Translations under genes and position numbers: made by a program
Source: an uncultured Verrucomicrobiales bacterium
GTDB taxonomy: Bacteria; Verrucomicrobiota; Verrucomicrobiia; Verrucomicrobiales; Akkermansiaceae
NCBI GenBank assembly: GCA_937969495.1
Contig: CALBVY010000039.1
Coordinates: forward strand, 9,374 to 73,373
Length of the DNA stretch: 64,000 nucleotides
Direction: 5' to 3'
In this document: positions 1 to 64,000 of the stretch, one piece after another
Numbering within the stretch: the first letter of the stretch is position 1
How the letters are laid out: each line of letters opens with the position of its first letter
Notes under the pieces: generated by a model
The model's database searches: none
Seen by the model: only the letters and a program-made list of their open reading frames with translations
Told to the model about the DNA's origin: nothing

Positions 1-469
1 CGGTAATGAGTAGAGGTACGGAAATAACCATGGCAATTAGCCTGGGTGTTACTAAATAATCGATGGGATGCACGCTCATAGAGCGCAGTGCATCCACCTG
101 CTCGGTGACTTTCATCGTGCCTATCTCCGCGGACATAGATGCCCCCACTCTACCTGCGAGCATGATACCAGTAAGTGAGGGGCCAAGCTCTCTAAGCATA
201 CCCACACTCACCAGAGCTCCACCCATAGATTCCATCTTTAGTCCACTAAGCTGAAAGAGCCCCTGTGCGGCAAGTACGGCACCCACAAATGCACCGGTGA
301 CAATCACTACTGGCTGAGAGCGAAAACCAATCTCTACCATTTGGTCTACTAGTAGATTCCATCTTTTTTTCCCACGTAGAAGAGACTCGATGATTTGTCC
401 GAGTAATAAACACAGCTCTCCGAGGTAATTGAGAAGTCCTAACAGAGGGCGACCGATGGCAGCGAACAT
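1..469 (-). CDS. mlaE: MlaE family ABC transporter permease (partial, 3' end runs off the window)
   Basis: Not in the ORF track. Manual translation from ATG at 469 gives MFAAIGRPLL...LRELGPSLTGIMLAGRVGASMSAEIGTMKVTEQVDALRSMSVHPIDYLVTPRL, the MlaE signature. Confidence 0.92.
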   Translation of the reverse strand, partial: MFAAIGRPLLGLLNYLGELCLLLGQIIESLLRGKKRWNLLVDQMVEIGFRSQPVVIVTGAFVGAVLAAQGLFQLSGLKMESMGGALVSVGMLRELGPSLTGIMLAGRVGASMSAEIGTMKVTEQVDALRSMSVHPIDYLVTPRLIAMVISVPLLIT

Positions 470-524
470 GAAGGTAAGTTAATCCCAGCTTATGATGAAG
501 CCAATGGTAAAAAAGAACCCGTCA

Positions 525-1970
525 CTAACGTGCCACGACGCTCGGCGTACTGGTAGTGCCATAACGATCCACCGCACTTACTGCTATAGCTTCTGGGGAG
601 CCTTGTAGCGCGATACTGGTGCTACTGCTGGGTATGACCTTCATCGTAAACCAATTTTTCCCATAGCGCGCTTGAATCACATACTTAGCTGCTCCAGCAA
701 TCTTATTCCACTGCGCCTTCACCCCCCCGCGTGTGGGGGCAGCGTGAATGATGGGGGTAGGAATTTTATGATGGCTGATCCATGGCATGGGCGGCACGAG
801 AGCCGCAGTGGGGTATGTGGTCTTTGCTAACATACTGGAAATATTCCCCCTATTCTCTCTCAGTGACTTCATGCTCCAGTGTACATGACCCACGTAGTTT
901 TTCCCAATACTCCTAGAAAGACTGATTTGATTAATGATCTCAGATGCTGGTCGACCAGGATCAGCACTACTATTAATACGTGCCGTAGCGATACCAGGCC
1001 AGACTGGGCGTTTCCCTTGAGTGCGCCACCAGCTCAGCAGGCGGGTGTAGCTCTGAGGGCTGTTAATACGCCAGTAGAGCTGCGGTGAGAGGTAATCACA
1101 CCAGCCGTTAGCGAGCCACTTCCGGGAATCTGCTGCGAGGTGCTCGTATGCATTGATCGTAGCGGTAGTGCCGCTGGGGACTCCAGGTTTCCAGATGCCA
1201 AAGGGGCTGATACCTACACGCACCCATGGTTTAATCTTTTTTACTGAGGTATACATATCACGCACAAAAGCATCCACATATCCACGGCGTTGGGAGGAGG
1301 TTTTGCCATCTGGAAATATCTGCTTAGGCTTACCGTTAGGTGCTACGTCTGGATAGGGATAGAAGTAATCGTCAATATGAATACCATCGACATCATAACG
1401 TCTGGTGACATCAAGGATAACAGACAGGGCACGCTGCCGGGTAAAGGAGCTAGCTGGGTCCATCCACTTGTAGTTTTTAAAATTACGGATCACGGATGGG
1501 TGCGTGCGGGTCACGTGATTACTTGTTGCCCGCATAGTGGCATTTGGCAGAGCACGGAAGGGGTTAAACCATGCATGCACCTCAATGCCGCGTGCGTGTG
1601 CTTGGGTGATACAGTAAGCCAGCGGATCATAGCCAGGTGATCGCCCCATGGCCCCACTAAGCCATGAACTCCACGGCTCAATGCTAGACCGATAGAGAGC
1701 ATCAGCATTGGGCCGAACTTGAAAAATAAGCACATTCAATTTTAGCCGCACCATCTGATCAAGCATGGCGCGCAGCTCCGCCTGCTGAGCAGAGGCGGAG
1801 AGACCTTGGCGGCTTGGCCAATCAATATTATAAACGCAGGCAGCCCAGACGCCACGGAACTCACGGGTGACCACTGGAGGCCTCTCACGGCTAGGTGAGT
1901 AACGCTGCGCATTTGCTGTTAGCGCGCTAAATAGCAGAGCGATTAGTAGAATCCAGATGCGTTTTATCAT
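525..1970 (-). CDS. Secreted glycoside hydrolase-like 10 (GHL10/DUF187, YddW/DigH-like) protein
   Basis: Motifs EFRGVW..NIDWPS, EVHAWFNPFR, YDVDGIHIDDYFYPY, DYLSPQLYW. Signal peptide from ATG 1970 (MIKRIWILLIALL); the ORF track start at 2045 is probably too long. Confidence 0.85.
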   Translation of the reverse strand: MIKRIWILLIALLFSALTANAQRYSPSRERPPVVTREFRGVWAACVYNIDWPSRQGLSASAQQAELRAMLDQMVRLKLNVLIFQVRPNADALYRSSIEPWSSWLSGAMGRSPGYDPLAYCITQAHARGIEVHAWFNPFRALPNATMRATSNHVTRTHPSVIRNFKNYKWMDPASSFTRQRALSVILDVTRRYDVDGIHIDDYFYPYPDVAPNGKPKQIFPDGKTSSQRRGYVDAFVRDMYTSVKKIKPWVRVGISPFGIWKPGVPSGTTATINAYEHLAADSRKWLANGWCDYLSPQLYWRINSPQSYTRLLSWWRTQGKRPVWPGIATARINSSADPGRPASEIINQISLSRSIGKNYVGHVHWSMKSLRENRGNISSMLAKTTYPTAALVPPMPWISHHKIPTPIIHAAPTRGGVKAQWNKIAGAAKYVIQARYGKNWFTMKVIPSSSTSIALQGSPEAIAVSAVDRYGTTSTPSVVAR

Positions 1971-2094
1971 GATCGTGAAGCTCGTGTATGAATCATTGGA
2001 ACGCAAGTGGAAAGCCCACGTGTCTGGGGAGAGTGAAAAGCACATCGAGGGCTATTTCTTCCTCACCTAGACAGCACACCCCATCCATTTTTTG

Positions 2095-3195
2095 TTAGAA
2101 ATTTAAACCCTGCAGAGATTTGGGTAAAAACACACCGTCTTTTCTGATGAGTTTACCATCAAAGTAGATCTCGCCACCGCCGTAGTCTTTACGCTGAATG
2201 GTGACCATATCCCAGTGGACTTGGGAGCGGTTACCGTTATCAGCTTCTTCGTATGCCTGACCAGGTGTGAAATGAAATGAGCCGGCGATTTTTTCATCAA
2301 AGAGAATATCACGCATGGGCTCTTTAATCCCTGGGTGGAAGCCAAGAGCAAACTCGCCGATGTAGCGAGCACCTGGATCCGAATCGAGAATCTTATTAAG
2401 CGCCTTAGTCTGCCCTCCTGCCTCCGCTTTAACGATTTTCCCTTTTTCGAATTCAAGGCGGATGTTATCGAATGGAATCCCCTGATAGACCGTGGGCGCA
2501 TTGTGTGTGATCACTCCCTCGACGCTATTTTTAACTGGAGCGGTAAAGACTTCGCCATCAGGGATATTATAGTTTCCACCACAGACGATGGCAGGGATAT
2601 CTTTGATGGAAAACTGGAGATCAGTGCCTTTGTTTTTAATATGCACGTGATCCGTTTTTTCCATGAGCCTCTTCAGAGCATTCATAGCAGGGAGCATGGA
2701 TTTATAATCGAGCAGGCAGACGCGGAAGTAAAAATCTTCAAACGCCTCCGTACTCATGCCCGCTTGTTGTGCCATAGCAGGGTGTGGCCAGCGTAATACG
2801 CACCACTTAGTTTTTGCCACGCGGTGGTTCATCACCTTGCGCATGTGCTTCATGACGGTTTTCATTTTTGCCGATGGCACATCACTGGTCTCGCAGATAT
2901 TGTGTGAGCCACGGATGGCAATGTAGGCATCCATATCTTTTATCTCTGCGAGCTGGTGCTTTGCGATAACCGCATATTGATCATCGGTAGCCCCCATAAA
3001 AAGCTCACGCCCTAGCAGACCGTGATCAACACGCACAACGGGGGTGGCTTTTCTCGCTCTCACCTCCCGAATAAGTGCGATGCCTAACTCATCTGGAACA
3101 TCCATGAGATGGAGCAGCACCTTTTCACCTTTCTTAATTGAAGTGGAGTAACGAACGAGTTGTTTAGCGAGATCAATAATGCGTGAGTCCTTCAT
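2095..3195 (-). CDS. Aminopeptidase, M29 (AmpS/PepS, thermophilic metalloprotease) family
   Basis: [38 protein letters not shown] motifs. ATG 3195 chosen over the upstream non-ATG start. Confidence 0.9.
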
Positions 3196-3274
3196 GCCAA
3201 TGACAACTACGAGAATTGTATAAAGAATCAAGATTTCAATTGTCCCTATTGAGCTAGGCGATTAGATAATACCC

Positions 3275-3880
3275 ATGCCCGATGGTTCAGGAAAATTCAA
3301 ACTCGGTGTGCTTGGTTCTGGCTCCGGCTCGAACATGCAGGCCATTCTTGATGCCATTGAAGAAGGATCACTCAATGCGGAGATTGTTCTCGTGCTATCA
3401 GATAATCCAGATGCCTACATTCTGGAGAGGGCAAAAAAATCGGGTATCCCCGCAGAAATCATTGATTGCCAAGGATACAAAACTCGTTTCCCTGATGATT
3501 CACAGAAGCTTATTGCAGAAAAGCTCAAGGACCACGGAGTAGACATCGTCTGTCTTGCTGGTTTTATGCGCTTGGTGAAACAGCCTATGTTAGACGTCTT
3601 TCCTGATCGCATCCTTAATATTCACCCCTCATTACTTCCTGCATACCCTGGCCTTATGGCGTGGCAACAAGCCGTAGAAGATGGTGCACAAGAGTCTGGC
3701 TGCACCGTTCACTATGTAGATGCTGGCATGGATACCGGCCCAGTTATCTTACAAGCGCGAGTCCCCGTACTTCCTCACGATACAGCAGATAGCTTACACG
3801 CCCGCATTCAGGAGCAAGAACACCAGCTTTACCCAGAGGCCATCAAGCTTGTCTGGAAAAAACTTTCCCACACACAATAA
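3275..3880 (+). CDS. purN: Phosphoribosylglycinamide formyltransferase
   Basis: GSGSGSNMQAI, LAGFMRL, LNIHPSLLP, GCTVHYVDAGMDTGP. Confidence 0.96.
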   Translation: MPDGSGKFKLGVLGSGSGSNMQAILDAIEEGSLNAEIVLVLSDNPDAYILERAKKSGIPAEIIDCQGYKTRFPDDSQKLIAEKLKDHGVDIVCLAGFMRLVKQPMLDVFPDRILNIHPSLLPAYPGLMAWQQAVEDGAQESGCTVHYVDAGMDTGPVILQARVPVLPHDTADSLHARIQEQEHQLYPEAIKLVWKKLSHTQ

Positions 3881-3904
3881 TTCCCATCACGAACCCATAA
3901 AATA

Positions 3905-5161
3905 ATGCCTACCAAAAAATCAGCCACCAAGAAAGCCGCCAAGAATACCCCCCAAAGAGCGTGGGAGAAACCCATGCCTAAGGCGCAGTTCGAGTTCATG
4001 CGTGATATCTTAGACGCACCTAGCCCCATCGGTATTGAGGCAGCGATGTCCTATGGTGTGCTTAAGCCTTACTTTGAGAAATTCATGCCCAAGTCATGGG
4101 TTATCCACCAGTTTAAGGGAAATGCTGGCATCGTGCTCGATACCCACCCTGGCCAGGACAACATGACCTCCGTAATGATCATCGGCCACGCTGATAAGAT
4201 CCGTATGCAGGTGCGTAAAATCGACAATGATGGCAAGATCTGGGTGAATACAGATTCATTTCTCCCCTGCACTCTCATCGGCCATGAAGTAAAACTCTTC
4301 AGCCAGCAGCCGGATAAGCCAGGTGCATTCCGCTGTATCGAAGGAGGCACCATCGAGGCACTCGGCGCTATCCACTTTTCAGAACCTGCACAACGCTCTG
4401 GTGACAAAGGCCTGAAGCCAGAAATGATTTATCTAGAGCTCCAGATGCACGGTGAAAAGTGCAAAGAGAAAATCGAAGCACTCGGTATCCGTCCCGGAGA
4501 CCCGATTATTCTGAACCGCCCGATTAAGCGCGGTTTCTCTGAAGATAGCTTCTACGGTGCCTATCTCGATAACGGCCTAGGCTGCTTTGTCGTTGCAGAA
4601 ATTGCCAAAATTCTCGCGAAATCACCACTCAAGAATGTGCGCGTGCTCTACACCATTGCCACACACGAGGAGATTGGCCGCTTTGGCGCTACCGCCATGG
4701 CTGGTGAGATGAAGCCAGACATCCTCATTGGCTCTGATGTTAATCATGACTATGATGCCGCTCCTGGTATTGGAGCTAAGCGCATGAACTCGCTTACTAT
4801 GGGTAAAGGCTTCACCTTGACCAATGGCTCCATCACCAGCGCCTACCTCAACACCATCATCGAGCAGGTATGCCTAAAAAATAACATCCCCTACCAGATT
4901 GACTTCTCCGGACGTGATACGGGCACAGATGCCATGGCAGCTTCTCTAGCAGGTATTGATAGCGCCGCCACATCCATAGGCTTCCCTATCAGGAATATGC
5001 ACACCATTTCTGAGACCGGACACACCACAGACGTTCTCGCCGCCATCCACGGTATGGTAGAAACCTTCAAAGCCATGGATAAAATGAACCGTGGAAAAGG
5101 AATCTCACGCGATGACCTAAAGGATGGTCACCCTCGTCTTGATCAGGCAAAAGCTCTTTAA
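3905..5161 (+). CDS. M42 family (M20/M25/M40 clan) metallo-aminopeptidase
   Basis: Metal ligands in HADKI, LDNGLG, THEEIG, DVNHD, NMHT; Lys/Ala-rich N-terminal tail. Confidence 0.85.
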   Translation: MPTKKSATKKAAKNTPQRAWEKPMPKAQFEFMRDILDAPSPIGIEAAMSYGVLKPYFEKFMPKSWVIHQFKGNAGIVLDTHPGQDNMTSVMIIGHADKIRMQVRKIDNDGKIWVNTDSFLPCTLIGHEVKLFSQQPDKPGAFRCIEGGTIEALGAIHFSEPAQRSGDKGLKPEMIYLELQMHGEKCKEKIEALGIRPGDPIILNRPIKRGFSEDSFYGAYLDNGLGCFVVAEIAKILAKSPLKNVRVLYTIATHEEIGRFGATAMAGEMKPDILIGSDVNHDYDAAPGIGAKRMNSLTMGKGFTLTNGSITSAYLNTIIEQVCLKNNIPYQIDFSGRDTGTDAMAASLAGIDSAATSIGFPIRNMHTISETGHTTDVLAAIHGMVETFKAMDKMNRGKGISRDDLKDGHPRLDQAKAL

Positions 5162-5363
5162 CTCATGCTGAGTTTTATTATTGATTTTTTTCTTTGTCCA
5201 GCGGGCATCACTGACTGCATTCTGCAGAATGAGCACTTTAAACATGAAGATAGGATCAAATGGCGGTTGACTTACTTTATCTTGTTTATACCCCTTCCCT
5301 ATTTATTATGGAAGGGTGAATGTAGATCTCAAGGTTCTTAAAGGTGCGCTAAATAGTTCGTTT

Positions 5364-5392
5364 TTGACAGAAACTTCAAAAACATCAATACT
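5364..5392 (+). promoter_or_regulatory. Putative sigma70 promoter of the RND operon (TTGACA-N17-AATACT)
   Basis: Perfect -35 at 5364-5369, 17-nt spacer, 4/6 match -10 at 5387-5392; predicted +1 falls at about the ATG (5399). Confidence 0.45.
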
Positions 5393-5398
5393 GTGCAC

Positions 5399-6469
5399 AT
5401 GCAAAGTAAGCTTTTTCGAAATCTTTTCATTTATCACCTTCTAGCTCTTCCTGTCCTCGTGTCCTCCTGTGGAGAAAAGAAAAAAAACTCTAATGAGGAA
5501 GTCGTTCGCCCCGTGAAAATGATCACCATTGAGGCAGCGAGTAACATTCAGGATATCAAACTCCCGGCAGTCATTCAGGCCAGCTCCTCGGCGGATCTTA
5601 CTTTTAAGGTTTCCGGCCAGTTGGTAGAGTTCCCAGTCTCTTCGAGCCAAAAGGTCAAGAAGGGCGATCTCATCGGTAAGCTCGATACCCGCAGCTACCA
5701 GAACGAGGTTATGTCTGCTCAGACTGATTTCGATGCCGCGAAGCAGGACTTCGACCGAGCGGTGACTCTGCTCGCGCAGGATGCCATCGCAAAGAAAGTC
5801 CACGATCAGCGGGAGGCCACGCTGAAGGTCGCTAAGGCACGTCTCGATAATGCTAAAAAGTCGCTCGAAGACACCGTCCTTCTCGCACCCTTCGATGGCA
5901 TCATTTCTAAAAAACACGTGAGCAAGCGCGATAACGTCCAAGCGCTTGCCAAGATCGCCACGCTCCAGACCATCGGTAACGCTGAGGCCTCGGTGCAGGT
6001 TCCGGCCTCTCTCGTTGCCAATTCTCGAAACATCGAGACTGTGGAATCCTTCGTTATTCTCGACTCCTCGCCCGATATCAAGATGCCGACCAAATTCGTC
6101 TCCGCTTCCACCGAAGCTGATCCTCAAACGCAAACTTTCAAAGTCACCTACGCCTTCAGCCCACCAGAAAACATCGTCATTCTCCCTGGCATGACCGGCT
6201 CTATCGAAGCCAAGATCACGGACAAAAACGCCTCCACTTCCAGCCAGATCAGCGTTCCCATCGCCGCCATCTCTGCCGAGGGCGAAAAAACCTTCGTCTG
6301 GATCATCCAGAAAGATTCCATGACTGCCACGCGCCGCGAGATCACCGTGGGAGAAAGTCTCGGTCAGGAAGTGCTTATCACCTCTGGCCTTCAGGTCGGA
6401 GAAACCGTCGCCGGCGCTGGTGGCCAGTATCTTCACGAAGGCATGAAGGTCAGCGAATTCAAAAACTAA
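5399..6469 (+). CDS. RND efflux periplasmic adaptor (membrane fusion protein), lipoprotein
   Basis: Lipobox LVSSC, VRPVK, L.FKVSGQL, lipoyl/hairpin region, LAPFDG; precedes an RND permease. Confidence 0.92.
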   Translation: MQSKLFRNLFIYHLLALPVLVSSCGEKKKNSNEEVVRPVKMITIEAASNIQDIKLPAVIQASSSADLTFKVSGQLVEFPVSSSQKVKKGDLIGKLDTRSYQNEVMSAQTDFDAAKQDFDRAVTLLAQDAIAKKVHDQREATLKVAKARLDNAKKSLEDTVLLAPFDGIISKKHVSKRDNVQALAKIATLQTIGNAEASVQVPASLVANSRNIETVESFVILDSSPDIKMPTKFVSASTEADPQTQTFKVTYAFSPPENIVILPGMTGSIEAKITDKNASTSSQISVPIAAISAEGEKTFVWIIQKDSMTATRREITVGESLGQEVLITSGLQVGETVAGAGGQYLHEGMKVSEFKN

Positions 6470-6479
6470 CGCGCTTCCT

Positions 6480-9400
6480 ATGAATCTCGCTGAATTTTCC
6501 ATCAAGAATCGCCTCCTCTGCAGCATCGTCATTTTACTGGCGACGGCGGGTGGCTGGTTCGCCTACCAAAACATGGCGCGCTTCGAGGATCCTGAGTTTA
6601 CGATACGCCAAGCTCAAATCTACACCTCCTATCCCGGTGCCTCTCCGCTCGAAGTGGCGGAAGAAGTGACCGAGCCCCTTGAGTCCGCCCTCCAGGAACT
6701 CGCCGAGGTCGAAAAAATCACCTCCACCAATACCGACGGAAATTCCCAGATCAGCGTCGAGGTGAAATATGAGTTTTCTAAAACTAAGGCGGACCTCCAG
6801 AGCGTCTGGAGCAAGCTCCGCAACAAGGTCAAAGACGCCACTCTCCAACTCCCAACCGGCGTTTCCACTCCTTATGTGAATGACGACTTCGGCGATGTCT
6901 TCGGCCTCTATTACATGATCACGGGCGAAGGATTCACGCCCAAGGAACTTCACGACTACGCCAAGAAACTCCGCACCGATCTTCTCGCCGTTGAAGGCGT
7001 CGGCAAGATCCGCATCAGCGGCGATCAGAAGGAAGCCATCTACGTCGAGATCTCCCGCGAGCGAGCATCCGCCCTCGGCCTTTCCGTCGGCAAGATCTAT
7101 CAAGACCTCGCCCAGCAAAACTCCATCATCTCCGCAGGCGATGTCCAGATGGGCGACCGCCGCCTCGTCATCTCGCCCGCAGGCTCTGTCGATTCCGTGG
7201 AAGCGATCAAAAACGTCATCGTCTCCACCCCGGCTGACGACACCATCGTTTACCTCAAGGACATCGCCACCGTGCGCCGCGACTACGTCACGCCTGTCAC
7301 CTTCATCCAGCGCGACAAAGGCCAACCTGCTCTCGGTTTCGGTGTAGCCAATGTCCCCGGTGAAAACGTCGTCAAGATCGGCAAAGCCATCGACGAAAAA
7401 CTAAAAGCCACCCTCGGCTCCCGTCCGCTCGGCATCGAAGTCCACGAGTTTTATCACCAGGGAAAAGTCGTTGATGTCGCGGTGAAAGACTTCGCCTTCA
7501 ATGTCTTCCTCGCGCTTGTCATCGTCCTCGTCACCCTCTTTTTCTTCATGGGGCTGCGCTCTGCCATCGTCATCGGTGCTGTTCTCCTCTTCACCATCGC
7601 GGCGACTCTCACCACGATGTATCTCATCGATATCCCGATGCATCGCATCTCGCTCGGTGCTCTCATCATCGCTCTTGGGATGCTCGTCGATAACGCTATC
7701 GTCGTGACCGAAGGCATCCTCGTGGGCACCCAGCAGGGTCGGAAAAAATTAGACATCGCCAAGGAGATCGTCAGCAAAACCATCTGGCCACTCCTCGCAG
7801 GAACTCTCGTTGGCATCATCGCCTTCGCGCCTATCGGCTTCGCGCCCGGACAGACTGCGGAATACACCGGCCACCTTTTCTGGGTCGTCATGATCTCGCT
7901 CTTCTTCAGTTGGATCTTCGCGATCACCCTCGTCCCGCTTTTTGCCGATCTCCTTTTCAAAGAAGCCTCTGGTGAAAAGACAGAAGCCAAACCCGAAAGC
8001 AAATTCCTCCTCGGCTACAAGGCCATGATGCGAGGCGTCCTCCGCGCTCGCTGGGTCGTCATCGCTATCACCGTGGGACTTTTCCTCGCCTCCGTCTGGG
8101 GATTCCAGTTTGTGAAAAGTGGATTCTTTCCCGCCTCAACGACTCCCCAAATAGTAGTCGACTACTGGCTCCCACAAGGCACCGACATCAGCACGACCAA
8201 AGCCGACATGCTCGCTCTCGAAAAGAGCATTTCAGAAATGGAAGGCATTGATGCCGTGCAGACTCTCATCGGCGGCGGCTCACCGATTCGTCACATCCTC
8301 GTCTACGCCCCAGAACCTAACAACACCTCCTACGGCCAGCTTCTCATCAAAACCAAGTCCTACGAAGCCATCGCTGGAATGCTGCCAAAGATCCAAGCTC
8401 ACATCGATCAAAACTACCCGAACGCCCAAGGCAAAGTCTGGCAATTCTCCCTCGGACCCGGCGGTGGATCGAAGATCGAAGCCGAGTTCACTGGACCCGA
8501 TCCCGTCATCCTCCGCCAACTCGCCACCCAGGCCAAGGCCGCCATGGCTGCCGACCCGAAAGCCATCATGATCAAGGATACCTGGCGTCAACCCATCCCT
8601 TACATCGAGCCGCAATACTCCGAGACTCGTGGCCGTCGTCTCGGCATTTCTCGTGAAGATCTCGCCGCTGCTTTGCAGACGAACTTCTCAGGAAAAAACG
8701 TCGGTGTTTACCGCGAGGCAGACACCCTCATCCCCATCGTTGCCCGCGCTCCTCAAGACGAACGCCAATCGCCCGAAAACATTTCTAACATCCATATCGC
8801 CAGCTCCACCACCGGAAACACCGTGCCTCTCACCGAGACCGTTGACGGTTTCAAGACCCTCTGGCGCGATGGCCGTCTCATCCGCGAAAACCGCGTCTGG
8901 CTCATCAAAGCCCAGGCCGATCCCACCGTCGGCGAACTCGCCTCCGACCTCTTCGCCCGCGTGCAACCTGCCATCGAAGCGATCGAACTCCCCGAGGGCT
9001 ACAACCTCAAGTGGGGGGGCGAATACGGCGACAGCGCCGAAGCCTCCGGCGACCTCGCCAAGACCATTCCCCTCGGATTTCTCGCCATGGTTCTCGTCGT
9101 CGTTGTGCTCTTCAATGCCTTTCGCCAGCCCATCGTCATCTGGCTCGCGGTTCCTCTTTCCCTCATCGGAGTGGTCTTTGGCCTCATAGTGATGGGAGTG
9201 CCGATGGAGTTCATGGCCATCCTCGGATTACTCTCGCTCTCAGGACTACTCATTAAGAATGGCATCGTCCTCGTCGATCAAATGGATCTCGAAATCAAAG
9301 ACGGCAAACCCCGCTTCGATGCCATCGTCGACTCCGCCGCCAGCCGCGTCCGCCCCGTCATGATGGGAGCACTTACGACAGTTCTAGGAGTCATCCCACT

Positions 9401-9536
9401 CTTCACCGACGCCTTCTTCAAGTCCATGGCCGTCGTCCTCGTCTTCGGCCTCTCCTTTGCCACCGTCCTCACCCTAATTGTTGTCCCAGCCTTCTACGCC
9501 GTCTTCTTCCGCGTGAAGAATAATGAGCGAGCGTAA
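6480..9536 (+). CDS. RND efflux transporter permease (AcrB/AcrD/AcrF family)
   Basis: 1018 aa with two TM bundles; LGMLVDNAIVV, KNGIVLVD, SRVRPVMM motifs. Confidence 0.96.
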   Translation: MNLAEFSIKNRLLCSIVILLATAGGWFAYQNMARFEDPEFTIRQAQIYTSYPGASPLEVAEEVTEPLESALQELAEVEKITSTNTDGNSQISVEVKYEFSKTKADLQSVWSKLRNKVKDATLQLPTGVSTPYVNDDFGDVFGLYYMITGEGFTPKELHDYAKKLRTDLLAVEGVGKIRISGDQKEAIYVEISRERASALGLSVGKIYQDLAQQNSIISAGDVQMGDRRLVISPAGSVDSVEAIKNVIVSTPADDTIVYLKDIATVRRDYVTPVTFIQRDKGQPALGFGVANVPGENVVKIGKAIDEKLKATLGSRPLGIEVHEFYHQGKVVDVAVKDFAFNVFLALVIVLVTLFFFMGLRSAIVIGAVLLFTIAATLTTMYLIDIPMHRISLGALIIALGMLVDNAIVVTEGILVGTQQGRKKLDIAKEIVSKTIWPLLAGTLVGIIAFAPIGFAPGQTAEYTGHLFWVVMISLFFSWIFAITLVPLFADLLFKEASGEKTEAKPESKFLLGYKAMMRGVLRARWVVIAITVGLFLASVWGFQFVKSGFFPASTTPQIVVDYWLPQGTDISTTKADMLALEKSISEMEGIDAVQTLIGGGSPIRHILVYAPEPNNTSYGQLLIKTKSYEAIAGMLPKIQAHIDQNYPNAQGKVWQFSLGPGGGSKIEAEFTGPDPVILRQLATQAKAAMAADPKAIMIKDTWRQPIPYIEPQYSETRGRRLGISREDLAAALQTNFSGKNVGVYREADTLIPIVARAPQDERQSPENISNIHIASSTTGNTVPLTETVDGFKTLWRDGRLIRENRVWLIKAQADPTVGELASDLFARVQPAIEAIELPEGYNLKWGGEYGDSAEASGDLAKTIPLGFLAMVLVVVVLFNAFRQPIVIWLAVPLSLIGVVFGLIVMGVPMEFMAILGLLSLSGLLIKNGIVLVDQMDLEIKDGKPRFDAIVDSAASRVRPVMMGALTTVLGVIPLFTDAFFKSMAVVLVFGLSFATVLTLIVVPAFYAVFFRVKNNERA

Positions 9537-9583
9537 GTTTTCTGACTCGCTCCCAGTGATGAAAGGTGCAAAATAAATGGTTT

Positions 9584-9601
9584 TGGCAACGGACCTTGCC
9601 A
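9584..9601. promoter_or_regulatory. Palindrome TGGCAA-N6-TTGCCA, candidate operator upstream of the XRE-IrrE gene
   Basis: Perfect 6-bp inverted arms 31 nt upstream of the ATG at 9633. Confidence 0.3.
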
Positions 9602-9632
9602 GCTATGCTAGTATTTAGAAAATCATTAAGTA

Positions 9633-10781
9633 ATGAAAGTCACCGTCCAGCCTCGGGTTTTGGAATGGGCCCGCCAGAGAGCGGCGCTCACTGAGGGTGA
9701 ATTGGCCAAAAAACTGGGTGCCAAGGAGGAACAGATTGAGCAATGGGAAGACGATGGGACGTTGACCTACAAGAGGATCGAGAAACTCGCGAAAGCGACC
9801 CGGGTTCCCTTTGGCTATCTCTTCTTGAGTGAACCGCCGAAGGAAAAACTCCCAGTCACCGATTTCCGCACTGTCGGTAGCAATGGCGAAAATGAGCCAA
9901 GCCCAGAGCTATTAGATGTCATCTACGATGCCATGCGGAAGCAGAATTGGTATAGAGATCATCTACTGGAGATGGAAGCTGACCCTTTGCCTTTCATCGG
10001 TTCTACCACACTGAAAACTTCTCCACTTCAGCTAGCTTTAAAAATTAGGAAAAAGTTCAGGCTGGCGACATCTCTGAGAAGCACGGCCAAAAACTGGGAA
10101 GAAGCATTAAACTTCATGTTCCGGCATTGTGAGGAGGAGGGCGTTCTAGTCCTGCGCAGCGGGGTGGCATCCGGTAATCCACACCGTCCCTTGGAGATAA
10201 GCGAATTTCGTGGTTTTGCTCTAAGCGATCCATACGCGCCACTAATTTTTATTAACAGTAAAGATGCTCCTGCAGCTCAAATGTTTACTCTTATTCACGA
10301 GCTTGTGCACTTATGGCTGGGAGTTTCTGGGGTGTCCAATCTCGAGAAAACATACGCTCAGAATCAGAAAATCGAACAGTTCTGTAATCAGACGGCGGCT
10401 GAAATTCTGGTTCCGCTCTCTGAGCTAAAAGAAGTGGTCCAAGAGGTGGGAACGGAGACTTCTACCTTGAGAAAGCACTTCAAAGTAAGCCTTCTGGTCA
10501 TTTTCCGAAGGCTCAAAGACTTAGGAGTGCTTTCTGAAGCGGAATTCAAAAAGCGTTACAAAGCAGAAGTCGATGAGTTTCAGAAAAAGCGGAGCAAGCA
10601 GAAGGGTGGCGGAGACTACTATGCCACTCAAAAAGTCCGGGTGAGCCCCAGCTTTGCACGTGCCTTGATTGGCAGCACGCTAGAAGGGAAAACACCTTAT
10701 CGAGAGGCTTTCGGGCTATTGGGTGTCAAAAAAACAGAAACGTTCAAGAAATTTGCCAGTGAACTTAAATTCAATTTCTGA
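9633..10781 (+). CDS. XRE-family HTH + ImmA/IrrE (Peptidase_M78) metallopeptidase
   Basis: N-terminal HTH (WARQRAALTEGELAKKLG), DFRT motif, FRGF, HELVH zinc motif, EQFCNQTAAEILVP. Confidence 0.92.
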   Translation: MKVTVQPRVLEWARQRAALTEGELAKKLGAKEEQIEQWEDDGTLTYKRIEKLAKATRVPFGYLFLSEPPKEKLPVTDFRTVGSNGENEPSPELLDVIYDAMRKQNWYRDHLLEMEADPLPFIGSTTLKTSPLQLALKIRKKFRLATSLRSTAKNWEEALNFMFRHCEEEGVLVLRSGVASGNPHRPLEISEFRGFALSDPYAPLIFINSKDAPAAQMFTLIHELVHLWLGVSGVSNLEKTYAQNQKIEQFCNQTAAEILVPLSELKEVVQEVGTETSTLRKHFKVSLLVIFRRLKDLGVLSEAEFKKRYKAEVDEFQKKRSKQKGGGDYYATQKVRVSPSFARALIGSTLEGKTPYREAFGLLGVKKTETFKKFASELKFNF

Positions 10782-11317
10782 TGCCTTATCTCTTGGACAC
10801 AAACACTCTGATTCAAGCGAAGAACGAATATTACGCTTTTGATCTTTGCCCAGGGTTCTGGCACTGGATTGAACAAGAAAATCAGAGGGGCGAAGTCGTT
10901 AGCATAGAACCCGTTCTCACTGAGATCCGAGACGGGCAAGATGAACTTACTGATTGGGCGAACCAACATGCCCAAGAGCTTTTTCTACCCATAGATCAAG
11001 CAACTACCGCAGCTCTCACAACCGTGGTCAATTGGGTCCATGCTGGAGACTTCAAAGAAGAAGCGAAACGCGACTTTCTAGCTAAAGCTGACCCTATCCT
11101 CATTGCGTATGCGATGTCGCACCCAGGCACGATTCTAGCGACTCACGAGGTTCATATCGAAGGGGAGCGCAAGAAGGTGAAGATCCCGACAGTCTGCAAA
11201 GCTCTCGAAGTGCCCTGTGTCCGAACATTCCAAATGCTCAAGGCACAGAATGCTCAGTTTGTTCTCAAGACCGGACATCATTTAGCGCCCAAAGAGTTAA
11301 TAATGAATCAATCATGA
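10781..11317 (+). CDS. DUF4411 family PIN-like nuclease domain protein
   Basis: YLLDTN, ADPILIA, THE, KIPTVC motifs. Start overlaps the stop of the XRE-IrrE gene (TGATG); this gene pair is a known arrangement. Confidence 0.85.
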   Translation: MPYLLDTNTLIQAKNEYYAFDLCPGFWHWIEQENQRGEVVSIEPVLTEIRDGQDELTDWANQHAQELFLPIDQATTAALTTVVNWVHAGDFKEEAKRDFLAKADPILIAYAMSHPGTILATHEVHIEGERKKVKIPTVCKALEVPCVRTFQMLKAQNAQFVLKTGHHLAPKELIMNQS

Positions 11318-11364
11318 AATTCGCCAGACACTGTCTGGCCAATCTTACCCAAAACTTTCCCGCC

Positions 11365-12744
11365 ATGAAACTCACCGCCTCTGCCCTCACCATCGCGCTC
11401 CTCCTCAGTGGCTGCGCCACCGACCCCAATGCCGTCAACCAGCAAGCCTCTGAAGAGGGGTTAGCTGCCTTGCCAAATACTCCCATCACTTGGGCGCAGG
11501 CTAAACAGCGAGCTGGAAACGTCCGAGTCGGCTGGATCAGCTCTTTCCGTGATGGCACTCTCACGAAGTTAGTCCGCGAAGCTCAGTCCAATAATCCAGA
11601 CCTCCGAGCCGCCGCAGCCAAGGTGCAGAGTTCTCAAGCTCTCGCTCGTCAAGCGGGCGCAGCACTCTCTCCTCAGCTCAATGCCACTGGCGGAGGATCT
11701 CGCTCTGGTTCAGGCGTCGGTAGCTCAAGAGGGAACCTCAATCTCGGACTGCAAGCCAGTTGGGAACTCGATCTCTGGGGACGAATCCGTTCAGGCCGCA
11801 ATGCTTCCGTTAATAACGCGGAAGCTGCCGCTGCCGAATATCGCTACACCCAACACTCACTCGCCGCCAGTGTTGCCCGAGCCTACTTCCTCGCCATCGA
11901 CGCCCAGAGACAAGAGGCCCTCGCGCAACAAACCCTCGCATCTCTTTCCAAAAACCAACGCATCGTTGCCGCTCGTCGCGCCGTTGGTGAATCTGACCGC
12001 TATGATATCTCACTCATCAACTCAGATGTCGCCAGTGCCAAGGCCAGCCTCGTCGCTGCGAAAGGAAGTAAACGAGACGCCCTCCGCGCCCTTGAACTAC
12101 TGCTCGGTCGTTACCCCGGTGCAGACATTCAAGTCCGCAAGAGCCTTCCTCCCGTGCCATCGCCACCGCCTGCCGGAGTGCCTTCACAGCTTCTTGAGCG
12201 TCGCCCAGATCTCATCGCTGCCGAGCGCCGCATCGCCGCCGCAATCAATAACGTGAACAAATCCAAAGCCGCGCGCCTGCCACAGATTTCCCTTACCGCC
12301 TCCGGTGGAGCATCGTCTAATGCCCTCAACTCACTCACTAACCCCGGAAATCTCGCCTGGCAAGCCACCTCTAGTCTCCTCGTCCCCATCGCCGATGGCG
12401 GAGCCCGCAAGGCTCAGGTCGAAGTCGACAAAGCCAACCAAAAAGCCGCCGTTTCCTCCTACGCCAGTGCCGCCCTCAAAGCCTTTGGCGATGTCGAAAA
12501 ATCCCTCGACCAAGGCACCGTCATTCGCCAGCGCCGCAGCCTCATCACCCAGTCCCTCACCGATGCCAAAAGCGCCCTCGACGTCGCCGAGAAAAACTAC
12601 AAAGCCGGAGAAACCGACCTCTTCCAAGTCCTCCAACTCCGCCAAAAAGTGAACAGCCTCGAAGCCAGCAAGATCACACTGGAACGTGCGCAGTTAGATC
12701 AGATTGTGGGCCTGAATTTAGCGTTGGGTGGGAGCTGGAAATAA
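11365..12744 (+). CDS. Efflux outer-membrane factor lipoprotein (NodT/OprM/TolC family)
   Basis: Lipobox LLSGC, SWELDLWGR, PSQLLERRPDLIAAERR, LNLALGGSW. ATG 11365 preferred over 11314. Confidence 0.93.
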   Translation: MKLTASALTIALLLSGCATDPNAVNQQASEEGLAALPNTPITWAQAKQRAGNVRVGWISSFRDGTLTKLVREAQSNNPDLRAAAAKVQSSQALARQAGAALSPQLNATGGGSRSGSGVGSSRGNLNLGLQASWELDLWGRIRSGRNASVNNAEAAAAEYRYTQHSLAASVARAYFLAIDAQRQEALAQQTLASLSKNQRIVAARRAVGESDRYDISLINSDVASAKASLVAAKGSKRDALRALELLLGRYPGADIQVRKSLPPVPSPPPAGVPSQLLERRPDLIAAERRIAAAINNVNKSKAARLPQISLTASGGASSNALNSLTNPGNLAWQATSSLLVPIADGGARKAQVEVDKANQKAAVSSYASAALKAFGDVEKSLDQGTVIRQRRSLITQSLTDAKSALDVAEKNYKAGETDLFQVLQLRQKVNSLEASKITLERAQLDQIVGLNLALGGSWK

Positions 12745-12754
12745 ATTAAATCAC

Positions 12755-14971
12755 ATGAAACCCAGAGGGAGAAAACTGTCGAACGATGCTCCCAAGGGAA
12801 GCCATAGAGACGACACATATGGGCGTAAGGATTTTGCCCGACAAATTGCCACTGAAATAAGAGCTTGGGATGGCAAGGATTCCTTAACTGTTGGTCTTTC
12901 AGGCCCTTGGGGATCAGGTAAAACGACTCTAAAAAACTTCGTTTGTGAGGCCATTAACTATCGTCGAATAAGCAGGAAAATCAGAATTCTGGATTTTAAT
13001 CCATGGCAATTTTCCGGTAGGCGGACAGTTACCGAAGCATTTTTCGGCGAGCTAGAAACTCTTTTCAGTGAGGAAAAAGTGATTGAAAAGGCTCAGATTC
13101 GAGCTCTCTCCTCGCGTCTGACAGCTAGTGCGACTTTTGGCAAAGGCTTTGCCAAGTTGATGCAATTAGCTGCTCTTCCTGCTGCGGCTATCGATCCCGA
13201 TGCAGCAGCTACTTTGGCAGCGATTGGGGGAGCATCGGAAAAAACTGCCGAGGCTATCGAAGGTGCTGCCGATGTAGCCAAAGTAGATGATGCGAATACC
13301 AATTTGAGTCTGTCAGACCTTAAAAAGAAAATTGCCTCAAATCTCGCTGACTTAAATGATCCTGTGCTGATTGTCATTGATGATATCGACCGACTCACGG
13401 AGGAAGAAATTCGAGAGGTATTCCAGCTTGTCCGCATCAATGCTGATTTCCCCAATCTCGTCTACCTACTTTTATTTGATAGAGATGTTGTTTCCAGTGC
13501 CCTCAACCCAATATCCGGGGGACGAGGGGATGAATTTTTAGAAAAAATTACTCCCATAATCTACGAGGTTCCCAAGGCACGAGAAAAAGTTTTGCTTCAG
13601 CAACTTTCAGATGAGGTCAACAAACTCTTAGGGGAACTTGGTTGCGACAATGCCTGGCTCAATAGTCGATTTCATGAGCTGTGGAATAGTGGAGTAAGAA
13701 CTTACTTTCAAAACCCGAGGGACGTTAACCGTTTTATGAACGGCCTTTCCTCTTTTTGGACACTGATGACTGAAGATTCCATTCCTGAGTTGGATCTAGT
13801 CGAGATGTTTGTGTTAGAAGCGATCCGTCTTTTCGACCGAGAATTCTACGCATCACTTCATGCCTGCGAAGAGCTGCTCACAACAGGCCGCACTTCGCGA
13901 TTTTATTTATCAAAGGAAGAAGCAACAGATGCGGAGGATAGGCAAATTCAAGAAATTGCAAATAAATCGAAAATTGGTGACAAGCGCCTAGCTCTTAATT
14001 TGATCGAGCACTTATTTCCGGCGACAGGCAAACATGCAGGAGGGCACAACGATGTATGGTTAGAGGAACGTAGAGTTGGACATAAAGCATTTTTCAATCG
14101 GTATTTCAGTAGAAATATTAGTAACGAGGAGGTCAGGGCGACAGACATTACCAGTTTGATCATGTGCCTAAAAAAAGGAGAAAGCATTTCTACTGCTATT
14201 CCGAAATGGGATCAGCGAGGCATATCCAATGACTTGTTGCGAGAGCTACTCGTTCATATTGATTCATTTTCTCAAGATGAACTCAGAGTCGCGCTGAATA
14301 CTCTATCGTTAGATTGTGATCTCTTCACTATCCGTGATCGAAAAGAAGCCTTCGGAGAGATCGGGATTACTTATCTTGTAGGCTCAATCATCTCTAAGAT
14401 TTTTAGAAAACTTCCAGAAAACTCAAGAGAAGATATCCTTCTGAAGGCCCTAGAAAATTCATCAGGATTCTCACTACCTTTGGAGCTCTTTTGGAAAGAG
14501 AGCGAGCACATTCCGGCCTATGAAGCTTCCGAAGGCTTTCGGGAAAAGATTCGCAGCATCGCCCGAAACAAAATTCGAGCATGCGCTAGCAAAGGTTTTC
14601 CTGAGAACCATGATCTAGGTCCGATTATGTTGGGCTGGAAAATGCTGGAAGGAGGCGACCCTTCAAATCCTCGCGAATGGCTATCAACTCAATTAGTCGA
14701 TTCAGAAAAGGCTCTCAAAGTCCTCAAATGCTTTATCGGCATTTGCCACATTGGGACAAATCACCGAAGTAAAAGACGCTATTCAGTTTATGGAGGAGCA
14801 GATGAACTGTTAGATTTTGAACGGGTGAATGAACTAACCAAGGGCATCAAGCTTGATGACATTGATGCTGATGATGATAGGCGTGCTATTAGAGCCCTAC
14901 GATATCACTTCGAGCAAGGTAACGAGCGCTCCTTCCGCGATGAAAATGATCCGCTGACCGAGAATGTCTAG
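12755..14971 (+). CDS. KAP family P-loop NTPase with uncharacterised C-terminal region
   Basis: D.YGR..FA, Walker A GPWGSGKT, FNPW, Walker B VIDDIDRL, FLEK, NPR..NR. Confidence 0.9.
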   Translation: MKPRGRKLSNDAPKGSHRDDTYGRKDFARQIATEIRAWDGKDSLTVGLSGPWGSGKTTLKNFVCEAINYRRISRKIRILDFNPWQFSGRRTVTEAFFGELETLFSEEKVIEKAQIRALSSRLTASATFGKGFAKLMQLAALPAAAIDPDAAATLAAIGGASEKTAEAIEGAADVAKVDDANTNLSLSDLKKKIASNLADLNDPVLIVIDDIDRLTEEEIREVFQLVRINADFPNLVYLLLFDRDVVSSALNPISGGRGDEFLEKITPIIYEVPKAREKVLLQQLSDEVNKLLGELGCDNAWLNSRFHELWNSGVRTYFQNPRDVNRFMNGLSSFWTLMTEDSIPELDLVEMFVLEAIRLFDREFYASLHACEELLTTGRTSRFYLSKEEATDAEDRQIQEIANKSKIGDKRLALNLIEHLFPATGKHAGGHNDVWLEERRVGHKAFFNRYFSRNISNEEVRATDITSLIMCLKKGESISTAIPKWDQRGISNDLLRELLVHIDSFSQDELRVALNTLSLDCDLFTIRDRKEAFGEIGITYLVGSIISKIFRKLPENSREDILLKALENSSGFSLPLELFWKESEHIPAYEASEGFREKIRSIARNKIRACASKGFPENHDLGPIMLGWKMLEGGDPSNPREWLSTQLVDSEKALKVLKCFIGICHIGTNHRSKRRYSVYGGADELLDFERVNELTKGIKLDDIDADDDRRAIRALRYHFEQGNERSFRDENDPLTENV

Positions 14972-15001
14972 TGCGGCTTCGCTTTAGCGAATCAAATTAT
15001 T

Positions 15002-16228
15002 TCATTCTGGAAACTCCCAAGCAATTTGCCCATCCGGTCGAACCAGCCCTCGTTTCTGCGGGCCGACTTGCTCCGTCATCATGCGTAGAATATCGCTGCT
15101 CACCTCAGGACTATGCCTATGGTAGCTGTGGCCATTTCCTGAAAAAGCATCCTGTGCGTTTGAGACATCGATGAAATGGAGCTTCGGATGATTGCGGAGC
15201 CATTGGTGGGTTCCTGCGGAAGTTCCAGCCATGTCATTGATCTGCCCAAGACGTCCCAAGGAGAAGACGCGACGCGAAAGCCCGAGTGCGAAGTCATCGC
15301 GCGACAGGTAGAGATTGAGATCGTCCACAACATTGAGCACACCGTCGCCAAGGGCGGAGGCAAATTGTTGTGGATCGTAATCACTGGCGATGAGTGCCAC
15401 TTGCCCCACGCGATAGTTCTTTCCACGCGAAGAGAGAGACAGTTCATTCAGAGCAGTCATAGCCACTCGCGTGCCCGCACTGTGCGCGATGATGTGGATC
15501 TTCCGAGCATTCGTATTTTCTGAGAGATAAGCCACGAGCTTGCGAAGGTTTCGACCGCTAATCTGGGCAGTTTCGATGTCATGCAGATAGGCAAAAATCT
15601 TTGGGGTGGCTGGCCACGCGTAGGAAATCATCACGCCGTCATTGCCCATGAAGTTCCAGAGTTCTGCCGATGCTAAGAGTGGATTTTCAAAAACCACCCG
15701 GAATCCGTGCACAAAGAGAAAAACATCCTTTTGGCCTGAAGTCGCCAACTTTTGGTTGATCAGCTTGGCAAAGGCGTGGTCTGCCTTTTTGAGGTTTTGC
15801 TTTTCCTCAGTGCTCGTGAGATCGCCATAGGGCATCACCTTTGAGAGATAGCCAAGCTCGTTGATTCCTGTGACCTCGCCGGGGAATGGCTTGAGCTTTT
15901 CTCCGGCGATAGGAAGGAGCCGCACCAAGTTCCCCCCGAGTTTGTGCTCTGCATAAGCAACCTCACCGATCCCAGCCCTCATTAACGAACCACGAGCGTT
16001 CTGGTAAAAGCGTTGGCCTCCACTTTTACCCGCTGCAGGTTTGCGGTCTGTGACATAGAGCATCCCTTGGTAGGGAGATTTTTTAAGGTAGGCTTTCTTG
16101 GCAAAGTCATCACGCATTGCCTCACCGAAGTGCGCCGGAGTCGGCATCATCCCAAGGCGATCGAATTTTTTAAAAGCACAACTGCTCGCTCCGAGCAGAA
16201 TGAGAGCGCTAAAAAATATTCTACTCAT
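15002..16228 (-). CDS. DUF900 family alpha/beta hydrolase, probable lipoprotein
   Basis: FLFVHGF, YAWP, nucleophile elbow AHSAG, C-terminal GHSY; N-terminal LGASSC. Confidence 0.82.
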   Translation of the reverse strand: MSRIFFSALILLGASSCAFKKFDRLGMMPTPAHFGEAMRDDFAKKAYLKKSPYQGMLYVTDRKPAAGKSGGQRFYQNARGSLMRAGIGEVAYAEHKLGGNLVRLLPIAGEKLKPFPGEVTGINELGYLSKVMPYGDLTSTEEKQNLKKADHAFAKLINQKLATSGQKDVFLFVHGFRVVFENPLLASAELWNFMGNDGVMISYAWPATPKIFAYLHDIETAQISGRNLRKLVAYLSENTNARKIHIIAHSAGTRVAMTALNELSLSSRGKNYRVGQVALIASDYDPQQFASALGDGVLNVVDDLNLYLSRDDFALGLSRRVFSLGRLGQINDMAGTSAGTHQWLRNHPKLHFIDVSNAQDAFSGNGHSYHRHSPEVSSDILRMMTEQVGPQKRGLVRPDGQIAWEFPE

Positions 16229-16859
16229 GATCAGAAGAGGATGAGGCTCCAATCAGTGCCGAGATGAAAACCGCCAGATAAAGAACTCCACTCAAAGAGG
16301 TAAAGAGCACAACCACTTTCGCAAAAGGAGTCACGGGCACGATATCGCCATATCCCAAAGTCGTCAGTGTCACGAAGCTCAGGTAAAGCTGATCACTCAA
16401 TGCAGGGGCCATTGATGTTAGCTGATTTAAAAAAGCTCCTTGATCGATCTGCAAAGCAACAACAACCCAGAGAAACCAATACAATCCAATAGCCAAATAC
16501 CCAGTCACCCCGGCGATCATACGATCGACTCGCGGCACCTCTGATTTAAAAAAACTATGCCTAACAATTTCCCGAAAAAGCAAATAGAATACCGCACTAA
16601 GGCACCCCAATTTTAGAACCCCAACCACCGAACCAGTCCCCAAACGACTTAACCCAAAGGCCAGACCGGAGAAAAGAATATAACCAAAAAACCATCTCTT
16701 ACTACTCGCCATCACTGCACCACTGAAGGCAAAGGCTATGGGAAAAACAAAGGACAACCAGAACGTCGACATCGTCGCCCATGTGACTGAAGACAAAATC
16801 AACGCCAACTGCACAAGCAGAAGGAAACGAGCTTTATTTTCAGAACTGAGAAGATGCAT
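16221..16859 (-). CDS. Potassium channel family (Ion_trans_2) membrane protein
   Basis: Pore signature YLSFVTLTTLGYGDIVP; several TM helices. Confidence 0.85.
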   Translation of the reverse strand: MHLLSSENKARFLLLVQLALILSSVTWATMSTFWLSFVFPIAFAFSGAVMASSKRWFFGYILFSGLAFGLSRLGTGSVVGVLKLGCLSAVFYLLFREIVRHSFFKSEVPRVDRMIAGVTGYLAIGLYWFLWVVVALQIDQGAFLNQLTSMAPALSDQLYLSFVTLTTLGYGDIVPVTPFAKVVVLFTSLSGVLYLAVFISALIGASSSSDHE

Positions 16860-16871
16860 GACAAAAAAATC

Positions 16872-18083
16872 CTATCCGCCACACCACTGAAGAGCAAAGC
16901 GAATGATGAAGGCATTTGTGACATCCACAAAGAAAGCTCCCACCAGTGGCAACATAATAAAGGCCATTGGAGCAGATCCGTGAGCCTTTGTCACCGCTGT
17001 CATGTTCGCAATTGCCACCGGAGTCGCCCCGAGTGCGAAGCCACCAAAACCAGCACTGAGAACCGCCGCTTCATAATCCTTCCCCATGAGTTTGAAGAGA
17101 ACAAACACGATAAACACAAACGCCACCACCGTCTGTACCGCCAAAATCACCAGCAAAGGACCCGCAAGGCTCGCGAGCTCCCAAAGCTTCATACTCATCA
17201 GCGTCATGGCTAGAAAGAGCCCAAGCGAGAAATCCGATACCACAGCCAAAGCCTTTGTGCGTGTAGGCCAGGCAAGTCTCGGAAAAAGATGTGGCACAGT
17301 ATTGGTAAGGAAAATCCCCACTAACAAACACGGAACAAAGAGCGGTAGGCTGAAGTTCATCGCAAGAATTTGCTGATGCGCCACATAGCCGATGATCATA
17401 CAAATATGCATCACCAGAATCACCTGCATAAGGCTGAAGTGATTCACCTCCTTTTCATCTTCACCCTCATGGGCAAGGCCGGCCAGGGGTTTCTCAGCTT
17501 CCTGAAGAAACACTAACTTATTTCGTGAAATCAAAAACTTCGAAATCGGTCCACCTATCAAACTCGCCACGATCAGGCCTAGCGTGGCACTTGCAATCCC
17601 GATCTCCAAAGCATTCTCTATCCCCAACTTATTGACCTCTGGAGCCCACGCAATCGCCGTCCCGTGACCACCAATCAAAGACATCGACCCCGCCAACACC
17701 CCAATCGCTGGATGCTGCCCAATCGACTTTGCGGTCAAGATTCCCACCACGTCCTGAATCACGATGAAACCAAGAGTCAAAATCAGTAAAATGATCAAAG
17801 GTCGTCCACTCTTAATCAAATCCGAGCAACGAGCATTTAGCCCAATACAGGTAAAAAAATAGACCAATAACTGATCTCGGGCATTAAGCGTAAAGGACAC
17901 CTCAATTCCCCCCACAAAGTAGATCACTCCAACAACAGCCGCAGCAAGCAAACCACCCGTTACTGGCTCCGGAATATTGTATTTCCGCAGCAAACCCACC
18001 CTCCGATTCAAATGAACTCCTGAAAAGAGCACCACAATAGCCAAGGTAATGGTGAGAAAACTATCAGCTTGGAAAATAGACAT
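16872..18083 (-). CDS. gltS: Sodium/glutamate symporter
   Basis: IPEPVTGG, GGHGTA.AW, GATPVAIANM, PLVGAFFVD. Confidence 0.93.
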   Translation of the reverse strand: MSIFQADSFLTITLAIVVLFSGVHLNRRVGLLRKYNIPEPVTGGLLAAAVVGVIYFVGGIEVSFTLNARDQLLVYFFTCIGLNARCSDLIKSGRPLIILLILTLGFIVIQDVVGILTAKSIGQHPAIGVLAGSMSLIGGHGTAIAWAPEVNKLGIENALEIGIASATLGLIVASLIGGPISKFLISRNKLVFLQEAEKPLAGLAHEGEDEKEVNHFSLMQVILVMHICMIIGYVAHQQILAMNFSLPLFVPCLLVGIFLTNTVPHLFPRLAWPTRTKALAVVSDFSLGLFLAMTLMSMKLWELASLAGPLLVILAVQTVVAFVFIVFVLFKLMGKDYEAAVLSAGFGGFALGATPVAIANMTAVTKAHGSAPMAFIMLPLVGAFFVDVTNAFIIRFALQWCGG

Positions 18084-18365
18084 AGATTGTAATTCGTTTT
18101 CAACAAATTTACAGGTTTCGTCGAGATTTTACCTTTATTATTTGGAGGAAGTCTTTTTTGTTGTGCAGCAAAAGTGGAAGTAAATCTCCCAGCAAAGAAG
18201 AAACCTGGAATGTTTTCGGAATTGAGTGTAGCGGATGTACAACAATTAATTAGAGACGAAAGATAAAGTATTAGATTGTCGGTTCAGTTAGAAAAAAGAA
18301 GATTCAGAAAAAAGATCCACAAGTGTTAGGATTTTCTCTTAGACACAATTACTGTAAAAAAATTA

Positions 18366-18393
18366 AATAAAAGCTGCAGGTCAAAACTGCAGC
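18366..18393 (-). terminator. Intrinsic terminator after the DUF2059 gene
   Basis: GCTGCAG-N7-CTGCAGC stem (18373-18393) followed on the minus strand by a T-rich tract. Confidence 0.6.
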
Positions 18394-18403
18394 ACTGCGC
18401 TAA

Positions 18404-18895
18404 TCATTCTTTATCCGCAGCGATACTCGCAAGAAAAGCCTCTATTTTAGCTGTAAGCTGAGGTTGTTTTTCTTGTGCGGCCGTCATGCCTATTTCCATA
18501 CCTTTTTGAGTTAATTGAGGCATTGTCATCAGCACTTTCTTTCCAAGAGGTGTCTGATAGAAGCTCTTAAGCCCCGTTAATTCTTTCAATGTAAAAGTAG
18601 ATGCATAGAGCGTTGAATACTTTAAGATAATAGATTCTTGGTCAATATCGTTTTCCCACCAGTTAGTAAATATGGCGCTAAGCTCAGTAACTTGTGCTGG
18701 ATTAAGATTCATCTGCTCAATCATAGGCTCCAGCATTGGTTGCATAGCAGCTTCAAAGCTAGTAGAAATTTGTGTTCGAAGCTCCATTATTTCTATGAGT
18801 TCCGATGCTTCTGCGAGAGATTTTTCATTCACTTCCTGTGCAGAAGCAAAAGACGTTAATAATGCAAGTGTAGTGATTATAATAAAAACTTTCAT
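18404..18895 (-). CDS. DUF2059 domain secreted protein
   Basis: Signal peptide; Y..TFTLKEL..LKSFYQTPLGKK motif. Confidence 0.85.
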   Translation of the reverse strand: MKVFIIITTLALLTSFASAQEVNEKSLAEASELIEIMELRTQISTSFEAAMQPMLEPMIEQMNLNPAQVTELSAIFTNWWENDIDQESIILKYSTLYASTFTLKELTGLKSFYQTPLGKKVLMTMPQLTQKGMEIGMTAAQEKQPQLTAKIEAFLASIAADKE

Positions 18896-18945
18896 AAAGT
18901 TTTAATTAAGCTAATGCACAGATAATGCAATCATAAAACATCTTA

Positions 18946-20715
18946 CTAACAAGTTTTACCACCAGAAGAAGATCTCCGCCATTGACGAATGGCTTGATGG
19001 AGTTGCTTTTCTACTGTTGGGTTTTTCTCTGCATTAGCATAAGTGCGCTGATAGTGGTATGTTAACAAAGTATCTAAAAATTCTGGAGCACGTTCTGTAT
19101 TTTTTAAATAGATGATCTGCTGGCGTAGTGTGCGCCCGAGTGGCATAGGGTAACCTAAGGTAGCGCATGTTTGTTTGAACTGGAGTAAATATCCAGCTTG
19201 GCTTTGTGGTATTATCCGTCCGTCAAGAGTGGTCTTTGTTTTCTTAAAGTAGCGAAGGACTAAAAATCCTATTGAGCATAAACTGAGAATACCAAGGATG
19301 GTGAGTAGTTTTGCTTGATTGATGTGAGTGCCTAAATTCATTTCTGGGAGGACACTCTCCTGCTGATCCATACTAAGGGCTTCACTGGGGTCTGGTGCTT
19401 TTTCATTTGCAGGCGCAGTGACAGTCTCCGGCCTCGCATTATTATCTGGCGGTGTGGTGTCAAAGATCACCCAGCCGTAGCCCTGAATTTTGATCTCAGT
19501 CCATGCGTGTGCATCCTTGGCACGAAAGACAAACATTTTCTGCGCTGGGTAAAGACGTCCTCCAGACCAACCGTAGGCGATTCTGCTAGGGATACCAATA
19601 GCCCGACAAAGCATAGCTGCAGCGGTAGCAAAGTGCTCGCAGTAACCACGCTTTTCTGTGTAGAGAAAATTTACTAAAGGGTTAGTTCCACTCTTATTAG
19701 TGGTTTCTAATGAATATTGATAATTATTCTGCAGATAGCTTTTTAACGCGAGTAGTTGACTGGCAGTATCTGGTTGATTTTGAAAAGCTAAAGCAGTTTT
19801 TTGTAAGCGCTCTCTTAGTGCCATGGGTATTACTAACTCCTCCTCCGTGGCGGCGGTAGGCACTATCTCATTATCTAACAAATTAGATAAAAGGAGAGGC
19901 TGAGAGATGGCACTGTAACTATAACCAGCATTGGTATTTTCAGCCTCTGGGAGCAGATAAACAGATTCGGCTAATCTAGTGAGCGTGCTGGCATCAGTAG
20001 TGATAGCTCCGTGCAGGGCAGTAAAGACATTTTGTCCTGTGGGATTAACCGCATGATAAACACGGTGACGGATGGCGGGGCGGTCCTTTGCTTGTTCGGC
20101 AAAACGGATAGGCGCTTTCTGCACGGTGCGTGCTCTAGGTGCGGCTGACCAGGCTGTGCCATTGAACTGAGAAAATGCAAATGAACTGAGGTAAATCCGG
20201 GAGTTAAGTAAGACTTGCACATCATCATCACTAGCGAGTTCTACAAATGCCTCTGGCTTATTTGTTAGCTGATGATTACTTTGTTGGGGAAGATCACGTT
20301 CGAGGTTGTTTTTAAAAATCCATGGACCTGAGCCATCACCGCTAAAAGTAAGATCTGCGTTGAAATCCTTTGTTCCCGAGCTTTGATCATCGTTTATTTT
20401 AGCAACATGATCATGCACCATGACGGCAAAACTTTGCGCTGGCTGCGCCAAAGTACTGATAAATACAACGAAACAGGCCTCGATAAAAACAATAACAAGA
20501 CCTAGGCTAAAATAATCTAACAGTGAAGCCTTTCGGAGGCTCGCCATACAAGTGCTTTGGTTGCTTTGATGTTTTCCCATCCCCCAGACTGCGAGCCCCC
20601 CTACCACTGCGGCTACGGCTAGACAGGAGCGTAGTAATAACCCCGGCCCATCTGGCCAGCCACGCAGGAGGAGATAAGCGCCGGCAATAGCAATGATGAG
20701 GAAAAGTATACGCAT
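18946..20715 (-). CDS. Transglutaminase-like membrane protein
   Basis: Catalytic triad in GYCEHFATA, HAWTE, FDTTP; N-terminal TM helices. Confidence 0.87.
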   Translation of the reverse strand: MRILFLIIAIAGAYLLLRGWPDGPGLLLRSCLAVAAVVGGLAVWGMGKHQSNQSTCMASLRKASLLDYFSLGLVIVFIEACFVVFISTLAQPAQSFAVMVHDHVAKINDDQSSGTKDFNADLTFSGDGSGPWIFKNNLERDLPQQSNHQLTNKPEAFVELASDDDVQVLLNSRIYLSSFAFSQFNGTAWSAAPRARTVQKAPIRFAEQAKDRPAIRHRVYHAVNPTGQNVFTALHGAITTDASTLTRLAESVYLLPEAENTNAGYSYSAISQPLLLSNLLDNEIVPTAATEEELVIPMALRERLQKTALAFQNQPDTASQLLALKSYLQNNYQYSLETTNKSGTNPLVNFLYTEKRGYCEHFATAAAMLCRAIGIPSRIAYGWSGGRLYPAQKMFVFRAKDAHAWTEIKIQGYGWVIFDTTPPDNNARPETVTAPANEKAPDPSEALSMDQQESVLPEMNLGTHINQAKLLTILGILSLCSIGFLVLRYFKKTKTTLDGRIIPQSQAGYLLQFKQTCATLGYPMPLGRTLRQQIIYLKNTERAPEFLDTLLTYHYQRTYANAEKNPTVEKQLHQAIRQWRRSSSGGKTC

Positions 20716-20728
20716 GGTAAAAATACAG

Positions 20729-21880
20729 TTACGCGCTAGCAGCGTGAAGAATCTGATGACGATAGCGCACCTGGCGGATATCCACGATCAAAGTCTGAGG
20801 GTGTTTGGTAAGTAGGTGCGCCCAAGATTCTGGCGCCATATCAGAAATAATCATCAGAGTATGGTCAGAGGAAACACCGCGAAGACAGGCCTCCAGATCA
20901 TGTGCCTCTGTACCGCGAGCGCGTGAGATGCTAGAGAGATTATATAAACAATCAGCAAGCTGGGCGTGAGTGGTACAAGATACTGGCGCCCAGTGATAAA
21001 AGTCTGCTGCGAGAACGCAAGGGATACCTCCTCTCTGTAATGTTGAGAGTGCTCCGGCTAGGAGTGAGAGCGCCCGCTCAAAGCGATCCTCTCGGAGCAT
21101 CTCTCCGCCAGTGGCGTAGGAATGAAAAACAATGTGGCAGTGATCTGGGTGGAAGCCAGGGGGATCATACTCACGCACTCTGAGGGCATGACCTTGTGCT
21201 AGTGAGCGTGCAGATGCTGGCCAGTGAATATGTTTCGCAGAGTCTCCTGCTTGCCATGGGCGAATGCCTCGCGGCTCTCCAAAGGTGTGGCCGGTGGCAC
21301 TACCACTACGCGGCACAGCATCATACATAGAGCCATCACAGCTTAACTCGACGGGGGTGATGCAGCGTGGCGTGACTGTGATTTCACGGTCGACTTCCAG
21401 ATACCTATGTAGCCGAAAAAGCCTTAAGGGAAACGTGCTTGTCAGCCAGACTGAATGGATATTTGCAGCGCCCCGCTTTCTCAAGGTCACGGGCAGCTCG
21501 ATACGTGCCGCAGAGCCAGAAGCTGTCCATGGCGCTACTGCTTCTATGGCTGCACCGGCATCGTTTTTACCATCTCTACCAAGTAGCTGGAGCATGATCT
21601 TGGTGTGAAATGCGTCTAACAAAAAATGTCGGTTATGCAGCGTGATTTCAAGTGGGAATGCTATCCCTGCTTTCACCCGTGTAGGTGCGTGTAAACTAAC
21701 TTCAAGCTTCCTAAGACTAAGGACTCCTAGCGCCCACACTGAGATGAGTAGAATGATTCCGCACAAACCGAGCATCATCAAAGCGCCATCCACCACCACC
21801 ACCCCACCGATAACAAGTGCTACGGAACCACCAGCAACGGCGGCACCTCGTAAGCTAAGTGGCTGGCGCTTTTTAATCAC
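20729..21880 (-). CDS. DUF58 domain membrane protein
   Basis: GIRPWQAGDSAKHIHWPASAR...VREY motif; N-terminal TM; GTG start. Confidence 0.87.
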   Translation of the reverse strand: MIKKRQPLSLRGAAVAGGSVALVIGGVVVVDGALMMLGLCGIILLISVWALGVLSLRKLEVSLHAPTRVKAGIAFPLEITLHNRHFLLDAFHTKIMLQLLGRDGKNDAGAAIEAVAPWTASGSAARIELPVTLRKRGAANIHSVWLTSTFPLRLFRLHRYLEVDREITVTPRCITPVELSCDGSMYDAVPRSGSATGHTFGEPRGIRPWQAGDSAKHIHWPASARSLAQGHALRVREYDPPGFHPDHCHIVFHSYATGGEMLREDRFERALSLLAGALSTLQRGGIPCVLAADFYHWAPVSCTTHAQLADCLYNLSSISRARGTEAHDLEACLRGVSSDHTLMIISDMAPESWAHLLTKHPQTLIVDIRQVRYRHQILHAASA

Positions 21881-21944
21881 TGCTTGATTCTGCCAGCTTT
21901 AGTATTTGAGGAAAGAATGGAATCAAGGCATTATTTGATCATAG

Positions 21945-21976
21945 AAAAAGGCTGCATGTCCTAACATACAGCCTTT
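21945..21976 (-). terminator. Intrinsic terminator after the thioredoxin-family gene
   Basis: AAAGGCTG.ATGT-loop-ACAT.CAGCCTTT stem with a T-tract on the minus strand. Confidence 0.6.
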
Positions 21977-22009
21977 GGAAAAGGATCAATTCAGATGATA
22001 TTGACAGAA

Positions 22010-22462
22010 TTAGTCCATATCTTTTTTTTCAAGCGCGCTATCGAGGTGGGCAAGAAATTGGTCTACAGTGGGGTACTTTGATGCTGTGAAACGGGTGAAT
22101 TCTTTCCCTTTGTCATCCATAAGAATGACGGTGGGCACGCCACTTACATTATATTTGGTCATGACTTTTTCGTTTTTCTTTTTGAGTTGAGGATCCTTGT
22201 TGGGGATATCGATTACAACGAGAACATATTTCTCAGAAGCTTTTTTGACGAACTCGGGTTTTGAAAATACCTTTTTTTGCATCATGATACATGGTGGGCA
22301 CCAGTCTGATCCGGTGAACTCTACCATCACGGCTTTGTTTTCCTTTTTGGCTTTAGCCACAGCCTTTTCGATATTGGTTTCCCACCCTTTACCAGCGAGG
22401 GCAGTGCCTGTCATGATGGTGAGAGCGAAGGTGGTGGTAATTATTTTTTGAATAGCTGTCAT
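22010..22462 (-). CDS. Secreted thioredoxin family protein (Thioredoxin_7/DsbD-like)
   Basis: Signal peptide, FTGSDWCPPC active site, cis-Pro GVPT. Confidence 0.9.
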   Translation of the reverse strand: MTAIQKIITTTFALTIMTGTALAGKGWETNIEKAVAKAKKENKAVMVEFTGSDWCPPCIMMQKKVFSKPEFVKKASEKYVLVVIDIPNKDPQLKKKNEKVMTKYNVSGVPTVILMDDKGKEFTRFTASKYPTVDQFLAHLDSALEKKDMD

Positions 22463-22538
22463 AGATAAGTATGACGTCAGAAATGAGGACTTTATTCCAA
22501 AGTTCTCGAAAAAACTTCTTCAAATGTTAAATTCCGTT

Positions 22539-23129
22539 ATGCAGAAATTACTTGTTGCTACAGGAAACGCCCATAAAACTGAGGAAATTTGCGCCCTTCT
22601 TGGTGATGGCTACGAGGTGTGTGATTTAAAATCTTACCCGCATCTACCAGCGGTGGAGGAGACGGGGACGACATTTCTTGAGAATGCTACCCTAAAAGCG
22701 GTGGAGATAAGTCGCCAGGTGCCAGGCTTGGTATTATCAGATGACTCTGGGCTAGAAGTAGATGCGCTTGGCGGCGCTCCGGGTGTCTATTCTGCGCGCT
22801 ATGCTGGGGAGGACGGAGATGATCAACGGAATAATGAGAAGCTCCTCCGAGAGCTGGCACATAGCTCTGAATTAGAGCGAGGCGGACGTTTCCGCTGTGT
22901 GATGGTACTGGCAGAAAATGGTGAGCGTCTCGCGCATTTTGATGGTGCCGTAGAGGGACACATCATGAGCGGAGGTCAGGGTAATGGCGGCTTTGGGTAT
23001 GACCCCTTATTTGTACCAGTGGGATATCAGCAGTCTTTTGCTGAATTAGGTGAGGAAATTAAAAACACCCTTAGCCACCGCGCCCGTGCCATGGAAAAAG
23101 TTAGTGCGTGGCTAGCACAGCGTAGCTAG
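22539..23129 (+). CDS. rdgB: Non-canonical purine NTP pyrophosphatase (RdgB/HAM1)
   Basis: ATGNAHK, ENATLKA, SDDSGLEV, GFGYDPLF, SHRARA. Confidence 0.95.
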   Translation: MQKLLVATGNAHKTEEICALLGDGYEVCDLKSYPHLPAVEETGTTFLENATLKAVEISRQVPGLVLSDDSGLEVDALGGAPGVYSARYAGEDGDDQRNNEKLLRELAHSSELERGGRFRCVMVLAENGERLAHFDGAVEGHIMSGGQGNGGFGYDPLFVPVGYQQSFAELGEEIKNTLSHRARAMEKVSAWLAQRS

Positions 23130-23141
23130 TTAGATCTAGTT

Positions 23142-23477
23142 CTATACAGAGAGCATGAGCTTACCCTCAACTTCCTTAATGGGGAAGGTCTGCAAGGAAT
23201 AATTAGGATCGGTTAGGCAAATGCCTGTTTCCAGACTGTAATGATGTTTATGCAGAGGACAAGCCACATAGGGGATACCATTTTCATCACCTACAATACC
23301 ACGTGAGAGCACCATGCGCTGGTTGATCGGGTTATAGTTTTGCACCGCGTACCATTTACCATCTGTGGGTAAGTTAAATACGGCAATCTGAAGATCATTC
23401 ACTTTGACACAGGTGCCTAAGTTAAGTGGGAAGTCCTTGCAGTCTCCTATGCAAGTCCATGTAGATTCTGTGATCAT
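23142..23477 (-). CDS. nirD: Nitrite reductase small subunit (Rieske-like)
   Basis: QIAVF, LSRGIVGD, VACPLHK; directly follows nirB. Confidence 0.92.
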   Translation of the reverse strand: MITESTWTCIGDCKDFPLNLGTCVKVNDLQIAVFNLPTDGKWYAVQNYNPINQRMVLSRGIVGDENGIPYVACPLHKHHYSLETGICLTDPNYSLQTFPIKEVEGKLMLSV

Positions 23478-23506
23478 GGTATATTTTGTTAGAAAGAGGA
23501 AATGGG

Positions 23507-26029
23507 CTAGGTCTTTGCGAGGGCATCCTCGTCAGCTGTTTCATTAAGTTTGGCTGGGCAGATTTGGTCACGCACTTTAACAAACTCAACGGTATCATCT
23601 ACATCATCACTGTTTGCAAATGCTTTAAATCGTTTGAGTTTCTGTGGATCGTTAATGGCGTTTGCCCATTCACATTCGTAGGTGTTAATGAGGTGCTGCA
23701 TCTGTGCTTCAAGCTCTTCGGCTATTCCCAGTGAATCGTTGATGACAACGTCTTGTAAGTGCTCTAGGCCTCCTTCAAGCTTGGTCATCCACGTCGATGT
23801 GCGCTCGAGGCGATCAGCCGTCTTAATGTAATACATGAGAAACCGATCAATATACTTGATAAGCGTCTCACGATCAATGTCTGTGGCAAAGAGGTCTGCA
23901 TGGCGTGGTGTGAGGCCGCCATTACCACAAACGTAGAGATTCCAGCCTTTTTCTGTAGCGATGATACCAAAGTCCTTTGAACGGGCTTCCGCACACTCTC
24001 GGGCGCAGCCGGATACCGCGCTCTTGAGCTTATGAGGTGAGCGAATACCACGGTAACGTTTTTCAATATCGATGGCGAGGGTGGTAGAGTCCTGCACACC
24101 AAAGCGGCACCACGTGGAGCCAACGCAGGATTTCACAGTGCGTAGCGCCTTACCATAAGCATGGCCAGACTCAAAGCCAGCATCGATGAGCTCTTTCCAG
24201 ATGAGAGGGAGCTGATGCGCGCGCGCTCCTAACAAGTCAATCCGCTGTCCCCCGGTGAGCTTCATGTAGAGATTGTATTTTTTAGCCACCTCCCCGATGA
24301 CGATGAGCTTGTCCGGAGTGATTTCCCCCCCTGGGATACGTGGGATCACGGAGTAGGTGCCGTCTTGTTGAATATTAGCTAGAAATGCATCATTGGTATC
24401 TTGGAGGGGCGCGTTCTCTAAGATCGGTTTATTCCAAGTAGAGGCGAGAATGGAGCCTACGGCAGGTTTACAAATCTCACAGCCTAAGCCGGTACCGTGT
24501 TTTTTAATCAGCTCATCAAATGTCTGAATCCCTGTTGACCTAACAATTTGATAGAGATCTTGTCGTGAATGATCAAAGTGCTCACAGATGCGGTTACTTA
24601 CCACTACGCCGTTTTCCTTCATCCGTGCTTTAAAGATGTCAGTCATCAGAGGCACACAGCCACCGCAGCCTGTACCTGCTTTAGTACAGGCTTTAAGTTC
24701 TCCTATGGTGCTGCAGCCATCATCAATGGCCGAGCAAATGGTGCCTTTAGAGACGGCTTCACAGGAGCAGATCTGCGCACTGTCTGGGATGTCACCTGCG
24801 CCCATAGCAGGGGCGCCATCACTGGCTGGGAGAATCAGTTGAATAGGCTCTGGCGGGAGTACCATTTCATTTTGATACATCTGTAAGAGGCCCCCATAGG
24901 CAGAGGCATCACCCACGAGGATACCGCCGAGGAGTTTTTTACCATCTTCTGAGATGACGATTTTTTTAAAGAGTTTAGCGTGTGGATCATTAATAACGAT
25001 CTCACGGGCATTAGATCCCTCAGGTGCTTCAATAGCTCCAAAGCTTGCTACATCAGTGCCGATGAGTTTGAGCTTGGTAGACATGTCAGACCCTTCAAAA
25101 CTGGCCTCTTTTCCTAACAAAAGATCAGAAACAGTATCTGCCATCTGATAACCAGGGGCAACAAGTCCATAGATCATACCGTTGTAGAGCGCGCACTCAC
25201 CAATGGCAAAAATATCGGGGTCACTGGTGAGCATGTAGCTGTCTACATCAATGCCGCCACGTTCGCCGATATTGAGGCCAGCTTCTTTTGCCAGCTCGTC
25301 ACGAGGGCGGATACCCGCGGAGACGATGATCATATCCACCTCTAACTGAGTGTCATCTGAAAATTCCATGGCGGTTACAGCACCTTCTCCAGCGATATTT
25401 TTAGTGGCTTTATTAAGGTGCACACTAATATCACGCTCTTCGATGATGTCTTTAAGGAGGAGTCCAGCAGCTGTATCAAGCTGCCGCGGCATCAGTCTGG
25501 GGGCAAATTCAACAACGTGAGTTTTCATCCCAAGATCTTGTGCTGCTTTTGCCGCCTCAAGTCCTAATAGACCACCTCCGATAATGGCACAGGTTTTACT
25601 TTTCTGAGCATAAGCTTTAATGTCATCAAGATCTTCAATTGTGCGGTAAACAAACACACCCTCTTTTTCTATCCCTGGAACTGGAGGGACAAAAGCGGAT
25701 GAGCCAGTAGCCATCACCAGTTTATCGTAAGGCACTTTTTTACCAGATGCCGTAGTGACCGTTTTATTCTCGCGGTCAATGCTGATGGCTTTTTCATTAA
25801 TGTGGAGCTCCACGCCATTTTCTTCATACCACTCGAACTTAGCCATGGCCAGATCCTCAGCGGCTTTACCAGAAAAATATTCTGATAGATGAACGCGATC
25901 GTATGCTGGCCGAGGTTCTTCGCAGAATGTGATAATCTGGTAGCGTTGATCAGTGTCTTTGGCCACTAGGCGCTCACAGAACTTGTAGCCGACCATGCCG
26001 TTGCCGATGACGATAACTCTTTGTTTCAT
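23507..26029 (-). CDS. nirB: NADH-dependent siroheme nitrite reductase large subunit
   Basis: FAD motif GNGMVG, GGGLLGLEAA, two BFD-like Fe-S regions (CSC...CGGC, CEH...CEIC), VKSCVGSTWC and SGCARECA siroheme/4Fe-4S ligands. Confidence 0.97.
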   Translation of the reverse strand: MKQRVIVIGNGMVGYKFCERLVAKDTDQRYQIITFCEEPRPAYDRVHLSEYFSGKAAEDLAMAKFEWYEENGVELHINEKAISIDRENKTVTTASGKKVPYDKLVMATGSSAFVPPVPGIEKEGVFVYRTIEDLDDIKAYAQKSKTCAIIGGGLLGLEAAKAAQDLGMKTHVVEFAPRLMPRQLDTAAGLLLKDIIEERDISVHLNKATKNIAGEGAVTAMEFSDDTQLEVDMIIVSAGIRPRDELAKEAGLNIGERGGIDVDSYMLTSDPDIFAIGECALYNGMIYGLVAPGYQMADTVSDLLLGKEASFEGSDMSTKLKLIGTDVASFGAIEAPEGSNAREIVINDPHAKLFKKIVISEDGKKLLGGILVGDASAYGGLLQMYQNEMVLPPEPIQLILPASDGAPAMGAGDIPDSAQICSCEAVSKGTICSAIDDGCSTIGELKACTKAGTGCGGCVPLMTDIFKARMKENGVVVSNRICEHFDHSRQDLYQIVRSTGIQTFDELIKKHGTGLGCEICKPAVGSILASTWNKPILENAPLQDTNDAFLANIQQDGTYSVIPRIPGGEITPDKLIVIGEVAKKYNLYMKLTGGQRIDLLGARAHQLPLIWKELIDAGFESGHAYGKALRTVKSCVGSTWCRFGVQDSTTLAIDIEKRYRGIRSPHKLKSAVSGCARECAEARSKDFGIIATEKGWNLYVCGNGGLTPRHADLFATDIDRETLIKYIDRFLMYYIKTADRLERTSTWMTKLEGGLEHLQDVVINDSLGIAEELEAQMQHLINTYECEWANAINDPQKLKRFKAFANSDDVDDTVEFVKVRDQICPAKLNETADEDALAKT

Positions 26030-26064
26030 GTTTTTCTTCCTTTAAAGGATTCAAGGGAAAACTA

Positions 26065-26080
26065 AGCATGAGTTGTGCCA
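26065..26080 (-). promoter_or_regulatory. sigma54 (-24/-12) promoter of nirBD: TGGCACAACTCATGCT
   Basis: Exact GG-N10-GC spacing and TGGCAC -24 box, 35 nt upstream of the nirB ATG. Confidence 0.7.
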
Positions 26081-26094
26081 TGTGGGGCACCGAT

Positions 26095-26133
26095 CCATGA
26101 AGCTGACTCATGGTTTTGATGAGCTCAGATGAT
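26095..26133. promoter_or_regulatory. Tandem LysR-type boxes (CCATGA-N7-TCATGG at 26095-26113; ATGA-N7-TGAT at 26119-26133)
   Basis: T-N11-A dyads whose ATGA half-sites start 22 bp apart, just upstream of the nirB sigma54 promoter. Confidence 0.5.
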
Positions 26134-26154
26134 TCAGCTCAAAATACGGGCTGA

Positions 26155-27066
26155 TTAATGGCTGACTGCTGCACCAAGCTGAGTGCGGCAGATCTCGATG
26201 AAGTTTTGCTCGGGTAGAGAAAAAGACTTATTGTTATGCGAATAAATACCCCATTGGCGTCTAGGGGGTGGAGAGGAAATAGAATGCTCAACCAGTGAGC
26301 CATCGGCTATTTCCTTAGCGGCTACCCAGCGGGGAATGATACCCACGCCCATACCCAGCTTGGTCATTTCCTTAATCGCCTCCATATTTCCCAGTGTGAG
26401 TGGATGGTGATGCTGGATGACATGTTCATTAAAGTGGCGGCTGACCAGACGTTTCGTTTCACTCTTTGCACAGTAGGTAATAAGCCTGATATTAGACAGT
26501 TCCTTACGTTCCTGGGGTGCTTGTTGGGTCCATGGATGATCCTTCGGGGTGATGAAGCAGAGGCTATCTTCTGCTAGTGGAGTAAAAATATACTTCTGAT
26601 CATGGGGGGTCATCTGCAGTCCAAATGCTAGATCAAGCTGGCCAGATTTGATTTGATCTAGCACATCTGCGGTGTCCCCGATGTTAACTGAGATTTCACA
26701 CTTGGGGTGCTCCTTGTAAAAAGCCTTTAACACCTGAGGCAGAATGAGGTGACAGATGGAGTCTGGAGCGCCAATGTGAATGGCCGAGTAGCCCCACTGC
26801 TTGAGTGTATCTAGCTTTGTAAGACTGGTTTCTAACTCCTTCACCACCCGCTTAGCATGGTGGAGGAAAACTTCACCGTATGGGGTGAGAATGATGTGTT
26901 TCCCCATGCGCTCAATCAATTTACAATCAAGCTGTTTTTCCAGTGATTTGATCGAGTGACTCACTGCTGATTGTGTGATGAAGCATTGCTTCGCTGCCGC
27001 CGTAAATGAGCGCGTATCTTCAAGGGCAATAAAGATATTAAGCTGGCGGATGTCAGGTAGATTCAT
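26155..27066 (-). CDS. LysR family transcriptional regulator
   Basis: HTH SFTAAAKQCFITQSAVSHSIKSLE, LTPYG, C-terminal substrate-binding domain. Confidence 0.95.
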   Translation of the reverse strand: MNLPDIRQLNIFIALEDTRSFTAAAKQCFITQSAVSHSIKSLEKQLDCKLIERMGKHIILTPYGEVFLHHAKRVVKELETSLTKLDTLKQWGYSAIHIGAPDSICHLILPQVLKAFYKEHPKCEISVNIGDTADVLDQIKSGQLDLAFGLQMTPHDQKYIFTPLAEDSLCFITPKDHPWTQQAPQERKELSNIRLITYCAKSETKRLVSRHFNEHVIQHHHPLTLGNMEAIKEMTKLGMGVGIIPRWVAAKEIADGSLVEHSISSPPPRRQWGIYSHNNKSFSLPEQNFIEICRTQLGAAVSH

Positions 27067-27179
27067 GAATAAGAAATGGAGTAAGACCTAATGTATCATC
27101 AGCATGTATCGTACCATGTTCTCTGGATTAATAAGGTTCATGCTATTAATGAGTCTAGATGTCACCGTAGGGAAATGGT

Positions 27180-27195
27180 TGGCATACCAGATGCT
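27180..27195 (+). promoter_or_regulatory. sigma54 (-24/-12) promoter of the ferredoxin-DmsC/nitrate reductase operon: TGGCATACCAGATGCT
   Basis: Exact GG-N10-GC spacing; same ATGCT -12 variant as the nirB promoter. Confidence 0.65.
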
Positions 27196-27206
27196 ATGAT
27201 AAGGTA

Positions 27207-28898
27207 ATGTCTTTGACTGGCTCTTCTTTGCTGGAACCTGAAGGTGTGGATCAATCCTCGCCTCAGAGTTCTGTGCCTCCGTTGGAACAGGTTAATCTCA
27301 TTGATCAAATGCTCAAGGAGCAAGGGCAAATGTCTGCCGTAGAGCGCTTTAGCCAAAAGCATACATCTACGCAGGGCCATATGCAGCGAAGTTATTACGA
27401 GGATCTCATTCCTATTCGTAAACCATCAACTGGAGAACAGTATGCCTTTGAGGTAGATCTCGATAAATGCACTGGCTGCAAAGCCTGCGTCGTAGCGTGT
27501 CATAGTCTGAATGGCCTTCATGAAAATGAAAGCTGGAGAGATATTGGCTCCATTCGCGGTGTTTCCGATGGCGTGGTCGAGCAGCAGACCGTTACCTCGG
27601 CATGCCATCATTGTGCTGATCCAGCGTGTTTAAACGGCTGCCCAGTGGGCGCGTATGAAAAGGAAACAGACACCGGTATTGTCCGGCATCTCGATGATCA
27701 GTGTATCGGGTGCCAATATTGCTCATTAAAGTGTCCTTATGATGTACCAAAGTATGATAAGGCGCTAGGGATTGTTAGAAAATGTGATATGTGCCACGAG
27801 CGCCTAGCCGAGGGTGAGGCACCTGCCTGCGTGCAGGCTTGCCCTAATGGAGCGATTAAAATTACGCTGACGGATACTGCCACAGTGAATGCTGCTGCTA
27901 AGCCAGGGCGGAGTATTTTACCCGGAGCATTCCGCTCAGATTATACAAAACCCACCACAACATTCCGTAGCAGCCGTAAGCTGACAGACTCCATGAAAGC
28001 GAGCGATGAGCACGAGCTAACCCCTGCGCACGCGCATACCCCTCTGGTATGGATGCTCACTTTGACACAGGTGGCGGTGGGAATCTCCCTTGCTGATTTA
28101 CTAGTTTCTACTGTCTCAGCAGCATGGATGCAGACGCTTAAAGTGCCTCTCAGTATAGCCGCTATCGTGATAGGCAATATCGGCTTAATCGCCAGTTTCC
28201 TTCACCTAGGGAGCCCTAAGGGTGCGTGGAGAATTTTTCTAGGGCTTAAAAAATCATGGCTTAGCCGGGAGATTGTGATGTTTAGTGCCTGGATGCCTGC
28301 ACTGATGACTTACACGGCACTCACTGGGTTTCCTCAGTTATTTGAGTGGTTACCAGATGAGCTAACGGCAACAGCATTGTGGGCCACCGTGTTATTAGGC
28401 CTGTTGAGTGTCTATTGCTCGATTATGGTTTATGTAGATACTCAGAGAGCATTTTGGTCGATAAATAAGACTGCTGGGCGCTTTGTGGGCACGATGATCT
28501 TAGGTGGATTTGCAGGTCTACTACTTACAGAAATGGTGGTTTATGGTGCTGTGAGTATGGTGGCTCTTGGTGGATTTATCTTAGGGGCTCTCATTAAAGT
28601 AGTTACAGAGGTTTCTCTGCTGTTACCGGCTCGATCTGATACATGGAGTTTTGCCAAGAAAAGTGCCCTTTTGCAGCTTCGCCCATTGGGTCAGGTACTG
28701 AAGCTTCGCTGGATTTTGTTAGGAATTGCGATGATAGCTGGCATATTGGCACTCTTCATGCCCTCTGCGGGTTTTTTATTAGGAAGCATTGCATTTTTAG
28801 CACTACTGGCAGGTGAGTGGATGGAAAGAAGTTTGTTTTTTCAAGCAGTGGTGACATTAAAGATGCCGGGTGAAATAGCAGCACCCACGCACGATTAG
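27207..28898 (+). CDS. Fusion of DmsB/NrfC-type 4x[4Fe-4S] ferredoxin and DmsC/YnfH-type membrane anchor
   Basis: [37 protein letters not shown]...PACVQACP, followed by about 8 TM helices with HLGSP and SWLSREI. Confidence 0.88.
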
Positions 28899-28908
28899 GA
28901 GATCTAGA

Positions 28909-31149
28909 ATGGCAACTAAACAAGTAACTCTCAAAAAGCTTATCCCCCCTATCCGACAGTGGGAGGGACCTAAGACACAACGCCTCGTGCGAACACCTGG
29001 TGACTTTGGTCTAGGCCAAGTACCTGTCGAGATGAAGCCGGATGCTACCACCAATGTGATTTGTGGATTTTGCTCCACCGGCTGTGGCCTTAACATCCAC
29101 ATGAAAGACGGACAAGCAGTAAGCCTAACGCCTACTACAGATTACCCCGTAAACATGGGGATGGCCTGCCCGAAAGGATGGGAAGCGCTGACACCTCTCC
29201 AAGCAAATGACCGCGCTACCACACCCATGATCCGGGAGCAGCGCGGGGGCAAGCTAGTGGCTACCGATTGGCACAACGCTCTTACTGAGTTTACTACACG
29301 TTTTAAAAGAGTCCAAAAAGAGCATGGCAAGGAATCCGTGGCCTTTATCAGCACAGGACAGATCGTTACTGAGGAAATGGCCTATCTAGGTGCGCTGGCT
29401 AAGTTTGGCATGGGGATCAAACACGGCGATGGTAATACTAGGCAGTGTATGGCTACTGCGGTAGTAGCGTATAAGCAGAGCTTTGGCTTTGATGCTCCAC
29501 CCTATACGTATCAAGATTTTGAGGAATCAGATGTCATCGTGCTAGTGGGATCCAATCTTTGTATCGCACATCCTATTATGTGGCAGCGTGTGGAGAGAAA
29601 TCAAAACAACCCAGAGATTATCGTAATCGATCCACGCAAGACTGAAACCGCGGTGGCGGCTACCCAACATTACCCCATCACACCCAAAAGTGATCTCGTG
29701 TTTTTCTATGGACTAGCAAAAATTTTGTTAGAAAAAAACTATGTCGATGAGGCATTTCTCGAAGCTCACTGTGAAGGGTATCAGGAATTCTATGAGCATA
29801 TTCAAAAGTTTACCCTAGATGAGGTGGAACAGTGCAGTGGTATTACTCCTGAGCAGATGGAGTATCTCGCTGAAACGATCGGTAATGGTCAACGTGTTTC
29901 TTTCTGGTGGACGATGGGGATCAATCAAGGTCACGAGGCAGTGAGAACGGCACAAGCGATTATTAATATTGCCCTAATGACCGGCAATATAGGTAGACCT
30001 GGCACAGGGGCGAACTCGATCACTGGTCAATGTAATGCGATGGGTTCTCGTTTATTTAGTAATACCACAGGTTTGTTAGGAGGGCATGATTTTGCGAATG
30101 CGCAAGACAGGGAGAAGGTAGCTGATATCTTAGATATCGATGTATCACTTATTCCAGATGCTCCGAGTATGGCCTATGATCAAATCGTTAACGGCATCCA
30201 TGATGGAAAAATCAAAGGTCTATGGGTGATTGCCACCAATGGTGCGCATTCGTGGATTCACCAAGATCGCTACAAGGAGGCGATGGAGAAGCTCGATTAC
30301 TTAGTGGTGCAAGATATGTACACCACCACAGAAACTGTGGAATATGCAGATCTACTACTGCCGGCGGCTGGCTGGGCGGAGAAAGATGGCACATTCATTA
30401 ACTCAGAACGCAGAGTGGGCTTAGTTAAAAAAGTCGCCAAGGCTCCTGGAGATGCGCTTTCTGATTTTAATATTTTCCGTCTGATTACGGATTACTGGGG
30501 ATGTAGAGACGCATTTGCCAGTTGGACATCACCGGAAAAAGTTTTCCAACTTCTCACCAAGCTAAGTGAAGGTCAGCCGTGTGATATATCAGGGATAAAA
30601 AACTATCAGCAGATCGATGCTCAAGGTGGTATTCAGTGGCCATGTTTACCTCAAGATGTGGCAGGGCTAAATAAGGATAATCAACGACGCTTATTTGGCG
30701 ATGGCCGCTTTTATCACACCAATCAACGCGCGAAATTTATCTTTGCAGATCCACAACAAGTTGCTGAGCCAACAGATAAAGACTTCTCCATGATTCTCCT
30801 AACAGGAAGAGGAAGCTCAGCTCAGTGGCACACACAGACACGGACCAAAAAATCCGCCGTACTAAGGAAGCTCTATCCACAATCAATCTATGTGGAGATT
30901 CACCCAGATGATGCTGACGATTTAGGAATTAAGCCCAATGATCTAGTGCTGGTGAAGTCACGCCGTGCTGGTGTCACAGCCACCGCACTGGTAACACCCA
31001 CGGTACAGAGAGGTCAGCTATTTATGCCCATGCATTATGCAAAGGCAAACCAGCTGACGATGGGCTCATTTGACCCTTACTCACGACAGCCGAGTTATAA
31101 ATTCTGTGCTGTGGCGGTGATGTCTGCGGTAAATACGAGCCCCAGCTGA
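28909..31149 (+). CDS. Molybdopterin oxidoreductase, NasA/NarB-like nitrate reductase catalytic subunit
   Basis: CGFCSTGC...CPKG Fe-S motif, RQCMATA (Cys Mo ligand), [24 protein letters not shown]. No twin-arginine signal. Adjacent to nirBD. Confidence 0.85.
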
Positions 31150-31865
31150 GTGCCATCGAGATCAAATTGATCATGCAGCACGGCACGAGGAATATGGAGT
31201 ATGGCCTGATTTCCTATCATCTTAATCGTGCCCCTAAGAGTTACCGGCTCGGTTTTTTTCATGGTGAGATTAACCTTTTTATTTCCTACTGCTTTGGTGA
31301 GGACCAGGCCGCTTCCTTTTACCTGAGAGTAGCCTAACACACTGAAATAAGACTGCGGGAGCACAAAGGTGTCTTGCGCACTGAGTAAGGATGTATGGCT
31401 TAAATGATTGGGGATAATTTGTAAGACGTTTCTAGCAATACGAACGTTAATATTACCCACCAAGGCACCCCAGGTGAAGTCCATATCATAGCCCTTGATA
31501 TTAGTTAGGCGAATATCCTGAAGAGAAATTTGCTGTTTACCCGTACTTCGATCCTCTTGAATCCTAACGATGACTTTGCCTTTGAGTGCTGCTGTGTCAT
31601 GAGCCTTGCGACTCCCTAACAAACCTCCTTTAGGATCAATGGAGAGATCAATGGTCCCCGTGCTACGCGTTGTATCGATGGTAAACTCCACCGTTTTCGT
31701 AGTTGGTGCAAAGGAAGTCATTAGCTGGCCGCTATCGGTAGGCACCACCGTAGAGGCTATCGGCGGAGGAGCTGGATCATTTTTCCAAAATCCACAGGCA
31801 GGTAAAAACACAGCGCAATAAAGAATCAGCAATGCTTTTACGGTATAAGAAAATGTTTTTATCAT
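31095..31865 (-). CDS. Hypothetical lipoprotein
   Basis: Lipobox-like FLPAC after a hydrophobic stretch; long ORF; 3' end overlaps the convergent Mo-enzyme gene by 55 nt. Confidence 0.6.
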
Positions 31866-31947
31866 GCTGAAGCTTGCGGGCATTGGTGAGGCAGACTAAA
31901 TAGGGCATGGGCAATCGTCAATGTCTGCCCGTGAAGGTTTTATTATT

Positions 31948-33042
31948 ATGTCTTCTTGCTGCTGCAACAAACCAGAGCCCCCTCAGACCAATCCCTCTCA
32001 AGATGAGGATGGATCATGCTGCGGAGCGAGTGGTCAGAGTGTGGACTGGCTGCTGTGGGCTTCTTTCGCTCTCTGCGCTATAGGCTATGTGGTGCATTTG
32101 TTATTGGGAAATCATTTGCCGCACCAGTTGGCACATTTTAGCCAGGGGGTCTTTGAGCTCCTAAACAAAATGTGGTGGGGTCTGGCTCTAGGTATTTTCG
32201 CCGTAGGGGCGCTCGGCAAGGTGCCCCGCGAGTGGGTGGCAGCGGTTCTTGGTAGACCTGGCAGTATTCAGGGAATCTTTCGCGCCATGGCAGCGGGCTT
32301 GATTTTGGATCTTTGTAATCATGGTATTTTGTTAGTAGCGATGAAGCTCTACGAACGCGGTGCATCACTTGGGCAGACGCTCGCATTTCTTATCGCCAGT
32401 CCGTGGAATTCACTTTCATTGACACTGATATTAATCGCACTCATTGGGCTGAAGTGGGCATTGGCTTTTATTCTGCTTTCGGCTCTGATTGCCGTAGTGA
32501 CTGGCCTATGTGTAGAGGCCATGGTCAAAAAGGGATTCCTAGCAGGAAACCCCAATCAAGTAGCCATACCGGAAAATTTTGATTTGTTAGGTGAAGTAAA
32601 GGTATTTTGTCGCCCCAGTAAGTGGCGGCTGACTACCTTCGGCTCGATGATCAAACATGGTTTTGCTGAGTCTGGTATGATTCTCCGGTGGATATTTCTA
32701 GGCACCCTCATGGCAGCGGCTATTCGTGCCTTTGTGCCACAGGAAATCTTTGGTGAGTGGTTTGGGCCTACGTGGGCGGGTGTTTTGCTCACTCTGCTGG
32801 CGGCTTCCGTCATTGAAGTGTGTTCGGAAGGTTCCAGCCCTATTGCGGCTGACCTTGTGACACGCGCCTCAGCACCTGGAAATGGTTTTGCTTTTCTGAT
32901 GGCTGGAGCGGCAACGGATTATACGGAGATTATCGCACTGAAGGAGACCACCAAATCTTGGAAGTCTGCATTTATCTTACCATTACTTACTTTGCCACAG
33001 GTCGTGGTGATCGCATGGATCATCAACGCCTGGGCAAATTAG
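31948..33042 (+). CDS. DUF318 (ArsP-like) predicted permease with Cys-rich N-terminus
   Basis: Two repeats of TM bundles with LDLCNHG and IEVCSEG motifs; N-terminal SSCCC and GSCCG. Confidence 0.8.
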   Translation: MSSCCCNKPEPPQTNPSQDEDGSCCGASGQSVDWLLWASFALCAIGYVVHLLLGNHLPHQLAHFSQGVFELLNKMWWGLALGIFAVGALGKVPREWVAAVLGRPGSIQGIFRAMAAGLILDLCNHGILLVAMKLYERGASLGQTLAFLIASPWNSLSLTLILIALIGLKWALAFILLSALIAVVTGLCVEAMVKKGFLAGNPNQVAIPENFDLLGEVKVFCRPSKWRLTTFGSMIKHGFAESGMILRWIFLGTLMAAAIRAFVPQEIFGEWFGPTWAGVLLTLLAASVIEVCSEGSSPIAADLVTRASAPGNGFAFLMAGAATDYTEIIALKETTKSWKSAFILPLLTLPQVVVIAWIINAWAN

Positions 33043-33058
33043 ATTGTCCCTTTGAATA

Positions 33059-33661
33059 TTAAGGGCTTTCGAAAATGAGATCTGATTTTTTCTCAGTGGT
33101 ATCGAGCTTTTTGGGAGTTATAGGGCTGATGATCATGGCGTAATTATCATAGCGGACATTTCCTCCCACCTGATCCATGATGTAGTTGAGCACCACCTCG
33201 GCGGGGACACGGTTTAAGCGAAGACTAACGTCTCTACCTTTAAAGGTATGGGTGGGATCACGGACAATGAAGTTGAGACTGGCTGTTTTCTTGGACTCCC
33301 GCTCTATCATTATTTTGAGGACATCCAATGCTTCTTGTAGAGTCACTTGTTCCAAGTCTATTTTGGGAATGATCACTTTCTTTAGGGTAGCCTTACGCTT
33401 ATTGACCACTAATGATTTTTTATTATTTTGAAGGTAAAAGAAATAGTGGCGCGCTTGGGCATGCTTAGGGTTAAGCTTTAAGACCTTACGGAAATTGGTC
33501 TGCGCAAGATCATATTTCCCTTGGCGCATGGCGGTAATACCCGTGCTATAGAGGGTGTTTACCTGCTGCATGCGTTGATCACTTTGTCTACTCTGGGCAG
33601 ACACGGAGGCGCTGACAACTAATGTCAGTGCCACAATTAATGTTGTGGTTCTGTATTTCAT
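33059..33661 (-). CDS. Secreted TPR + STN/secretin-N-like domain protein
   Basis: Signal peptide, TPR-like helix pair (YDLAQTNFRKVLKLNP), IPKIDLEQVTLQEAL...VSLRLNRVP..VVL.YI. Confidence 0.6.
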   Translation of the reverse strand: MKYRTTTLIVALTLVVSASVSAQSRQSDQRMQQVNTLYSTGITAMRQGKYDLAQTNFRKVLKLNPKHAQARHYFFYLQNNKKSLVVNKRKATLKKVIIPKIDLEQVTLQEALDVLKIMIERESKKTASLNFIVRDPTHTFKGRDVSLRLNRVPAEVVLNYIMDQVGGNVRYDNYAMIISPITPKKLDTTEKKSDLIFESP

Positions 33662-33780
33662 AACTGGATCGTAGTTCGTGTTAAGCTATGAGTATACGAG
33701 GTGTGAGTATACTTATAACATTCATAACACTATATCCAGATTGAGAGTCTATGCAAAGGGGAAAAGCACGGTAGCCATTT

Positions 33781-35027
33781 CAGGGTCATCCAGCTAGGGA
33801 GAGGAGATGGTTCCTGTAATCATCATCGGCCATTGCCTTCATCTGCTTCATGGGTAAAGATTTGTTAATGGTTTTATCCAATTTCAGTATGTTCTGAGCT
33901 AGTCGTCTCAACACGGCAAAATTGCGGGCTGCGTTTTTCACCCTCACTTGTGAATGGTCTTCGCGATACAGAGTGTCTAAAACCCAGTGGCAACCATTTT
34001 CAATACTCCAGTGCTGCCGTACCAAGCTTTGAAAAGTTTCAGCGCACCCATCCAAGCTGCTGATATAGAATCTCTTCTGCTTGCTGGTTTTCATGCTACT
34101 TAAACAGTAAGTCTCGGATTCGATCATGATCAGGCATTGAAGCCCGTTCCATTTTTTGCGAACCGAGCGTGACATCCAGTCAAGCTCGTTAGTGACAGCT
34201 ACTCGCCGTGTACAAACTCGACCATTGGCTTTTTCTGTTTGCTCACAAAGGCTCCAAGCCTTGCTTTTTTCCTGGGCCACCTGCGTGGTTGCAAAATGAA
34301 ACTGGTCAATAGCCTCATTGTGCAATGTCCCTTGATTGCGCTTGAGAGCCATAAGGTAGTCAGCTCCCTTGTCCTTCACTTTTTTTGCGATTGCTGTCTG
34401 GGTACCCATGGCATCCACGGAAATGACATGACCTTTGATCTCTAGCTGCTCAAGAAGAAGTGGAATGGCTGGGATCTCATTACTTTTTTTCTGCACAAAT
34501 TCCACAGCAAGTGTCACTCCTGTGTCAGCAGCCCAGGCACTCAGGCAATGCTCCTGTTCCGAACTGGACTTCCCACTACCTCTGATCGTTTTGCCATCGA
34601 TAGCTATGAGTTGTTTTGCTAACTCAGGGTGAAGATCCCTGATGTGTTCAACCACGCATTTGCTGAACTGCTGGGGATCCATGAGGGAAAACAGGTTAAT
34701 GAGAGTCTGCTTAACCGGGATACCATTGGGCAATTTGATCCATTTTTTTAACCACCGTTCATGAACATGGGCAAACTCAACAATCCCTGAAAAGGATTGA
34801 ACCCCGCAGACCAACGCGCTGACAGCAATAAACAAAATCTCCCCAAAGTAGTGTTTTTTGTTCCCTCCGAGACGAGGATCTTCGATGACGATGAATCGTT
34901 CAAAACCATTGGGTAAACCTCCCGAGTAGTCATTTTTATTTGGATTTCTGGGCATCCAGAAATTATAAGGCGCCTAACAAAAAGTACAACTCTAAATTGT
35001 CAATATTTCCCTAGCTGGATGACCCTG
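33781..35027 (-). mobile_element. ISAs1 family insertion sequence, 1247 bp
   Basis: Perfect 20-bp terminal IRs CAGGGTCATCCAGCTAGGGA (33781-33800) and its complement (35008-35027); 10-bp TSD GTAGCCATTT at 33771-33780 and 35028-35037. Confidence 0.95.
33786..34955 (-). CDS. ISAs1 family DDE transposase
   Basis: EDPR, IAIDGKT, KSNEI.A, VDAMGTQ, LKRNQ, RQHWSIEN..HWVLD..YRED; stop codon lies inside the IR. Confidence 0.96.
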   Translation of the reverse strand: MPRNPNKNDYSGGLPNGFERFIVIEDPRLGGNKKHYFGEILFIAVSALVCGVQSFSGIVEFAHVHERWLKKWIKLPNGIPVKQTLINLFSLMDPQQFSKCVVEHIRDLHPELAKQLIAIDGKTIRGSGKSSSEQEHCLSAWAADTGVTLAVEFVQKKSNEIPAIPLLLEQLEIKGHVISVDAMGTQTAIAKKVKDKGADYLMALKRNQGTLHNEAIDQFHFATTQVAQEKSKAWSLCEQTEKANGRVCTRRVAVTNELDWMSRSVRKKWNGLQCLIMIESETYCLSSMKTSKQKRFYISSLDGCAETFQSLVRQHWSIENGCHWVLDTLYREDHSQVRVKNAARNFAVLRRLAQNILKLDKTINKSLPMKQMKAMADDDYRNHLLSLAG

Positions 35028-35116
35028 GTAGCCATTTCAGCCATGTGCTTGGTGCAGAAAAGTTACACCCAGATGATGCATTAGATTTTGATAGAAATGC
35101 ATATTCTAGGTTGCAC

Positions 35117-35488
35117 CTAGGCGTTCCAGTTCAGGGCACCTTTTTTCAATGCATAAATGTAGGCCACAGCTAACACACCGGCAAAGCCACAGATACTCCA
35201 GAATGCCATTGGCCCCTCTTGAATCAAATCACGGAACTGCACCGCCCATGGGTAAAGGAATACTACTTCAATATCAAAAATGACAAAAAGCATGGCGATT
35301 ACATAAAATTTTACACTAAAGCGCGGTGCACCATCACCGATAGGTTTCATACCGCACTCATAAGGACTTTCCTTGGTGGGATTTGACTTACCCTTTTTCC
35401 CCAGTAGCAGGCTCATAAGTAGCATGACACCAGCGAAACCAAGCGCAATAACGGCCTGCATAATGACGGGAAGATAATTCTCTAGCAT
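35117..35488 (-). CDS. nuoA: NADH-quinone oxidoreductase subunit A
   Basis: KESPYECG, RFSVKFYVIAMLFVIFDIEVVFLYPWAV. Confidence 0.95.
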   Translation of the reverse strand: MLENYLPVIMQAVIALGFAGVMLLMSLLLGKKGKSNPTKESPYECGMKPIGDGAPRFSVKFYVIAMLFVIFDIEVVFLYPWAVQFRDLIQEGPMAFWSICGFAGVLAVAYIYALKKGALNWNA

Positions 35489-35546
35489 GGTGGTAAGAAG
35501 ATATATTGGTATGAAGAGGCAGAATAGCAATGAATGCTTAAATAAG

Positions 35547-35584
35547 AAAACTCACATCGCCGTTGCAGGTGATGTGAGTTTTTT
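35547..35584. terminator. Bidirectional-looking intrinsic terminator
   Basis: AAAACTCACATCGC-N8-GTGATGTGAGTTTT stem with A/T tracts on both sides, downstream of the 35659-35967 gene. Confidence 0.7.
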
Positions 35585-35658
35585 AAAACAATTCGCAATG
35601 GTAAAACCAGCACGAAATTTTGATTTGGTTCGATTAATGGAGTTTGCTCCAGCCTAGG

Positions 35659-35967
35659 CTAAACAGACTCTTGGGCAGCAAGGAAATCACTATGAGCTTC
35701 TGAGAGCTTTGGTAGGCCCTTATATTCCTTACCTTCTTTTTCAATCATTCCTCGGGTGACAAGATTTTGTAGTTTTTCATACGCACGTAGACGGAGCATC
35801 TCTTCTCCACCACTTACGGCGTTACGCTCCTTGAGCTTTGCGTAAACAGCTTCGAATAAGTCGTTGAATCCGAAGAAGCTGTCATCATCACCCAGTACAT
35901 TAACAATTTCATCTGTTACATGATCTGGGACGCGGCGAGAGAAGCGAGTTCTTTTCGTAGTAGCCAT
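35659..35967 (-). CDS. Small hypothetical protein (102 aa), possibly winged-helix-like
   Basis: MATTKRTRFSRRVPDHVTDEI...SGGEEMLRLRAYEKLQNLV.RGMIEK. Charged, non-random composition, followed by a terminator. ATG 35967 chosen. Confidence 0.7.
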   Translation of the reverse strand: MATTKRTRFSRRVPDHVTDEIVNVLGDDDSFFGFNDLFEAVYAKLKERNAVSGGEEMLRLRAYEKLQNLVTRGMIEKEGKEYKGLPKLSEAHSDFLAAQESV

Positions 35968-36116
35968 AGACGAATTGTGCCACAACAAACCATTAAAAGC
36001 GAATTGAAAATAATAAAAAGCATAAATTTTCATCTTTTTTGCCTGATAGTTTTGAAATTTTCTTAAAATGATGGAGTTGACACCACAGGCTCAGAAGCCA
36101 TTGTCACACCTAGAAT

Positions 36117-37136
36117 ATGAGTGCAACATCTGGAAAACATCTAGCTATTGTAGGGGCTACGGGAGCTGTGGGGCAGGAAATACTTGATTGTTTAGAGCGC
36201 CGTAATTTCCCCGTTAGCGAATTAACTTTATTAGCATCCGCGAGATCTGCGGGGAAAGAATTCACCTTCCGCGGAACCTTAATCAAAGTTAAGGAATTAA
36301 CACATGATGCATTCGCAGGTATTGATATTGCTCTGTTCAGCGCTGGTGGTGGTATTTCCAAAGAGTTTGCACCATCCGCCGCCGCCGCTGGGTGTGTGGT
36401 CATTGATAACTCTTCCTGTTTCCGTATGGATGAGGATGTGCCTCTGGTGGTGCCGGAGATTAATCCGGAAGCGATTCAGAACCGCCCGCGAAACATTATC
36501 GCTAATCCCAACTGCACTTCCATCATTACGCTGATGGCGCTCTACCCTCTGCATAAACTCTACGGGCTGAAGTCTATTATCGCTTCGAGCTACCAAGCCG
36601 TCTCAGGTAGCGGTGCTCAGGGAATCGCTGAACTTCAGGAGCAGATTAAAGTGCTCGGCTCCGGTGGAGAGATCACTGCTGAGATGCAAAATATTTACCC
36701 TCATCAGATTGTTTCCAATGTGATTCCACAGGTAGATGCTTTTACCGATAACGGCTATACCAAAGAGGAGCTAAAAATGCTCAATGAGAGCCGTAAGATT
36801 CTCAACCTCCCCGAGCTCAAGGTTACATGCACCTGCGTGCGCGTCCCTGTGTATCGGTCCCACTCCGTGAGTGTAACAGCACAGTTTGATCAACCAGTCC
36901 ATGTCAGCGAAGCTCGGGCGGCATTTGCTAGTTACCCAGGTATTGATGCCAAAGATGATCCGGGAAATAATCTTTACCCTGTGCCGTTAGATACCACTGG
37001 GAAGGATAATTGTCTAGTAGGCCGTATTCGCAAGGACATGGTCTTCGACAATGCTCTCACCCTCTGGGTAGTGGGTGACCAAGTCCTCAAGGGGGCTGCA
37101 CTTAATGCCGTGCAAATTGCTGAGCTGGTAGAATAG
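36117..37136 (+). CDS. asd: Aspartate-semialdehyde dehydrogenase
   Basis: VGATGAVG, IDNSSCFR, IANPNCTS, SYQAVSGSG, TCVRVPV..SHS. Confidence 0.97.
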   Translation: MSATSGKHLAIVGATGAVGQEILDCLERRNFPVSELTLLASARSAGKEFTFRGTLIKVKELTHDAFAGIDIALFSAGGGISKEFAPSAAAAGCVVIDNSSCFRMDEDVPLVVPEINPEAIQNRPRNIIANPNCTSIITLMALYPLHKLYGLKSIIASSYQAVSGSGAQGIAELQEQIKVLGSGGEITAEMQNIYPHQIVSNVIPQVDAFTDNGYTKEELKMLNESRKILNLPELKVTCTCVRVPVYRSHSVSVTAQFDQPVHVSEARAAFASYPGIDAKDDPGNNLYPVPLDTTGKDNCLVGRIRKDMVFDNALTLWVVGDQVLKGAALNAVQIAELVE

Positions 37137-37167
37137 CTGAGAGAAAAAATTAAAAAAACCAGCGCAT

Positions 37168-38052
37168 ATGGACGATCTAAAACCCTGGCTCAAAGCCACG
37201 CAAAAGCAGGTAGACTCGGCACTGAGTAGATTTCTACCACGTGAGTCTGCTCGGCCACAAACCATTCACAAAGCAATGCGTTACAGCATCTTTGCAGGAG
37301 GTAAACGTCTACGCCCTATCCTCACCCTCGCCGCAGCTGAAGCCTGTGGAGGAGATATAGAACATGCCTTAGCCCCTGCCTGCGCCACCGAGATCATGCA
37401 TACCTACTCGCTTGTGCACGATGACTTACCATCGATGGACGATGACGATCTGCGCCGTGGTCGCCCTACCAGTCATAAAGTTTTTGGAGAAGGTATGGCC
37501 GTCCTCACAGGTGATGCCTTGTTGACGCAGGTGTTTATCGTTATTGCGCAGACTCCAGCTACCAAGCGCTATTCGGTAAAAGACTACGTGCAGGAAATTG
37601 CTGACACAGGAGGAAGTAAAAAACTCATCGGAGGACAGGTACTTGATCTGGAAGGTGAAGGGAAACAACTCACCAAAAAAGATCTCATCCGTATCCATGA
37701 GGCTAAGACCGCCGCCCTCCTAACCTGTTCCGTCAGGCTTGGTGCCATGACGGCCAATGCCACTCCGGCGCAACTAGATGCACTCACAACCTTTGGCTAC
37801 CATCTCGGACTCGCCTTTCAAGTGATCGATGACATCCTCGATGTTACTCAGACCACAGAAATGCTGGGTAAAACAGCCGGTAAGGATGAAGCCGTAGATA
37901 AGTCCACCTACCCAGCCATTCTTGGACTGGAGAAATCACGTCAAGAAGCCGCCCGCCTTACCAAAAAGGCACTGGGTGCACTAGCTCCTTTGGGTAAAAA
38001 AAGCCAACGGCTTGAGCAGATCGCGAGGTATCTACTAGACCGCGAGTATTAA
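37168..38052 (+). CDS. ispA: Polyprenyl diphosphate synthase (FPP/GGPP synthase)
   Basis: GGKRLRP, FARM HDDLPSMDDDDLRRG, KTAALL, SARM QVIDDILD, KSTYP. Confidence 0.88.
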   Translation: MDDLKPWLKATQKQVDSALSRFLPRESARPQTIHKAMRYSIFAGGKRLRPILTLAAAEACGGDIEHALAPACATEIMHTYSLVHDDLPSMDDDDLRRGRPTSHKVFGEGMAVLTGDALLTQVFIVIAQTPATKRYSVKDYVQEIADTGGSKKLIGGQVLDLEGEGKQLTKKDLIRIHEAKTAALLTCSVRLGAMTANATPAQLDALTTFGYHLGLAFQVIDDILDVTQTTEMLGKTAGKDEAVDKSTYPAILGLEKSRQEAARLTKKALGALAPLGKKSQRLEQIARYLLDREY

Positions 38053-38069
38053 GCCACAGCTGAAGTAAT

Positions 38070-39032
38070 TTACTTACACAACGGCCTGCACATATCAATC
38101 AGTGCAGGATCAACAACACAGCGTGTATCCGCCACCTTTTGAATAGGAAGTGTGCCAAAACTTCCAGAGCGGTAAACCATGATATTACACGTCTCCCCAC
38201 GCTGCAGTGAGTCCACCGCAGCAGTGGCAAATTTAAATGCCATAAGACGATCTCTCACCGTAGGTGAGCCACCACGTTGAATATGGCCCAAAATAGTCAG
38301 ACGGGCATCCATCTTTAAGTTATCACCTATCCAGCGTGTTAGGTAATCACTCATACCTGTACCTTCTGCTACAATACCAATCAAAAAGTTTCTACCCTCT
38401 TTGATTTGTAGGCGGAGCCGTTCACCGATGCTATCCAGATTATACTCCAGCTCCGGAACCATACAGATTTCCGCCCCACTGGTTACCGCTGAGGCCATCG
38501 CTAAATAGCCGCAGTCACGCCCCATCGTTTCCACCACAAAAGCGCGGTTAAATGAGTTAGCCGTATCACGGATGCTATCCACAGATTGGCGGATCATATT
38601 CAGTGCTGTATCCACCCCTAAACAGTAGTCTGTCCCAGGAATATCATTATCAATGGTCGCTGGAATACCCGCAAATGGCACCTTAAAATCTGTGTAAAAT
38701 TGATTTAATGCACGAAAAGATCCATCACCACCTATAACCACCAATTTTTTAATACCGTGTTTTTCAAGGTTCTCATATGCTTTCTGACGATGTTCATATT
38801 CAAAGAATCGTTTGGAGCGCGTAGACCTCAGCACCGTGCCTCCACGATTAACGATGCTAGAGACAGCGTTTGAGGTCGCTTTTTCAATGTGATCTTCAAT
38901 CAGCCCACGCAAGCCATTGTAGACCAAATAAGGCTGGTAGCCTTGACTAAGTGCGTATTCAACAGCGCATTTGACGGCTGGATTCATTCCTGCTGCGTCA
39001 CCGCCGGAGGTCATAATTGCTATACCTTCCAT
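38070..39032 (-). CDS. pfkA: ATP-dependent 6-phosphofructokinase
   Basis: TSGGDAAGMN, GGDGS, PATIDND, VETMGRDCG, LGHIQRGG. Confidence 0.95.
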   Translation of the reverse strand: MEGIAIMTSGGDAAGMNPAVKCAVEYALSQGYQPYLVYNGLRGLIEDHIEKATSNAVSSIVNRGGTVLRSTRSKRFFEYEHRQKAYENLEKHGIKKLVVIGGDGSFRALNQFYTDFKVPFAGIPATIDNDIPGTDYCLGVDTALNMIRQSVDSIRDTANSFNRAFVVETMGRDCGYLAMASAVTSGAEICMVPELEYNLDSIGERLRLQIKEGRNFLIGIVAEGTGMSDYLTRWIGDNLKMDARLTILGHIQRGGSPTVRDRLMAFKFATAAVDSLQRGETCNIMVYRSGSFGTLPIQKVADTRCVVDPALIDMCRPLCK

Positions 39033-39132
39033 GATAAAAATAAAAGAGTGCGTTAAAATAAATAAACCATATGAAATTTCACATCAAATGGCAATAACCT
39101 CCCTTATGTGCTATCTTTCAAAAATGCAAGTA

Positions 39133-39152
39133 ACAGTATAAAAATATACTGT
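39133..39152. promoter_or_regulatory. Perfect palindrome ACAGTATA-AAAA-TATACTGT between pfkA and tRNA-Cys
   Basis: 8-4-8 inverted repeat overlapping a minus-strand TTGACA (39150-39155). Confidence 0.4.
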
Positions 39153-39231
39153 CAAAAAACGGCCATTGACAAGCTCCCCACTGCACACTACCAAAATCCC
39201 GTCTTGGAGTTATTTACCGCTCCAAATAAAA

Positions 39232-39306
39232 GGCGGAGTGGCCAAGTGGTAAGGCATCGGTTTGCAAAACCGACATTCGCGGGTTCGATTCCCGCCTCCG
39301 CCTCCA
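39232..39306 (+). tRNA. tRNA-Cys (GCA)
   Basis: Acceptor stem GGCGGAG/CTCCGCC, anticodon arm TCGGT-TTGCAAA-ACCGA, T-loop GGTTCGATTCC, encoded CCA end. Confidence 0.97.
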
Positions 39307-39332
39307 TTATTTTCTTACGGGTTTAAATCAAA

Positions 39333-40502
39333 TTATCTTTGATAAATTGGAAGAATCTTCATGCAAGGTGTAAGAGCTATGATTGCTAGAGAAGTGGAGT
39401 AAGCTGCCCCATATGGTGCAGCAGAACCTCTTCTGGGCCATATCCCTGTGGGATCTTGCAAAGGTAAAAGATAATTATAGCACTCTTTCATACCTGTTAC
39501 CCAGAGTTGACCGCCCATCTGGATAGAAGCCTGTGTTACATAATAACAGGTATAATACGGGTAATATCTTCTGCAGTGCGAAAGAAAAGCATTGATATTC
39601 CTTGCTGAGAATTTACTCAAATAAGCAGACGATTTTAACAAAGCTGGGTGTTTATGTTTCCCTGCAAGGGCAACACATAACGTGCCTGCCGCTGTCATAA
39701 TAAAGGAGCTCCGATCATCACTAGAAATGTAGCGAAAGCCTCCTTGAGGCGTCTGATTTCGTAATACGAAGTTTGCAATACGGTCCATTACTTTTTCAGG
39801 GACATCAAATCCAGCGTTGCGAATAGAGCGTAGTGAAGCAGCATGCCAACCTGTCACCGATACATCTCCCTCAGCTCTATCTCTCCAAGGTCGGGTGTAG
39901 CGGAAGCCTCCGTCATCTTTTGCTTCTCCTTTCCTAATGTCCCAGAGCTGGAGTGTACACTTTAGCCCTTTTTCAATACCTTGTTTAATCCGAAAAGCAC
40001 GTTGAGGCTCAGTTAATCCATAAACCTCACCGAGCATTAGCATGCAGATGGCATGACAGTATGTCTTGGCTCCTCCACCGTTAACATATAAGTCACCTCC
40101 TCTGGGTATCATGTTAATCTCTGGATAATTAAGCTCTTGCGCAGCGAATAGTCCACTTTTTTGCTGAATGGATAACACGTAATTCAATGCCCTATCAAGT
40201 TGCTTGCCATAGGGGCCTTCGCCAGGGCGGTGCCCCCGCGATAGATATGCCATAATAGCAAGGGAGGTAATAGCTGGCTTGCCGTGTCTTTGCGTTTGAA
40301 AACTACCATTTGCCTCTTGCAGTCGCGCAAGAGCCTTCAAGCCTCTGTCCACGCTATCGGTTAGTTTTTTCATCTCAGTATCAGTCAGCGCCTGAGGAAG
40401 TGGAGCAGAAGGGTCAATAAGCGAGATTTCACCTTTGGGCACCTGTCCAAAACAACACCCCAATGAGCATATAAATACAATAATGTAAGAAATAAAATTC
40501 AT
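39333..40502 (-). CDS. Prenyltransferase/squalene-oxidase-repeat (alpha/alpha barrel) secreted protein, paralog 3
   Basis: Signal peptide, LQEANGSF/QTPQGGF QW-like repeats, DGGFRY, GDVSVTGW, C-terminal LPIYQR. Confidence 0.85.
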   Translation of the reverse strand: MNFISYIIVFICSLGCCFGQVPKGEISLIDPSAPLPQALTDTEMKKLTDSVDRGLKALARLQEANGSFQTQRHGKPAITSLAIMAYLSRGHRPGEGPYGKQLDRALNYVLSIQQKSGLFAAQELNYPEINMIPRGGDLYVNGGGAKTYCHAICMLMLGEVYGLTEPQRAFRIKQGIEKGLKCTLQLWDIRKGEAKDDGGFRYTRPWRDRAEGDVSVTGWHAASLRSIRNAGFDVPEKVMDRIANFVLRNQTPQGGFRYISSDDRSSFIMTAAGTLCVALAGKHKHPALLKSSAYLSKFSARNINAFLSHCRRYYPYYTCYYVTQASIQMGGQLWVTGMKECYNYLLPLQDPTGIWPRRGSAAPYGAAYSTSLAIIALTPCMKILPIYQR

Positions 40503-40547
40503 AGATCTATTTAATGACGATTTAATCATTTATTGTTAGATAATTCA

Positions 40548-41741
40548 CTACCTTTGATAAATTGGAAGAAGTTGTAAAGGAGGCGTGAGAGAAAGAATAG
40601 CCATTGAGGTAGAATAGACTTTCCCAAATCTAGTAGTATGCCCTAGCGGCTTCCAGAAGCCAGATTGCATCTGCTTAGGCAAAAGATAACTATAACAATT
40701 TTTCATAGATTTTCTCCAGAGACGCCCACCCAGCTGCATGCTTATCTGTGTCATATAATAGCATGTGTAGTAGGGATAATATCTATTGTATTGATTAGTA
40801 AAAAACTTGGCGCTCGTTATATCAAATCTATTAAGAAACTGGCTAGATTTCTTTAGTGCTGGATGATCGTGTTTCCCTGTTAAGGTCAGACATAGAGAGC
40901 CCGCAGCGGTCATGGTAAAAGTGCTACGATATCCTGGATGAGGTAAATACCCAAAACCTCCATCAGCGTTTTGATTTCTAATAGCAAAACCTGCTAATCT
41001 ATTGGTCACTCCTTCTGGCACCTCAAAACCAGCATTAGCAATAGACCGCAAGGAAGCTGCAAACCATGAAGTCACGGAAAAATCAGATTCACCACGTATT
41101 TGTAGACTACCTTTATAAGGGCGAAAATACCGAAAGCCACCATCATCTTTAACTGATTTTTTTCTAACATTCCAAAGCTTCAGTGTGCACACCAGACCTT
41201 TCTCAATGGCTTTACGAATGCGGAACGAATTTTTAGGATCAGAAACTCCATACACTTCTCCCAACATGAGCATACATATAGGGTGGCAATACGACTTAGC
41301 GACACCTCCCACAGAATAAAGCTCCGTCAGAGATCGCCCAGTTAAGTCCGTCTCGATGAGAGCATAGTTAAAATCTTCATTAGCAAATAATCCGCTTCTT
41401 TTTTGAATAGATAGAATGTGGTTCACAGCCTTATCCAGTAGCTTCCCATAAGGGCCTTGACCTGGTTTATGTCCCCTCGAAAGAAAAGCCATGATCGCCA
41501 TGGAAGTTACCGCAGGCTTGGAATATTCAGGGTTTGCAAAACTGCCATCTGCCAATTGCAGCGTCGCAAGAGCTTTAAGTCCTCTATCTACACTAGCCGT
41601 TAGTTTTTTAATCTCTGCATCATTAAGAGCCCTAGGAAGTGGTGCAGAAGGGTCAATAAGGGGGGGGTCACCTTTGGGAATTTCTCCAAGACAACATCCT
41701 AATGAGCAGATTAATAAAATAATATGATAGATAGATTTCAT
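40548..41741 (-). CDS. Prenyltransferase/squalene-oxidase-repeat secreted protein, paralog 2
   Basis: LQLADGSF, DGGFRY, SDFSVTSW, QNADGGFGY, LPIYQR. Confidence 0.85.
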   Translation of the reverse strand: MKSIYHIILLICSLGCCLGEIPKGDPPLIDPSAPLPRALNDAEIKKLTASVDRGLKALATLQLADGSFANPEYSKPAVTSMAIMAFLSRGHKPGQGPYGKLLDKAVNHILSIQKRSGLFANEDFNYALIETDLTGRSLTELYSVGGVAKSYCHPICMLMLGEVYGVSDPKNSFRIRKAIEKGLVCTLKLWNVRKKSVKDDGGFRYFRPYKGSLQIRGESDFSVTSWFAASLRSIANAGFEVPEGVTNRLAGFAIRNQNADGGFGYLPHPGYRSTFTMTAAGSLCLTLTGKHDHPALKKSSQFLNRFDITSAKFFTNQYNRYYPYYTCYYMTQISMQLGGRLWRKSMKNCYSYLLPKQMQSGFWKPLGHTTRFGKVYSTSMAILSLTPPLQLLPIYQR

Positions 41742-41755
41742 TCCCAGGGTACTTC

Positions 41756-42922
41756 TCATCTTTGGTAAATTGGCAGGATTTGCATGGATGGAGTTAAGGC
41801 AATAATAGCCAAAGATGTGGAGTAAGCCTGCCCATAACGTGCTGAACGCTCAAAGGCCGGCCAATGACCAGAGGCCAATTGTTTTGGCAAAAGATAGTTA
41901 TAACACTCCTTCATACATTTTACCCACAAAGCTCCACCCATCTGAATAGCTGCTTGAGTCACATAATAACACGAATAGTAAGCATAGATTGTATGCCCTC
42001 CAGTTGCTTTAAAACACAGTGGTGAAGCAGCATTAAACCGATACAAATAGCGACATGCCCGCTCAAGTGAGGAATGATCATGTCTTGCTGCTAGTCCTAT
42101 GCAAAGAGTTCCCGCAGCGGTCATCACAAATGAACTTTGTCCACGAACCAAGTAACTGAAACCTCCGTCAGGGCATTGCGTCTTGACAACGTAAGCCACA
42201 ATACGGTTCATGACATTTTCTGGCACATCAAATCCAGCATTACGAATAGAACGTAGTGAGCTTACATGCCACGCTGTAACTGATAAATCAGAATCATTAC
42301 TCCCATGAAGACGGGTGTAACGAAACCCTCCATCGTTCATTGACGATTTTTTTCTAATATCCCAGAGCTCTAAGGTGAACTTAAGTCCCTTGGTGATCGC
42401 CGCTTTAACGCGGAATGTATGCTTAGGATCAGTTAAGCCATAGACCTCTCCAAGCATAAGCATACAAATGGCATGGTTATAGGTCTTGGCAGTACCGCCT
42501 GCACCACGCACGTCCGCCTCACGTATAGGAACATTAATTAAAGCAGTATTAATTTCCTGACTCGCAAAAAGTCCGCTTTTCTTTTGGGTTGTAAGCACGT
42601 AGTCCAATGCTTTATCGATCTGCTTGCCATAAGGACCTTCGCCAGGGCGGTGACCACGCGATAAATATGCCATAATCGCAAACGAAGTAATAGCTGGCTT
42701 CCCGTGATTTAGAGTGGGAAAACTACCATCTGCTAGTTGCAATTTAGAAAGTGCCCGTAGCCCTCTATCTACGCTGGTAGTTAGCTTTTGCATCTCCGCA
42801 CTAGTTAGAGCCTGAGGGAGTGGTCCGGAAGGATCCATCAGCGGAAGCTTATCTGTTGGAGCCTGTCCTAGGCAGTATCCCGATGAATAGGTTAATAAAA
42901 TAATGTAAACAAAAGTTTTCAT
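41756..42922 (-). CDS. Prenyltransferase/squalene-oxidase-repeat secreted protein, paralog 1
   Basis: LQLADGSF, DGGFRY, SDLSVTAW, QCPDGGFSY, LPIYQR; ATGA overlap with the upstream gene. Confidence 0.85.
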   Translation of the reverse strand: MKTFVYIILLTYSSGYCLGQAPTDKLPLMDPSGPLPQALTSAEMQKLTTSVDRGLRALSKLQLADGSFPTLNHGKPAITSFAIMAYLSRGHRPGEGPYGKQIDKALDYVLTTQKKSGLFASQEINTALINVPIREADVRGAGGTAKTYNHAICMLMLGEVYGLTDPKHTFRVKAAITKGLKFTLELWDIRKKSSMNDGGFRYTRLHGSNDSDLSVTAWHVSSLRSIRNAGFDVPENVMNRIVAYVVKTQCPDGGFSYLVRGQSSFVMTAAGTLCIGLAARHDHSSLERACRYLYRFNAASPLCFKATGGHTIYAYYSCYYVTQAAIQMGGALWVKCMKECYNYLLPKQLASGHWPAFERSARYGQAYSTSLAIIALTPSMQILPIYQR

Positions 42923-45900
42923 TTGTTTTTCTCATTATTGTTATTTTCCTCAGCTATTTCGCGGAAATACTGTTCTATAGCCTCTCGATATGCCTCTGGA
43001 ATATCTGAGTCAACATCTTGACTCAAACTTTGCCTCAGCTCACTTGAGAGCTTGTTCCAACTTTCACCTCCTTCAAAAAGCTTAGTTCCACGGTTTTTCC
43101 ATGGAACGGCGATTTTTTTATAAAGAGCTTCAGACATAGCATTACGATTCTTATTAGCTTTTTGCTGAGCTTTAGCTGCATTACGTTGAGCATTTTTAGC
43201 TTGTTGCTGCTGCTCTTTTTTAGCTTGTTGCATCTCCCGACGCTTCTTTTCTATTTCCTTTTTCTCTTTTTTCTCTTTTTTTGTAGCCTTCTCCCAGTCA
43301 GTTTTCACCTTAAGATTAAAGGTTGGTTTTATACCTAGTTCCATCTTCGCTTCTCTTGGCTGTCTGGCTTCTTTTTCTAGTCTAGCAAGAGTATCTTGCA
43401 GCGCTTGTAACATATCTTCCTCGTTGAGAGTTTTTGCTGGGGCAGGAGGCTCTTCAGGGTCCGGCTCCTTGTTCTTTTCTTTGACAAATTCAACAATAGC
43501 CATATCTAACAATTTAACACCTTTCTCTATTAACTCTGCGGCTTTTTCCTGATGAGGAATGGCATTCTTAGCCCAAGGAGCTAAGTTATGTGTTAATATA
43601 TTTTTTTGAGTTTCGAGAAGATCTTTTTCCATAATCTGGCTAAGCTTATTAATCGTTTCATCTATTTTTACTGACACACCACTCAATCTAGCAAGTTCAG
43701 AAGAAAGCCTTAAAACAGTATTGGCTGTCTCAGAATTAATCTCCTTCTGCAGCTGCATCACAAATGCCTGGTAGTCTTTTTTATCCAGACAACCTAACAA
43801 ATAACGATTGGATTTTATTGATAAATCCATTGCTGTGAGGTCTGAGATCCTTATATCAACATACTCTCCATCTAAACGTTTAATATCTACATCCGCTAGA
43901 ATAGCCTCCGCTCGTTGATGGGCATGATTTAGTTTTATGAAATAACTTTTGAGCTCACTGATTTTTTCCGTTGGAGTCTCGGCCAAGCTCGTTGCTATGT
44001 TAGATAGACCGGAGAATGCTTTTGTTAATTTTTGACACTGTTCTACAGAAGCCTTTTGAGGGATCCAAATCTGGGCATTCCCCATGGCATTGGTTGTTTG
44101 ATTAGAGAATTCCATCAGACGTTCTTTCAAAATATCTGACAGCTTCTGCATCGGAAACTCTTCAACAGCTAACTCCTTATTGATATCAACAAGTAACAAC
44201 TGTCGATTCCGAAGCTTAGAAAGTACTTCTCGGAAAATACCGCCACCTGTTGGATTGAGCCTGGTGAGCATTTTTGAACGTAGGTCAGGTCGCTCTTGTA
44301 AGAGTTCGCTCAATCTCTTGAGAAGCTCTCTTTTAAATTTTATTTTGGCAATCTCATCTTTTATTTCTTGATCTGACAACTCAGCACGGAGTGTCGGGTA
44401 GGGGCTACCTGGTCATCCGCCTCATGTAGAACCTGGCATATCTTCGACGGTAACGGTATGCATCTTTTTGAACTGATGAGCCAAATTTTCAATTTCTTCC
44501 ATCTCGATGATGGATTCAAACTGTGATTCTGTTTCCTCCAATAGCTTGATTACCCATCTGAGCCGTTCATCAACAGCATCAAGCTTGACCATAATAAAAT
44601 CAGGATCAGGTTTTTTCAGAGCTTCTTTCATTGCCATCACAGCGGGTGCAAAGCCGTTTTCTACTATACCCTTAGCTTGTATCCCAAAGAATGAGTAGGG
44701 AGTGCCCTCGCTGATTTTTCTAAGATTCTCAGCGCTTTCCGCTCCTTTCTCAAGAATCTGAATTAACTCTGGGGAGAGATTACGAGAAGTATTCTGCAAG
44801 CTTTGACCTACTCTCTCTATTTGTTTATCTTTTACTAAATCATCAAAGCGGATCAAAGCAACAAGACGACGACCTTCTTGTGCGTTTTCCCGGATCCCTT
44901 CGATAACATGCTTAATCGCAATCTGTTTTTTCTTTTGTCCGTCACCTGCAACAAGATGACTTTCGTATTCATCTACAGTTACTTTCGCCGATTTACTTTG
45001 AGCTGATTCACTTTCAAGATCTAGTTTACGTTTTGCTATCTGCTCCTCTTTAGCTCGGTTCTGATTCTTATCACGGTTTTCTTTTTGTGCTTTAGCGATA
45101 GTATCAATTGCCTTATCGATTTCTTCTTCAACCTGTTTGAGCTTGGACTCCGAGTTACCAGATTCTGCAGCCTCTCCAATCAGTTCCTGAATTTTCGCAA
45201 TTGATTTTTTGACGTCGTTTTTTAAATCTTCCGAATCAATTTCTTGAGCCATCTCTTGAAGCTCGTCCACTTGTTTAGAAAGATTTTGTAAGTTGTTGGT
45301 CTGGTTCTGATCCTGCTGTCCTTGCTGACCCTGTTGACCCTGTTGACCCTGTTGACCCTGTTGACCCTGTTGACCGTCGATACCTTGGCGTATTGAATTA
45401 GCCTCTTGTTTTACAGCAGATAAGCCTGACCGCAGTTTGTTTAAATTCTCTGCTTGAGCCAGTTCCCTCTGAGCTTTTTGGAGTGCTCTTTGTGCTTCTT
45501 GATTTAGATTATGAAGTGCTTGTTCTGCTTTTTGAATATTACCTTCAGCTTCTTTCAAGTCTTCTTTAGATACATCCGGAGATTTTCCACCCCCAAGGCT
45601 TTTCTGGGCTTTACTGATTTCACTCTTTATAGCTTGCAGCTGATTTTTAGCTCCTTCATCCAAAGAACTTGCGGACTTTTTAGCTTCACTTAACTGCTGG
45701 CGTGTTTTTGCTGTCGCTGCGGCCGCTGATTGATTTTGTTTGCCGCTTTGTTGAGAAGTCTGCCCTTGCTTCTGATTTTCACCTGACTGTTTAGCCTTCA
45801 TCGCTTTCTTGTTAGAAGCGTTGGCGCTAGCCAATTGATTTTTTAATTCTCCTAGTTTAGCTATCTTCTCTTGCAGTTTTTCCTCTTGTTTTCTGAGTTC

Positions 45901-47820
45901 CTGATATTCAAGGTCGTCTTGCTTAGATTCATTCTTAGCAATTTCGTTCTCCAGCTCACGTCGCATTTTAGTCAAAGCTTCACGTGCCTTAGCAATTTCA
46001 GCCTGGCTCGATTGAAGATCCTTCATAGGATTTTTGTCAGTCTTTGCGTCCTCCAATTTTTGGTTAGCCTTAGAGATAGAAGACTTCAGATTTTTCAATT
46101 CCTCACTATTGATATCTTTCAGCTGATCTGCTCTCTGCTTTGCTTTGCTAACATGGTCTTGAGTTTTCTGAGCTAACTGCTTCTTGTTTGATTGATCATC
46201 TGGCTCCACATTTGCCTTCAAGGCCTGAGAGTTTGCTTCTTTAGCTTTTCTAAGTTCATCGTCTAGCTGATTCATTTGGCTTAAAATTTGTTTAAGCGCA
46301 TCATTTTCTTTTTCCAGTTCATCAACTAGAAATTGATTAGATTTCTCAAATGAAGCTAACCCTTTTGAGTCTTCTACTTCGACCAAATAATTAAGCTGAG
46401 AATTTTCTGTAATAGGTAATTTACTAAGATCAAGAGTAACAGAACTTTCTATTTTCTTTGAACCCTTTTGGTCTTTAAGATCTATGGGAAAATAAAACTT
46501 TTCTTTCTCCCCCTCTGCATTTGTTACCTCTGCAACTAGACGAGCCGCTTCCACCCCATAGTCATCCTTTGCTTGAAACTTAACCTCAAGCAATTCATCT
46601 GCTTTCATAACAAAAGTTTCTGTATCTTTTAGAAGGTTTACCTTAGGAGCTTTATCGGCAATAGCAACTAAGCTTATTTTCATTTGAGATTTCAAATTAC
46701 CTATTTTTGAAGTCATTTTAAAATCAGCATGAACTGTATTGATAACATTGACTTTATGGGTGTAGGTCTTTGCTGAACTTTCAGTCAGTATCTCTTGAGT
46801 AACTTTACCCCCTGTATTGGTATCAAAGGTTGCCTGAAGAACTTCTTGGTCAACTTCGATCTCGAAATCAACCACACTGCCTTGAGGTATTTTGATCTTA
46901 CGTGGAAGCTTACTCAGGATCCAAGGTTTCAGTTTAGTATATGCTGGAGGTGTAATGGTAATTTTCCCACTGACGATAGCAGGCTTATCAATCATAGTAA
47001 CCTGCTTCCAAGCTGACTGAGTATCACCAGCAATAACACGATAAGAGAAGTCTGCTACCCTATTTAATATCTTGTGAGAAAGGCTCCCAGTAGCTTGATC
47101 GATGTCAATCAAACGCTCTTCGATCAACCCGCTCGTAGAGCGTTCTTGGACTTTTACTTGATCCGGTATTTTCCCAGAAACGGTAACCTCAATTGAGTAA
47201 TCTTTTCCTCTTGGATGAATCACCTCACCTTCTTTCTGAGAAATTATCGTTAGAGTATTATTATTCCATGGACTTAACAGCCTATCCAATAATTTAGGGA
47301 AAGCAGATCCCATCATAAAAGCAAAACCGCATAATAAAATAATAGAACCAACAAAAGTAAAAGAAGCTTGTTTAAATGACCGGCTTTTAATTAATTTACT
47401 ACTTCCACTTTTTATTTCTAAATGATTGACCTGATCTCCTACGGCTTGAAGTAAATTTGTCGAACAATTTTCTGCGCCCTCTAATTCTACTGAAGTCACT
47501 AAACGTTCCTCGAGATCGGGGTTTACTTCATCTAGCCATTTTGCTGTTTCTTCCTGACTAGATTCGAACTTCATTTTTCCCCAGACCCATCGAAAAGAAA
47601 CAATGAGTACTACTAATACAACTAAACTAAGTATAACCCGTGACCATAAAGATTTTAACTCAAAATTCCAGTCAATATACATCGCTAGTATAACTGGTAA
47701 AACAATGGCACTAGCAATACCTAAAAAGAGATAGATTGTCCGAATTAGCCTACGCTCACGTTTTTCAGCCGAGAGAGCTTTCAGAGTTTCTTCAGATAAA
47801 TGATTGTTATTTTGTGTCAT
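42919..47820 (-). CDS. Giant membrane-anchored coiled-coil protein (DUF4175-like architecture), probably one 1633-aa selenoprotein with U-G-G-U at 1133-1136; otherwise two ORFs 44422-47820 and 42919-44379
   Basis: Both track ORFs share a frame. The linker reads ...DMPGST-TGA-GGC-GGA-TGA-PGSPYPTLRAELSDQE. Three N-terminal TM segments, Ig-like beta region, long coiled coils, C-terminal W..L...LR..L.Q..IPEAYREAIEQYF motif. SECIS-like hairpin downstream of the TGAs. Confidence 0.7.
44375..44395 (-). promoter_or_regulatory. Candidate bacterial SECIS element
   Basis: GACA-CUC[CGUGCU]GAG-U-UGUC: 7-bp stem, bulged U, 6-nt loop with G at position 2; loop starts 24 and 33 nt after the two UGAs. Confidence 0.55.
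45313..45375 (-). repeat. 9-bp tandem repeat encoding (GQQ)7
   Basis: Five perfect GGTCAACAG units (45331-45375) plus two synonymous variants. Confidence 0.95.
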
Positions 47821-47844
47821 GATAACTATGCGTTATTGGTTTGC

Positions 47845-50460
47845 TTATGAAAGACCTATTCGACGACGTAATGCCCACTCTGAAGCAGCTATAAAGAGAA
47901 TGGCAATAAGTAATGGCCAAACATCCCAAAGGGGGCGTTTTTTTGTTGTTTTGATAATTTCGGGCTTAAAATCAAGAGCTTCAAGCATCAGAGAAAAAGT
48001 GCCCGGAGTAATCGTTGCTGCAAGTGGCAGACTGTTAACTTGACCCCAAAATTTGGAGTTAGCATCTGCAATCTGTAACTCTTCTACTTCGATTTCTTTT
48101 TCTACAATGATTTTGATAAGCTCCTTATCCGGATGAAGTTTTTGATCAGAATCTATAATATGTTGGATAGCCTCTCCTGAATAATTTAGTTCGTATTCCC
48201 CAGAAGGAATATCTCTAAACCTCACATAGAAATCTCCAGGTTGATTATCCACTGGTATTGGCTTCATCTCTGCTACTGCAGTGCCGTCCTTGCTTAAAAC
48301 AGCAGTAAAGTCAGCATCAGTAAATGGCTCGCCGTTCTCAGCCTTAACTCGGAGACGTCCCTCTATTTCCTCACCTGGTTTTAAAATTGCCCGTTGAAGA
48401 CGAGTGGCGAGCAAGGTGTCACTGAATCCGTAATTATCGACACATATGCCACGGATAATTTGTCCCCATAGCTTTGCGTGATATTTATCTCCATATCTGA
48501 AGCGGAGATGATAGAGGCAAGGGGCTGCAAAGTAGGCCACTCTTCCGCTACCATAGCGCTGTTTCGCACAGAAATCATAAGATGTTCCATCACTCGACGT
48601 TGCTTTTAGGAGCACATTCGCGGATGATTTTGCTTTAAGCCAAGGAGAGAGTGAATACTGAGGAGTGACTTGGAAAATTGACTGCCAAATCTGCTGAGTT
48701 TTTTCCCCTTCCAGATCAACCATTCGGTTAATAGGTCTGTTTATGGGAGGGTGCACTACAAAAGACCCATTTATCATAGTATTACTAACCTTTATCATTG
48801 GAATTAACGCTTCTAGTGGTCCATCCATGAAACTAGATGGCATACTATGAGGCCCAGCTAGAATAATAAGATTTCCTCCATCATTCACATATTCTAAAAG
48901 CAATTTCTGATGTTCTAGCGTTAGGTATTCAGGAGTAAGATCTCCTAGAATAACAAGATCATAAAGCTTCCATGTTGCCAAATCAAAGGGAAGCGCAATC
49001 GGCTCTTTAGCGGACTTCCCAGGAAAACTGTGTCTTGGCTGGAATACGATACTGCTCATCTTAATCGAGGGGTCTCGATTAAAAAGATTTTGTAAGTAAC
49101 GAGTTTCCCAACGCGGAAATGTATCAGAGACTAAAACCTTATAATTGTCTTTAAGAACCGCACAATCTAGGGAGGCCTTATTATTAATGAGGGAGGTCTC
49201 GCCTGTTATTGAGGATAACTCGATGACAAGCTGATGCATACCAACACCCTTCGCTTGCCATTTAATATCTACTTGTTCACTTGTTCCATTTCCTTTCAAG
49301 CTCACTTCCTGGCTTTGTAAGATTTTATCCCCTTCTTTCAAAGAAAGTGTTACTATCTCTGGCACACTGTTCTTTGAAGAAACTAAAACTGTTACAATAA
49401 GGGTATCTTTCTCTCGTATTCTTGAAGGACTGACTACTGAATCGATCCGAGCATCTGGGGTATTAGATGCGTCCCCTACTGGAAAGACGATTAGAGGCTG
49501 ACTCAAAATATCGTTAGAAAAATTCTTTTCCATATCACCCGAGTCATAACCATCAGTGATCAATATCGAAAGTTGTGTTCCTTTCATATAATCACGTCTC
49601 CCTAGATTATTTAAATTTTCATAAAGATGTGTTTTAGGTTCTCCAGATAAATCCACCTCAACCTTCTTATTCATATCTTGCTGAGAAAGGGTATTTGAGA
49701 ACTTTGAAACGCGTAAGTCATAGCGCTCTGAAAGCTCTTCAAACACTTTATTAGATTTCTGGAGCCAATTATTCACCAAGGTTAAGCGGGACAGATTCTC
49801 TTTAGCCACTCCGGATGGCTCTTGTATAGCAATGACTCGTCTCAGGCTCGTAGCAGTCTGAGAAATAAGTTCTGATGCACGGTAGAGATCACCTAAAAAA
49901 TCATCAGAACCAACATCTTGAAGCACGCCCATCGATGCATTTAATGTCTTTCGTGGTGCTTTCATCAATCTAGTTAGGGAGGTATCATTTTTAATAATGT
50001 CTAACTTTAAACCAGCCTGCTTTAAGATTTCTATAATACTCACTATCTCAGCATGAAGGCCTTCAGAAGATTTACTTAGATTACGATTTAGAAGATTCAG
50101 CCGAATTCGAGCAGCCTCAGTTAAGGTAAGGGCCTCATCGATTGGTTGAGGAGCTGAGAAATTTTCCCATGAAGAAGTGTTTACGCCAATCTCATCTGTG
50201 AGAGACATACTCTGTGAAACATCAATCCCTAAATTGGCAGTAACAGGGAGTAATTCTTCTTTAGTTTTGATCGCGCGTGGCTGAGCAATCAAAAGCCATA
50301 TCAGTAAGCTCAAAATCGAACGCAGTAAAAATAATGTCCAGCGTACCTTCTTCGTTTGATCCTGAGTTTGCTGATGAAGTAGATAACCGAAAAAAGCAAT
50401 AGTAAGCCCAGCCCCTATGAGAAGCTGAACGGGATGCAATGATGTTTCGATGCTAGACAT
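47845..50460 (-). CDS. Membrane protein with vWA-like and class I glutamine amidotransferase-like (GATase1_like/DUF1355) domains
   Basis: IDVSQSM MIDAS-like motif, LITDG, PRWETRYL, YDLVILGD, GGNLIILAG, YGSGRV, C-terminal TM LWD.WPLL...EWALRRRIGL. Confidence 0.78.
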   Translation of the reverse strand: MSSIETSLHPVQLLIGAGLTIAFFGYLLHQQTQDQTKKVRWTLFLLRSILSLLIWLLIAQPRAIKTKEELLPVTANLGIDVSQSMSLTDEIGVNTSSWENFSAPQPIDEALTLTEAARIRLNLLNRNLSKSSEGLHAEIVSIIEILKQAGLKLDIIKNDTSLTRLMKAPRKTLNASMGVLQDVGSDDFLGDLYRASELISQTATSLRRVIAIQEPSGVAKENLSRLTLVNNWLQKSNKVFEELSERYDLRVSKFSNTLSQQDMNKKVEVDLSGEPKTHLYENLNNLGRRDYMKGTQLSILITDGYDSGDMEKNFSNDILSQPLIVFPVGDASNTPDARIDSVVSPSRIREKDTLIVTVLVSSKNSVPEIVTLSLKEGDKILQSQEVSLKGNGTSEQVDIKWQAKGVGMHQLVIELSSITGETSLINNKASLDCAVLKDNYKVLVSDTFPRWETRYLQNLFNRDPSIKMSSIVFQPRHSFPGKSAKEPIALPFDLATWKLYDLVILGDLTPEYLTLEHQKLLLEYVNDGGNLIILAGPHSMPSSFMDGPLEALIPMIKVSNTMINGSFVVHPPINRPINRMVDLEGEKTQQIWQSIFQVTPQYSLSPWLKAKSSANVLLKATSSDGTSYDFCAKQRYGSGRVAYFAAPCLYHLRFRYGDKYHAKLWGQIIRGICVDNYGFSDTLLATRLQRAILKPGEEIEGRLRVKAENGEPFTDADFTAVLSKDGTAVAEMKPIPVDNQPGDFYVRFRDIPSGEYELNYSGEAIQHIIDSDQKLHPDKELIKIIVEKEIEVEELQIADANSKFWGQVNSLPLAATITPGTFSLMLEALDFKPEIIKTTKKRPLWDVWPLLIAILFIAASEWALRRRIGLS

Positions 50461-50466
50461 GTATTT

Positions 50467-52680
50467 CTAATAGATCGGTTTAAGATGAATTCTTCCTGAG
50501 GACCTTTGACGGCGCTTTGCGAGCCGATGCGCTAGGATAGCCTCAGCGATAAAGAAAAGTCCTGACACGATAGCAAACCACATGGCTAAGGACCACTTCC
50601 CTCTATTTTCATACTCTTCAGGGGATAATGTACTAAACGCTGCTCCACGGATTAGCTCCTTTGCCTGGCTATCATTAAGACTAGTGATATCTGATTCATT
50701 ATCCGTTCGTTTTACATTAAAGATTTGAGTAGGGTGCTTCCCATTTTCATCCTCAACGCCATTGATACGATAGAGCCCAGGGAGAAATATATTTGCCGTT
50801 TGGAATACTCCACCTAACTGCTGAAGCTCTTCCGTGGAACCATCAGGGCGAGTGACTGTGACCGAATTTCCTTCAATTGTTTTATCTAGAATCGGAATAC
50901 GCAATATTTCTCCAGGATTAAGATTCCTTATAGAAATTCCGTTTCCAATACACTCTCGCAGGGTCTCTCGCATGATTGGAACAAAAGTCTGAAGAATTGG
51001 TAGATTTGTATTACTACGGCTTAAGTCACACATTTGCAGAATGACCCTGCCTGGATATGCTGGAATGGAAAGTAAGATAGGATTTCCGTTAGACGTCTGA
51101 AGAAGTTTTTCCCCATCTAGAAAATTGACTTCATTAAGTTGGTGAAGCTTCACAAGCTTAGCATCAGAAAGATCGAGATGGTATGCCGCTATAGCATCTA
51201 AATAGTCCTCATTTCTACTATTAGCTATCACCCTCATAGGCTTTCTTTTATCTGGACTCTCTAAGATGTTCGTTTTGCTTAATGAGTCTAAATCTAAATT
51301 TTTGAGTAATTTCGTAGTCCATGAAGGTAGCTCACCATTCTGTTGCCCCAACATCAGCCAAAGACCACGACCAGAAGCTACAAAATCTTTAATTTTCTCA
51401 TAGGAAGATGAAGGGAGAAAATCAGCACTTGCAATAATCACCGCAAGATAATCGCCAAGCACAACTCCATCTAACTCTGTGCTCTTAATTACTTTAGAAT
51501 TAAAAATGGAACGGCTCTTAGCAGAAGAAGCGCGTTTAATCGATAGGTTGCCACCGAGAGACGCTATTATAAATTGCGAGGGGAGAATCTGACCTTCCTC
51601 TACTCTCTCGGTATCATCAACAATTAGAACGCGTGGTTCAGTAGTTGAAGATAATGCTAGGATCGCACTGTTATCAGCCGAAAGAGGATCGTCATCAACT
51701 TCGAGACGACATTCGACTACTTGATCTCCAGAATCTTCGATAACAATAAACTGTTCAATATTAAGCTCACTTGAAGGTAGTAATCCTACAAGATCTAATC
51801 GCTCTACCTCTTTATCATTAATAAGCCATACCACTTGCGCACCATAGATACGGTCTTCTGAGTAATTTCTTAATGTAGCTCGAAAACGCTGTTTTGAACC
51901 AGTGGCTACAGTATCTCGGTCAGCCTCCAATGACACAACAGCAACTTGAGGCCCCTGTACTTCAGAAAATCCTTTATGCTTAGCGAGACGAAGTGATAGG
52001 TTAGGGTCATCGGAAATTCGTCTATCAACATTAGCCCAGCGATCTTTTTCTGAAGGTTGCCATGCACTTTCTTGCAAGTCATGCACAACGATTAAATTGC
52101 GTTGCTTACTATCATTTTCTTCAGTGACTGAATTGATTGCGAGGAGAATAGCTTTTGCTAGGCTGGATCCTCCTGCATCGAGCTTTTGCTCCGCAATGAT
52201 TTTGGCAAGGCTTTTACGATTATTTTTAGTTAGAGAAAGGGGTTCCTCTTTCAGCCACCGAGGCTTCGCTCCAACTAAAAGAACTCTTACCGTTGAATTA
52301 TCAGGTAAATCATCTATTTCATCTAATAATACTTGCCGGATAATCTCTTGCCGTGAGACACCATAAATATCTACCGCAGAAGTTGACATCGAAATATCCC
52401 AAACAAGAACCGTCTCCACCTGAGAGCTACTTACAAACAACTTTGAGGCAAGTGGCTGAGCGAATGTAAGAATAAGAAAAATAATGGCGAGCGCACGTAG
52501 TAATAAGAGTAAACGGTCGCGTAACCGATGTCTTTTTGAGCTTGCGCTATTAACCGATTTCTTCAGGAAATCCATAGCCCCCCATGATAAAACCTTAGAT
52601 TTCTGGCGCGTCAATAGATGAATAACTATCGGAAGACCCACGGCCAACAACCCTATAAGAAAGAAAGGAGACGCAAACAT
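50467..52680 (-). CDS. BatA N-terminal double-TM + vWA domain protein
   Basis: LPIVIHLLTRQK...WGAMDFL...LLLLRALA...FAQP (BatA), WDISMST, VHDLQ, CARDB-like region, C-terminal TM. Confidence 0.85.
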   Translation of the reverse strand: MFASPFFLIGLLAVGLPIVIHLLTRQKSKVLSWGAMDFLKKSVNSASSKRHRLRDRLLLLLRALAIIFLILTFAQPLASKLFVSSSQVETVLVWDISMSTSAVDIYGVSRQEIIRQVLLDEIDDLPDNSTVRVLLVGAKPRWLKEEPLSLTKNNRKSLAKIIAEQKLDAGGSSLAKAILLAINSVTEENDSKQRNLIVVHDLQESAWQPSEKDRWANVDRRISDDPNLSLRLAKHKGFSEVQGPQVAVVSLEADRDTVATGSKQRFRATLRNYSEDRIYGAQVVWLINDKEVERLDLVGLLPSSELNIEQFIVIEDSGDQVVECRLEVDDDPLSADNSAILALSSTTEPRVLIVDDTERVEEGQILPSQFIIASLGGNLSIKRASSAKSRSIFNSKVIKSTELDGVVLGDYLAVIIASADFLPSSSYEKIKDFVASGRGLWLMLGQQNGELPSWTTKLLKNLDLDSLSKTNILESPDKRKPMRVIANSRNEDYLDAIAAYHLDLSDAKLVKLHQLNEVNFLDGEKLLQTSNGNPILLSIPAYPGRVILQMCDLSRSNTNLPILQTFVPIMRETLRECIGNGISIRNLNPGEILRIPILDKTIEGNSVTVTRPDGSTEELQQLGGVFQTANIFLPGLYRINGVEDENGKHPTQIFNVKRTDNESDITSLNDSQAKELIRGAAFSTLSPEEYENRGKWSLAMWFAIVSGLFFIAEAILAHRLAKRRQRSSGRIHLKPIY

Positions 52681-53621
52681 TATTTCATAAAGGTTGTTTG
52701 ACGTTCAATAAACTTAGTCAACGAGGCACCCACTGGCTGGTCTGTTACTAAAGGTTCATAGCCAGCTCGATTCGATAAACAAATCTTACGAAGCTTCTCA
52801 ATATGGTCTTCCACAGCAGCTCTGTAAGCATCCACTATTTCATGAGGATTAACATCAAGACTTTCGTTAGATTCCAGGCTTACAAACCGAAAAGGATTTT
52901 TATAATCAAATGTGATTTCTTCAGGTGCTAGAGTCTGAAGCCAATGGAACCGGTGCCTACGTCCTGTCAGAAAAGCAAGCTCAGGCTCTAAAGTATCAAG
53001 ATCTAATAAGGCATCTGAAACAATGATAACCCTAGTCGGGTTTCGTAGACTTTTCCCAAGATTCCGGAGGCTCTCAGCAATTCGTGTTTCACCTGATGCA
53101 GGAGTCTGAGCCAGAGTATGTAAAATCTGATGAAACTGTGAGCTAGACGCCTTCGGCCACAGTAATCCAGGGGCATCATCCCCCGCAATCAGCAAACCTA
53201 CTGGGTCTCTTTCTTGAAGAACAGCTTTAGAGAGAAACGCAACAATAGCCTGAGCAAAATGATACTTGGAACGAGATGACTCTGCAAATGACATTGAGCC
53301 GCTAGCATCGATTAGAAACACCGTTTCCAGCGTAGATGGGTCATCGTATAATTTGATTTCGAGGCGATCAGACCGTCCCACAATACGCCAATCAAGCTTT
53401 CTCACCTCATCACCAGGAGAATAGGAGCGATGCTCTGCAAATTCCGTTGTTCCGCCCCTGAGCCTAGCTCGATGGATACCTGACATCCTACCTCTTACCC
53501 GTTGATTGACAGGAAAACTCGCCTTTTTAAGATAAGTCATATCTTCTGAGGTGAGCCATTCATCCAGTAGATAAGACTGAGAAGCGGATGCTTTATTGAG
53601 CTGTGGTTCCACAGAGTTCAT
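52680..53621 (-). CDS. DUF58 domain protein (vWA-like)
   Basis: G.H.....G.TTEFAEHRSYSPGDEVRKLDWR, LIDASGSM, IVSD. Confidence 0.93.
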   Translation of the reverse strand: MNSVEPQLNKASASQSYLLDEWLTSEDMTYLKKASFPVNQRVRGRMSGIHRARLRGGTTEFAEHRSYSPGDEVRKLDWRIVGRSDRLEIKLYDDPSTLETVFLIDASGSMSFAESSRSKYHFAQAIVAFLSKAVLQERDPVGLLIAGDDAPGLLWPKASSSQFHQILHTLAQTPASGETRIAESLRNLGKSLRNPTRVIIVSDALLDLDTLEPELAFLTGRRHRFHWLQTLAPEEITFDYKNPFRFVSLESNESLDVNPHEIVDAYRAAVEDHIEKLRKICLSNRAGYEPLVTDQPVGASLTKFIERQTTFMK

Positions 53622-54617
53622 CTATAGCATATGTGAGATGATTTCATCTGGAGAAAGACCCTCTGATTCAGCATTAAACGTAAGTGCAATACGATGCCTG
53701 AGAATTGGATACGCCATGGCAGCAATATCTTCCGTCGTAACATGCTGACGGCCGTGTAAAACCGCTCTCGCCTTAGCAGAAGACGCTAAGAAAATACTCG
53801 CTCTAGGACCAGCTCCGAATCCTATCTTATCTACCAATTCTGGAGGCATCTCAGCGGAATTAGGCCGAGATCTTCTCACCACCGCAGCCGCATAATCAAC
53901 ACATGTCTTAGAAATGGGCACCTTGCGGATGACGCGCTGCATAGCCTCTAGCTCTTCGCCCTCGATTACCGGCTCTAGAGTAACACGGCCTTCGCTTGAA
54001 GCCTTTTCTACAATCTTAGACTCATCCTCTGCACTTGGGTAGTTAAGGAGAATCTTCAGCATAAACCGATCCAGCTGAGCTTCTGGCAGAGGATAGGTTC
54101 CCTCTTGTTCAATAGGATTTTGAGTTGCTAGAACGAAAAAAGGCTTAGGTAATGGGTGAGTAACTTGGCCAATAGTAACCTGCCTCTCTTCCATCGCCTC
54201 TAGTAAAGCACTTTGAGTTTTGGGCGGGGTTCTGTTTACTTCATCAGCTAAAACAAAATTTCCAAAAAGTGGCCCCTCTTGAAAACGGAAAAAACGTTCA
54301 CCTGTTTCCATGTCTTGCTGTAACACTTCAGAACCAGTAAGATCTCCAGGCATCAGATCTGGAGTAAACTGGACCCTTTTAAAACTAAGATCCAGTAAAC
54401 AAGCGATTGAAGAAATAAGCTTAGTCTTAGCCAAGCCAGGTGCGCCCTCTAAGATACAATGTCCACCGCATAATAGAGTGATGAAAATTTGTTCTATTTC
54501 AGAATCGAGCCCAATAATCACTTTAGAGAGCTCAGCTTTAATACTAGCAAAGCTCGTTTGGATCTTTTGAGTAACTTCTAGGTCTGATTCTATCAGAGTG
54601 TTTTCTTGTGTTAACAT
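53622..54617 (-). CDS. MoxR family AAA+ ATPase
   Basis: LEGAPGLAKT, RVQFTPDLMPGD, LADEVNRTPPKTQSALLEAM, ATQNPIEQEGTYPLPEAQLDRF. Confidence 0.97.
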   Translation of the reverse strand: MLTQENTLIESDLEVTQKIQTSFASIKAELSKVIIGLDSEIEQIFITLLCGGHCILEGAPGLAKTKLISSIACLLDLSFKRVQFTPDLMPGDLTGSEVLQQDMETGERFFRFQEGPLFGNFVLADEVNRTPPKTQSALLEAMEERQVTIGQVTHPLPKPFFVLATQNPIEQEGTYPLPEAQLDRFMLKILLNYPSAEDESKIVEKASSEGRVTLEPVIEGEELEAMQRVIRKVPISKTCVDYAAAVVRRSRPNSAEMPPELVDKIGFGAGPRASIFLASSAKARAVLHGRQHVTTEDIAAMAYPILRHRIALTFNAESEGLSPDEIISHML

Positions 54618-54964
54618 TGAGAGAGTAATTTAGTGATTATTAAGTGTATGAGCTTTAATGAATTAAATATGGATATGATACGTCTTTAAACTAGGCTTTT
54701 ATCATTTCAACATCATTTCTTGATTTTTATTTTTTAAGTAGGCAATAAAGGTTAAATCGATGGCTTTTATAACAAAAAAGATAAATATGTTAGAAAGGCT
54801 AAAATTATTATAATAATTGCGTGCTGATTGATCTGGTATCAACCCATAAATTTTACGCGAAGTTCCCCTCGTCTGTCCATAGAGGGCGTCCATCACAACC
54901 TACTATCCAAACGATAGCGTAGCAGCTTTAGTTGCCTACTATGTCTTTTTTTTGTAAAAAGATG

Positions 54965-55019
54965 TGTGGATATTTCCACACATTCAAACCAAGTCAACTT
55001 AAATGTGGTTTTTTTCACA
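54965..55019. promoter_or_regulatory. Twin dyads TGTGG-N6-CCACA (54965-54980) and TGTGG-N6-TCACA (55004-55019), CRP/FNR-like geometry
   Basis: Two related palindromes 39 bp apart in the divergent intergenic region. Confidence 0.45.
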
Positions 55020-55065
55020 GTTACGTGATCTGCAACTTCTTCTCAGATCCCGAGTTTAAGGATAC

Positions 55066-55644
55066 ATGAGACTTCTCTATATTACCCTAGCCCTTGTTCT
55101 TGCGCAGCCAGTTTTAGCGCAGCGAAATCGTGTTGATAATGCGCCTAAAGTGGGTGAACCGATTCCCCAGGTATCCGCCGTGGCAATGAAAGGTCATCAA
55201 AAAGTGGATCTTTCCAAGCCTGATAAAGTGACGGTTCTTATCTTTGGGTCTCATACCTGAGGGCCATTCATGCGGCAGACCGGGCGTCTGCAGAAAATGT
55301 ATGAAACTTATGGTGAAAAGGCTGATTTTTGGTGGATCTACATTCAAGAGGCGCATGCTACGGATGGCCGCCGGCCTAGCAAAAAAGTTAAAATTGCTCT
55401 GCATAAAACGTTAGAAGACCGGAAAAAAGCTGCTGCTGGGTGTAGCGAAGCTTCTCGTTTAAAGGTGCCTGTGCTTCTTGATGATATGCAGGATACAGTT
55501 TCCAATGCCTACTCAGCGCGCCCTGAGAGGTTTTTTATTCTCGGTGCAGATGGTAAGGTGGCTTACTCAGGAGCGCGCGGCCCCAGAGGCATTAATCTTG
55601 ATGCCCTAGAGAAGCGGTTAAGTGAACTTACCACCAAGGAGTAA
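55066..55644 (+). CDS. Secreted iodothyronine-deiodinase-like (thioredoxin-fold) selenoprotein, 192 aa, Sec65
   Basis: Track ORFs 55066-55260 and 55270-55644 are in frame: VLIFGSHT-TGA-GPFM, then YIQEAHATDG. This matches the deiodinase FGS.TUPPF and YI.EAH..DG motifs. Signal peptide present; SECIS-like hairpin downstream. Confidence 0.88.
55275..55291 (+). promoter_or_regulatory. Candidate bacterial SECIS element
   Basis: GCAGAC[CGGGC]GUCUGC perfect 6-bp stem; loop begins 20 nt after the UGA and has G at position 2. Confidence 0.65.
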
Positions 55645-55667
55645 GAGCCAAACAAACTGAATGAAGA

Positions 55668-56738
55668 TTAATCAAGCTGAACAATCTCACCAGTGCGGAA
55701 TGATTGATCTGCAGCGGCAACGATTTTCATTGAGTTGATAGCATCGTCCATATGGTCTGTTAGGTCACTATCGTTTTTGATGGCGTTTAGGAAAAACTCC
55801 TGTTCGCGGTGGCAGAGTTCATCATGATCTGGCTCATCGCCTGTTTCTGTCCAGGTATCCTTTTTGACAAATTCGTTATTGGCATCGAGCTCTGAGAAGT
55901 GTCTGCGCAGGGTATTGGTTTTAGTATGGGCATCCACATCTGCGGAAGCACCTTCGCCGGCAGCTTCTTTGGCCTCGATGGTGACACACCCCTTCGGCCC
56001 AACGACATCTTTGACAAAGAAGGCAGTTTCACTCATCATAGGACCCCAGCCAGCTTCATACCAGCCTACAGAACCATCCTCAAAGGTAACTTGGAGGTGG
56101 CCGTAGTTGATTTTACCCTCTGGAAGTTCATCGCTAAGGCGAGCACCTATGCCGGCTACACGAATCGGCTTGGAGCGTGTCATCTGGCACATGACATCCA
56201 CATAGTGAACGCCACAGTCTACGATGGGGCTGATGGATGACATCAGGTTTTTATGAGTCTCCCAATTATCACCTGATGATTGTTGGTTCAGGTTCATCCG
56301 CATGACTAACGGCTTTCCAAGCTCGTGTGACATCTCGATAAATTTCTGCCAGCTTGGGTGATGGCGGAGGATGTATCCGATGACAAGTTTACGGTTGTTT
56401 GCTTTAGCCGCTGCAACAATTTTTTCTGCTTCCTCGACCGTTTCTGCGAGTGGTTTTTCAATAAATACATCACATCCAGCCTCCAGTGCTGCAATCGCGT
56501 AGGGCGCGTGAGTATCTGGGTAAGTGGAAATTGAAACGGCATCTGGCTGCGTCTCTTTTAACGCTTGGTAATAATCATCAAAGAGAGCATAGCCGCCGCC
56601 AAGTTCCTCATTGAGCTTCTCCCGTGATGCGGCAGAGCGTGTGCAGATACCAACGATTTCGAACTCAGGGATATTGTGATAAGCAATGGCGTGTGAACGC
56701 CCCATGTGGCCAGCGCCAGCGCAAAGAATTTTGATCAT
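55668..56738 (-). CDS. Gfo/Idh/MocA family oxidoreductase
   Basis: GAGHMG, HAPYA..ALEAG..VFIEKP, DCGVHYVD. Confidence 0.92.
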   Translation of the reverse strand: MIKILCAGAGHMGRSHAIAYHNIPEFEIVGICTRSAASREKLNEELGGGYALFDDYYQALKETQPDAVSISTYPDTHAPYAIAALEAGCDVFIEKPLAETVEEAEKIVAAAKANNRKLVIGYILRHHPSWQKFIEMSHELGKPLVMRMNLNQQSSGDNWETHKNLMSSISPIVDCGVHYVDVMCQMTRSKPIRVAGIGARLSDELPEGKINYGHLQVTFEDGSVGWYEAGWGPMMSETAFFVKDVVGPKGCVTIEAKEAAGEGASADVDAHTKTNTLRRHFSELDANNEFVKKDTWTETGDEPDHDELCHREQEFFLNAIKNDSDLTDHMDDAINSMKIVAAADQSFRTGEIVQLD

Positions 56739-56782
56739 GTTTTTGGAGATAAGTAGTTAGAGTGAGCGAATTAGTTTTAGGA

Positions 56783-58087
56783 TTAGTTTTCAGAGCTGGC
56801 CTTATCAGCATCTTTATCCCAAAAAGTGAGGGCAAACAGAATCATGACAATCAATGCAAAACCTGCTGGCACATACCAAAATTTAGCAAAATCAATTTTG
56901 TCTCCCATCGTGCATATTGCCGTCCATTGGCCAAAAAGTTGAGCCCCGATGCCTAATCCTAAGCCTTGAGTTAGCATAACAACAAGTGACTGTGCCTGGC
57001 TGCGAATAGCTGGAGGTGCTTTTTTATCTGTATAAATCATACCTGTTACAAAAAAGAAATCATAACAGATGCCGTGTAGAAGAATACCCAAGAATATAGG
57101 AAGCGTGAGTAGCGGGCCTTCTTGACCAAAAGCAAATCCCCAGAGTCCATAACGTGCTACCCATGCAGCCATGCCAATAGTCAGCATCCATTTAACGCCA
57201 AGGCGGGCAAAGCAGAATGGCATAATCAGCATAAAGATGATTTCTGACATTTGACCCGTGCTCATTGCTCCTGTTGTTGATCCAAAGAGGGTGACACCCA
57301 TTTCGCCAACGTAGCCATACCCTTTAGCATAATAGCCTGCAAGTGGGATACAGATCAGAAAACTGGCGATCGCAAATACGAGGAAGCCTCTATTTTTAAG
57401 AAGCCCCCAAGCATCGATACCTACAATTTCACCAAGTGAGATTTTTTTACCTTTTGATGGAGGAGCTGTTTTAGGAAGTGTGAGGCAGTAGAGCCCAAGA
57501 ATTGCTGATGCGATTGCAGCAGCAGTGAAAATATGAGATGAGTTATCAGAAAACTGCTCAGCATCCATTCCAGCTGAACGACACATCCACATTACCCAGT
57601 TACCTGCTATCCAACCAACTGTTCCCATAACACGAACAATGGGAAATTGTTTTTCTGTATTTTCCAAATGGCTAAATGCGAGACTGGCTGTAAGTCCCAA
57701 GGTAGGCATAAAGCAGATCATATATGCAAGTAGGCATAAGATCATAGGATGACTAAATTGACCTAGAAGTGAGCTTGGTGCACCAGCTTCCGCTAAACTT
57801 GGTGCGATATAGAGAAGCGCAGCGCCTAAGAGGAATAAAATGGAAAGTACCTTTTCTGTATTAAGGAAACGATCTGCGATAAGCCCTAATGTTAGAGGGG
57901 CTAAGATGGCGGCGATAGGTGCTACTGTATATGCTGCCGCATCATAAGAACCACCATCACCGATAGCGGTCATACCATTTTTGTTTAAGAATCCCCAAAG
58001 GGCTACGTACCAGGCTCCCCATATAAAAAACTGGAGGAACATCATAATGGAAAGGCGGAGGCAGTTAGAACTAGATGGTGTGCTCAT
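56783..58087 (-). CDS. MFS nucleoside:H+ symporter (NupG/XapB-like)
   Basis: MMFLQFFIWGAW, IADRF, FPIVRVMGTVGW, GQMSE, LHGICYDFFFV. Confidence 0.9.
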   Translation of the reverse strand: MSTPSSSNCLRLSIMMFLQFFIWGAWYVALWGFLNKNGMTAIGDGGSYDAAAYTVAPIAAILAPLTLGLIADRFLNTEKVLSILFLLGAALLYIAPSLAEAGAPSSLLGQFSHPMILCLLAYMICFMPTLGLTASLAFSHLENTEKQFPIVRVMGTVGWIAGNWVMWMCRSAGMDAEQFSDNSSHIFTAAAIASAILGLYCLTLPKTAPPSKGKKISLGEIVGIDAWGLLKNRGFLVFAIASFLICIPLAGYYAKGYGYVGEMGVTLFGSTTGAMSTGQMSEIIFMLIMPFCFARLGVKWMLTIGMAAWVARYGLWGFAFGQEGPLLTLPIFLGILLHGICYDFFFVTGMIYTDKKAPPAIRSQAQSLVVMLTQGLGLGIGAQLFGQWTAICTMGDKIDFAKFWYVPAGFALIVMILFALTFWDKDADKASSEN

Positions 58088-58155
58088 AGGTCGGTTATTT
58101 GAGTGGATTTAATCAGGAATTAGAAATTTGGCAATCTGTCTGTGTCTTCCTTTTA

Positions 58156-59190
58156 TCACTTGTGGTGGATGGTGGGAAATTGTGCTGATTTCTGTTCGTG
58201 GGGCTTTTGATGGTGATCAAGCGTGTAGAGGAGTAGTTGATCACCATGTGTGTTATTGATCAACGTATGAGCGTATTGTTTGCTGACGCAAGATGCTGTG
58301 GCGAGGGCATCAGCACGCGTCGCGGTGGCGGAGATCACGGTAGCGGAGACTCTCTGGATAAGACCTAAGCCAGTGCTGGGATTAACAATATGGGAGTAAC
58401 GTGTACCTGATATTTCGATAAATTGATGGAGATCTCCGGAGGTGGAGACTGCGCAGTTAGAAACGATAATAAATGGTTGGCTGTTTGTGGTTGATTCTGT
58501 GGAGAGAGTTTTTAGCCCTACACGCCAGCCTTTTTTACCTGGTGGCGGATGACCTAATCTGATGTCACCTCCTGCAGCGATGCTGACGCTGGTGATACCG
58601 TGTTTTTGGATGATATTGAGCATGAGATCAGCGGCGTAGCCTTTGGCAATACCGCCGAGATCGATTTTCATACGGTCGATTTTTTTAGTCGCCTGAGGAG
58701 ATTTGCTCGCAGTGCTGACGGTGAGGTTTTGCCACCGGGTAATTTGTTTTGCTTGATCAATGGCTTCTTGAGTGGGGAGTTTGCCCCTTGTTTTAGCGCG
58801 TCGCCAGTTCCACGTATGACCGCCGATGGTAGGATCATAGGCAGCTTGTGTTTCCTCAGCGATATCGAGAGCTTTTTGTAAAACGTCTGCGAGTAGTGGT
58901 GATATTTCCTGAGTGGCAGGAGGTTTCATCAGCTGGGAGAGCTCACTGGTGGCGGAGTAGTCTGAGCAGGCATGTTCTACTTCTGCTGCTTTGCGGAAGG
59001 CTGCTGTGGCTGCCGCTACCGCCGTGGAATGATCTTTGGCATAGAGCGTGATCTGGAAGCGTGTGCTCATGTGCGTTTCCTCGTAATGAAAACGCTCGAG
59101 TGCTGGGGGGCTATCTGCCGCCACTGAGCTGATGGTAGCTGCTACTAACACACATGCTAGGTGGCGGAATGATGCCGGGAATGAAATCAT
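58156..59190 (-). CDS. apbE: FAD:protein FMN transferase
   Basis: MSTRF.I, YDPTIG, IDLGGIAKGYAAD, AGGDI, VSTSGD, YSHIVNP.TG, ADALATA. Confidence 0.93.
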   Translation of the reverse strand: MISFPASFRHLACVLVAATISSVAADSPPALERFHYEETHMSTRFQITLYAKDHSTAVAAATAAFRKAAEVEHACSDYSATSELSQLMKPPATQEISPLLADVLQKALDIAEETQAAYDPTIGGHTWNWRRAKTRGKLPTQEAIDQAKQITRWQNLTVSTASKSPQATKKIDRMKIDLGGIAKGYAADLMLNIIQKHGITSVSIAAGGDIRLGHPPPGKKGWRVGLKTLSTESTTNSQPFIIVSNCAVSTSGDLHQFIEISGTRYSHIVNPSTGLGLIQRVSATVISATATRADALATASCVSKQYAHTLINNTHGDQLLLYTLDHHQKPHEQKSAQFPTIHHK

Positions 59191-59198
59191 AAAACTAA

Positions 59199-60383
59199 CT
59201 ATTCTTCACCTGGTCCGGTGTTCCAGAGCAGGTGCATTTCTTCCACAGATGGAATTTTTGCGGGGCGCACGATGCGGAAGCCAAGCCAGCGTGCGGAGGT
59301 GTGGTACCAGATAGACTGTGGGCGCTGAGGATCCAGAATTTTCCACATGGGGTCTGAGACCAAGCGTGCTGCAGAGCGGAGGTCCTTTGCATCCATCTCG
59401 AAGTGACCACCGCGTACAACGCGCTGGTAGCGTTTTTTACTCAGTTGGAGAGGGTTAAGGGCACCGTTTTTCACTTCGGAGTAGCCTGTCTTGAGGTGGG
59501 AATCGAGCACCCACTCGGCGACGTTACCATGCATGTCATGCAGTCCCCAAGCGTTGGGTTTCTTTTCTCCTACTGGCTGGTATTCATACTCGTAGACGGC
59601 ATCGATGCGGGCATTTTTCTTAAACCACGCGTAGTCCTCAAGCTTGGCAGGATCATCACCAAAGCTATAGGCGGTCTTACTTCCTGCTCGGCAGGCGTAT
59701 TCCCACTCTGCTTCCGTAGGTAAACGGTAGTAGTGGCCAGTCTGTGCGCTGAGCCACTCGCAGAACTTGCTGGCGGCATGTTGGGTCATCGAACAGGCAG
59801 GGTATTCCTCTGAATAGCCGGCGCCATTGCCCATGTTAAAGTGCATGACGTGATAAGGAGATGTGGGCTGGGAGAGGATATCGATGAGGCTTTCATCACC
59901 TTGGGCTTGGTTGGGCTCAGGGGTTTTGAGGTTACTATCGCGGTTCAGGCTGCCGTTTTTGTTTCTAGAAACTTCTTTGAGCATTTCATTGTTCATGAAG
60001 GTCTGATAGAGATCCCAGGTAACTTCGACTTTGCCCATCCAGAAGGGTTCGATCTTAATTTCTCGCTGTGGGCTTTCGTCCGTGCCGCGGCCTTTTTCTG
60101 TTTCCGCAGATCCCATGGTAAAGGTCCCAGCGGGAATGGGGAGCATTTCAAATTTGGCATCATCAGCCTCAGGGACAGTTTCTGTGTAAGACTTCATTTC
60201 CTGAGCTTTCTCAGCAGCAGCTTTTTTGCTGATAATCTCGTGAATGGTTTTGGTGAGATGAAGGTATTCTGGTGCTACGGGTGTGGCGGCATTACCGATT
60301 GCTGTAACGGTGGTAGTGGTGGGCTCTTTGGCGTAAGCGCTGAGAGTTAAGAGGCCAGATAGAATCAAGGTTGAGTATTTCAT
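59199..60383 (-). CDS. Secreted formylglycine-generating enzyme (FGE/SUMF1)-like domain protein, copy 2
   Basis: IPAGTFTMGS, EVTW..Y, RLPTEAEWEYACRAG, KPNAWGLHDMHGNVAEW, GFRIVR; no catalytic Cys pair seen. Confidence 0.9.
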   Translation of the reverse strand: MKYSTLILSGLLTLSAYAKEPTTTTVTAIGNAATPVAPEYLHLTKTIHEIISKKAAAEKAQEMKSYTETVPEADDAKFEMLPIPAGTFTMGSAETEKGRGTDESPQREIKIEPFWMGKVEVTWDLYQTFMNNEMLKEVSRNKNGSLNRDSNLKTPEPNQAQGDESLIDILSQPTSPYHVMHFNMGNGAGYSEEYPACSMTQHAASKFCEWLSAQTGHYYRLPTEAEWEYACRAGSKTAYSFGDDPAKLEDYAWFKKNARIDAVYEYEYQPVGEKKPNAWGLHDMHGNVAEWVLDSHLKTGYSEVKNGALNPLQLSKKRYQRVVRGGHFEMDAKDLRSAARLVSDPMWKILDPQRPQSIWYHTSARWLGFRIVRPAKIPSVEEMHLLWNTGPGEE

Positions 60384-60398
60384 AATGGGTTTGGAAAG

Positions 60399-61586
60399 TT
60401 ATTCGACTTCACCTGGACCAGTGTTCCAGAGCAGGTGCATTTCTTCGACAGATGGAATTTTTGCGGGGCGGATGATGCGGAAACCAACATAGCGTGACTG
60501 ACTTAAAAACCAAATAGATCGAGGCATTTGAGGGTCTTTCTTATTCCAAATTGGCTTTGATGGGAAACGTGCTGCGGAACGGAGGCCTTCTGCTGTCATT
60601 TCATAGTGTCCTCCACGAGTAACGCGTGGATAAGTTTTTTTACTTAGCTGAAGTGGGTTGAGTGTGCGATCTGGGAGCTTTGGGTAACCTGGTGAGAGGT
60701 AGGCATCGAGAACCCATTCAGCCATATTGCCATGCATGTCGTGGAGCCCCCAGGCGTTGGGTTTCTTTTCGCCTGCTGGCTGATATTCATATTCAAAAAA
60801 AGAATCCACACGTGAGTTTTTCTTAAACCACGCGTAGTCCTCAAGCTTGGAGGCATTGTCACCGAAGCTGTAGGCTGTCTTCGTCCCTGCACGACAGGCG
60901 TATTCCCATTCTGCCTCTGTTGGTAAGCGGTAGTAATGTCCGGTTTGAGCACTGAGCCACTCACAGAATTTACTGGCGGCGTGCTGACTCATGGCGCACG
61001 CAGGGTATTCATCGGCGTAAGCAGCACCATTAGCCATGTTGTAGTGTGTGGGGACGATGGGGTTAGTAGGTTGAGAAATGATATCTAGAAACCGCTCGTC
61101 GCCTTGTTGTTTGTTAGGCTCGGATGTCCAGCGATCGGCATCACGATTAATGGTGCCGCTTTTGTTGCGCGAGACTCCGCGTCTATTCTCGTTTTTCATG
61201 AACCCCATATAAAGGGCCCATGTGACTTCTTGTTTCGCCATCCAGAAGGGCTCAATCTTGATCTCTCTCTGAGGGCCTTCATTTTGATCACGCCCTTTTT
61301 CTCCTTCCGGAGACCCCATGGTGTAGGTGCCACCGGGGATGGGTAGCATCTCAAACTCTGCATCGTCAGATTCTGGGATGGTGCCTGTGTAGGGCTTCAT
61401 TCCTTGAGCTTTTTCATCAGCGGCTTTTTTGGTGATGATTTCGTGAATCTTTTTAGTGATATGCAGTGAATCTGGGGCTACAGGGGTCTGGACACTACCA
61501 CTTTGCGTCACGGAGCTGGCTACGGGCTCTTTGGCGTAGCTGTTCAAGGTAATGAGGCCTGATAGGATCAGGGTAGGGTATTTCAT
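60399..61586 (-). CDS. Secreted FGE/SUMF1-like domain protein, copy 1
   Basis: Same motifs; closely similar to the adjacent copy, sharing the C-terminal EEMHLLWNTGPGE. Confidence 0.9.
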   Translation of the reverse strand: MKYPTLILSGLITLNSYAKEPVASSVTQSGSVQTPVAPDSLHITKKIHEIITKKAADEKAQGMKPYTGTIPESDDAEFEMLPIPGGTYTMGSPEGEKGRDQNEGPQREIKIEPFWMAKQEVTWALYMGFMKNENRRGVSRNKSGTINRDADRWTSEPNKQQGDERFLDIISQPTNPIVPTHYNMANGAAYADEYPACAMSQHAASKFCEWLSAQTGHYYRLPTEAEWEYACRAGTKTAYSFGDNASKLEDYAWFKKNSRVDSFFEYEYQPAGEKKPNAWGLHDMHGNMAEWVLDAYLSPGYPKLPDRTLNPLQLSKKTYPRVTRGGHYEMTAEGLRSAARFPSKPIWNKKDPQMPRSIWFLSQSRYVGFRIIRPAKIPSVEEMHLLWNTGPGEVE

Positions 61587-61612
61587 AGCGGGTATCATCG
61601 GGGTGTGAAAAA

Positions 61613-61911
61613 TTATTCGGCTTCACCTGGACCAGTGTTCCAGAGTAGGTGCATTTCTTCTATAAATGGGAGGCCAGCGGAAAGGTGACAGATAGATCCA
61701 GTGCTAGTAGTGCCAAGTTTGGCCGCTGAGCCTCTCGAAAAATTTACTGACTGCGTGCTCTGACTCATGGCATATGCGCGATAAGGTGCAGAGACTCAGG
61801 GGCAGGCACCTGCTTGGGTGCCGCCAAAGGTGTGATGCTAGAAGCGGTCTCCTCTTCAGCCTGACAGCTACAAGTGAGAATGCCTGCTAGGGTGAATAAG
61901 ACGCGCTTCAT
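61613..61911 (-). pseudogene. Internally deleted, frameshifted remnant of a third FGE-like paralog
   Basis: ATG 61911 gives MKRVLFTLAGIL...VPAPESLHL (cf. PVAPDSLHI). Out-of-frame pieces AMSQ and HAVSKFFERLSGQTWHY (cf. HAASKFCEWLSAQTGHY). Ends IEEMHLLWNTGPGEAE-TAA at 61613. Confidence 0.85.
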
Positions 61912-61926
61912 GAGCGTAAAGTCGGC

Positions 61927-63240
61927 TTATGTTTTTTGACCAGGCTTGGGGACTGGAGCGATGGCAAAATCGTCTTTGAAATTAAGTGTATCTGGCGCCA
62001 TGTCTTCATCGCTTTTGAAAAGATTTTTCCAAGTGACGCGTTTCCCGGTGTGAGCGGCTTCACGGCCTAGGATGGCGTGCGCTGTGGAGTTAGCCATGTA
62101 TTCACCTGTGTTGATAATTTTACCCTCTCGAAGACTTGCAAAGAATTCATTGTGGCAAACTTGGTACATATCTTGTGTAGCACCTTCTTCAGGACGATAG
62201 CGCCACATGGTTTTACCATCAGCATCGATGGCGCGTGGTTGAGCTGGACCGATAACGCTGCCTTTTTCACAGAAGATACGATCGATGACCTCGGTGTGGC
62301 TACGGTTGAACTGACGAGCACCTAGATGGCAGAAGATGCCATTGGGGTATTCGTAGGCCACGGAGTAGTGGTCAAAGACATTACTTGGATCATCACGCTG
62401 GATACGACCACCAGTGCCAACTGCTGCGATGGGTGCGACGTCTCCCATTGCCCATGCAATTTTGTCTGTGGAGTGGATGGACTGCTCGAGGATGGGTGCA
62501 CCTGATAGCCACTCGTAGTTAGTCCACCAGCGTACCTGCCATTCCACATCACCTACGTCAGCAGGTTTGACCGCATCTTTGGGGATGGGTTTGTAAACGC
62601 TACTCATGTAAGTGCCATAGACGGAGGTCACGCGGCCGAAATCACCATTGAGAATTTTCCCATAAGCAGCACGGGTGCTAGGGGCAAAACGCCAGCAGAA
62701 GCCGTGCTGGATAGCGACGTTATTTTTCTTGGCGATCTCGGTGGATTCTAACACGGATTTAACCCCGGCCATATCAACGGCCATTGGTTTTTCTGCAAAG
62801 ACGTGCTTTTTCGCTTCTACCGCCGCACGTAGGTGCTGGGGGCGGAATCCTGGAGGCGTTGCTAGAAGAACGACGTCTACACCAGAATCAATTACTTGTT
62901 GAAAAGAATTAAGGCCAGAAAACTGGCGTTCTTTGGCCACTTCACTGCGTTTAGCAAATCTCTTGAGTTGTTTAAGTGATCCCTCGATCTGCGAGCTAAA
63001 TGCGTCTCCCATAGCCCAGAGCTGAACATGCGGATCTGCTGCGAGTGCCTGCATTGCAGCACCTGTGCCGCGGCCACCACATCCAACTAACCCTACCTTG
63101 ATTGTCTTGCTGCCAAGGTTCTGAGCACTAACAATACCTGGCATGCCTAGGATTGGTACCGCAGCGGCGGCAGCGGTGGTGGTTTTGATGAAACTTCGGC
63201 GAGTATTAGAACTAGATTCGTTATTCATGATATTGCTCAT
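61927..63240 (-). CDS. Tat-exported Gfo/Idh/MocA family oxidoreductase
   Basis: Twin-arginine TRRSFIK, VGLVGCGGRGTGA, LATPPGFRP.H, AEKP, EQSIH. Confidence 0.92.
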   Translation of the reverse strand: MSNIMNNESSSNTRRSFIKTTTAAAAAVPILGMPGIVSAQNLGSKTIKVGLVGCGGRGTGAAMQALAADPHVQLWAMGDAFSSQIEGSLKQLKRFAKRSEVAKERQFSGLNSFQQVIDSGVDVVLLATPPGFRPQHLRAAVEAKKHVFAEKPMAVDMAGVKSVLESTEIAKKNNVAIQHGFCWRFAPSTRAAYGKILNGDFGRVTSVYGTYMSSVYKPIPKDAVKPADVGDVEWQVRWWTNYEWLSGAPILEQSIHSTDKIAWAMGDVAPIAAVGTGGRIQRDDPSNVFDHYSVAYEYPNGIFCHLGARQFNRSHTEVIDRIFCEKGSVIGPAQPRAIDADGKTMWRYRPEEGATQDMYQVCHNEFFASLREGKIINTGEYMANSTAHAILGREAAHTGKRVTWKNLFKSDEDMAPDTLNFKDDFAIAPVPKPGQKT

Positions 63241-63310
63241 ATAAAGATGTTACGGATGAAATGTAAATGATCTTACTAATTAAATAAGATAACGCCAAAG
63301 TTCACCGACC

Positions 63311-64000
63311 TTAGCGCTCTGCAATCGGTGGAACAGGCACTGTTTCCTGAGGCCCCATGTACTTGGTAAGAGGACGGTAGAGGCGATTGTCCTGTAGCTG
63401 CTCAAGCACCTGTGCGGTCCATCCAGAAGCACGGGCGATGGCGAAGATCGGTGTGAAGAGATCAGTAGGAATACCGAGTGAGTAGTAAACAGTGGCGGAA
63501 TAGAAGTCTACGTTGGCATTAAGCCCTTTACGCTCGCGCATGATTTCGGCAATGCGGTTGGACATATTGATCCACTTTGGCTCACCGAGTTCCTCTGTGA
63601 GTTTGATCGCCATCTTCTGTAAATGTGGAGCGCGGGGATCTAGAACTTTGTAAACGCGGTGACCGATACCCATGATCTTTTTCTTATTCACGAGGCAGTC
63701 TTCCACAAAGGCGTCTACTTTATCTTCCTCGCCGATTTCTTCCAGCATCTGGATAACGCCCTCGTTAGCACCGCCGTGCAGTGGGCCTTTTAGGGTGCCC
63801 ACAGCAGAAGTAATGGCGGAGTACATATCACTTAATGTCGCTACCGTTACACGTGCAGCAAAAGTAGAAGCATTCATGCCGTGATCAGCATGAATAATGT
63901 AAGCAATATCTAGTGTGCGAGCAACGGCCTCACTGGGCACCTCACCATTGACGAGGTAGAGGAAATACGCTGCTTCACCTAGGTCTGTGCGCACTTCTGG
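63311..64000 (-). CDS. Citrate synthase (or 2-methylcitrate synthase), partial, 5' end outside the window
   Basis: HADHGMNAST, KGPLHGGAN, GIGHRVYK..DPR, NVDFYSA. Confidence 0.93.
   Translation of the reverse strand, partial: PEVRTDLGEAAYFLYLVNGEVPSEAVARTLDIAYIIHADHGMNASTFAARVTVATLSDMYSAITSAVGTLKGPLHGGANEGVIQMLEEIGEEDKVDAFVEDCLVNKKKIMGIGHRVYKVLDPRAPHLQKMAIKLTEELGEPKWINMSNRIAEIMRERKGLNANVDFYSATVYYSLGIPTDLFTPIFAIARASGWTAQVLEQLQDNRLYRPLTKYMGPQETVPVPPIAER

Follow-up and report, generated by a model that had tools for sequence, protein, structure and literature searches.

In reviews, assimilatory nitrate reductases figure as soluble enzymes. The classical NasA, NasC and NarB of Klebsiella, Paracoccus, Sinorhizobium, Bacillus and cyanobacteria are cytoplasmic, carry a Cys-ligated Mo-bisPGD and an FS0 cluster, and keep the gene company of nitrite reductase and nitrate uptake. 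NapA, with or without NapB, belongs to the same active-site family and is quinol-fed in vivo, while NarGHI is a cytoplasm-facing, quinol-fed system in which NarG is an Asp-ligated enzyme of about 1,240 aa with a dihaem NarI redox loop. Outside nitrate reduction, E. coli DmsABC joins a Tat-exported, periplasm-facing DmsA to a four-cluster DmsB wire and an eight-helix DmsC anchor, and SoeABC of Allochromatium vinosum and Ruegeria pomeroyi consists of a cytoplasm-facing molybdoenzyme, an Fe-S subunit and an NrfD/PsrC-like anchor (PMC6335251). Wells et al. (2020; PMC7331816) state that four-cluster and membrane-anchor subunits are absent throughout the Nas/Nap/Aio clade. Contrary to that statement, the lineage described here has both partners.

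The window analysed in this study is a 64,000-nt stretch of contig C39 in a 2.47-Mb genome of the Verrucomicrobiota that is 96% complete; the closest named relatives are Oceaniferula spumae, with 67% identity in the fusion protein, and Rubritalea. A gene encoding a DmsB-DmsC fusion is followed, after a 10-bp gap with a Shine-Dalgarno-like AGGAG, by the gene for a molybdoenzyme catalytic subunit (Table 1). The original prediction, made from the sequence of the window, placed this pair next to nirBD. The genes are indeed neighbours, but nirBD lies on the opposite strand with the LysR gene in between, forming a separate, divergent transcription unit that is not co-transcribed with the pair. The nirBD-LysR-fusion-reductase layout is similar in O. 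spumae.

Table 1. Features of the fusion-reductase locus, in positions of the window.
Feature	Position	Strand	Remarks
DmsB-DmsC fusion, 563 aa	27207..28898	+	Family-specific N-terminal arm, 4x[4Fe-4S] domain, eight-helix anchor
Four-cluster ferredoxin domain, residues 88-212	27468..27842	+	16 Cys, each at least 99.5% conserved in 190 homologs
DmsC-family anchor, residues 277-546	28035..28844	+	His277, His333 and Glu355 invariant; positive charge on the side of the ferredoxin and putative quinol site
Predicted Mo-bisPGD nitrate reductase catalytic subunit, 746 aa	28909..31149	+	FS0 Cys52/55/59/87, Mo ligand Cys180, no Tat signal, no BFD
Sigma-54-type -24/-12 promoter of the fusion/reductase pair	27180..27195	+	Similar spacing in five genomes; predicted +1 approximately at the start codon
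LysR-type box (ATGA-N7-TCAT family) 5' of the pair	27127..27152	.	Genome rank 11 with a matrix from other genomes
GG-N10-GC element, conserved, likely sigma-54 promoter of the LysR gene	27101..27116	-	Alignment read by eye
LysR-family regulator gene	26155..27066	-	Found in 24/80 related loci
Four-unit LysR-type box 5' of nirB	26097..26133	.	Architecture of the Anabaena NtcB box
Sigma-54-type promoter of nirBD	26065..26080	-	Pattern match and five-genome alignment
nirB, NADH-dependent siroheme nitrite reductase large subunit	23507..26029	-	TIGR02374, 1103 bits (cut-off 578)
nirD, Rieske subunit	23142..23477	-	TIGR02378, 112 bits (cut-off 75)

The catalytic subunit matches only PF04879, PF00384 and PF01568 in Pfam, and the last of these domains stops at residue 734 of 746, leaving no room for a BFD or diaphorase tail. 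Its first 60 residues contain no RR, so both the absence of a Tat signal and the absence of a C-terminal BFD/diaphorase extension had been predicted correctly. A Nas enzyme without BFD is not unusual in itself: the NasC-type enzyme of Paenibacillus has 705 aa. In NCBIfam all models score below their cut-offs, with Fdh-alpha on top at 481 bits, followed by NasA (462, cut-off 1000) and NasC (445, cut-off 1100), and the curated NasA and NasC models are lineage-specific. Where the curated models do not decide, the active-site residues do. Cys180-Met181 and the STGQ, MGxNQ and TGQ motifs of Nas/Nap are present together with the CxxCxxxC...C motif of FS0, the formate dehydrogenase His and Arg are both absent, and the Mo-ligand motif reads RQCM, not RLCM. 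The best solved nitrate reductase match is the monomeric NapA 2jim (E 1.6e-96). A phylogeny of the DMSO reductase family, suggested as a check in the original prediction, agrees with this identity: in a 30-row maximum-likelihood tree, which left out cyanobacterial NarB and the clostridial and monomeric Nap and in which the E. coli NapA row was N-terminally cut, the fusion-partnered enzymes form one branch of two subclades with 100/99 support, next to NapA and the classical NasA/NarB, with Fdh and Bacillus-type NasC lying elsewhere in the tree. The enzymes of Cetobacterium and of locus L089 nest in the same branch without an adjacent fusion, so the catalytic type can apparently work without it. 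The results support a catalytic subunit that is a nitrate reductase, by predicted activity, of its own lineage within the Nas/Nap family.

The fusion protein has 16 Cys in four DmsB-type motifs, and Pfam finds Fer4_11 and, at residues 278-545, DmsC (PF04976; 55 bits, cut-off 22). Its AlphaFold model (pLDDT 92.5) shows eight long helices within residues 278-546, and the fusion of four [4Fe-4S] clusters with about eight transmembrane helices predicted upstream of the reductase is thereby confirmed at the domain level. E. coli DmsC aligns with 30% identity across residues 321-553 of the fusion, where His333 and Glu355 correspond to DmsC His65 and Glu87, which we take to be its quinol-site residues. 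His277, His333 and Glu355 are invariant in 190/190 homologs, as are nearly all cluster ligands, and His333 and Glu355 are also kept in the divergent clade II. The topology prediction, based on the positive-inside rule and one periplasmic control protein, gives a mean of 15.5 Lys+Arg on the ferredoxin-side loops versus 1.2 on the far side, with the same lean in 190/190 homologs, whereas the control, E. coli DmsC, has 4 versus 6 and leans the opposite way. No Tat motif was found in any of the 190 fusion homologs checked. Because of the charge bias and the lack of Tat signals on either subunit, the Fe-S wire and the quinol site would face the cytoplasm, in line with the cytoplasm-facing enzyme of the original prediction, and the anchor would be inverted. 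Conserved charged residues gather at the cytoplasmic helix ends of the anchor, and no conserved charged chain spanning the membrane was noticed, which fits a non-pumping anchor.

The reductase gene lies directly 3' of the fusion gene in 76 of 80 GTDB loci, often with overlapping stop and start codons, and the remaining four loci end at contig edges; neighbour counts of this kind are lower bounds, because some genes in GC-rich loci escaped ORF calling. Fusion and reductase are both present in the same 22 of 251 sampled Verrucomicrobiota genomes and a near full-length fusion in about 21 of 201 sampled Planctomycetota, counts that are patterns rather than statistics because the carriers are related by descent. 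A natural swap is seen in locus L092, where the anchor fusion is absent and diaphorase and BFD domains are fused to NasA itself; the rest of the nitrate cluster is kept, with the same transporters, NirA and CysJ-like gene. The modelled complex of fusion and reductase scores 0.81, compared to 0.00 for the best control; the mark used for this score is reached by 58/80 solved complexes and 2/110 mismatched pairs, counts that are only roughly valid here. At least 70% of the contacts recur across runs, the partner pLDDT is 80-83, and the model sets FS0 residues 87-88 against fusion residues 92-96, with both family-specific N-terminal arms in the interface. The score may owe something to memory of, or likeness to, FdnGH/PsrAB-type structures. 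As judged from the genomes, the anchor fusion is the constant partner of the reductase. Topology, quinol-site residues, co-occurrence, phylogeny and the modelled complex are all consistent with the central claim of the original prediction, an anchor-partnered reductase that faces the cytoplasm and differs from Nar, Nap and classical Nas.

As to the electron donor, 17 of 24 Verrucomicrobiota carriers yielded no NirB, six having NirB over the cut-off, and no CysJ-like flavoprotein was found in 14 of 20 planctomycete carriers, single-contig genomes included; where present, the planctomycete CysJ-like gene adjoins NirA. Since each went undetected in many carriers, neither NirBD nor the CysJ-like diflavin would be an obligatory or general donor. 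The host genome encodes MenB (over the cut-off), complex I and an alternative complex III-like cluster, which makes a menaquinol pool plausible; the futalosine route was not found in this genome. Cyanobacterial NarB is tuned to low-potential donors, and a quinol-fed enzyme would therefore need retuning. Quinol would be thermodynamically ample as a donor, since the nitrate/nitrite couple lies at +0.42 V (PMC12300631). Because an Fe-S wire fused to an inverted membrane anchor partners the enzyme, the reductase probably draws on the respiratory quinone pool, not on NADH or ferredoxin.

We consider it likely that the module is a membrane-bound, two-subunit, menaquinol-fed assimilatory nitrate reductase that works non-electrogenically at the cytoplasmic face. 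The docking of the subunits is modelled, and from it and the sequences we infer the actual topology, quinol oxidation, nitrogen regulation and bioenergetics. Nitrate would enter through the ABC transporter encoded on contig C51, and menaquinol would give up its electrons at His333/Glu355 in the inverted DmsC anchor. From there the electrons would run through the fused DmsB domain with its four [4Fe-4S] clusters and on through FS0 to the Mo centre, where nitrate would be reduced to nitrite in the cytoplasm, and NirBD with NADH would convert nitrite to ammonium, feeding glutamine synthetase. The quinol protons would be released on the side where the nitrate reaction consumes them, so the nitrate step would be non-electrogenic; the gain would lie in sending electrons through complex I first and only then to nitrate.

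The ABC nitrate transporter and a porin are encoded on C51 and the molybdenum cofactor genes on contig C35. A sigma-54-type -24/-12 pattern, first noticed by eye in the window and relaxed after three sites had been seen, has 39 matches in the genome, compared to 16-25 in shuffles, and 14 of the matches precede an ORF. Such sites precede the fusion, nirB, nrtA, glnII (glutamine synthetase II), PII and rpoN; dnaK and a small heat-shock-like gene have them too, so the sites do not prove Ntr control. A looser form of the pattern occurs in 11/24 LysR-divergent regions of relatives and in 8/265 control regions. The ATGA-N7-TCAT box is found in 8/14 LysR-divergent regions of relatives versus 24/272 controls. 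In a scan of the 2.47 Mb by a box matrix from other genomes, with start codons excluded because LysR start codons inflate the matches, the promoters of the porin, nrtA, the fusion and nirB take ranks 1, 3, 11 and 19; only the two C51 sites are fully independent, as the core pattern was first seen by eye in the window. A scan with the four-unit box was set aside: it is circular for nirB, and the fusion promoter alone is not significant (123 genome matches at 12/16). In an alignment of five genomes, both the sigma-54 and the LysR-box elements stand out as islands of conservation. The usual targets of LysR proteins are sigma-70 promoters, and transcription from the pair's sigma-54-type promoter is predicted to begin at the start codon. 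Sigma-54-type promoters and a LysR-type box appear to be common to the pair, nirBD and the ABC nitrate transporter, suggesting nitrogen regulation. The closest regulatory parallel is NtcB on the nirA operon of Anabaena and other cyanobacteria, a LysR regulator of nitrate assimilation whose box, repeated ATGC-N7-GCAT in Anabaena (bioRxiv 10.1101/2022.10.10.511513), has the same spacing. The half-site here, however, is ATGA/TCAT and the promoters look sigma-54-type.

The original prediction allowed either assimilation or a DNRA-like electron sink. Assimilation is clearly favoured, because the promoters and boxes are common with those of the ATP-driven nitrate uptake; the sink fares less well. 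A quinol-fed enzyme that serves mainly as a dissimilatory, DNRA-like sink with NirBD at low oxygen, supporting complex I pumping, is quite unlikely. It would fit the fact that the module is the only nitrate reductase found in the 96%-complete genome, in which searches for NarG, NapA, NrfA and NarK found none; a weak PF02335 match, considered as an NrfA candidate, is an 807-aa octahaem protein without CxxCK and was rejected. A quinol-oxidising enzyme could also act as a terminal sink, and NirBD serves as a redox sink in E. coli. However, the promoter type is shared not only with the transporter but also with glnII and PII, the best FNR box reaches only 7-8/10, 21/24 Verrucomicrobiota carriers have a NirA-type nitrite reductase, and one related locus carries a NasT-like ANTAR regulator. 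Another substrate, such as formate or another oxyanion, or an oxidative direction of the module, is highly improbable. The top score of Fdh-alpha in NCBIfam and RQCM in place of RLCM would suit it, but the active-site residues and the tree described above point to Nas/Nap, nitrate uptake genes are present in most of the 80 loci, and a siroheme nitrite reductase (NirA or NirB) is encoded by 24/24 Verrucomicrobiota carriers tested.

It is also unlikely that the fusion serves as a scaffold in the membrane and relays electrons through its Fe-S clusters from a soluble donor (NADPH with a CysJ-like protein, NADH with NirB/NirD, or ferredoxin/flavodoxin). A CysJ-like gene is present in 48/80 loci, nirBD is adjacent in the host, and a mycobacterial nitrate reductase fused to a CysJ-like domain provides a precedent; moreover, the host and O. 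spumae keep a second, orphan CysJ-like protein of the nitrate-cluster type, though NirA was found in neither genome. Upstream of this orphan gene, however, there is neither a sigma-54 site nor a LysR box, NirB and the CysJ-like flavoproteins are not constant across carriers, and the invariant quinol-site His and Glu would be left unexplained.

On the tested features, the module does not belong to DmsABC, Nar, Nap or classical soluble Nas. With classical Nas it shares the cofactors, active-site motifs, predicted cytoplasmic location and gene company, but it branches separately (100/99) from the classical NasA/NarB and Bacillus-type NasC that were sampled, is paired with a membrane-anchored four-cluster subunit in place of a BFD/diaphorase partner, and would not be an anchor-free enzyme with a soluble donor, the anchor fusion being constant and NirB and CysJ-like proteins dispensable across genomes. 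The four-cluster DmsB-type wire and the eight-helix anchor with equivalents of His65 and Glu87 are shared with DmsABC, whereas the B-C fusion, the reversed charge bias and a Nas-type catalytic subunit without Tat, instead of the exported DmsA, are not. Cytoplasm-facing and presumably quinol-fed nitrate reduction recalls NarGHI, but the genome has no narG match, and the anchor is DmsC-type with its putative quinol site on the catalytic side. NapA differs from the module, which is predicted to be cytoplasmic and has no Tat signal and no NapB/C/G/H. SoeABC is a precedent for inward-facing anchors, and only this orientation is shared: SoeABC has three subunits, oxidises sulfite and belongs to a different catalytic family. 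By analogy, the module may work like an inward-facing DmsBC- or SoeBC-type quinone unit on a Nas-type enzyme.

On balance, we lean towards a fourth prokaryotic nitrate reductase architecture, in which a separate lineage of the Nas/Nap family would have captured an inverted, fused DmsBC and become a quinol-fed assimilatory enzyme, placed in a sigma-54 and LysR regulon; free-living Verrucomicrobiota would usually assimilate nitrate in this way, and the enzyme would be common in Planctomycetota. A targeted literature search, mostly of papers available without subscription, found no description of the pair or its quinol route. As far as the compared genomes indicate, the module is real and conserved, with a predicted biochemistry. 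If it is quinol-fed, nitrate assimilation in two widespread phyla would be tied to the respiratory chain and the split between assimilatory and respiratory enzymes would be blurred. The module would also provide a naturally inverted DmsC anchor, though the surprise is limited, since its building blocks and, from SoeABC, the inward-facing principle are already known. Cultured carriers such as O. spumae make it directly testable.

A fold search of the fusion returned DmsB, FdnH and PsrB matches, as expected; for the anchor the matches, to ActC/PsrC, were weak, and no solved fused homolog was among the results. Stand-alone relatives of the anchor are mostly fragments on short contigs and do not reveal the origin of the module, and no plasmid record covers at least 80% of the fusion. 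If the module is quinol-fed, annotation from the catalytic subunit alone would mislead. Annotations often call the fusion a formate dehydrogenase or DMSO reductase subunit.

The shorter DmsB-DmsC fusion of locus L109, predicted to face inward like that of the pair, is paired with a DmsA-like molybdoenzyme that has no evident Tat signal. Because this partner is unrelated to the nitrate reductase of the pair, the DmsB-DmsC module also finds use outside nitrate metabolism. The different nitrate reductase layout at L091 consists of genes for a membrane protein, a Bacillus-type catalytic subunit and a 4Fe-4S protein encoded separately, together with a 202-aa ORF and an MFS transporter gene. In genome G071, which has two copies of the pair-lineage enzyme, the fusion-linked copy is located upstream of nifH-like genes.

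Coordinates of the features compared
Feature	Location	Strand	Remark
Fusion (inward-facing, predicted) plus DmsA-like enzyme	L109:8439-11833		G287
Different nitrate reductase layout	L091:6741-12811		G168
Pair-lineage enzyme without adjacent fusion	L098:7983-10058		Cetobacterium somerae
Pair-lineage enzyme without adjacent fusion	L089:7835-9982		second copy in G071
Sigma-54-type sites	G000:C4:35016, C54:1539, C21:6200
LysR-type box	G000:C36:38792		rank 22; ~140 bp upstream of ammonium transporter match
Orphan CysJ-like diflavin reductase	G000:C15:36353-38062 (= L084:5351-7063)
389-aa ORF	window 33786-34955	-
Three tandem paralogous ORFs	window 39333-42922	-	~390-400 aa each

Immediately 5' of the pair, narK and a PP2C-phosphatase/Ser-Thr kinase fusion are found at L001:6636-9934 and about 20 further loci. 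Neither is present just upstream of the pair in the window, where the same sigma-54-type promoter directly abuts the DmsB-DmsC fusion. In the Rubritalea loci, the R. marina fusion is broken into two ORFs (384 and 182 aa), and narK and the kinase gene are both split in R. tangerina, reflecting either decay or sequencing error.

Elsewhere in the source genome (G000), predicted sigma-54-type sites precede dnaK (on C4), a small heat-shock-like gene (C54) and rpoN itself (C21). These positions suggest that the sigma-54 regulon of this verrucomicrobium is broad. No sigma-54 site is seen around the LysR-type box ahead of the ammonium transporter match. NirA was not found in this genome, which nonetheless retains the orphan CysJ-like protein, up to 54% identical to the nitrate-cluster type versus 48% to the CysI-linked copy. 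Oceaniferula spumae, where NirA was likewise not found, also retains a second CysJ-like copy.

The 3' end of the reductase gene shares 55 bp (window 31095-31149) with a convergent 262-aa gene to which no Pfam family is assigned, and the same overlap recurs in the close relatives L134 and L135. The 389-aa ORF, judged by eye, resembles an ISAs1-type transposase, and we take the three tandem ORFs to resemble prenyltransferase/squalene-cyclase repeat proteins. Long coiled-coil genes adjoin the latter.

What the first reader, a model, noticed from the sequence alone, without database searches (positions are those of the whole stretch)
39333..55644. Candidate undescribed selenium-dependent envelope machine: MoxR-DUF58-BatA/vWA-vWA/GATase-UGGU coiled-coil-3x alpha/alpha barrel, divergent from a second selenoprotein
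Seen: eight minus-strand genes with tiny gaps or overlaps (including ATGA overlaps), sharing a ~450-bp divergent intergenic region with the deiodinase-like gene. Established: MoxR AAA+ ATPases work with vWA partners as chaperone or insertase modules. MoxR/DUF58/BatA/prenyltransferase-repeat clusters are common in PVC bacteria, and their function is unknown. Inference: a cytoplasmic ATPase is coupled via membrane vWA proteins to a long periplasmic scaffold carrying a di-Sec centre, with three barrel paralogs as possible client or specificity subunits. A Sec link gives a testable redox or metal-handling hypothesis for this cluster family.
Basis: partly seen in the sequence, partly recalled or inferred. 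Interest (0 to 1): 0.8.

Follow-up and report, generated by a model that had tools for sequence, protein, structure and literature searches.

The report
Two-selenocysteine protein in MoxR operon
A giant membrane protein in a conserved but functionally unknown MoxR/vWA envelope operon of a marine verrucomicrobium is very probably an unlisted selenoprotein with two selenocysteines, but the selenium site is confined to one small clade and the neighbouring deiodinase-like selenoprotein gene is there by accident.

Summary
Eight tightly packed minus-strand genes (39333-54617) encode MoxR, DUF58, a BatA/vWA membrane protein, an 871-aa membrane protein, a 1,633-residue DUF4175-type giant interrupted by TGA-GGC-GGA-TGA, and three secreted alpha/alpha-toroid paralogs.

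The two TGAs are very probably selenocysteine codons. Orthologs carry C-D-C or C-C at that spot. Six distinct Sec-type orthologs keep the frame (UGGU, U or UC). All six share a 7-bp hairpin with a CGUG loop 24 nt after the conserved UGA, with two compensatory pairs; the Cys forms lack it. A 2026 table of 119 prokaryotic selenoprotein families does not list this family, and NCBI annotates only a truncated "DUF4175 family protein".

The wider interpretation is only partly right. The Sec/Cys site lies in a variable, probably disordered and periplasmic linker. It occurs in one verrucomicrobial subclade only; most of about 120 other family clusters have no Cys there, and one close ortholog has none. 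The machine is therefore not generally selenium-dependent.

The deiodinase-like gene belongs to a known selenoprotein family, and its adjacency is accidental: a close relative has the same backbone without the cluster, and no other fetched locus pairs them.

Function is inferred: an accessory redox or soft-metal site on a Bat-type envelope complex.

The parts
53622..54617 (-). MoxR-class AAA+ ATPase (331 aa), first gene of the cluster; predicted cytoplasmic
   Evidence: Pfam AAA_3 3.3e-62, AAA_lid_2 1.8e-18; no hydrophobic segment
52680..53621 (-). DUF58 protein with a vWA-like domain (313 aa); starts directly after the MoxR stop codon
   Evidence: Pfam DUF58 4e-30, VWA_2 2.7e-11; 81-86% identical in L001, L007 and L008
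50467..52680 (-). BatA-type membrane protein (737 aa): N-terminal double-TM domain, vWA domain, C-terminal TM segment
   Evidence: Pfam BatA 4.8e-18, VWA_2 2.2e-5; TIGR02226 2.2e-18; TM-like segments 6-24, 57-75 and 698-716
47845..50460 (-). 871-aa membrane protein with the same 2+1 TM layout, a DxSxS (MIDAS-like) motif after TM2 and a weak GATase1-like region
   Evidence: TM-like segments 10-28, 41-59 and 846-864; only sub-threshold GATase1_like 0.015, ThuA 0.09 and DUF7408 0.0014; conserved position in all syntenic loci
42919..47820 (-). DUF4175-type giant selenoprotein, 1,633 residues if both UGAs are decoded. Layout: 3 N-terminal TM segments, DUF4175 domain, Q/K/E-rich coiled coil with a (QQG)n repeat, helical C-terminal domain.
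   Evidence: Read-through translation; Pfam DUF4175 2.9e-16; TM-like segments 29-47, 62-80 and 156-174; uninterrupted 1,238-1,610-aa orthologs in L009, L010 and L011
44413..44424 (-). TGA GGC GGA TGA = Sec1133-Gly-Gly-Sec1136. The 3' UGA (44415-44413) is the one kept in all Sec-type orthologs.
   Evidence: Orthologs carry UGGU (L001, L006, L007), U (L002, L003/L008), UC (L091), CDC (L004, L005, P0058), CC (L010, P0059) or nothing (L009):
44375..44395 (-). Candidate bacterial SECIS hairpin GACACUC[CGUGCU]GAG(U)UGUC. The loop begins 24 nt after the 3' UGA and 33 nt after the 5' UGA.
   Evidence: Present in all six distinct Sec forms: 97.6% of cells paired, 2 pairs with compensatory changes, 7/500 shuffles reach this; -6.3 to -8.0 kcal/mol each, and absent from Cys and no-Cys orthologs; synonymous-codon identity 0.81 here against 0.54 gene-wide; the covariance model finds no other site above 11 bits in 1.33 Mb
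41756..42922 (-). Secreted alpha/alpha-toroid protein 1 (388 aa), 'terpene cyclase/mutase family' by NCBI naming
   Evidence: AF2 pLDDT 92.6, pTM 0.91; Foldseek best hit 8pak_A, squalene-hopene cyclase, E 4e-8, TM 0.59-0.65; signal peptide; no DxDD motif and no conserved Cys
40548..41759 (-). Secreted alpha/alpha-toroid paralog 2 (403 aa)
   Evidence: Pfam Prenyltrans 1.3e-4, below cut-off; tandem paralog, 64-80% nt identity over blocks
39333..40529 (-). Secreted alpha/alpha-toroid paralog 3 (398 aa), last gene of the cluster
   Evidence: Pfam Prenyltrans 1.8e-5, below cut-off; tandem paralog
55066..55644 (+). NOT part of the system: a divergently oriented deiodinase-like selenoprotein gene (192 aa, signal peptide, Sec65 at 55258-55260, SECIS hairpin about 55275-55291) that belongs to the conserved chromosomal backbone
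   Evidence: Pfam T4_deiodinase 9.8e-33; 51 homologs, all called only from after the UGA; hairpin GCAGAC[CGGGC]GUCUGC conserved with a compensatory change in L089; synteny breaks at 39307 and 55031

Best explanation
The locus is a Bat-type MoxR/vWA envelope operon conserved in Verrucomicrobiae. Relatives of its giant protein also occur in Planctomycetota.

Components:
- a cytoplasmic MoxR AAA+ ATPase and its DUF58 partner;
- two three-TM membrane proteins with vWA/MIDAS-type domains;
- a giant DUF4175-type protein, with 3 TM segments followed by about 1,450 residues of mostly helical or coiled-coil chain outside the membrane;
- one to three secreted alpha/alpha-toroid proteins.

In the Rubritalea-like clade to which the window belongs, the giant protein is a genuine selenoprotein (shown by comparison). 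Both in-frame UGAs are decoded as Sec with the help of one downstream SECIS hairpin. The 3' UGA has the spacing seen in all Sec forms; the 5' UGA is an extra one, 9 nt upstream. These residues replace the Cys residues of sister orthologs (CDC, CC).

The site sits in a Gly/Pro/Ser-rich, non-helical linker of about 30 residues, right after the family-wide helix motif FKKMHxxT[IV]EDMP.

Inferred, not shown:
- The linker is periplasmic.
- The U-G-G-U (or U-C, C-C, C-x-C) pair forms a reversible diselenide, selenenylsulfide or disulfide, or binds a soft metal.
- It acts as an accessory redox or metal-sensitive element on the scaffold, not as the core of the machine, because most of the family has no Cys or Sec there.

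The deiodinase-like selenoprotein next door is an independent, already known family. Its adjacency results from the cluster occupying a variable slot next to tRNA-Cys.
For: Sec decoding:
- The frame is preserved across TGA-GGN-GGN-TGA, with only synonymous changes between and before the TGAs in window, L001 and L007.
- Cys sits at the aligned positions in P0004, P0006, P0058, P0059 and L010.
- Six distinct Sec forms share the hairpin, with A-U>G-C and C-G>A-U compensations and a constant CGUG loop.
- The hairpin is missing in Cys forms.
- Synonymous-site conservation peaks over the hairpin codons.
- TGA is an ordinary stop for 8 other confident genes in the window, each followed by a next in-frame stop within 25 codons.
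- A second, well-known selenoprotein gene with its own SECIS lies in the same window.

Operon:
- Gaps run from -4 to 24 nt.
- The same gene order recurs in L001, L006, L007, L009, L010, L011 and L091.

Clade restriction:
- In an NJ tree the Sec forms are one clade, sister to the Cys forms; outgroups lack the site.
- The family has only 181 clusters (at 50% identity) in 1.84 billion proteins, and most lack Cys in the loop.

Linker and topology:
- The AF2 model of P0004 is all-helical, and residues 251-290, which contain the site, have pLDDT below 50.
- Topology comes from hydropathy.

Not previously listed:
- Table 1 of PMC13188914 has no such family.
- NCBI names the truncated R. profundi product 'DUF4175 family protein'.

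Independence of the deiodinase-like gene.
Against: - No selA, selB, selC or selD gene is in the window, and no complete genome of a Sec-form organism could be scanned. The Sec trait is therefore supported only indirectly.
- The hairpin is short (7 bp, about -6.5 kcal/mol) and on its own folds no better than shuffled sequence. Covariation rests on six sequences.
- Rfam has no matching SECIS model, though it also misses the deiodinase SECIS.
- One SECIS serving two UGAs 9 nt apart is unusual if the strict spacing known from E. coli fdhF applies (from memory).
- There are no expression data.
- The proposed chemistry of the site is pure inference. One close ortholog (L009) does without any Cys or Sec.
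Confidence: 0.7

Rival explanations
1. One reading: a dedicated selenium-dependent envelope machine in which the di-Sec scaffold and the divergently transcribed deiodinase-like selenoprotein work together from a shared regulatory region.
For: Both genes carry in-frame UGA codons with downstream hairpins and share a 448-bp divergent intergenic region containing a perfect 9-bp-arm palindrome. Both products are predicted to be exported.
Against: L087/L088 keep Asd, polyprenyl synthase, PFK and tRNA-Cys on one side and the deiodinase-like gene, GFO/IDH and the nucleoside symporter on the other, but have no MoxR cluster between them. Colinearity with the window ends at 39307 and resumes at 55031, only 35 nt before the deiodinase start. 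In Oceaniferula and Roseibacillus the deiodinase-like gene has unrelated neighbours. No deiodinase-like sequence occurs in any locus fetched around DUF4175-type orthologs, including L010, which has 1.2 kb upstream of MoxR. Most members of the family have no Sec or Cys at the site.
Confidence: 0.06
2. The TGAs are real stops. The locus holds two separate genes (1,132 aa and about 486 aa) or a decaying pseudogene, and the hairpin is a by-product of the conserved peptide PYPTLRxELSD.
For: Gene callers and NCBI annotate it that way. The R. profundi copy also has a frameshift just upstream. The hairpin's energy is unremarkable.
Against: The stop(s) fall at exactly the position of Cys in uninterrupted orthologs. 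The downstream frame is always the same, and the called C-terminal ORFs need TTG or internal starts with no space for a ribosome-binding site. Six diverged lineages keep the arrangement. Changes in the stem are compensatory and synonymous. L009 encodes PYPTL with the same codons but has lost the hairpin together with the Sec.
Confidence: 0.05
3. A selenium-gated length switch. Competition between Sec insertion and termination at two successive UGAs makes the ratio of truncated (1,132-aa, membrane-anchored coiled coil) to full-length scaffold depend on selenium supply. The UGAs would then be regulatory as much as chemical. This is compatible with the best explanation.
For: Two UGAs in a row should multiply the termination probability. 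The site lies at a domain boundary (a disordered linker between long helices), so a truncated product could fold. The number of UGAs varies among close relatives (1 or 2).
Against: There is no direct evidence. Cys orthologs show that a thiol at this site is itself selected. The C-terminal domain is the best conserved part of the family, so a truncated protein probably lacks function.
Confidence: 0.12
4. UGA is decoded as a standard amino acid (Trp, Gly or Cys) through codon reassignment or leaky read-through, not as Sec.
For: UGA-to-Trp reassignment has been reported in some Verrucomicrobiota (abstract of PMC13462651, seen).
Against: 8 other confident genes in the window end in TGA with a next in-frame stop within 25 codons. 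The aligned residue in orthologs is Cys, never Trp. A conserved hairpin accompanies the UGA only in these forms.
Confidence: 0.03

Closest known systems
Bat (Bacteroides aerotolerance)-type MoxR/DUF58/BatA-vWA operons, e.g. Leptospira biflexa bat genes and Borrelia BB0170-BB0176 (PMC3557215, PMC5700661, PMC11834572)
   Same: MoxR AAA_3 ATPase, then DUF58, then a membrane protein with the BatA N-terminal double-TM domain and a vWA domain, all tightly packed. Function is unresolved; the links are to stress and the envelope.
   Different: No TPR (BatC/BatE) or BatD proteins were detected. Instead there is an 871-aa GATase1-like membrane protein, a DUF4175-type giant and secreted alpha/alpha toroids. 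No Bat-type system with a selenoprotein was found in the literature searched.
DUF4175 / TIGR02302 membrane proteins (alphaproteobacterial 'aProt_lowcomp'; the Acinetobacter division protein AdvA carries a DUF4175 domain, PMC7481262)
   Same: N-terminal TM segments followed by the DUF4175 region (Pfam 59 bits) and a low-complexity helical chain. NCBI names the R. profundi fragment 'DUF4175 family protein'.
   Different: TIGR02302 is far below its cut-off (18.6 against 394 bits). The C-terminal domain with FKKMHxxTxEDMP and ...IPEEYREAIEQYFREIA defines a small family of its own (181 clusters). Sec is present.
Prokaryotic selenoproteins with paired Sec or Sec/Cys motifs: Prx-like UxxU, metal-binding protein NF041115 UxxU, FmdB-family UxxU, MbdU CU (Table 1 of PMC13188914). 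From memory: eukaryotic SelL (UxxU diselenide) and the GCUG tail of thioredoxin reductase.
   Same: Two chalcogen residues 0-2 positions apart (UGGU, UC), interchangeable with Cys in homologs, with a SECIS hairpin just downstream. The site is on a flexible segment, like the TrxR tail.
   Different: The host is not a thioredoxin-fold or small metal-binding protein but a 1,633-residue structural membrane protein. The motif spacing is not fixed (UxxU, U, UC, CxC, CC). The family is absent from the 119 listed families.
Bacterial deiodinase-like selenoproteins (PF00837; Sargasso Sea and GOS surveys, PMC1088965; PMC13188914). This concerns the neighbouring gene only.
   Same: The neighbour at 55066-55644 is a typical member: signal peptide, FGSHT-U-GPF, SECIS, and many verrucomicrobial homologs.
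   Different: Nothing distinguishes it. It is not part of the MoxR cluster.

Membership tests
Bacterial selenoprotein (SelB/SECIS-dependent UGA decoding) | In-frame UGA with conserved coding sequence on both sides | tested here: met
   Flanks FKKMHxxTIEDMP and PYPxLRxELSD are conserved in all orthologs. Six distinct Sec forms were found.
Bacterial selenoprotein (SelB/SECIS-dependent UGA decoding) | Homologs with Cys aligned to the UGA | tested here: met
   CDC in P0004, P0006 and P0058; CC in L010 and P0059. The TGC/TGT codon aligns with the 3' TGA.
Bacterial selenoprotein (SelB/SECIS-dependent UGA decoding) | Stem-loop shortly downstream of the UGA with G/U in the apical loop, conserved and covarying. 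The 16-37 nt spacing rule of bSECISearch is recalled from memory. | tested here: met
   7-bp stem with loop CGUGNN, 24 nt after the conserved UGA; 97.6% paired; 2 compensatory pairs. Absent in Cys forms. No Rfam model applies.
Bacterial selenoprotein (SelB/SECIS-dependent UGA decoding) | selA, selB, selD and tRNA-Sec in the same genome | not testable with these tools
Indirect support comes from a second selenoprotein gene in the window.
Bat-type MoxR/vWA operon | MoxR (AAA_3) ATPase followed by DUF58 and a BatA-domain vWA membrane protein | tested here: met
Bat-type MoxR/vWA operon | Further Bat components: a second vWA protein (BatB), TPR proteins (BatC/BatE) and BatD | tested here: not met
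   No TPR or BatD hits. The 871-aa protein has only a DxSxS motif and sub-threshold GATase1_like hits.
DUF4175 (Pfam PF13779) / TIGR02302 | Score above the curated cut-off | tested here: inconclusive
   Pfam DUF4175 scores 59.1 bits against a cut-off of 27.3 but covers only profile positions 190-380 of 825. TIGR02302 scores 18.6 bits against a cut-off of 394.
Class II terpene cyclase / protein prenyltransferase beta (alpha/alpha toroid) | Alpha/alpha toroid fold | tested here: met
   AF2 pLDDT 92.6. Foldseek hits to 8pak, 8paj, 3sqc, MstE and FTase beta, E 4e-8 to 1e-5, TM 0.5-0.65.
Class II terpene cyclase / protein prenyltransferase beta (alpha/alpha toroid) | Catalytic signatures: the DxDD acid motif (cyclases) or Asp/Cys/His zinc ligands (prenyltransferases). 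The motifs are recalled from memory. | tested here: not met
   No D.D[DE] or DDxxD motif in any of the three paralogs. No Cys column above 62% in 47 homologs. All three window copies fall below the Pfam cut-off.
Deiodinase-like selenoprotein (neighbouring gene) | PF00837 above its cut-off, with Sec in the active-site stretch and a SECIS | tested here: met
   113.9 bits against a cut-off of 27; FGSHT-U-GPF; hairpin conserved in L087, L089 and L090

The most novel reading that the evidence does not exclude
The Sec/Cys linker is the working redox- or metal-sensing centre of this Bat-type envelope system. Because two UGAs must be decoded to finish the scaffold, selenium supply gates the assembly of the whole MoxR/vWA machine. 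That would give the first chemical handle on what Bat/MoxR-vWA-DUF4175 operons do, for example sensing or repairing oxidative damage in the periplasm.
Probability: 0.15. Interest if true: 0.75.

Novelty: new variant of a known kind. Interest (0 to 1): 0.5.

Why it matters
Three reasons:

1. It adds a selenoprotein family that the most recent inventory does not list and that current annotation truncates. Unusually, the host is a giant, non-enzymatic, probably structural envelope protein rather than a thioredoxin-fold enzyme. Two UGAs appear to be served by one SECIS.

2. The natural series UGGU / U / UC / CC / CDC / none at one spot is a ready-made experiment on what Sec does better than Cys.

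3. Bat-type MoxR/vWA operons are widespread and have no known function. A redox-active or metal-binding pair on the exported scaffold in one clade is a concrete, testable hint that fits the old 'aerotolerance' phenotype.

The work also corrects an attractive but wrong inference: that two neighbouring selenoprotein genes form one system.

Tried and rejected
- Two metagenome-contig scans (DUF58 alignment A3, C-terminal alignment A1) confirmed no relative. No extra JGI loci were gained.
- No RNA run holds the locus; only three marine-metagenome DNA runs do. Co-transcription is therefore untested.
- The promoter and terminator scan was at chance level.
- Rfam has no hit on the candidate SECIS, but it also has none on the well-supported deiodinase SECIS, so it is uninformative.
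- The AF2 model of the C-terminal domain (P0004) was too uncertain (pLDDT 63.5, pTM 0.35) for a fold search. It was used only for secondary structure and disorder.
- I looked for an att-like repeat of the tRNA-Cys 3' end, to test whether the cluster is a mobile island, and found none.
- I considered a LanC-like or zinc-dependent role for the toroids acting on the Cys/Sec loop. I rejected it because 47 homologs have no conserved Cys and no DxDD motif.
- I considered UGA reassignment and rejected it.
- The hairpin nearest the UGAs (GGUAG-CCC-CUACC) was the first SECIS candidate. It is not conserved in the single-U forms, so I moved to the second hairpin.
- A scan for other in-frame TGAs with long ORFs on both sides found only the deiodinase-like gene.

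Full report
WHAT IS THERE

ORF listing and stop-codon analysis show eight minus-strand genes between 39333 and 54617, with junctions of 0, -1, 6, 24, -4 (ATGA), -4 (ATGA) and 18 nt.

Family scans identify:
- a MoxR-class AAA+ ATPase (AAA_3, 3e-62);
- a DUF58/vWA protein (4e-30);
- a membrane protein with the BatA/TIGR02226 double-TM domain and a vWA domain;
- an 871-aa membrane protein with only sub-threshold GATase1-like hits;
- a DUF4175-type giant (2.9e-16);
- three paralogs that fall just under the Pfam prenyltransferase cut-off.

An AlphaFold model of the first paralog, built on 47 homologs, is confident (pLDDT 92.6, pTM 0.91). It matches single-domain squalene-hopene-cyclase-like and prenyltransferase-beta toroids (E 4e-8, TM about 0.6). 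The DxDD motif and any conserved Cys are missing, so only the fold is shared.

Simple hydropathy analysis gives this topology:
- MoxR and DUF58 are in the cytoplasm.
- The two middle proteins have a 2+1 TM layout.
- The giant has three N-terminal TM segments followed by about 1,450 residues outside.
- The toroids have signal peptides.

The topology is inference, not measurement.

THE UGGU SITE

The 1,132-codon ORF ends TGA GGC GGA TGA (44424-44413), and the same frame runs on for 497 codons.

A search of 5.8 billion proteins with the region spanning the site found only six relatives. Two of them (P0004, P0006) cross the site and read ...EDMPPSE-C-D-C-RSGPY... where the window reads ...EDMPGST-U-G-G-U-PGSPY....

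The contigs behind the hits, and a scan of one genome per GTDB species, gave the DNA:
- UGGU: window, L006 (99% identical), L001 and a Rubritalea sp. MAG (L007).
- A single U, aligned with the 3' UGA: L002, a TARA contig (L003) and Rubritalea profundi (L008).
- U-C: L091.
- C-D-C: L004, L005, P0058.
- C-C: an Akkermansiaceae MAG (L010) and P0059.
- No Cys or Sec at all: L009.

Between window, L001 and L007 the codons inside and just before the motif differ only synonymously (GGC/GGA, TCT/AGC, ACA/ACC), so this stretch is translated.

THE SECIS

All six distinct Sec forms share GACACUC[CGUGNN]GAG(U)UGUC, at window 44395-44375. The loop begins 24 nt after the conserved UGA and 33 nt after the extra upstream UGA.

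- L008/L003 change A-U to G-C through two synonymous substitutions.
- L091 changes that pair and also C-G to A-U.
- Overall, 97.6% of cells pair, two pairs show compensatory change, only 7 of 500 column shuffles do as well, and slid registers pair at no more than 52%.
- The 11-codon bin containing the hairpin has the highest synonymous-codon identity in the gene: 0.81, against a mean of 0.54.
- Cys-type orthologs and L009 do not form the hairpin. L009 still carries the 15-nt 5' half, which looks like a relic.
- A covariance model of the element finds nothing else above 11 bits in 1.33 Mb of window plus loci. The training sequences match by construction, so this shows specificity only.
- On a single sequence the hairpin's energy is unremarkable.
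- Rfam recognises neither this hairpin nor the deiodinase one.

UGA is otherwise a normal stop here (8 other confident genes), which rules out reassignment.

The Sec machinery genes are not in the window and could not be looked for elsewhere. This is the main gap in the evidence.

HOW GENERAL IS THE SITE?

A profile search of 1.84 billion cluster representatives found only 181 related clusters. In the ~120 that span the site, the preceding motif [FLIV]KKMHxxFxEDM is family-wide, but the loop after it is variable. Most have no Cys there; about nine have one Cys.

An NJ tree of the C-terminal domain puts all Sec forms in one clade. That clade is sister to the CDC/CC forms plus L009. The outgroups lack the site.

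An AF2 model of the Cys-form P0004 is all-helical but of low confidence. The site falls in a 40-residue stretch with pLDDT below 50, between two long helices. No other Cys of the exported part is conserved.

So the pair is a self-contained, clade-specific addition on a flexible linker, not the conserved core of the system.

THE OPERON

The order MoxR, DUF58, BatA, ~872-aa protein, giant, toroid(s) recurs in L001, L006, L007, L009, L010, L011 and L091, with one to three toroid genes. The three window copies are tandem paralogs. Co-transcription is inferred from spacing and synteny only, because no RNA data exist.

THE DEIODINASE-LIKE NEIGHBOUR

The gene at 55066-55644 encodes a signal-peptide protein with FGSHT-U-GPF. 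It matches PF00837 at 1e-32, has a conserved hairpin, and has 51 verrucomicrobial homologs, all called only from downstream of the UGA. This family has been known since the Sargasso Sea survey (PMC1088965; Table 1 of PMC13188914).

Its adjacency to the cluster is not conserved:
- L087/L088 (82% identical protein by tblastn) are colinear with the window up to the end of tRNA-Cys (39307) and again from 55031. In between they hold 5.6 kb of other genes, including an integrase-associated DUF6538, instead of the 15.7-kb cluster.
- In Oceaniferula and Roseibacillus the gene has unrelated neighbours.
- tblastn finds no deiodinase-like gene in any locus fetched around the giant's orthologs. Only L010 (fully) and L011 (partly) extend far enough upstream of MoxR to be informative.

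The two selenoprotein genes are therefore neighbours by accident.

COMPARISON WITH WHAT IS KNOWN

The cluster is a variant of the Bat/MoxR-vWA operons studied in Bacteroides, Leptospira, Borrelia and Riemerella, whose function remains unclear (PMC3557215, PMC5700661, PMC11834572). The giant belongs loosely to DUF4175.

Paired Sec motifs (UxxU, CU) are known in small redox or metal-binding selenoproteins (PMC13188914). No entry among that table's 119 families corresponds to this protein. No paper links Sec with MoxR or DUF4175. NCBI annotates the truncated R. profundi product as an ordinary DUF4175 family protein.

VERDICT

- The di-Sec reading is well supported: about 0.85 for Sec decoding itself.
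- The operon is real but of a known kind.
- The 'selenium-dependent machine with a partner selenoprotein' is not supported.
- The most likely role of the site is an accessory redox or soft-metal element on the exported scaffold. This is inference.
- Interest is moderate: a new selenoprotein family in an unusual host, and a useful natural Sec/Cys series, but not a new kind of system.

Noticed in passing
window 54962-54983: A perfect palindrome, ATGTGTGGA-AAT(A)-TCCACACAT (9-bp arms), lies in the MoxR/deiodinase intergenic region. It is inside the part that is not shared with the relative L087, so it belongs to the cluster side. It could be an operator or a bidirectional terminator.
   Followed up: no
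window 39232-39307 and 55031; L087 4060-9761: The MoxR cluster occupies a variable slot directly after tRNA-Cys. The close relative L087/L088 has a 5.6-kb segment there instead, with an integrase-associated DUF6538 gene. No att-like repeat of the tRNA end was found in the window. GC content is lower across the cluster (0.37-0.45) than in the flanks (about 0.45-0.50).
   Followed up: partly
window 44397-44409 (minus strand): A second mini-hairpin, GGUAG-CCC-CUACC, lies 3 nt after the 3' UGA. It is intact only in the UGGU forms and degraded in the single-U forms. It may help decode the upstream UGA, or it may simply reflect the GSPY codons.
   Followed up: partly
L009 10562-10605: This ortholog has no Sec or Cys at the site but keeps the 15-nt 5' half of the SECIS hairpin (CCCTACCCGACACTC) and the outer UGUC. 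This looks like a relic of a lost SECIS, although the NJ tree groups L009 with the Cys forms.
   Followed up: partly
L008 about 10500 (Rubritalea profundi SAORIC-165): The cultured strain's copy of the giant gene has a frameshift just upstream of the Sec site, and only one toroid gene follows. This is either an assembly error or decay of the locus, and it matters if the strain is used for experiments.
   Followed up: no
window 45308-45384; L004 about 3290-3390: A 9-nt tandem repeat encodes (QQG)n inside the coiled-coil part of the giant. The same repeat causes an N-gap in scaffold L004, and a 13-nt duplication causes a frameshift in L005. Both are assembly artefacts that split the gene calls.
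   Followed up: partly
window 5393-12744: An RND efflux operon (HlyD-like, AcrB, OEP) is interrupted between the pump and the outer-membrane factor by an IrrE-like M78 peptidase/DUF4411 gene pair (9633-11317). A KAP-family NTPase follows (12728-14971).
   Followed up: no
window 23507-31149 and 33786-34955: This stretch holds a NirB-type nitrite reductase, a LysR regulator, an Fe-S/DmsC-like fusion protein and a molybdopterin oxidoreductase (no in-frame TGA), with a DDE transposase nearby.
   Followed up: no

What the first reader, a model, noticed from the sequence alone, without database searches (positions are those of the whole stretch)
44375..44424. Hidden UGA-Gly-Gly-UGA (putative UxxU di-selenocysteine) motif joins two ORFs into one 1633-aa protein
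Seen in sequence: ORF 44422-47820 ends at TGA (44422-44424) and a second in-frame TGA follows at 44413-44415. The frame then stays open to 42919, giving ...VEDMPGST*GG*PGSPYPTLRAELSDQEIK... The downstream ORF has only a weak TTG start. The two stops have exact CxxC spacing within a Gly/Pro-rich loop. Established: UGA encodes Sec when a SECIS follows, and UxxU motifs are rare (known from the thioredoxin-fold SelL family). Inference: two independent nonsense mutations three codons apart are unlikely. This is probably a selenoprotein class I do not recognise: a giant membrane-anchored coiled-coil scaffold of a MoxR/vWA operon with a redox or metal-binding UGGU site. With three N-terminal TMs, that site is likely extracytoplasmic.
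Basis: partly seen in the sequence, partly recalled or inferred. Interest (0 to 1): 0.95.

Follow-up and report, generated by a model that had tools for sequence, protein, structure and literature searches.

The report
New two-selenocysteine membrane scaffold protein
Two stop-like TGA codons three codons apart almost certainly encode selenocysteine, joining two "genes" into one 1633-residue membrane-anchored protein that appears to be an unlisted bacterial selenoprotein family in marine Verrucomicrobia.

Summary
On the minus strand, TGA 44424-44422 and TGA 44415-44413 lie in one open 1633-codon frame (42919-47820). This is not an error or a pseudogene.

- **Conservation:** three lineages only 58-62% identical keep TGA-Gly-Gly-TGA. 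Other relatives have a single TGA or TGA-Cys.
- **Cysteine counterparts:** fused homologs carry CxxC (exactly aligned), CxC, CC or C at the same spot.
- **SECIS candidate:** a 7-bp hairpin (44395-44375, loop CGUGCU) starts 17 nt after the second TGA. It fits the geometry of the bacterial SECIS model, shows compensatory changes, is absent from the Cys forms, and sits in the most synonymously constrained stretch of the gene.
- **Sec use in this organism:** the window holds a second gene of a known selenoprotein family, a secreted deiodinase-like protein (55066-55644, FGSHT-TGA-GPF). Nine related genomes conserve its TGA.
- **Novelty:** the family (Pfam DUF4175 hit, MoxR/DUF58/BatA operon) is not among the 119 families in a 2026 review, and NCBI annotates the one named relative as a truncated protein. 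Bacterial UxxU motifs are already known elsewhere.

Not tested: selA/B/C/D in this genome, Sec versus Cys at the TGAs, and the function of the site (redox or metal; inference only).

The parts
42919..47820 (-). One recoded gene for a 1633-aa membrane-anchored protein with a DUF4175 domain, with Sec at residues 1133 and 1136. Gene callers annotate it as two ORFs (44422-47820 and 42919-44379).
   Evidence: Single open frame. Pfam DUF4175 59.1 bits on residues 289-487. Homologs of 1200-1610 aa are single ORFs. Three hydrophobic segments at about residues 29-49, 61-80 and 152-174.
44422..44424 (-). First in-frame TGA (codon 1133). It is the accessory Sec position and aligns with the first Cys of CxxC in L027.
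   Evidence: It is present only in the three UGGU lineages (window, L001, L003).
44413..44415 (-). Second in-frame TGA (codon 1136). It is the primary Sec position, four residues before the Pro of the conserved 'PY' motif.
   Evidence: It is TGA in all six Sec-type lineages. It is Cys in P0006, P0008, P0009, L027, L028 and L029, and in 5 distant homologs.
44375..44395 (-). SECIS candidate: GACACUC-[CGUGCU]-GAG(U)UGUC, a 7-bp stem with one bulged U and a 6-nt loop. The loop starts 24 nt after TGA2 and 33 nt after TGA1.
   Evidence: Predicted in every TGA-type sequence and by RNAalifold. 97.6% of cells are paired and 2 pairs show compensatory double changes. Cys or no-Cys forms keep only 2-5 of 7 pairs and lack the CGUG loop. 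Synonymous codon identity is 0.82-0.84 here against a gene mean of 0.52.
44397..44409 (-). Small upstream hairpin GGUAG-CCC-CUACC, intact only in the UGGU-type genes. Its role is unclear: it may be a spacer or may stack on the SECIS hairpin.
   Evidence: There is no covariation. The loop has no G in the window and L001, so it is not a canonical SECIS. Together with the SECIS hairpin it gives -9.6 to -11 kcal/mol.
55066..55644 (+). Second selenoprotein gene: a secreted deiodinase-like (thioredoxin-fold) protein, FGSHT-U-GPF, with TGA at 55258-55260 and a hairpin GCAGAC-[CGGGC]-GUCUGC at 55275-55291.
   Evidence: Pfam PF00837 scores 113.9 bits across the TGA when U is replaced by C. Hairpin region -17.5 kcal/mol. 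Nine orthologs keep the TGA and the CGGGC loop. 'Deiodinase-like' is a listed prokaryotic selenoprotein family (PMC13188914).
47845..54617 (-). Upstream genes of the same operon: MoxR AAA+ ATPase (53622-54617), DUF58/VWA (52680-53621), BatA-N double-TM/VWA protein (50467-52680) and an 871-aa protein (47845-50460).
   Evidence: Pfam and NCBIfam hits. The same gene order occurs in L001, L003 and L030.
39333..42922 (-). Three downstream paralogous proteins with weak prenyltransferase/terpene-cyclase-like alpha/alpha-toroid hits (41756-42922, 40548-41759, 39333-40529).
   Evidence: Pfam PF00432 hits fall just below the cut-off. A 43%-identical ortholog follows the no-Cys homolog P0013. A 388-aa ORF of unverified homology follows the no-Cys gene in L026. 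These genes therefore do not track the Cys/Sec site.

Best explanation
ORFs 44422-47820 and 42919-44379 are one gene. Both in-frame UGA codons are read as selenocysteine, giving a 1633-residue protein with the motif Sec1133-Gly-Gly-Sec1136.

Proposed decoding (inferred): the hairpin at 44395-44375 acts as a bacterial SECIS. SelB carrying Sec-tRNA(Sec) binds its CGUG loop. The loop starts 24 nt after UGA2 and 33 nt after UGA1, both inside the 16-37 nt range of the consensus model. The hairpin starts 26 and 17 nt beyond the respective codons. I infer from general knowledge of the ribosome's mRNA footprint (not computed here) that it stays folded while each UGA is in the A site. One element could then serve two successive insertions. 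If insertion fails, for example under selenium shortage, termination at UGA1 would leave a 1132-residue fragment.

The protein (shown by prediction): it has three N-terminal hydrophobic segments and is a long, mostly helical member of a family with a DUF4175 domain. It is encoded in a MoxR-DUF58-BatA/VWA operon. The Sec pair sits at the tip of a Gly/Pro-rich beta-hairpin loop between helical bundles. The location is probably periplasmic, judged only by hydropathy and charge.

Function (inferred, about 0.4 likely): the loop is a reactive chalcogen site that forms a reversible diselenide or selenenylsulfide. The bond would be intramolecular in the UGGU, UC, CxxC, CxC and CC forms and intermolecular in the single U or C forms. 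The site would work as a redox switch or crosslink in this envelope complex. Soft-metal binding is the main alternative (about 0.25).
For: - **Continuous frame:** both TGAs lie in one frame. Gene callers chose different starts for the downstream 'ORF' in different orthologs, so no start is conserved.
- **Conserved TGA at the same position:** UGGU occurs in the window, L001 and L003; UC in L004-L007; a single U in L008, L010 and L012.
- **Cys in fused homologs at the same columns:** CxxC in L027, CxC in P0006 and P0008, CC in P0009 and L028, C in L029.
- **Hairpin:** it has compensatory changes (A:U to G:C in L010; C:G to A:U and A:U to G:C in L004). The CGUG loop is invariant and carries G-U at positions 2-3. 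The hairpin is absent from Cys forms. Synonymous constraint peaks exactly there.
- **Fit to the published bSECIS model:** loop size, stem length, loop G and spacing all fit (PMC13188914).
- **Sec use in this organism and clade:** a deiodinase-like gene has TGA at the catalytic position and a similar C-[CGGGC]-G hairpin. Nine Verrucomicrobiales genomes conserve it.
- **TGA is a normal stop elsewhere:** this excludes a code change.
- **Sequence is not an assembly error:** an independent assembly is identical.
- **Structure:** the AF2 model of the Cys ortholog (pLDDT 84) places the CDC motif in a loop between two short strands flanked by helices.
Against: - No selA, selB, selD or tRNA-Sec lies in the 64 kb window. 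The rest of the genome could not be reached.
- The hairpin alone folds at only -5.0 kcal/mol, weaker than the -7.5 kcal/mol of the consensus model. It reaches -9.6 to -11 only together with the neighbouring small hairpin.
- Covariation rests on six sequences (3 compensatory cells; 3 of 500 shuffles reach the score).
- Decoding of two UGAs 9 nt apart by one SECIS has been proposed (PMC13582414), but I know of no demonstration.
- Sec cannot be told from Cys inserted by a tRNA-ReC-type tRNA by sequence alone.
- The function of the site is inferred only from the variable spacing of the pair and from general selenoprotein chemistry.
- Topology comes from hydropathy and charge only.
Confidence: 0.78

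Rival explanations
1. The UGAs are recoded with the help of the same SECIS-like hairpin, but one or both are read as cysteine by a tRNA-Sec-like Cys tRNA (tRNA-ReC/SelC*). The product would then be CGGC, UGGC or CGGU rather than UGGU.
For: PMC13582414 reports tRNA-ReC-like tRNAs in about 56% of genomes with UXXU-type hydrogenases. It notes that either UGA could then be read as Cys. Cys is fully acceptable at both positions in homologs.
Against: The only tRNA near the operon, tRNA-Cys(GCA) at 39232-39306, is a canonical 75-nt tRNA. The deiodinase-like gene, a family whose Sec form is well known, uses the same kind of hairpin in this clade. Cys codons are one mutation away, so keeping UGA in at least six lineages argues that UGA gives something Cys does not.
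Confidence: 0.08
2. Only the second UGA (44415-44413) is efficiently read as Sec. The first UGA mostly terminates, so the main product is the 1132-aa N-terminal protein and full-length protein is a minor isoform.
For: UGA2 is the universally conserved position, while UGA1 is limited to three lineages. The loop is 33 nt from UGA1, near the upper end of the 16-37 nt range. The small hairpin nearer to UGA1 lacks the loop G in the window and L001.
Against: UGA1 aligns exactly with the first Cys of a CxxC homolog. It is retained in three lineages at 58-62% identity while the codons around it changed. If UGA1 always terminated, UGA2, the SECIS and the 500-codon C-terminal half would not be under selection in those lineages, yet they are.
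Confidence: 0.1
3. These are two genuine separate genes, or a decaying pseudogene. The TGAs would be real stops, the downstream protein would start at TTG 44379, and the similarity to fused homologs would reflect an old gene split.
For: Gene callers and NCBI annotate two or truncated proteins, for example WP_165788743.1 'DUF4175 family protein' of 1109 aa in R. profundi. From my memory of the TIGR02302 model description (not checked here), a split member exists in Bradyrhizobium.
Against: - No start codon is conserved: callers chose TTG or various internal ATGs.
- The 14 codons between TGA2 and the TTG are conserved as protein in frame in all lineages.
- Cys occupies the TGA columns in homologs.
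- The TTG lies inside a conserved hairpin.
- Two nonsense codons conserved across six lineages with an intact downstream frame do not fit decay.
Confidence: 0.03
4. UGA is a sense codon (Trp or Gly) in this organism, or the site is read through without any special machinery.
For: The second UGA is followed by C in the window (UGAC). From general knowledge, not tested here, that is a weak termination context.
Against: TGA ends 10 of 48 long ORFs here, and no other long ORF is interrupted by TGA. Homologs have Cys at these columns, not Trp or Gly. A specific hairpin co-occurs with the UGA forms only.
Confidence: 0.01

Closest known systems
[quoted passage not shown]
   Same: All have two UGA codons 9 nt apart that replace a CxxC pair. 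A stem-loop follows the second UGA, and one SECIS has been proposed to serve both (PMC13188914, PMC13582414).
   Different: Those are small thioredoxin-fold or metal-site proteins, or enzymes in which CxxC is an ancient catalytic motif. Here the pair sits in a variable loop of a 1633-aa all-helical membrane protein. Most family members have no Cys there at all. No NCBIfam model of those families matches.
DUF4175 (PF13779) / TIGR02302 family of MoxR-DUF58-BatA/VWA operons
   Same: The N-terminal part matches PF13779 above the cut-off. The protein has 2-3 N-terminal hydrophobic helices and a long Gln/Gly-rich low-complexity stretch. The operon partners are the same.
   Different: TIGR02302 scores only 18.6 bits against a cut-off of 394, so this is not that equivalog. 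No member is described as a selenoprotein, and public records call the halves 'DUF4175 family protein' or 'hypothetical'. The function of the family is unknown.
SelL (eukaryotic Prx-like UxxU selenoprotein)
   Same: It has a UxxU motif thought to form a diselenide (my knowledge; mentioned as a Prx-like protein in PMC2398784).
   Different: SelL is a eukaryotic, thioredoxin-fold protein with its SECIS in the 3' UTR. Here the fold is helical and the SECIS candidate lies inside the coding sequence.
Deiodinase-like bacterial selenoproteins (PF00837)
   Same: The gene at 55066-55644 is a member of this family. It shows that the same organism uses UGA plus a hairpin with a C-[CGKG..]-G loop for Sec.
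   Different: It is an unrelated thioredoxin-fold protein with one Sec. It is adjacent to the MoxR operon only in this window, not in nine relatives.
Bacteroides aerotolerance (Bat) operon
   Same: It has a MoxR ATPase, a DUF58 protein and BatA/BatB-type VWA membrane proteins in one operon. From memory, Bat proteins are linked to oxygen tolerance and periplasmic reducing power. This is a lead, not a test.
   Different: To my knowledge the Bat operon has no DUF4175-type giant protein and no toroid proteins. No Sec is reported there.

Membership tests
Bacterial selenoprotein (UGA recoded by a coding-region SECIS) | In-frame UGA inside a continuous, conserved coding frame | tested here: met
   The frame is open and conserved on both sides in six lineages.
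Bacterial selenoprotein (UGA recoded by a coding-region SECIS) | Cys-containing homologs with Cys aligned to the UGA (Sec/Cys pair) | tested here: met
   CxxC in L027, CxC in P0006 and P0008, CC in P0009 and L028, C in L029.
Bacterial selenoprotein (UGA recoded by a coding-region SECIS) | bSECIS geometry: loop of 3-9 nt, upper stem of 4-16 bp, G in the first two loop positions, and 16-37 nt between UGA and loop (PMC13188914, Fig 2) | tested here: met
   The loop is CGUGCU (6 nt, G at position 2 followed by U). The stem is 7 bp with one bulge. Spacing is 24 nt from UGA2 and 33 nt from UGA1.
Bacterial selenoprotein (UGA recoded by a coding-region SECIS) | bSECIS stability: MFE of -7.5 kcal/mol or lower | tested here: inconclusive
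   The hairpin alone is -5.0 kcal/mol. With the adjacent small hairpin it is -9.6 to -11.0.
Bacterial selenoprotein (UGA recoded by a coding-region SECIS) | The genome encodes selA, selB, selC (tRNA-Sec) and selD | not testable with these tools
   None lies in the 64 kb window. The species is not in the genome collection (best matches 58-73% identity). Indirect support comes from the known-family selenoprotein gene in the same window, conserved with its TGA in nine related genomes.
Bacterial selenoprotein (UGA recoded by a coding-region SECIS) | Selenium is actually incorporated (75Se labelling or mass spectrometry) | not testable with these tools
   This needs an experiment.
DUF4175 (Pfam PF13779) | Score above the Pfam gathering threshold | tested here: met
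   59.1 bits against a cut-off of 27.3, but only on residues 289-487 (profile positions 190-380 of 825).
TIGR02302 (alphaproteobacterial low-complexity protein, hypothetical equivalog) | Score above the NCBIfam cut-off | tested here: not met
   18.6 bits against 394.3. It is a distant relative only.
Thioredoxin-fold UxxU proteins (SelL / Prx-like) | Thioredoxin fold around the UxxU motif | tested here: not met
   No Trx, Prx or Redoxin Pfam hit. The AF2 model of the Cys ortholog is all-helical with the motif in a hairpin loop. There is no significant PDB fold match (best E 0.047, TM below 0.2).
NF041115 metal-binding UxxU selenoprotein / TIGR02605 FmdB family | Match to the family model | tested here: not met
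   The NCBIfam scan of both halves and of P0006 gives no such hit.

The most novel reading that the evidence does not exclude
This would be the first large non-enzymatic, non-thioredoxin-fold 'structural' selenoprotein in bacteria. One short coding-region hairpin would drive two successive Sec insertions 9 nt apart. The result is an exposed diselenide-forming loop on a giant, probably periplasmic, scaffold of a MoxR-VWA envelope machine. Selenium supply would decide between a truncated 1132-aa product and the full 1633-aa product. The diselenide would act as a very low-potential redox latch or crosslink that controls the assembly.
Probability: 0.25. Interest if true: 0.8.

Novelty: new member of a known kind. 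Interest (0 to 1): 0.62.

Why it matters
- **Annotation:** a gene that public records split or truncate is one protein. The only named record seen, R. profundi's 'DUF4175 family protein' of 1109 aa, is truncated.
- **A new selenoprotein family:** it is not among the 119 prokaryotic families in the 2026 inventory. It falls outside the usual thioredoxin-fold or metalloenzyme pattern. At 1633 residues it is far larger than the small thioredoxin-fold proteins that dominate that inventory, though I did not compare lengths.
- **A test system for dual decoding:** the clade offers a natural series at one position (none, C, CC, CxC, CxxC, U, UC, UxxU). This can be used to ask how Sec sites arise from Cys. 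It can also test whether one SECIS can decode two UGAs 9 nt apart, a question raised in 2026 for UXXU hydrogenases.
- **A handle on an unknown machine:** it gives the first chemical clue, a reactive chalcogen loop, to the function of the widespread MoxR-DUF58-BatA-DUF4175 operons.

Tried and rejected
- **Alternative genetic code:** rejected. TGA is an ordinary stop in the window.
- **Other TGA-interrupted long ORFs in the window:** none found. The three hits were off-frame ORFs inside real genes. The deiodinase-like gene was found later through its Pfam hit, which begins right after the Sec position.
- **Long-range pairing of the inter-UGA segment with the CUCCGU stretch:** this is the MFE fold of the window sequence starting at UGA1. 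It is not conserved in L001, so it was rejected in favour of the hairpin that all sequences share.
- **Small hairpin 44409-44397 as a separate SECIS for UGA1:** it shows no covariation and has no loop G in the window or L001. Not accepted.
- **Toroid (prenyltransferase-like) proteins modifying the Cys/Sec motif** (CC and CxC recall Rab prenylation motifs): weakened. A 43%-identical toroid gene follows the no-Cys homolog P0013, and a same-sized ORF follows the no-Cys gene in L026. A no-Cys homolog without toroid genes also exists.
- **tRNA-Cys at 39232-39306 as a tRNA-ReC:** rejected. It is a canonical 75-nt tRNA.
- **JGI metagenome contigs:** a protein-pattern scan and a SECIS-pattern scan both found nothing.
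- **PDB fold search:** only generic helical-bundle matches.
- **NCBIfam and Pfam:** no selenoprotein-family model matches.
- **Literature:** no paper links DUF4175 or Rubritalea to selenoproteins.
- **Sec machinery:** it could not be searched in any relative's genome because no tool reads arbitrary parts of those genomes. tRNA scans of the fetched loci found nothing.
- **Linkage of the deiodinase-like gene to the MoxR operon:** not conserved in nine relatives.
Full report
**Observation.**
On the minus strand the sequence reads ...GAA GAT ATG CCA GGT TCT ACA TGA GGC GGA TGA CCA GGT AGC CCC TAC CCG ACA CTC CGT GCT GAG TTG TCA.... TGA1 is 44424-44422 and TGA2 is 44415-44413. Translating 47820 to 42919 gives one frame broken only at codons 1133 and 1136. 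The window uses the standard code: 21 TAA, 17 TAG and 10 TGA stops among 48 long ORFs. An independently assembled Logan contig from a marine metagenome (word depth 35.7) is identical over 44200-44650.

**Context.**
The gene lies in a minus-strand operon:
- MoxR AAA+ ATPase (53622-54617)
- DUF58/VWA (52680-53621)
- BatA-N double-TM/VWA protein (50467-52680)
- an 871-aa protein (47845-50460)
- the gene in question
- three paralogous proteins with weak prenyltransferase/terpene-cyclase-like toroid hits (39333-42922)

The N-terminal ORF matches Pfam DUF4175 (59.1 bits). It has three hydrophobic segments at about residues 29-49, 61-80 and 152-174, and a Gln/Gly-rich low-complexity stretch. Charge distribution suggests the N terminus is inside and the bulk is outside the membrane, but no dedicated topology predictor was run.

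**Relatives.**
A word-indexed search with a junction-spanning query returned seven proteins. Four were 465-480-aa 'downstream halves' at 47-62% identity, one was the window's own downstream ORF at 99% identity (P0001), one was a shorter 422-aa fragment (P0005), and one was a fused protein (P0006) that reads ...TIEDMPPSE-C-D-C-RSGPYAKLK.... I read the DNA of the contigs that encode the halves. In every case the frame continues upstream through TGA:
- window, L001 (uncultured Rubritalea MAG) and L003: DMPGST-U-GG-U-[P/A]GSPYPTLR
- L004-L007: DMPPPGGT-U-C-GSPYPKLR
- L008: PPGGG-U-GSSPYPTLR
- Rubritalea profundi (L010) and a TARA contig (L012): PPGGT-U-PGNPYPTLR

An exhaustive HMMER search with P0006 found 113 homologs, and about 70 of them span the site as single proteins of roughly 1200-1600 aa. 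A further genome scan added four more forms:
- L027: GEG-C-KS-C-KPGPYPQLK, a CxxC in exact register with UGGU
- L028: K-CC-RAGPY
- L029: DS-C-PTSPY
- L026 (Prosthecobacter): no Cys, in one 1610-aa ORF

The invariant Cys/Sec position lies four residues before the Pro of 'PY', which is TGA2. A second Cys or Sec lies at -1, -2, -3 or +1 relative to it. Distant family members have no Cys there, apart from five with a single Cys in the same column. The site is therefore a clade-specific addition to a variable loop between the conserved motifs 'KMHxxxxED' and 'PY'.

**SECIS candidate.**
All TGA-type sequences fold into the same hairpin, which starts 17 nt after TGA2: GACACUC-[CGUGNN]-GAG(U)UGUC, at window 44395-44375.
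- **Pairing:** in the six-sequence alignment the helix is 97.6% paired. Two of seven pairs show compensatory double changes (A:U to G:C in L010 and L004; C:G to A:U in L004). Three of 500 shuffles reach the covariation score, and shifted registers drop to 21-50% pairing.
- **Independent prediction:** RNAalifold predicts the same helix.
- **Negative control:** five Cys or no-Cys homologs keep only 2-5 of 7 pairs in this register and lack the CGUG loop.
- **Synonymous constraint:** codon identity at identical residues is 0.82-0.84 in the 20 codons after TGA2, against 0.52 for the whole gene. This is the highest value of any bin.
- **Fit to the published model** (loop 3-9 nt, stem 4-16 bp, G in the first two loop positions, 16-37 nt from UGA to loop, MFE -7.5 or lower; PMC13188914). 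The geometry is met for both UGAs (24 and 33 nt). The hairpin alone is only -5.0 kcal/mol, and it reaches -9.6 to -11 with the neighbouring small hairpin 44409-44397.
- **The small hairpin** is intact only in the UGGU genes, shows no covariation and has no loop G in the window or L001. I do not count it as a second SECIS.

**Does this organism use Sec?**
No sel gene or tRNA-Sec lies in the window. However, ORF 55270-55644 matched Pfam T4_deiodinase starting at profile position 121, just after the catalytic Sec. Reading upstream gives ATG 55066, a signal-peptide-like N terminus, and ...VTVLIFGSHT-TGA-GPFMRQ....
- With Cys in place of the TGA, the protein matches PF00837 across the site at 113.9 bits.
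- A hairpin GCAGAC-[CGGGC]-GUCUGC starts 14 nt after the TGA. Its loop begins C-G-G-G, compared with C-G-U-G in the other gene.
- Nine orthologs (64-73% identity) in Oceaniferula spumae NT6N, Roseibacillus persicicus and several Akkermansiaceae or Verrucomicrobiaceae MAGs all keep FGSHT-TGA-GPFMR. Eight of them also keep the CGGGC loop, with changes in the stem.
- 'Deiodinase-like protein' is an established prokaryotic selenoprotein family (PMC13188914, PMC2398784).

This is independent evidence that the organism and its clade decode UGA as Sec. It does not replace finding selABCD.

**Structure.**
An AlphaFold2 model of the Cys ortholog P0006, built on a 50-sequence alignment, has mean pLDDT 84 and pTM 0.63. 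It is a series of helical bundles. The motif (C271-D-C273) lies in a 17-residue loop between two short strands (259-263 and 281-283), where pLDDT is about 65-77. Foldseek against the PDB finds nothing significant: best E 0.047, TM below 0.2, and only generic catenin, vinculin or talin-like bundles. This is not a thioredoxin fold.

**What is known.**
A May 2026 review lists 119 prokaryotic selenoprotein families or subfamilies. None is a DUF4175 or MoxR-operon protein. The review lists bacterial UxxU in Prx-like proteins, NF041115 metal-binding proteins and FmdB-family proteins. A September 2026 paper adds UXXU-type group 4 [NiFeSe] hydrogenases. That paper proposes that a single downstream SECIS serves both UGAs. 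It warns that tRNA-ReC could insert Cys instead. NCBIfam release 20 has no model that matches this protein as a selenoprotein. NCBI names the R. profundi upstream half 'DUF4175 family protein', 1109 aa. Searches for DUF4175, and for Rubritalea together with selenocysteine, found no relevant paper.

**Mechanism.**
Shown by computation:
- one frame with conserved TGAs
- Cys counterparts in homologs
- a co-varying hairpin restricted to the TGA forms
- a second selenoprotein gene in the same window

Inferred:
- SelB with Sec-tRNA(Sec) binds the CGUG loop and inserts Sec at both UGAs. I infer that the hairpin, starting 26 and 17 nt past the two codons, stays folded outside the ribosome's mRNA channel in both cases.
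- Failure to insert Sec gives a 1132-aa fragment.
- The Sec pair sits on an exposed, probably periplasmic loop.

The partner position varies (adjacent, +1, +2, +3, or absent). Precise metal-site geometry therefore seems less likely than a reactive chalcogen that forms intra- or intermolecular Se-Se or Se-S bonds. I give a redox switch or crosslink about 0.4 and soft-metal binding about 0.25. The rest of the probability is open.

**Rivals.**
- Cys insertion by a tRNA-ReC-type tRNA: 0.08
- Efficient decoding only at UGA2: 0.10
- A true gene split or pseudogene: 0.03
- A code change or plain read-through: 0.01

**Verdict.**
This is a new family within a known kind (bacterial selenoproteins), with unusual features: its size, its non-thioredoxin fold, its membrane-scaffold context, and two UGAs apparently served by one short SECIS. 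Overall confidence that both UGAs encode Sec in one 1633-aa protein is about 0.78.

Noticed in passing
window 55066-55644 (+); TGA 55258-55260; hairpin 55275-55291: A secreted deiodinase-like selenoprotein gene (FGSHT-U-GPF), which ORF callers start only at the ATG after the TGA (55270). It lies about 450 nt from the MoxR gene and is transcribed divergently from it. This adjacency is not conserved in nine relatives.
   Followed up: yes
L010 about 5890-5910 / L025 about 4480-4500 (Rubritalea profundi NZ_MQWA01000001.1): The R. profundi assembly has a 1-nt frameshift about 60 nt upstream of its TGA (EEIA(D)LTHKFKKMH reads as EEIAT*). P0014, a metagenomic protein from the same 90%-identity cluster as the R. 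profundi proteins, is intact there. The shift may therefore be a sequencing error or a strain-specific lesion. It explains the 1109-aa NCBI protein.
   Followed up: partly
window 44377-44379 (-): The TTG that ORF callers use as the start of the 'downstream gene' lies inside the 3' arm of the SECIS-like hairpin. Callers in orthologs picked different internal ATGs instead.
   Followed up: yes
window 9633-11317 (+): A Peptidase_M78 (ImmA/IrrE-like) gene and a DUF4411 gene sit between the RND pump genes (HlyD 5393-6469, AcrB 6480-9536) and the outer-membrane factor gene (11314-12744). A KAP-family NTPase follows at 12728-14971. The pair looks like a toxin-antitoxin or defence-type insertion within an efflux operon.
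   Followed up: no
window 33786-34955 (-): A DDE_Tnp_1 transposase (IS element) lies between an ArsP-type permease region and the nuoA-like gene.
   Followed up: no
window 23142-31149: A cluster that looks like nitrogen or sulfur assimilation. It holds a NirB-like nitrite/sulfite reductase (23507-26029), a Rieske-type NirD-like gene (23142-23477), a LysR regulator (26155-27066), a 4Fe-4S dicluster/DmsC-like fusion (27207-28898) and a molybdopterin oxidoreductase (28909-31149). No in-frame TGA was seen in the molybdoenzyme.
   Followed up: no
window 45320-45390 (-), residues about 812-835 of the protein: A (QQG)n repeat gives a spurious collagen Pfam hit. Ortholog P0015 has a much longer (QSGQ)n expansion at the same place, so this is a length-variable low-complexity spacer.
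   Followed up: no
window 59199-61598 (-): Two tandem FGE-sulfatase (SUMF1-like) paralogs lie next to ApbE and nucleoside-symporter genes.
   Followed up: no
window 39232-39306 (+): A canonical tRNA-Cys(GCA) lies immediately after the last gene of the operon. I checked it because tRNA-ReC-type tRNAs can carry a GCA anticodon. It is an ordinary 75-nt tRNA.
   Followed up: yes

What the first reader, a model, noticed from the sequence alone, without database searches (positions are those of the whole stretch)
44375..44409. SECIS-like hairpin, plus a second small hairpin, right after the double UGA
Seen (minus strand): GGUAG[CCC]CUACC at 44397-44409, then GACA-CUC[CGUGCU]GAG-U-UGUC at 44375-44395. 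This GC-rich patch stands out from the AT-rich operon. Established: bacterial SECIS models need a G early in the apical loop about 16-37 nt after UGA, and the E. coli fdhF SECIS has a bulged U and a 6-nt loop. The loop here is 24 and 33 nt from the two UGAs. Its CG-starting loop resembles the hairpin after the deiodinase-like UGA. Inference: one SECIS may serve two UGAs, which is mechanistically unusual in bacteria.
Basis: partly seen in the sequence, partly recalled or inferred. Interest (0 to 1): 0.7.

Follow-up and report, generated by a model that had tools for sequence, protein, structure and literature searches.

The report
SECIS hairpin in new selenoprotein gene
A small RNA hairpin just after two in-frame UGA "stop" codons is very probably the signal that makes the ribosome insert selenocysteine there, which joins two apparent genes into one 1633-residue envelope protein and adds an undescribed family to the known bacterial selenoproteins.

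Summary
Both hairpins sit at the stated minus-strand coordinates, 24 and 33 nt after the two UGAs, in the most GC-rich 50 nt of the gene.

The two ORFs (47820-44422 and 44379-42919) are one DUF4175-family gene in a MoxR/DUF58/BatA operon of a Rubritalea-like verrucomicrobium. It reads ...EDMPGST-U-GG-U-PGSPYPTLRAELSDQ....

- **UGA-2 (44415-44413):** six independent orthologues keep a UGA at this position, and five close homologues have Cys there.
- **Hairpin 2 (44395-44375, loop CGUGCU):** it is present in all six Sec forms at a fixed 24-nt spacing. It has two compensatory base-pair changes and a 3-5-fold drop in synonymous divergence. It is absent from the Cys forms. I read it as a bacterial SECIS.
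- **Hairpin 1 (44409-44397):** it shows no covariation, has no G in its loop, and is intact only in the three UGGU genomes.
- **UGA-1 (44424-44422):** it is a lineage-specific extra UGA. That the same SECIS serves it is plausible but unproven.

UxxU motifs, and the single-SECIS idea, are already in the literature for other bacterial families. A deiodinase-like selenoprotein gene 11 kb away shows the organism decodes Sec.

Verdict: a real feature and a new member of a known kind.

The parts
42919..47820 (-). One gene for a 1633-residue DUF4175-family membrane or envelope protein. Sec is at residues 1133 and 1136. Gene callers split it into a 1132-aa and a 486-aa ORF.
   Evidence: Both ORFs are in the same frame, separated only by TGA GGC GGA TGA. 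The N-terminal part hits PF13779 DUF4175 at E=2.9e-16. The C-terminus carries the family's conserved end, as in uninterrupted homologues P0002, P0009 and P0011. dN/dS is 0.15-0.22 on both sides of the junction.
44413..44415 (-). UGA-2, the conserved selenocysteine codon, 24 nt before the loop of hairpin 2.
   Evidence: It is an invariant Sec/Cys column (C80 of A1). TGA is present in the window, L001, L003, L004, L007 and L008/L011. Cys is present in L009/P0002, P0009, P0011, L012 and L013.
44422..44424 (-). UGA-1, an extra in-frame UGA found only in the UGGU subgroup, 33 nt before the loop of hairpin 2.
   Evidence: It is present in the window, L016 (an independent assembly with an identical junction), L001/L002 and L003. 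The two Gly codons between the UGAs differ synonymously: GGC GGA, GGA GGC and GGC GGC.
44375..44395 (-). Hairpin 2, the putative bacterial SECIS. It has a 7-bp stem with one bulged U on the 3' side and a 6-nt loop, C-G-U-G-N-U.
   Evidence: It is the predicted minimum-energy element in all six Sec forms. 97.6% of cells are paired and two pairs carry compensatory changes; slid controls give 19-52% paired. The loop bases CGUG.U are invariant and the spacing to UGA-2 is always 24 nt. It is absent in the Cys forms.
44397..44409 (-). Hairpin 1, GGUAG[CCC]CUACC. A weak 5-bp hairpin that is not conserved. It starts 12 nt after UGA-1 and 3 nt after UGA-2.
   Evidence: Its energy alone is -3.5 kcal/mol. 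It shows no covariation and every change breaks a pair. It is folded in the minimum-energy structure only in the window, L001 and L003. The loop CCC has no G.
44365..44409 (-). Stretch of suppressed synonymous change (codons +2 to +16 after UGA-2), covering both hairpins.
   Evidence: Synonymous-codon identity is 0.81 and 0.79 here, the highest of 69 windows of 10 codons; elsewhere it ranges 0.27-0.75. dS is 0.31-0.63 for codons +1 to +40 in window vs L001, L003 and L007, against 1.3-1.7 in the flanks.
55066..55644 (+). Comparison feature: a deiodinase-like selenoprotein gene with UGA at 55258-55260 and hairpin GCAGAC[CGGGC]GUCUGC at 55275-55291.
   Evidence: It hits PF00837 T4_deiodinase at E=9.8e-33 with the UGA read as Cys, in the motif FGSHT-U-GPF. 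The hairpin fold has z=-1.8 and the loop starts 20 nt after the UGA.

Best explanation
The two adjacent ORFs are one gene for a 1633-residue DUF4175-family protein. It belongs to a MoxR-DUF58-BatA envelope operon of a Rubritalea-like verrucomicrobium.

The gene is a selenoprotein gene. UGA-2 (44415-44413) is read as selenocysteine. Hairpin 2 (44395-44375), whose loop CGUGCU presents a G-U dinucleotide 24 nt downstream, most likely acts as a bacterial SECIS. It would bind SelB carrying GTP and Sec-tRNA(Sec) and deliver it to the ribosome paused on the UGA.

In this genome and its closest relatives a second UGA (UGA-1, 44424-44422) has arisen three codons upstream, giving a U-G-G-U motif. The most economical reading is that the same hairpin, reloaded with a second SelB complex, also serves UGA-1 from 33 nt away.

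Hairpin 1 is most likely a by-product of the Gly-Ser-Pro-Tyr-Pro codons rather than a second SECIS.

The Sec pair sits in a Pro/Gly-rich linker between helices of the probably extracytoplasmic part of the protein. It is inferred to be a redox-active or metal-binding selenol pair.

**Shown:** one reading frame; Sec/Cys correspondence at UGA-2; conservation, covariation and synonymous constraint of hairpin 2; its absence in Cys forms.

**Inferred:** SelB binding; Sec rather than Cys insertion; decoding of UGA-1 by the same hairpin; location and chemistry of the site.
For: **One gene**
- The frame is continuous across TGA GGC GGA TGA, and the family's N- and C-terminal parts lie on either side.
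- Uninterrupted homologues P0002, P0009 and P0011 span the junction.
- dN/dS is 0.15-0.22 both upstream and downstream, at dS 1.3-1.7.
- Downstream start codons called in the orthologues fall at different places.

**Sec/Cys pair**
- Six distinct orthologous loci have TGA at the invariant column.
- Five close homologues have Cys there.

**Not an error**
- An independent assembly (L016) has an identical junction.
- L001 and L003 keep both TGAs although the intervening Gly codons differ.

**Hairpin 2**
- It is predicted in all six Sec forms.
- 97.6% of cells are paired, with two compensatory pairs (C-G to A-U; A-U to G-C). Slid controls give 19-52% paired.
- Spacing to UGA-2 is invariant at 24 nt.
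- Loop bases C, G, U, G and the final U are invariant, while the fifth base, which is a codon second position, varies.
- The peak of synonymous conservation lies exactly over it.
- Cys forms encode PYAKLK.ELSD with no such hairpin.

**Fit to the bSECIS consensus** (loop 3-9 nt, stem at least 4 bp, G in the first two loop positions followed by G or U, 16-37 nt from the UGA; PMC13188914)
- Met for both UGAs.

**Organism decodes Sec**
- A deiodinase-like gene with an active-site UGA and a hairpin lies in the same window.
- TGA is an ordinary stop for 8 of 39 long ORFs, including this gene's own end.
Against: - No Sec machinery gene (selA, selB, selC, selD) lies in the window, and the genome could not be searched.
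- Hairpin 2 alone is weak, at -5.0 to -6.5 kcal/mol, above the -7.5 threshold of the consensus model. No single-sequence fold beats shuffles.
- In the window the minimum-energy fold that includes UGA-1 is a competing structure that disrupts hairpin 2.
- Only six Sec sequences were available. The shuffle control is not a probability.
- Some conservation of the hairpin is confounded with conservation of the peptide PYPTLR.ELSDQ.
- For UGA-1 no homologue has Cys in exactly that column. As I recall it, E. coli fdhF work showed a narrow tolerance for UGA-SECIS spacing, which makes 24 and 33 nt from one hairpin non-trivial.
- Broader DUF4175 homologues have no Cys at this loop, so the site is not a family-wide catalytic residue.
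Confidence: 0.78

Rival explanations
1. Two recoding signals. Hairpin 2 serves UGA-2 only. Hairpin 1, which starts 12 nt after UGA-1 (close to the 11-nt spacing of the E. coli fdhF mini-SECIS), is needed for UGA-1, either as a second SelB site or as a fold-back spacer that brings hairpin 2 closer.
For: Hairpin 1 is intact (4-5 bp, and in the minimum-energy fold) only in the three UGGU genomes. Two of its five pairs are broken in each single-UGA form. It would stay folded with UGA-1 in the A site and must be melted for UGA-2 (geometry; ribosome footprint from general knowledge).
Against: The loop CCC has no G or U-G, so it fails the consensus. It is only -3.5 kcal/mol and shows no covariation. 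The three UGGU genomes form one clade, so the correlation is a single evolutionary event. Its sequence is simply the codons for Gly-Ser-Pro-Tyr-Pro.
Confidence: 0.12
2. One or both UGAs are read as cysteine, not selenocysteine, by a SelB- and SECIS-dependent tRNA-ReC (selC*-type) system. Alternatively UGA-1 is read by near-cognate suppression.
For: Genomes with UXXU-type hydrogenases are significantly enriched in tRNA-ReC (PMC13582414). Cys is the residue in close homologues.
Against: No such tRNA lies in the window. The only tRNA is an ordinary 75-nt tRNA-Cys(GCA). A canonical selenoprotein family (deiodinase-like) is present. There is no direct evidence either way.
Confidence: 0.06
3. There is no recoding. 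The gene is split or decaying. Translation ends at UGA-1 (with UGA-2 as a back-up stop), the 486-aa ORF is translated on its own from TTG 44379 or a later start, and the hairpin is an intercistronic or attenuating structure, or a coincidence of codons.
For: Gene callers annotate two genes in every Sec-type locus. The single-sequence fold energy is not significant. The Rubritalea profundi copy has a 1-nt frameshift 21 codons upstream.
Against: The 12-35 codons between the UGA and the various called starts are conserved in frame and match uninterrupted homologues. Start positions are not conserved. Cys aligns with the UGA. The TGAs are kept across dS greater than 1.3. The TTG start lies inside the 3' arm of the hairpin.
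Confidence: 0.04

Closest known systems
Bacterial SECIS elements (consensus model of Zhang and Gladyshev 2005, as summarised in PMC13188914; archetype E. coli fdhF)
   Same: A hairpin inside the coding region directly after an in-frame UGA. A small apical loop with G-U at loop positions 2-3. A bulged U in the stem. Loop 24 nt after the UGA, within the 16-37 nt range. The downstream peptide is constrained by the RNA.
   Different: The bulge is on the 3' side, whereas fdhF has U17 on the 5' side (PMC8659212). The stem base is 17 nt from the UGA, against 11 nt for the fdhF mini-helix. The hairpin alone is weaker than the model's -7.5 kcal/mol. There is no conserved lower stem. No Rfam family covers it.
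UXXU-type Group 4 [NiFeSe] hydrogenases and other predicted bacterial UxxU selenoproteins (Prx-like, FmdB family, metal-binding protein)
   Same: Two UGAs 9 nt apart followed by one SECIS-like hairpin. The extra UGA arose upstream without altering the SECIS. Close relatives carry single-Sec and Cys versions (PMC13582414, PMC13188914).
   Different: The protein family is unrelated (DUF4175, large helical envelope protein). The motif lies in a Pro/Gly-rich linker, not in a CXXC metal site or thioredoxin fold. The partner position varies among relatives: UGGU, UC, CDC, CC, or none.
Deiodinase-like bacterial selenoprotein (PF00837), a copy of which is in this window at 55066-55644
   Same: Same genome. 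In-frame UGA followed by a hairpin whose loop begins C-G, 20 nt against 24 nt after the UGA.
   Different: It is a known selenoprotein family with a thioredoxin fold and an active-site Sec. Its hairpin is stronger (6 GC-rich bp, -7.6 kcal/mol) with a CGGGC loop. It has a single UGA.
DUF4175 / TIGR02302 proteins of MoxR-DUF58-BatA operons (Planctomycetota, Verrucomicrobiota, Alphaproteobacteria)
   Same: N-terminal transmembrane segments, the PF13779 region, a long low-complexity helical middle, the conserved C-terminal ...PE.YR.AIE.YF... end, and the same operon neighbours.
   Different: Most members have neither Cys nor Sec at this loop. Many instead have C or CC in a GIPCCRP motif that the Rubritalea group lacks.

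Membership tests
Bacterial SECIS (bSECIS consensus model) | Stem-loop located within the ORF immediately downstream of an in-frame UGA | tested here: met
   Hairpin 2 at 44395-44375 starts 17 nt after UGA-2 and 26 nt after UGA-1.
Bacterial SECIS (bSECIS consensus model) | Apical loop of 3-9 nt on an upper stem of 4-16 bp | tested here: met
   The loop is 6 nt. There are 4 bp above a one-base bulge plus 3 bp below it. L004 has 6 uninterrupted bp. Criteria are from PMC13188914.
Bacterial SECIS (bSECIS consensus model) | G in one of the first two loop positions, usually followed by G or U | tested here: met
   The loop C-G-U-G-N-U is invariant at positions 1-4 and 6 in 6 of 6 Sec forms. Hairpin 1 (loop CCC) fails this criterion.
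Bacterial SECIS (bSECIS consensus model) | [quoted passage not shown] | tested here: met
   24 nt for UGA-2 in all six orthologues and 33 nt for UGA-1.
Bacterial SECIS (bSECIS consensus model) | Minimum free energy of -7.5 kcal/mol or lower | tested here: inconclusive
   Hairpin 2 alone gives -5.0 to -6.5 kcal/mol. The 51-60 nt from the UGA give -8.5 to -16.9, but partly through non-conserved pairings. bSECISearch itself was not available.
Bacterial SECIS (bSECIS consensus model) | Structure maintained by selection in UGA forms and relaxed in Cys forms | tested here: met
   Two compensatory pairs, 97.6% of cells paired. Synonymous identity is 0.8 against about 0.5. dS is 0.3-0.6 against 1.3-1.7. 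No equivalent hairpin in L009, L012 or L013.
Bacterial SECIS (bSECIS consensus model) | Binds SelB and directs Sec insertion | not testable with these tools
   Requires a binding assay, reporter, 75Se labelling or mass spectrometry.
Selenoprotein gene (Sec/Cys-pair criterion) | In-frame UGA flanked by conserved coding sequence, aligned with Cys in homologues | tested here: met
   Met for UGA-2 (A1 column C80). For UGA-1 there is no Cys in the same column, but partner Cys residues lie at -2 (CDC), -1 (CC) or +1 (UC) in relatives.
Selenoprotein gene (Sec/Cys-pair criterion) | Genome encodes selA, selB, selC (tRNA-Sec) and selD | not tested
Indirect support comes from the deiodinase-like selenoprotein gene in the window.
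DUF4175 (PF13779) | Significant match to the Pfam model above its gathering score | tested here: met
   59.1 bits against a cut-off of 27.3, E=2.9e-16, residues 289-487. The C-terminal half matches family members in an exhaustive profile search.
UGA reassignment (code 4 or 25) | UGA not used as a stop; in-frame UGAs widespread in genes | tested here: not met
   TGA ends 8 of 39 long ORFs, including this gene. In-frame TGAs with coding continuity were found only in this gene and the deiodinase-like gene.

The most novel reading that the evidence does not exclude
A single bacterial SECIS programmes two selenocysteine insertions three codons apart, giving a U-G-G-U selenol or diselenide loop. Hairpin 1 would act as a collapsible spacer. 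It is folded when the ribosome sits on UGA-1, looping out 13 nt so that hairpin 2 comes to roughly the same through-space distance. It is melted when the ribosome sits on UGA-2, where hairpin 2 is 17 nt away in linear distance. This would explain why hairpin 1 is intact only in the UGGU genomes, and it would be a new way to relax the UGA-SECIS spacing rule.
Probability: 0.12. Interest if true: 0.7.

Novelty: new member of a known kind. Interest (0 to 1): 0.45.

Why it matters
- **Annotation.** Two "hypothetical" genes, annotated separately in every related assembly, become one gene. This adds a selenoprotein family in Verrucomicrobiota. It was not found in the 2026 review of prokaryotic selenoproteins (term search), in NCBIfam or in any paper mentioning DUF4175.
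- **A natural evolutionary series.** Close relatives show no Cys, C, CC, CDC, U, UC and UGGU at one loop. This is useful for studying how Sec sites and their SECIS arise, and whether one SECIS can serve two nearby UGAs. That question was raised for UXXU hydrogenases and has not been tested.
- **A handle on an unknown protein.** The site marks a probable redox or metal-binding loop in a protein family and operon (MoxR-DUF58-BatA-DUF4175) whose function is unknown.

Tried and rejected
- **Rfam.** The gathering-threshold scan of the whole window and the permissive scan of 44250-44550 gave only the tRNA-Cys and chance-level hits.
- **Single-sequence folding statistics.** Not significant, so they were not used as evidence.
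- **Metagenome scans.** The protein-pattern scan found no relatives. A hairpin-independent DNA pattern for FKKMH..ED gave one unrelated chance hit, L015.
- **Further protein searches.**
  - The A1 profile added only a fragment, P0008.
  - The upstream half alone found nothing.
  - The contig of P0010 starts after the junction and is uninformative.
- **AlphaFold2 of the Cys form P0002.** With 7 sequences the mean pLDDT was 58. The site lies in a linker with pLDDT below 40, so no fold search was run.
- **UGA reassignment to Trp or Gly.** Rejected, because TGA is a normal stop here.
- **tRNA-Cys(GCA) at 39232-39306 as a tRNA-ReC.** Rejected. It is an ordinary 75-nt tRNA scoring 71.6 bits against the tRNA model.
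- **Motif search.** CTCCGTGNTGAG occurs only once in the window, so it does not mark other genes.
- **Sec machinery in the window.** None found.
- **Which UGA is ancestral.** This is ambiguous. Aligning on the downstream block makes UGA-2 the invariant column. Aligning ...GST-U with ...GGT-U would make GG-U a 9-nt insertion. Either way, the UGA 24 nt from the loop is universal.
Full report
**1. What is at the coordinates**

On the minus strand a 1132-aa ORF (47820-44422) ends ...VEDMPGST-TGA. The sequence then continues in the same frame: GGC GGA TGA CCA GGT AGC CCC TAC CCG ACA CTC CGT GCT GAG TTG TCA GAT CAA. This runs into a 486-aa ORF that the ORF finder starts at TTG 44379.

- Hairpin 1 (GGUAG[CCC]CUACC) is at 44409-44397.
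- Hairpin 2 (GACACUC[CGUGCU]GAG-U-UGUC) is at 44395-44375.
- The loop of hairpin 2 begins 33 nt after the first UGA and 24 nt after the second.
- The 50 nt covering the UGAs and hairpins have 62% G+C. This is the maximum of all 50-nt windows in a gene averaging 39.5%.

On the single sequence the fold is not better than shuffled controls (z -0.29 and -1.0). With UGA-1 included, the minimum-energy structure is a competitor that breaks hairpin 2.

**2. One gene, not two**

- The upstream ORF carries the DUF4175 domain (PF13779, E=2.9e-16).
- It lies in an operon with a MoxR AAA ATPase, a DUF58 protein, a BatA-type double-membrane-anchor protein and an 871-aa protein. Three secreted prenyltransferase-like toroid proteins follow.
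- The downstream ORF ends with the family's conserved C-terminus.
- A 774-aa homologue (P0002) and two full-length ones (P0009, 1551 aa; P0011, 1269 aa) run uninterrupted across the junction.

Read through, the window protein has 1633 residues, with the UGAs at codons 1133 and 1136. It has three N-terminal hydrophobic segments and only four Cys.

**3. The UGAs are conserved and correspond to Cys**

I fetched the DNA of every related locus the tools could reach and read the junctions.

| Locus | Junction peptide |
|---|---|
| Window and L016 (independent assembly, identical junction) | EDMPGST-U-GG-U-PGSPYPTLRAELSDQ |
| L001/L010 (uncultured Rubritalea MAG) and L003 | GST-U-GG-U-AGSPYPTLR(A/D)ELSDQ |
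| L004-6 | PPPGGT-U-C-GSPYPKLRVELSDQ |
| L007 | PPGGG-U-GSSPYPTLRDELSDQ |
| L008 and L011 (Rubritalea profundi) | PPGGT-U-PGNPYPTLRAELSDQ |
| L009/P0002 and P0009 (Cys forms) | PPSE-C-D-C-R(S/A)GPYAKLKMELSD |
| L012 and P0011 (Cys forms) | KK-CC-R(A/S)GPYAKLK.ELSD |
| L013 (Cys form) | AEDS-C-PTSPYAKLKSELSD |

- Aligned on the conserved downstream block, UGA-2 is an invariant Sec/Cys column. UGA-1 is confined to the UGGU group.
- In that group the two Gly codons between the UGAs differ synonymously (GGC GGA, GGA GGC, GGC GGC) while both UGAs are kept.
- dN/dS is 0.15-0.22 on both sides of the junction, with dS of 1.3-1.7. Both halves are therefore translated and under purifying selection.
- The start codons that gene callers chose for the downstream part are at different positions in each orthologue. 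This argues against independent initiation.
- TGA is a normal stop in this genome: 8 of 39 long ORFs use it, including this gene's own end. This excludes codon reassignment.

**4. Hairpin 2 behaves as a SECIS**

- It is the predicted structure in all six Sec forms, with the same six-base loop CGUG(N)U and the same 24-nt distance from UGA-2.
- Four of its seven pairs never vary.
- Two pairs change on both sides and stay paired: C-G to A-U in L004, and A-U to G-C in L004 and L008. In L008 this comes through two synonymous changes, ACA to ACG and UUG to CUG.
- 97.6% of cells are paired, against 19-52% when the 3' arm is slid by one to three columns.
- The loop's fifth base is the second position of a codon (Ala, Asp or Val) and varies. 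The flanking third positions do not vary. That pattern points to an RNA constraint rather than a protein constraint.
- Synonymous-codon identity in 10-codon windows peaks at codons +2 to +16 after UGA-2. It is 0.81 and 0.79 there, the highest of 69 windows.
- dS falls to 0.31-0.63 in codons +1 to +40 (window vs L001, L003 and L007).
- The Cys forms encode a different peptide (PYAKLK.ELSD) and have no equivalent hairpin.

Against the published consensus for bacterial SECIS elements (PMC13188914):

| Criterion | Result |
|---|---|
| Loop 3-9 nt | Met |
| Stem at least 4 bp | Met |
| G in the first two loop positions, followed by G or U | Met |
| 16-37 nt from the UGA | Met for both UGAs |
| Energy of -7.5 kcal/mol or lower | Not met by the hairpin alone (-5.0 to -6.5) |

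**5. Hairpin 1 is not supported as an element**

- Its loop CCC lacks the G.
- It is worth only -3.5 kcal/mol.
- It shows no covariation, and every substitution breaks a pair.
- It is folded in the predicted structure only in the three UGGU genomes.

That last correlation is intriguing because hairpin 1 begins 12 nt after UGA-1 and 3 nt after UGA-2. It would be folded when the ribosome decodes UGA-1 and melted when it decodes UGA-2. However, the three genomes form one clade, so this is a single evolutionary event. I keep it only as a low-probability rival and as the novel case.

**6. Does the organism use Sec?**

There is strong indirect evidence. At 55066-55644 (+) there is a deiodinase-like gene (PF00837, E=1e-32) with a UGA at the active-site position (FGSHT-U-GPF). 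A 6-bp hairpin, GCAGAC[CGGGC]GUCUGC, follows it, with the loop starting 20 nt after the UGA. This is a recognised bacterial selenoprotein family (PMC13188914).

**7. One SECIS for two UGAs?**

The extra UGA arose upstream without any change in hairpin 2 or its spacing. L007, a single-U form, has the same hairpin sequence as L003, a UGGU form. Both UGAs fall within the 16-37 nt range. The hairpin would remain outside the ribosome for both, with its stem base 26 and 17 nt downstream.

This is the same situation described for UXXU-type Group 4 [NiFeSe] hydrogenases. The authors of that study propose a single downstream SECIS and note an enrichment of tRNA-ReC, which inserts Cys at UGA (PMC13582414). 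UxxU motifs are also listed for Prx-like, FmdB-family and metal-binding bacterial selenoproteins. The idea is therefore plausible and has precedent, but it is untested here and, as far as I found, elsewhere.

As I recall it, E. coli fdhF experiments found a narrow spacing tolerance (a mini-helix 11 nt from the UGA; PMC8659212). That is why a 9-nt difference is not trivial.

**8. Protein context**

- An exhaustive profile search found only 135 relatives. The distant ones, of planctomycete type, have no Cys at this loop (EDMP.WLKAG..SPY).
- The site is therefore an innovation of a Rubritalea/Akkermansiaceae subgroup.
- In that subgroup a second chalcogen has appeared at -3 (UGGU), -2 (CDC), -1 (CC) or +1 (UC). 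This suggests selection for a vicinal thiol/selenol pair.
- AlphaFold2 of the Cys form was of low confidence (pLDDT 58). It places the site in a non-helical linker with pLDDT below 40, between long helices. I did not run a fold search on it.
- From the positive-inside rule and three N-terminal hydrophobic segments, the bulk of the protein is probably extracytoplasmic (inference).
- A fragmentary relative (P0008) begins with a lipoprotein-like signal peptide just before this region. This is weakly consistent with that location.

**9. Verdict**

Hairpin 2 is very probably a functional bacterial SECIS, and the gene is a previously unlisted selenoprotein of the DUF4175 family. Hairpin 1 is probably incidental. 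The claim that one SECIS serves two UGAs is reasonable, unproven, and not unprecedented as a hypothesis. Novelty: a new member of a known kind.

Noticed in passing
window 55066-55644 (+); UGA 55258-55260; hairpin 55275-55291: A deiodinase-like selenoprotein gene (PF00837, E=1e-32) with an in-frame UGA in FGSHT-U-GPF and a 6-bp hairpin with loop CGGGC 20 nt downstream. ORF finders report only the 124-aa part after the UGA.
   Followed up: partly
L011 (Rubritalea profundi SAORIC-165, NZ_MQWA01000001) about 3160-3170: The orthologue has a 1-nt deletion (GCGGAC to GCGAC) 21 codons upstream of its Sec UGA, which shifts the frame. This is either a sequencing error or a decaying gene in that isolate.
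   Followed up: partly
Homologues P0014-P0052 versus window residues about 1470-1490: Distant DUF4175 homologues often carry C or CC in a conserved G-I-P-C-C-R-P-x-N motif near the C-terminus. The Rubritalea group lacks Cys there (LGIKPTFN) but has the Cys/Sec loop after EDMP. The two Cys sites look mutually exclusive.
   Followed up: no
P0008 (206 aa, 749-nt ENA contig): A relative that begins with a lipoprotein-like signal peptide (…LTLVAVSC) directly before the EDMP loop, and that has neither Cys nor Sec in the loop (EDMPLALGISGNQAESDKSEYPSLKAELSDQ). It may be a different architecture or an assembly chimera.
   Followed up: no
window 45300-45395 (-): A run of GGT CAA CAG-type repeats encoding (GQQ)n, in the low-complexity middle of the protein. 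It gives a weak Pfam Collagen hit (E=0.0017).
   Followed up: no
window 39232-39306 (+): tRNA-Cys(GCA) immediately beyond the last gene of the operon. It is an ordinary 75-nt tRNA, not a tRNA-Sec-like ReC tRNA.
   Followed up: yes
window 33786-34955 (-): A DDE transposase gene (PF01609/PF13808), that is, an insertion sequence, between the ArsP-like permease region and the nuoA-like gene.
   Followed up: no
window 42919-42922 (-): The TGA stop of the selenoprotein gene overlaps the ATG of the next gene (ATGA). This suggests translational coupling, so Sec read-through efficiency could influence expression of the downstream toroid-protein genes.
   Followed up: no
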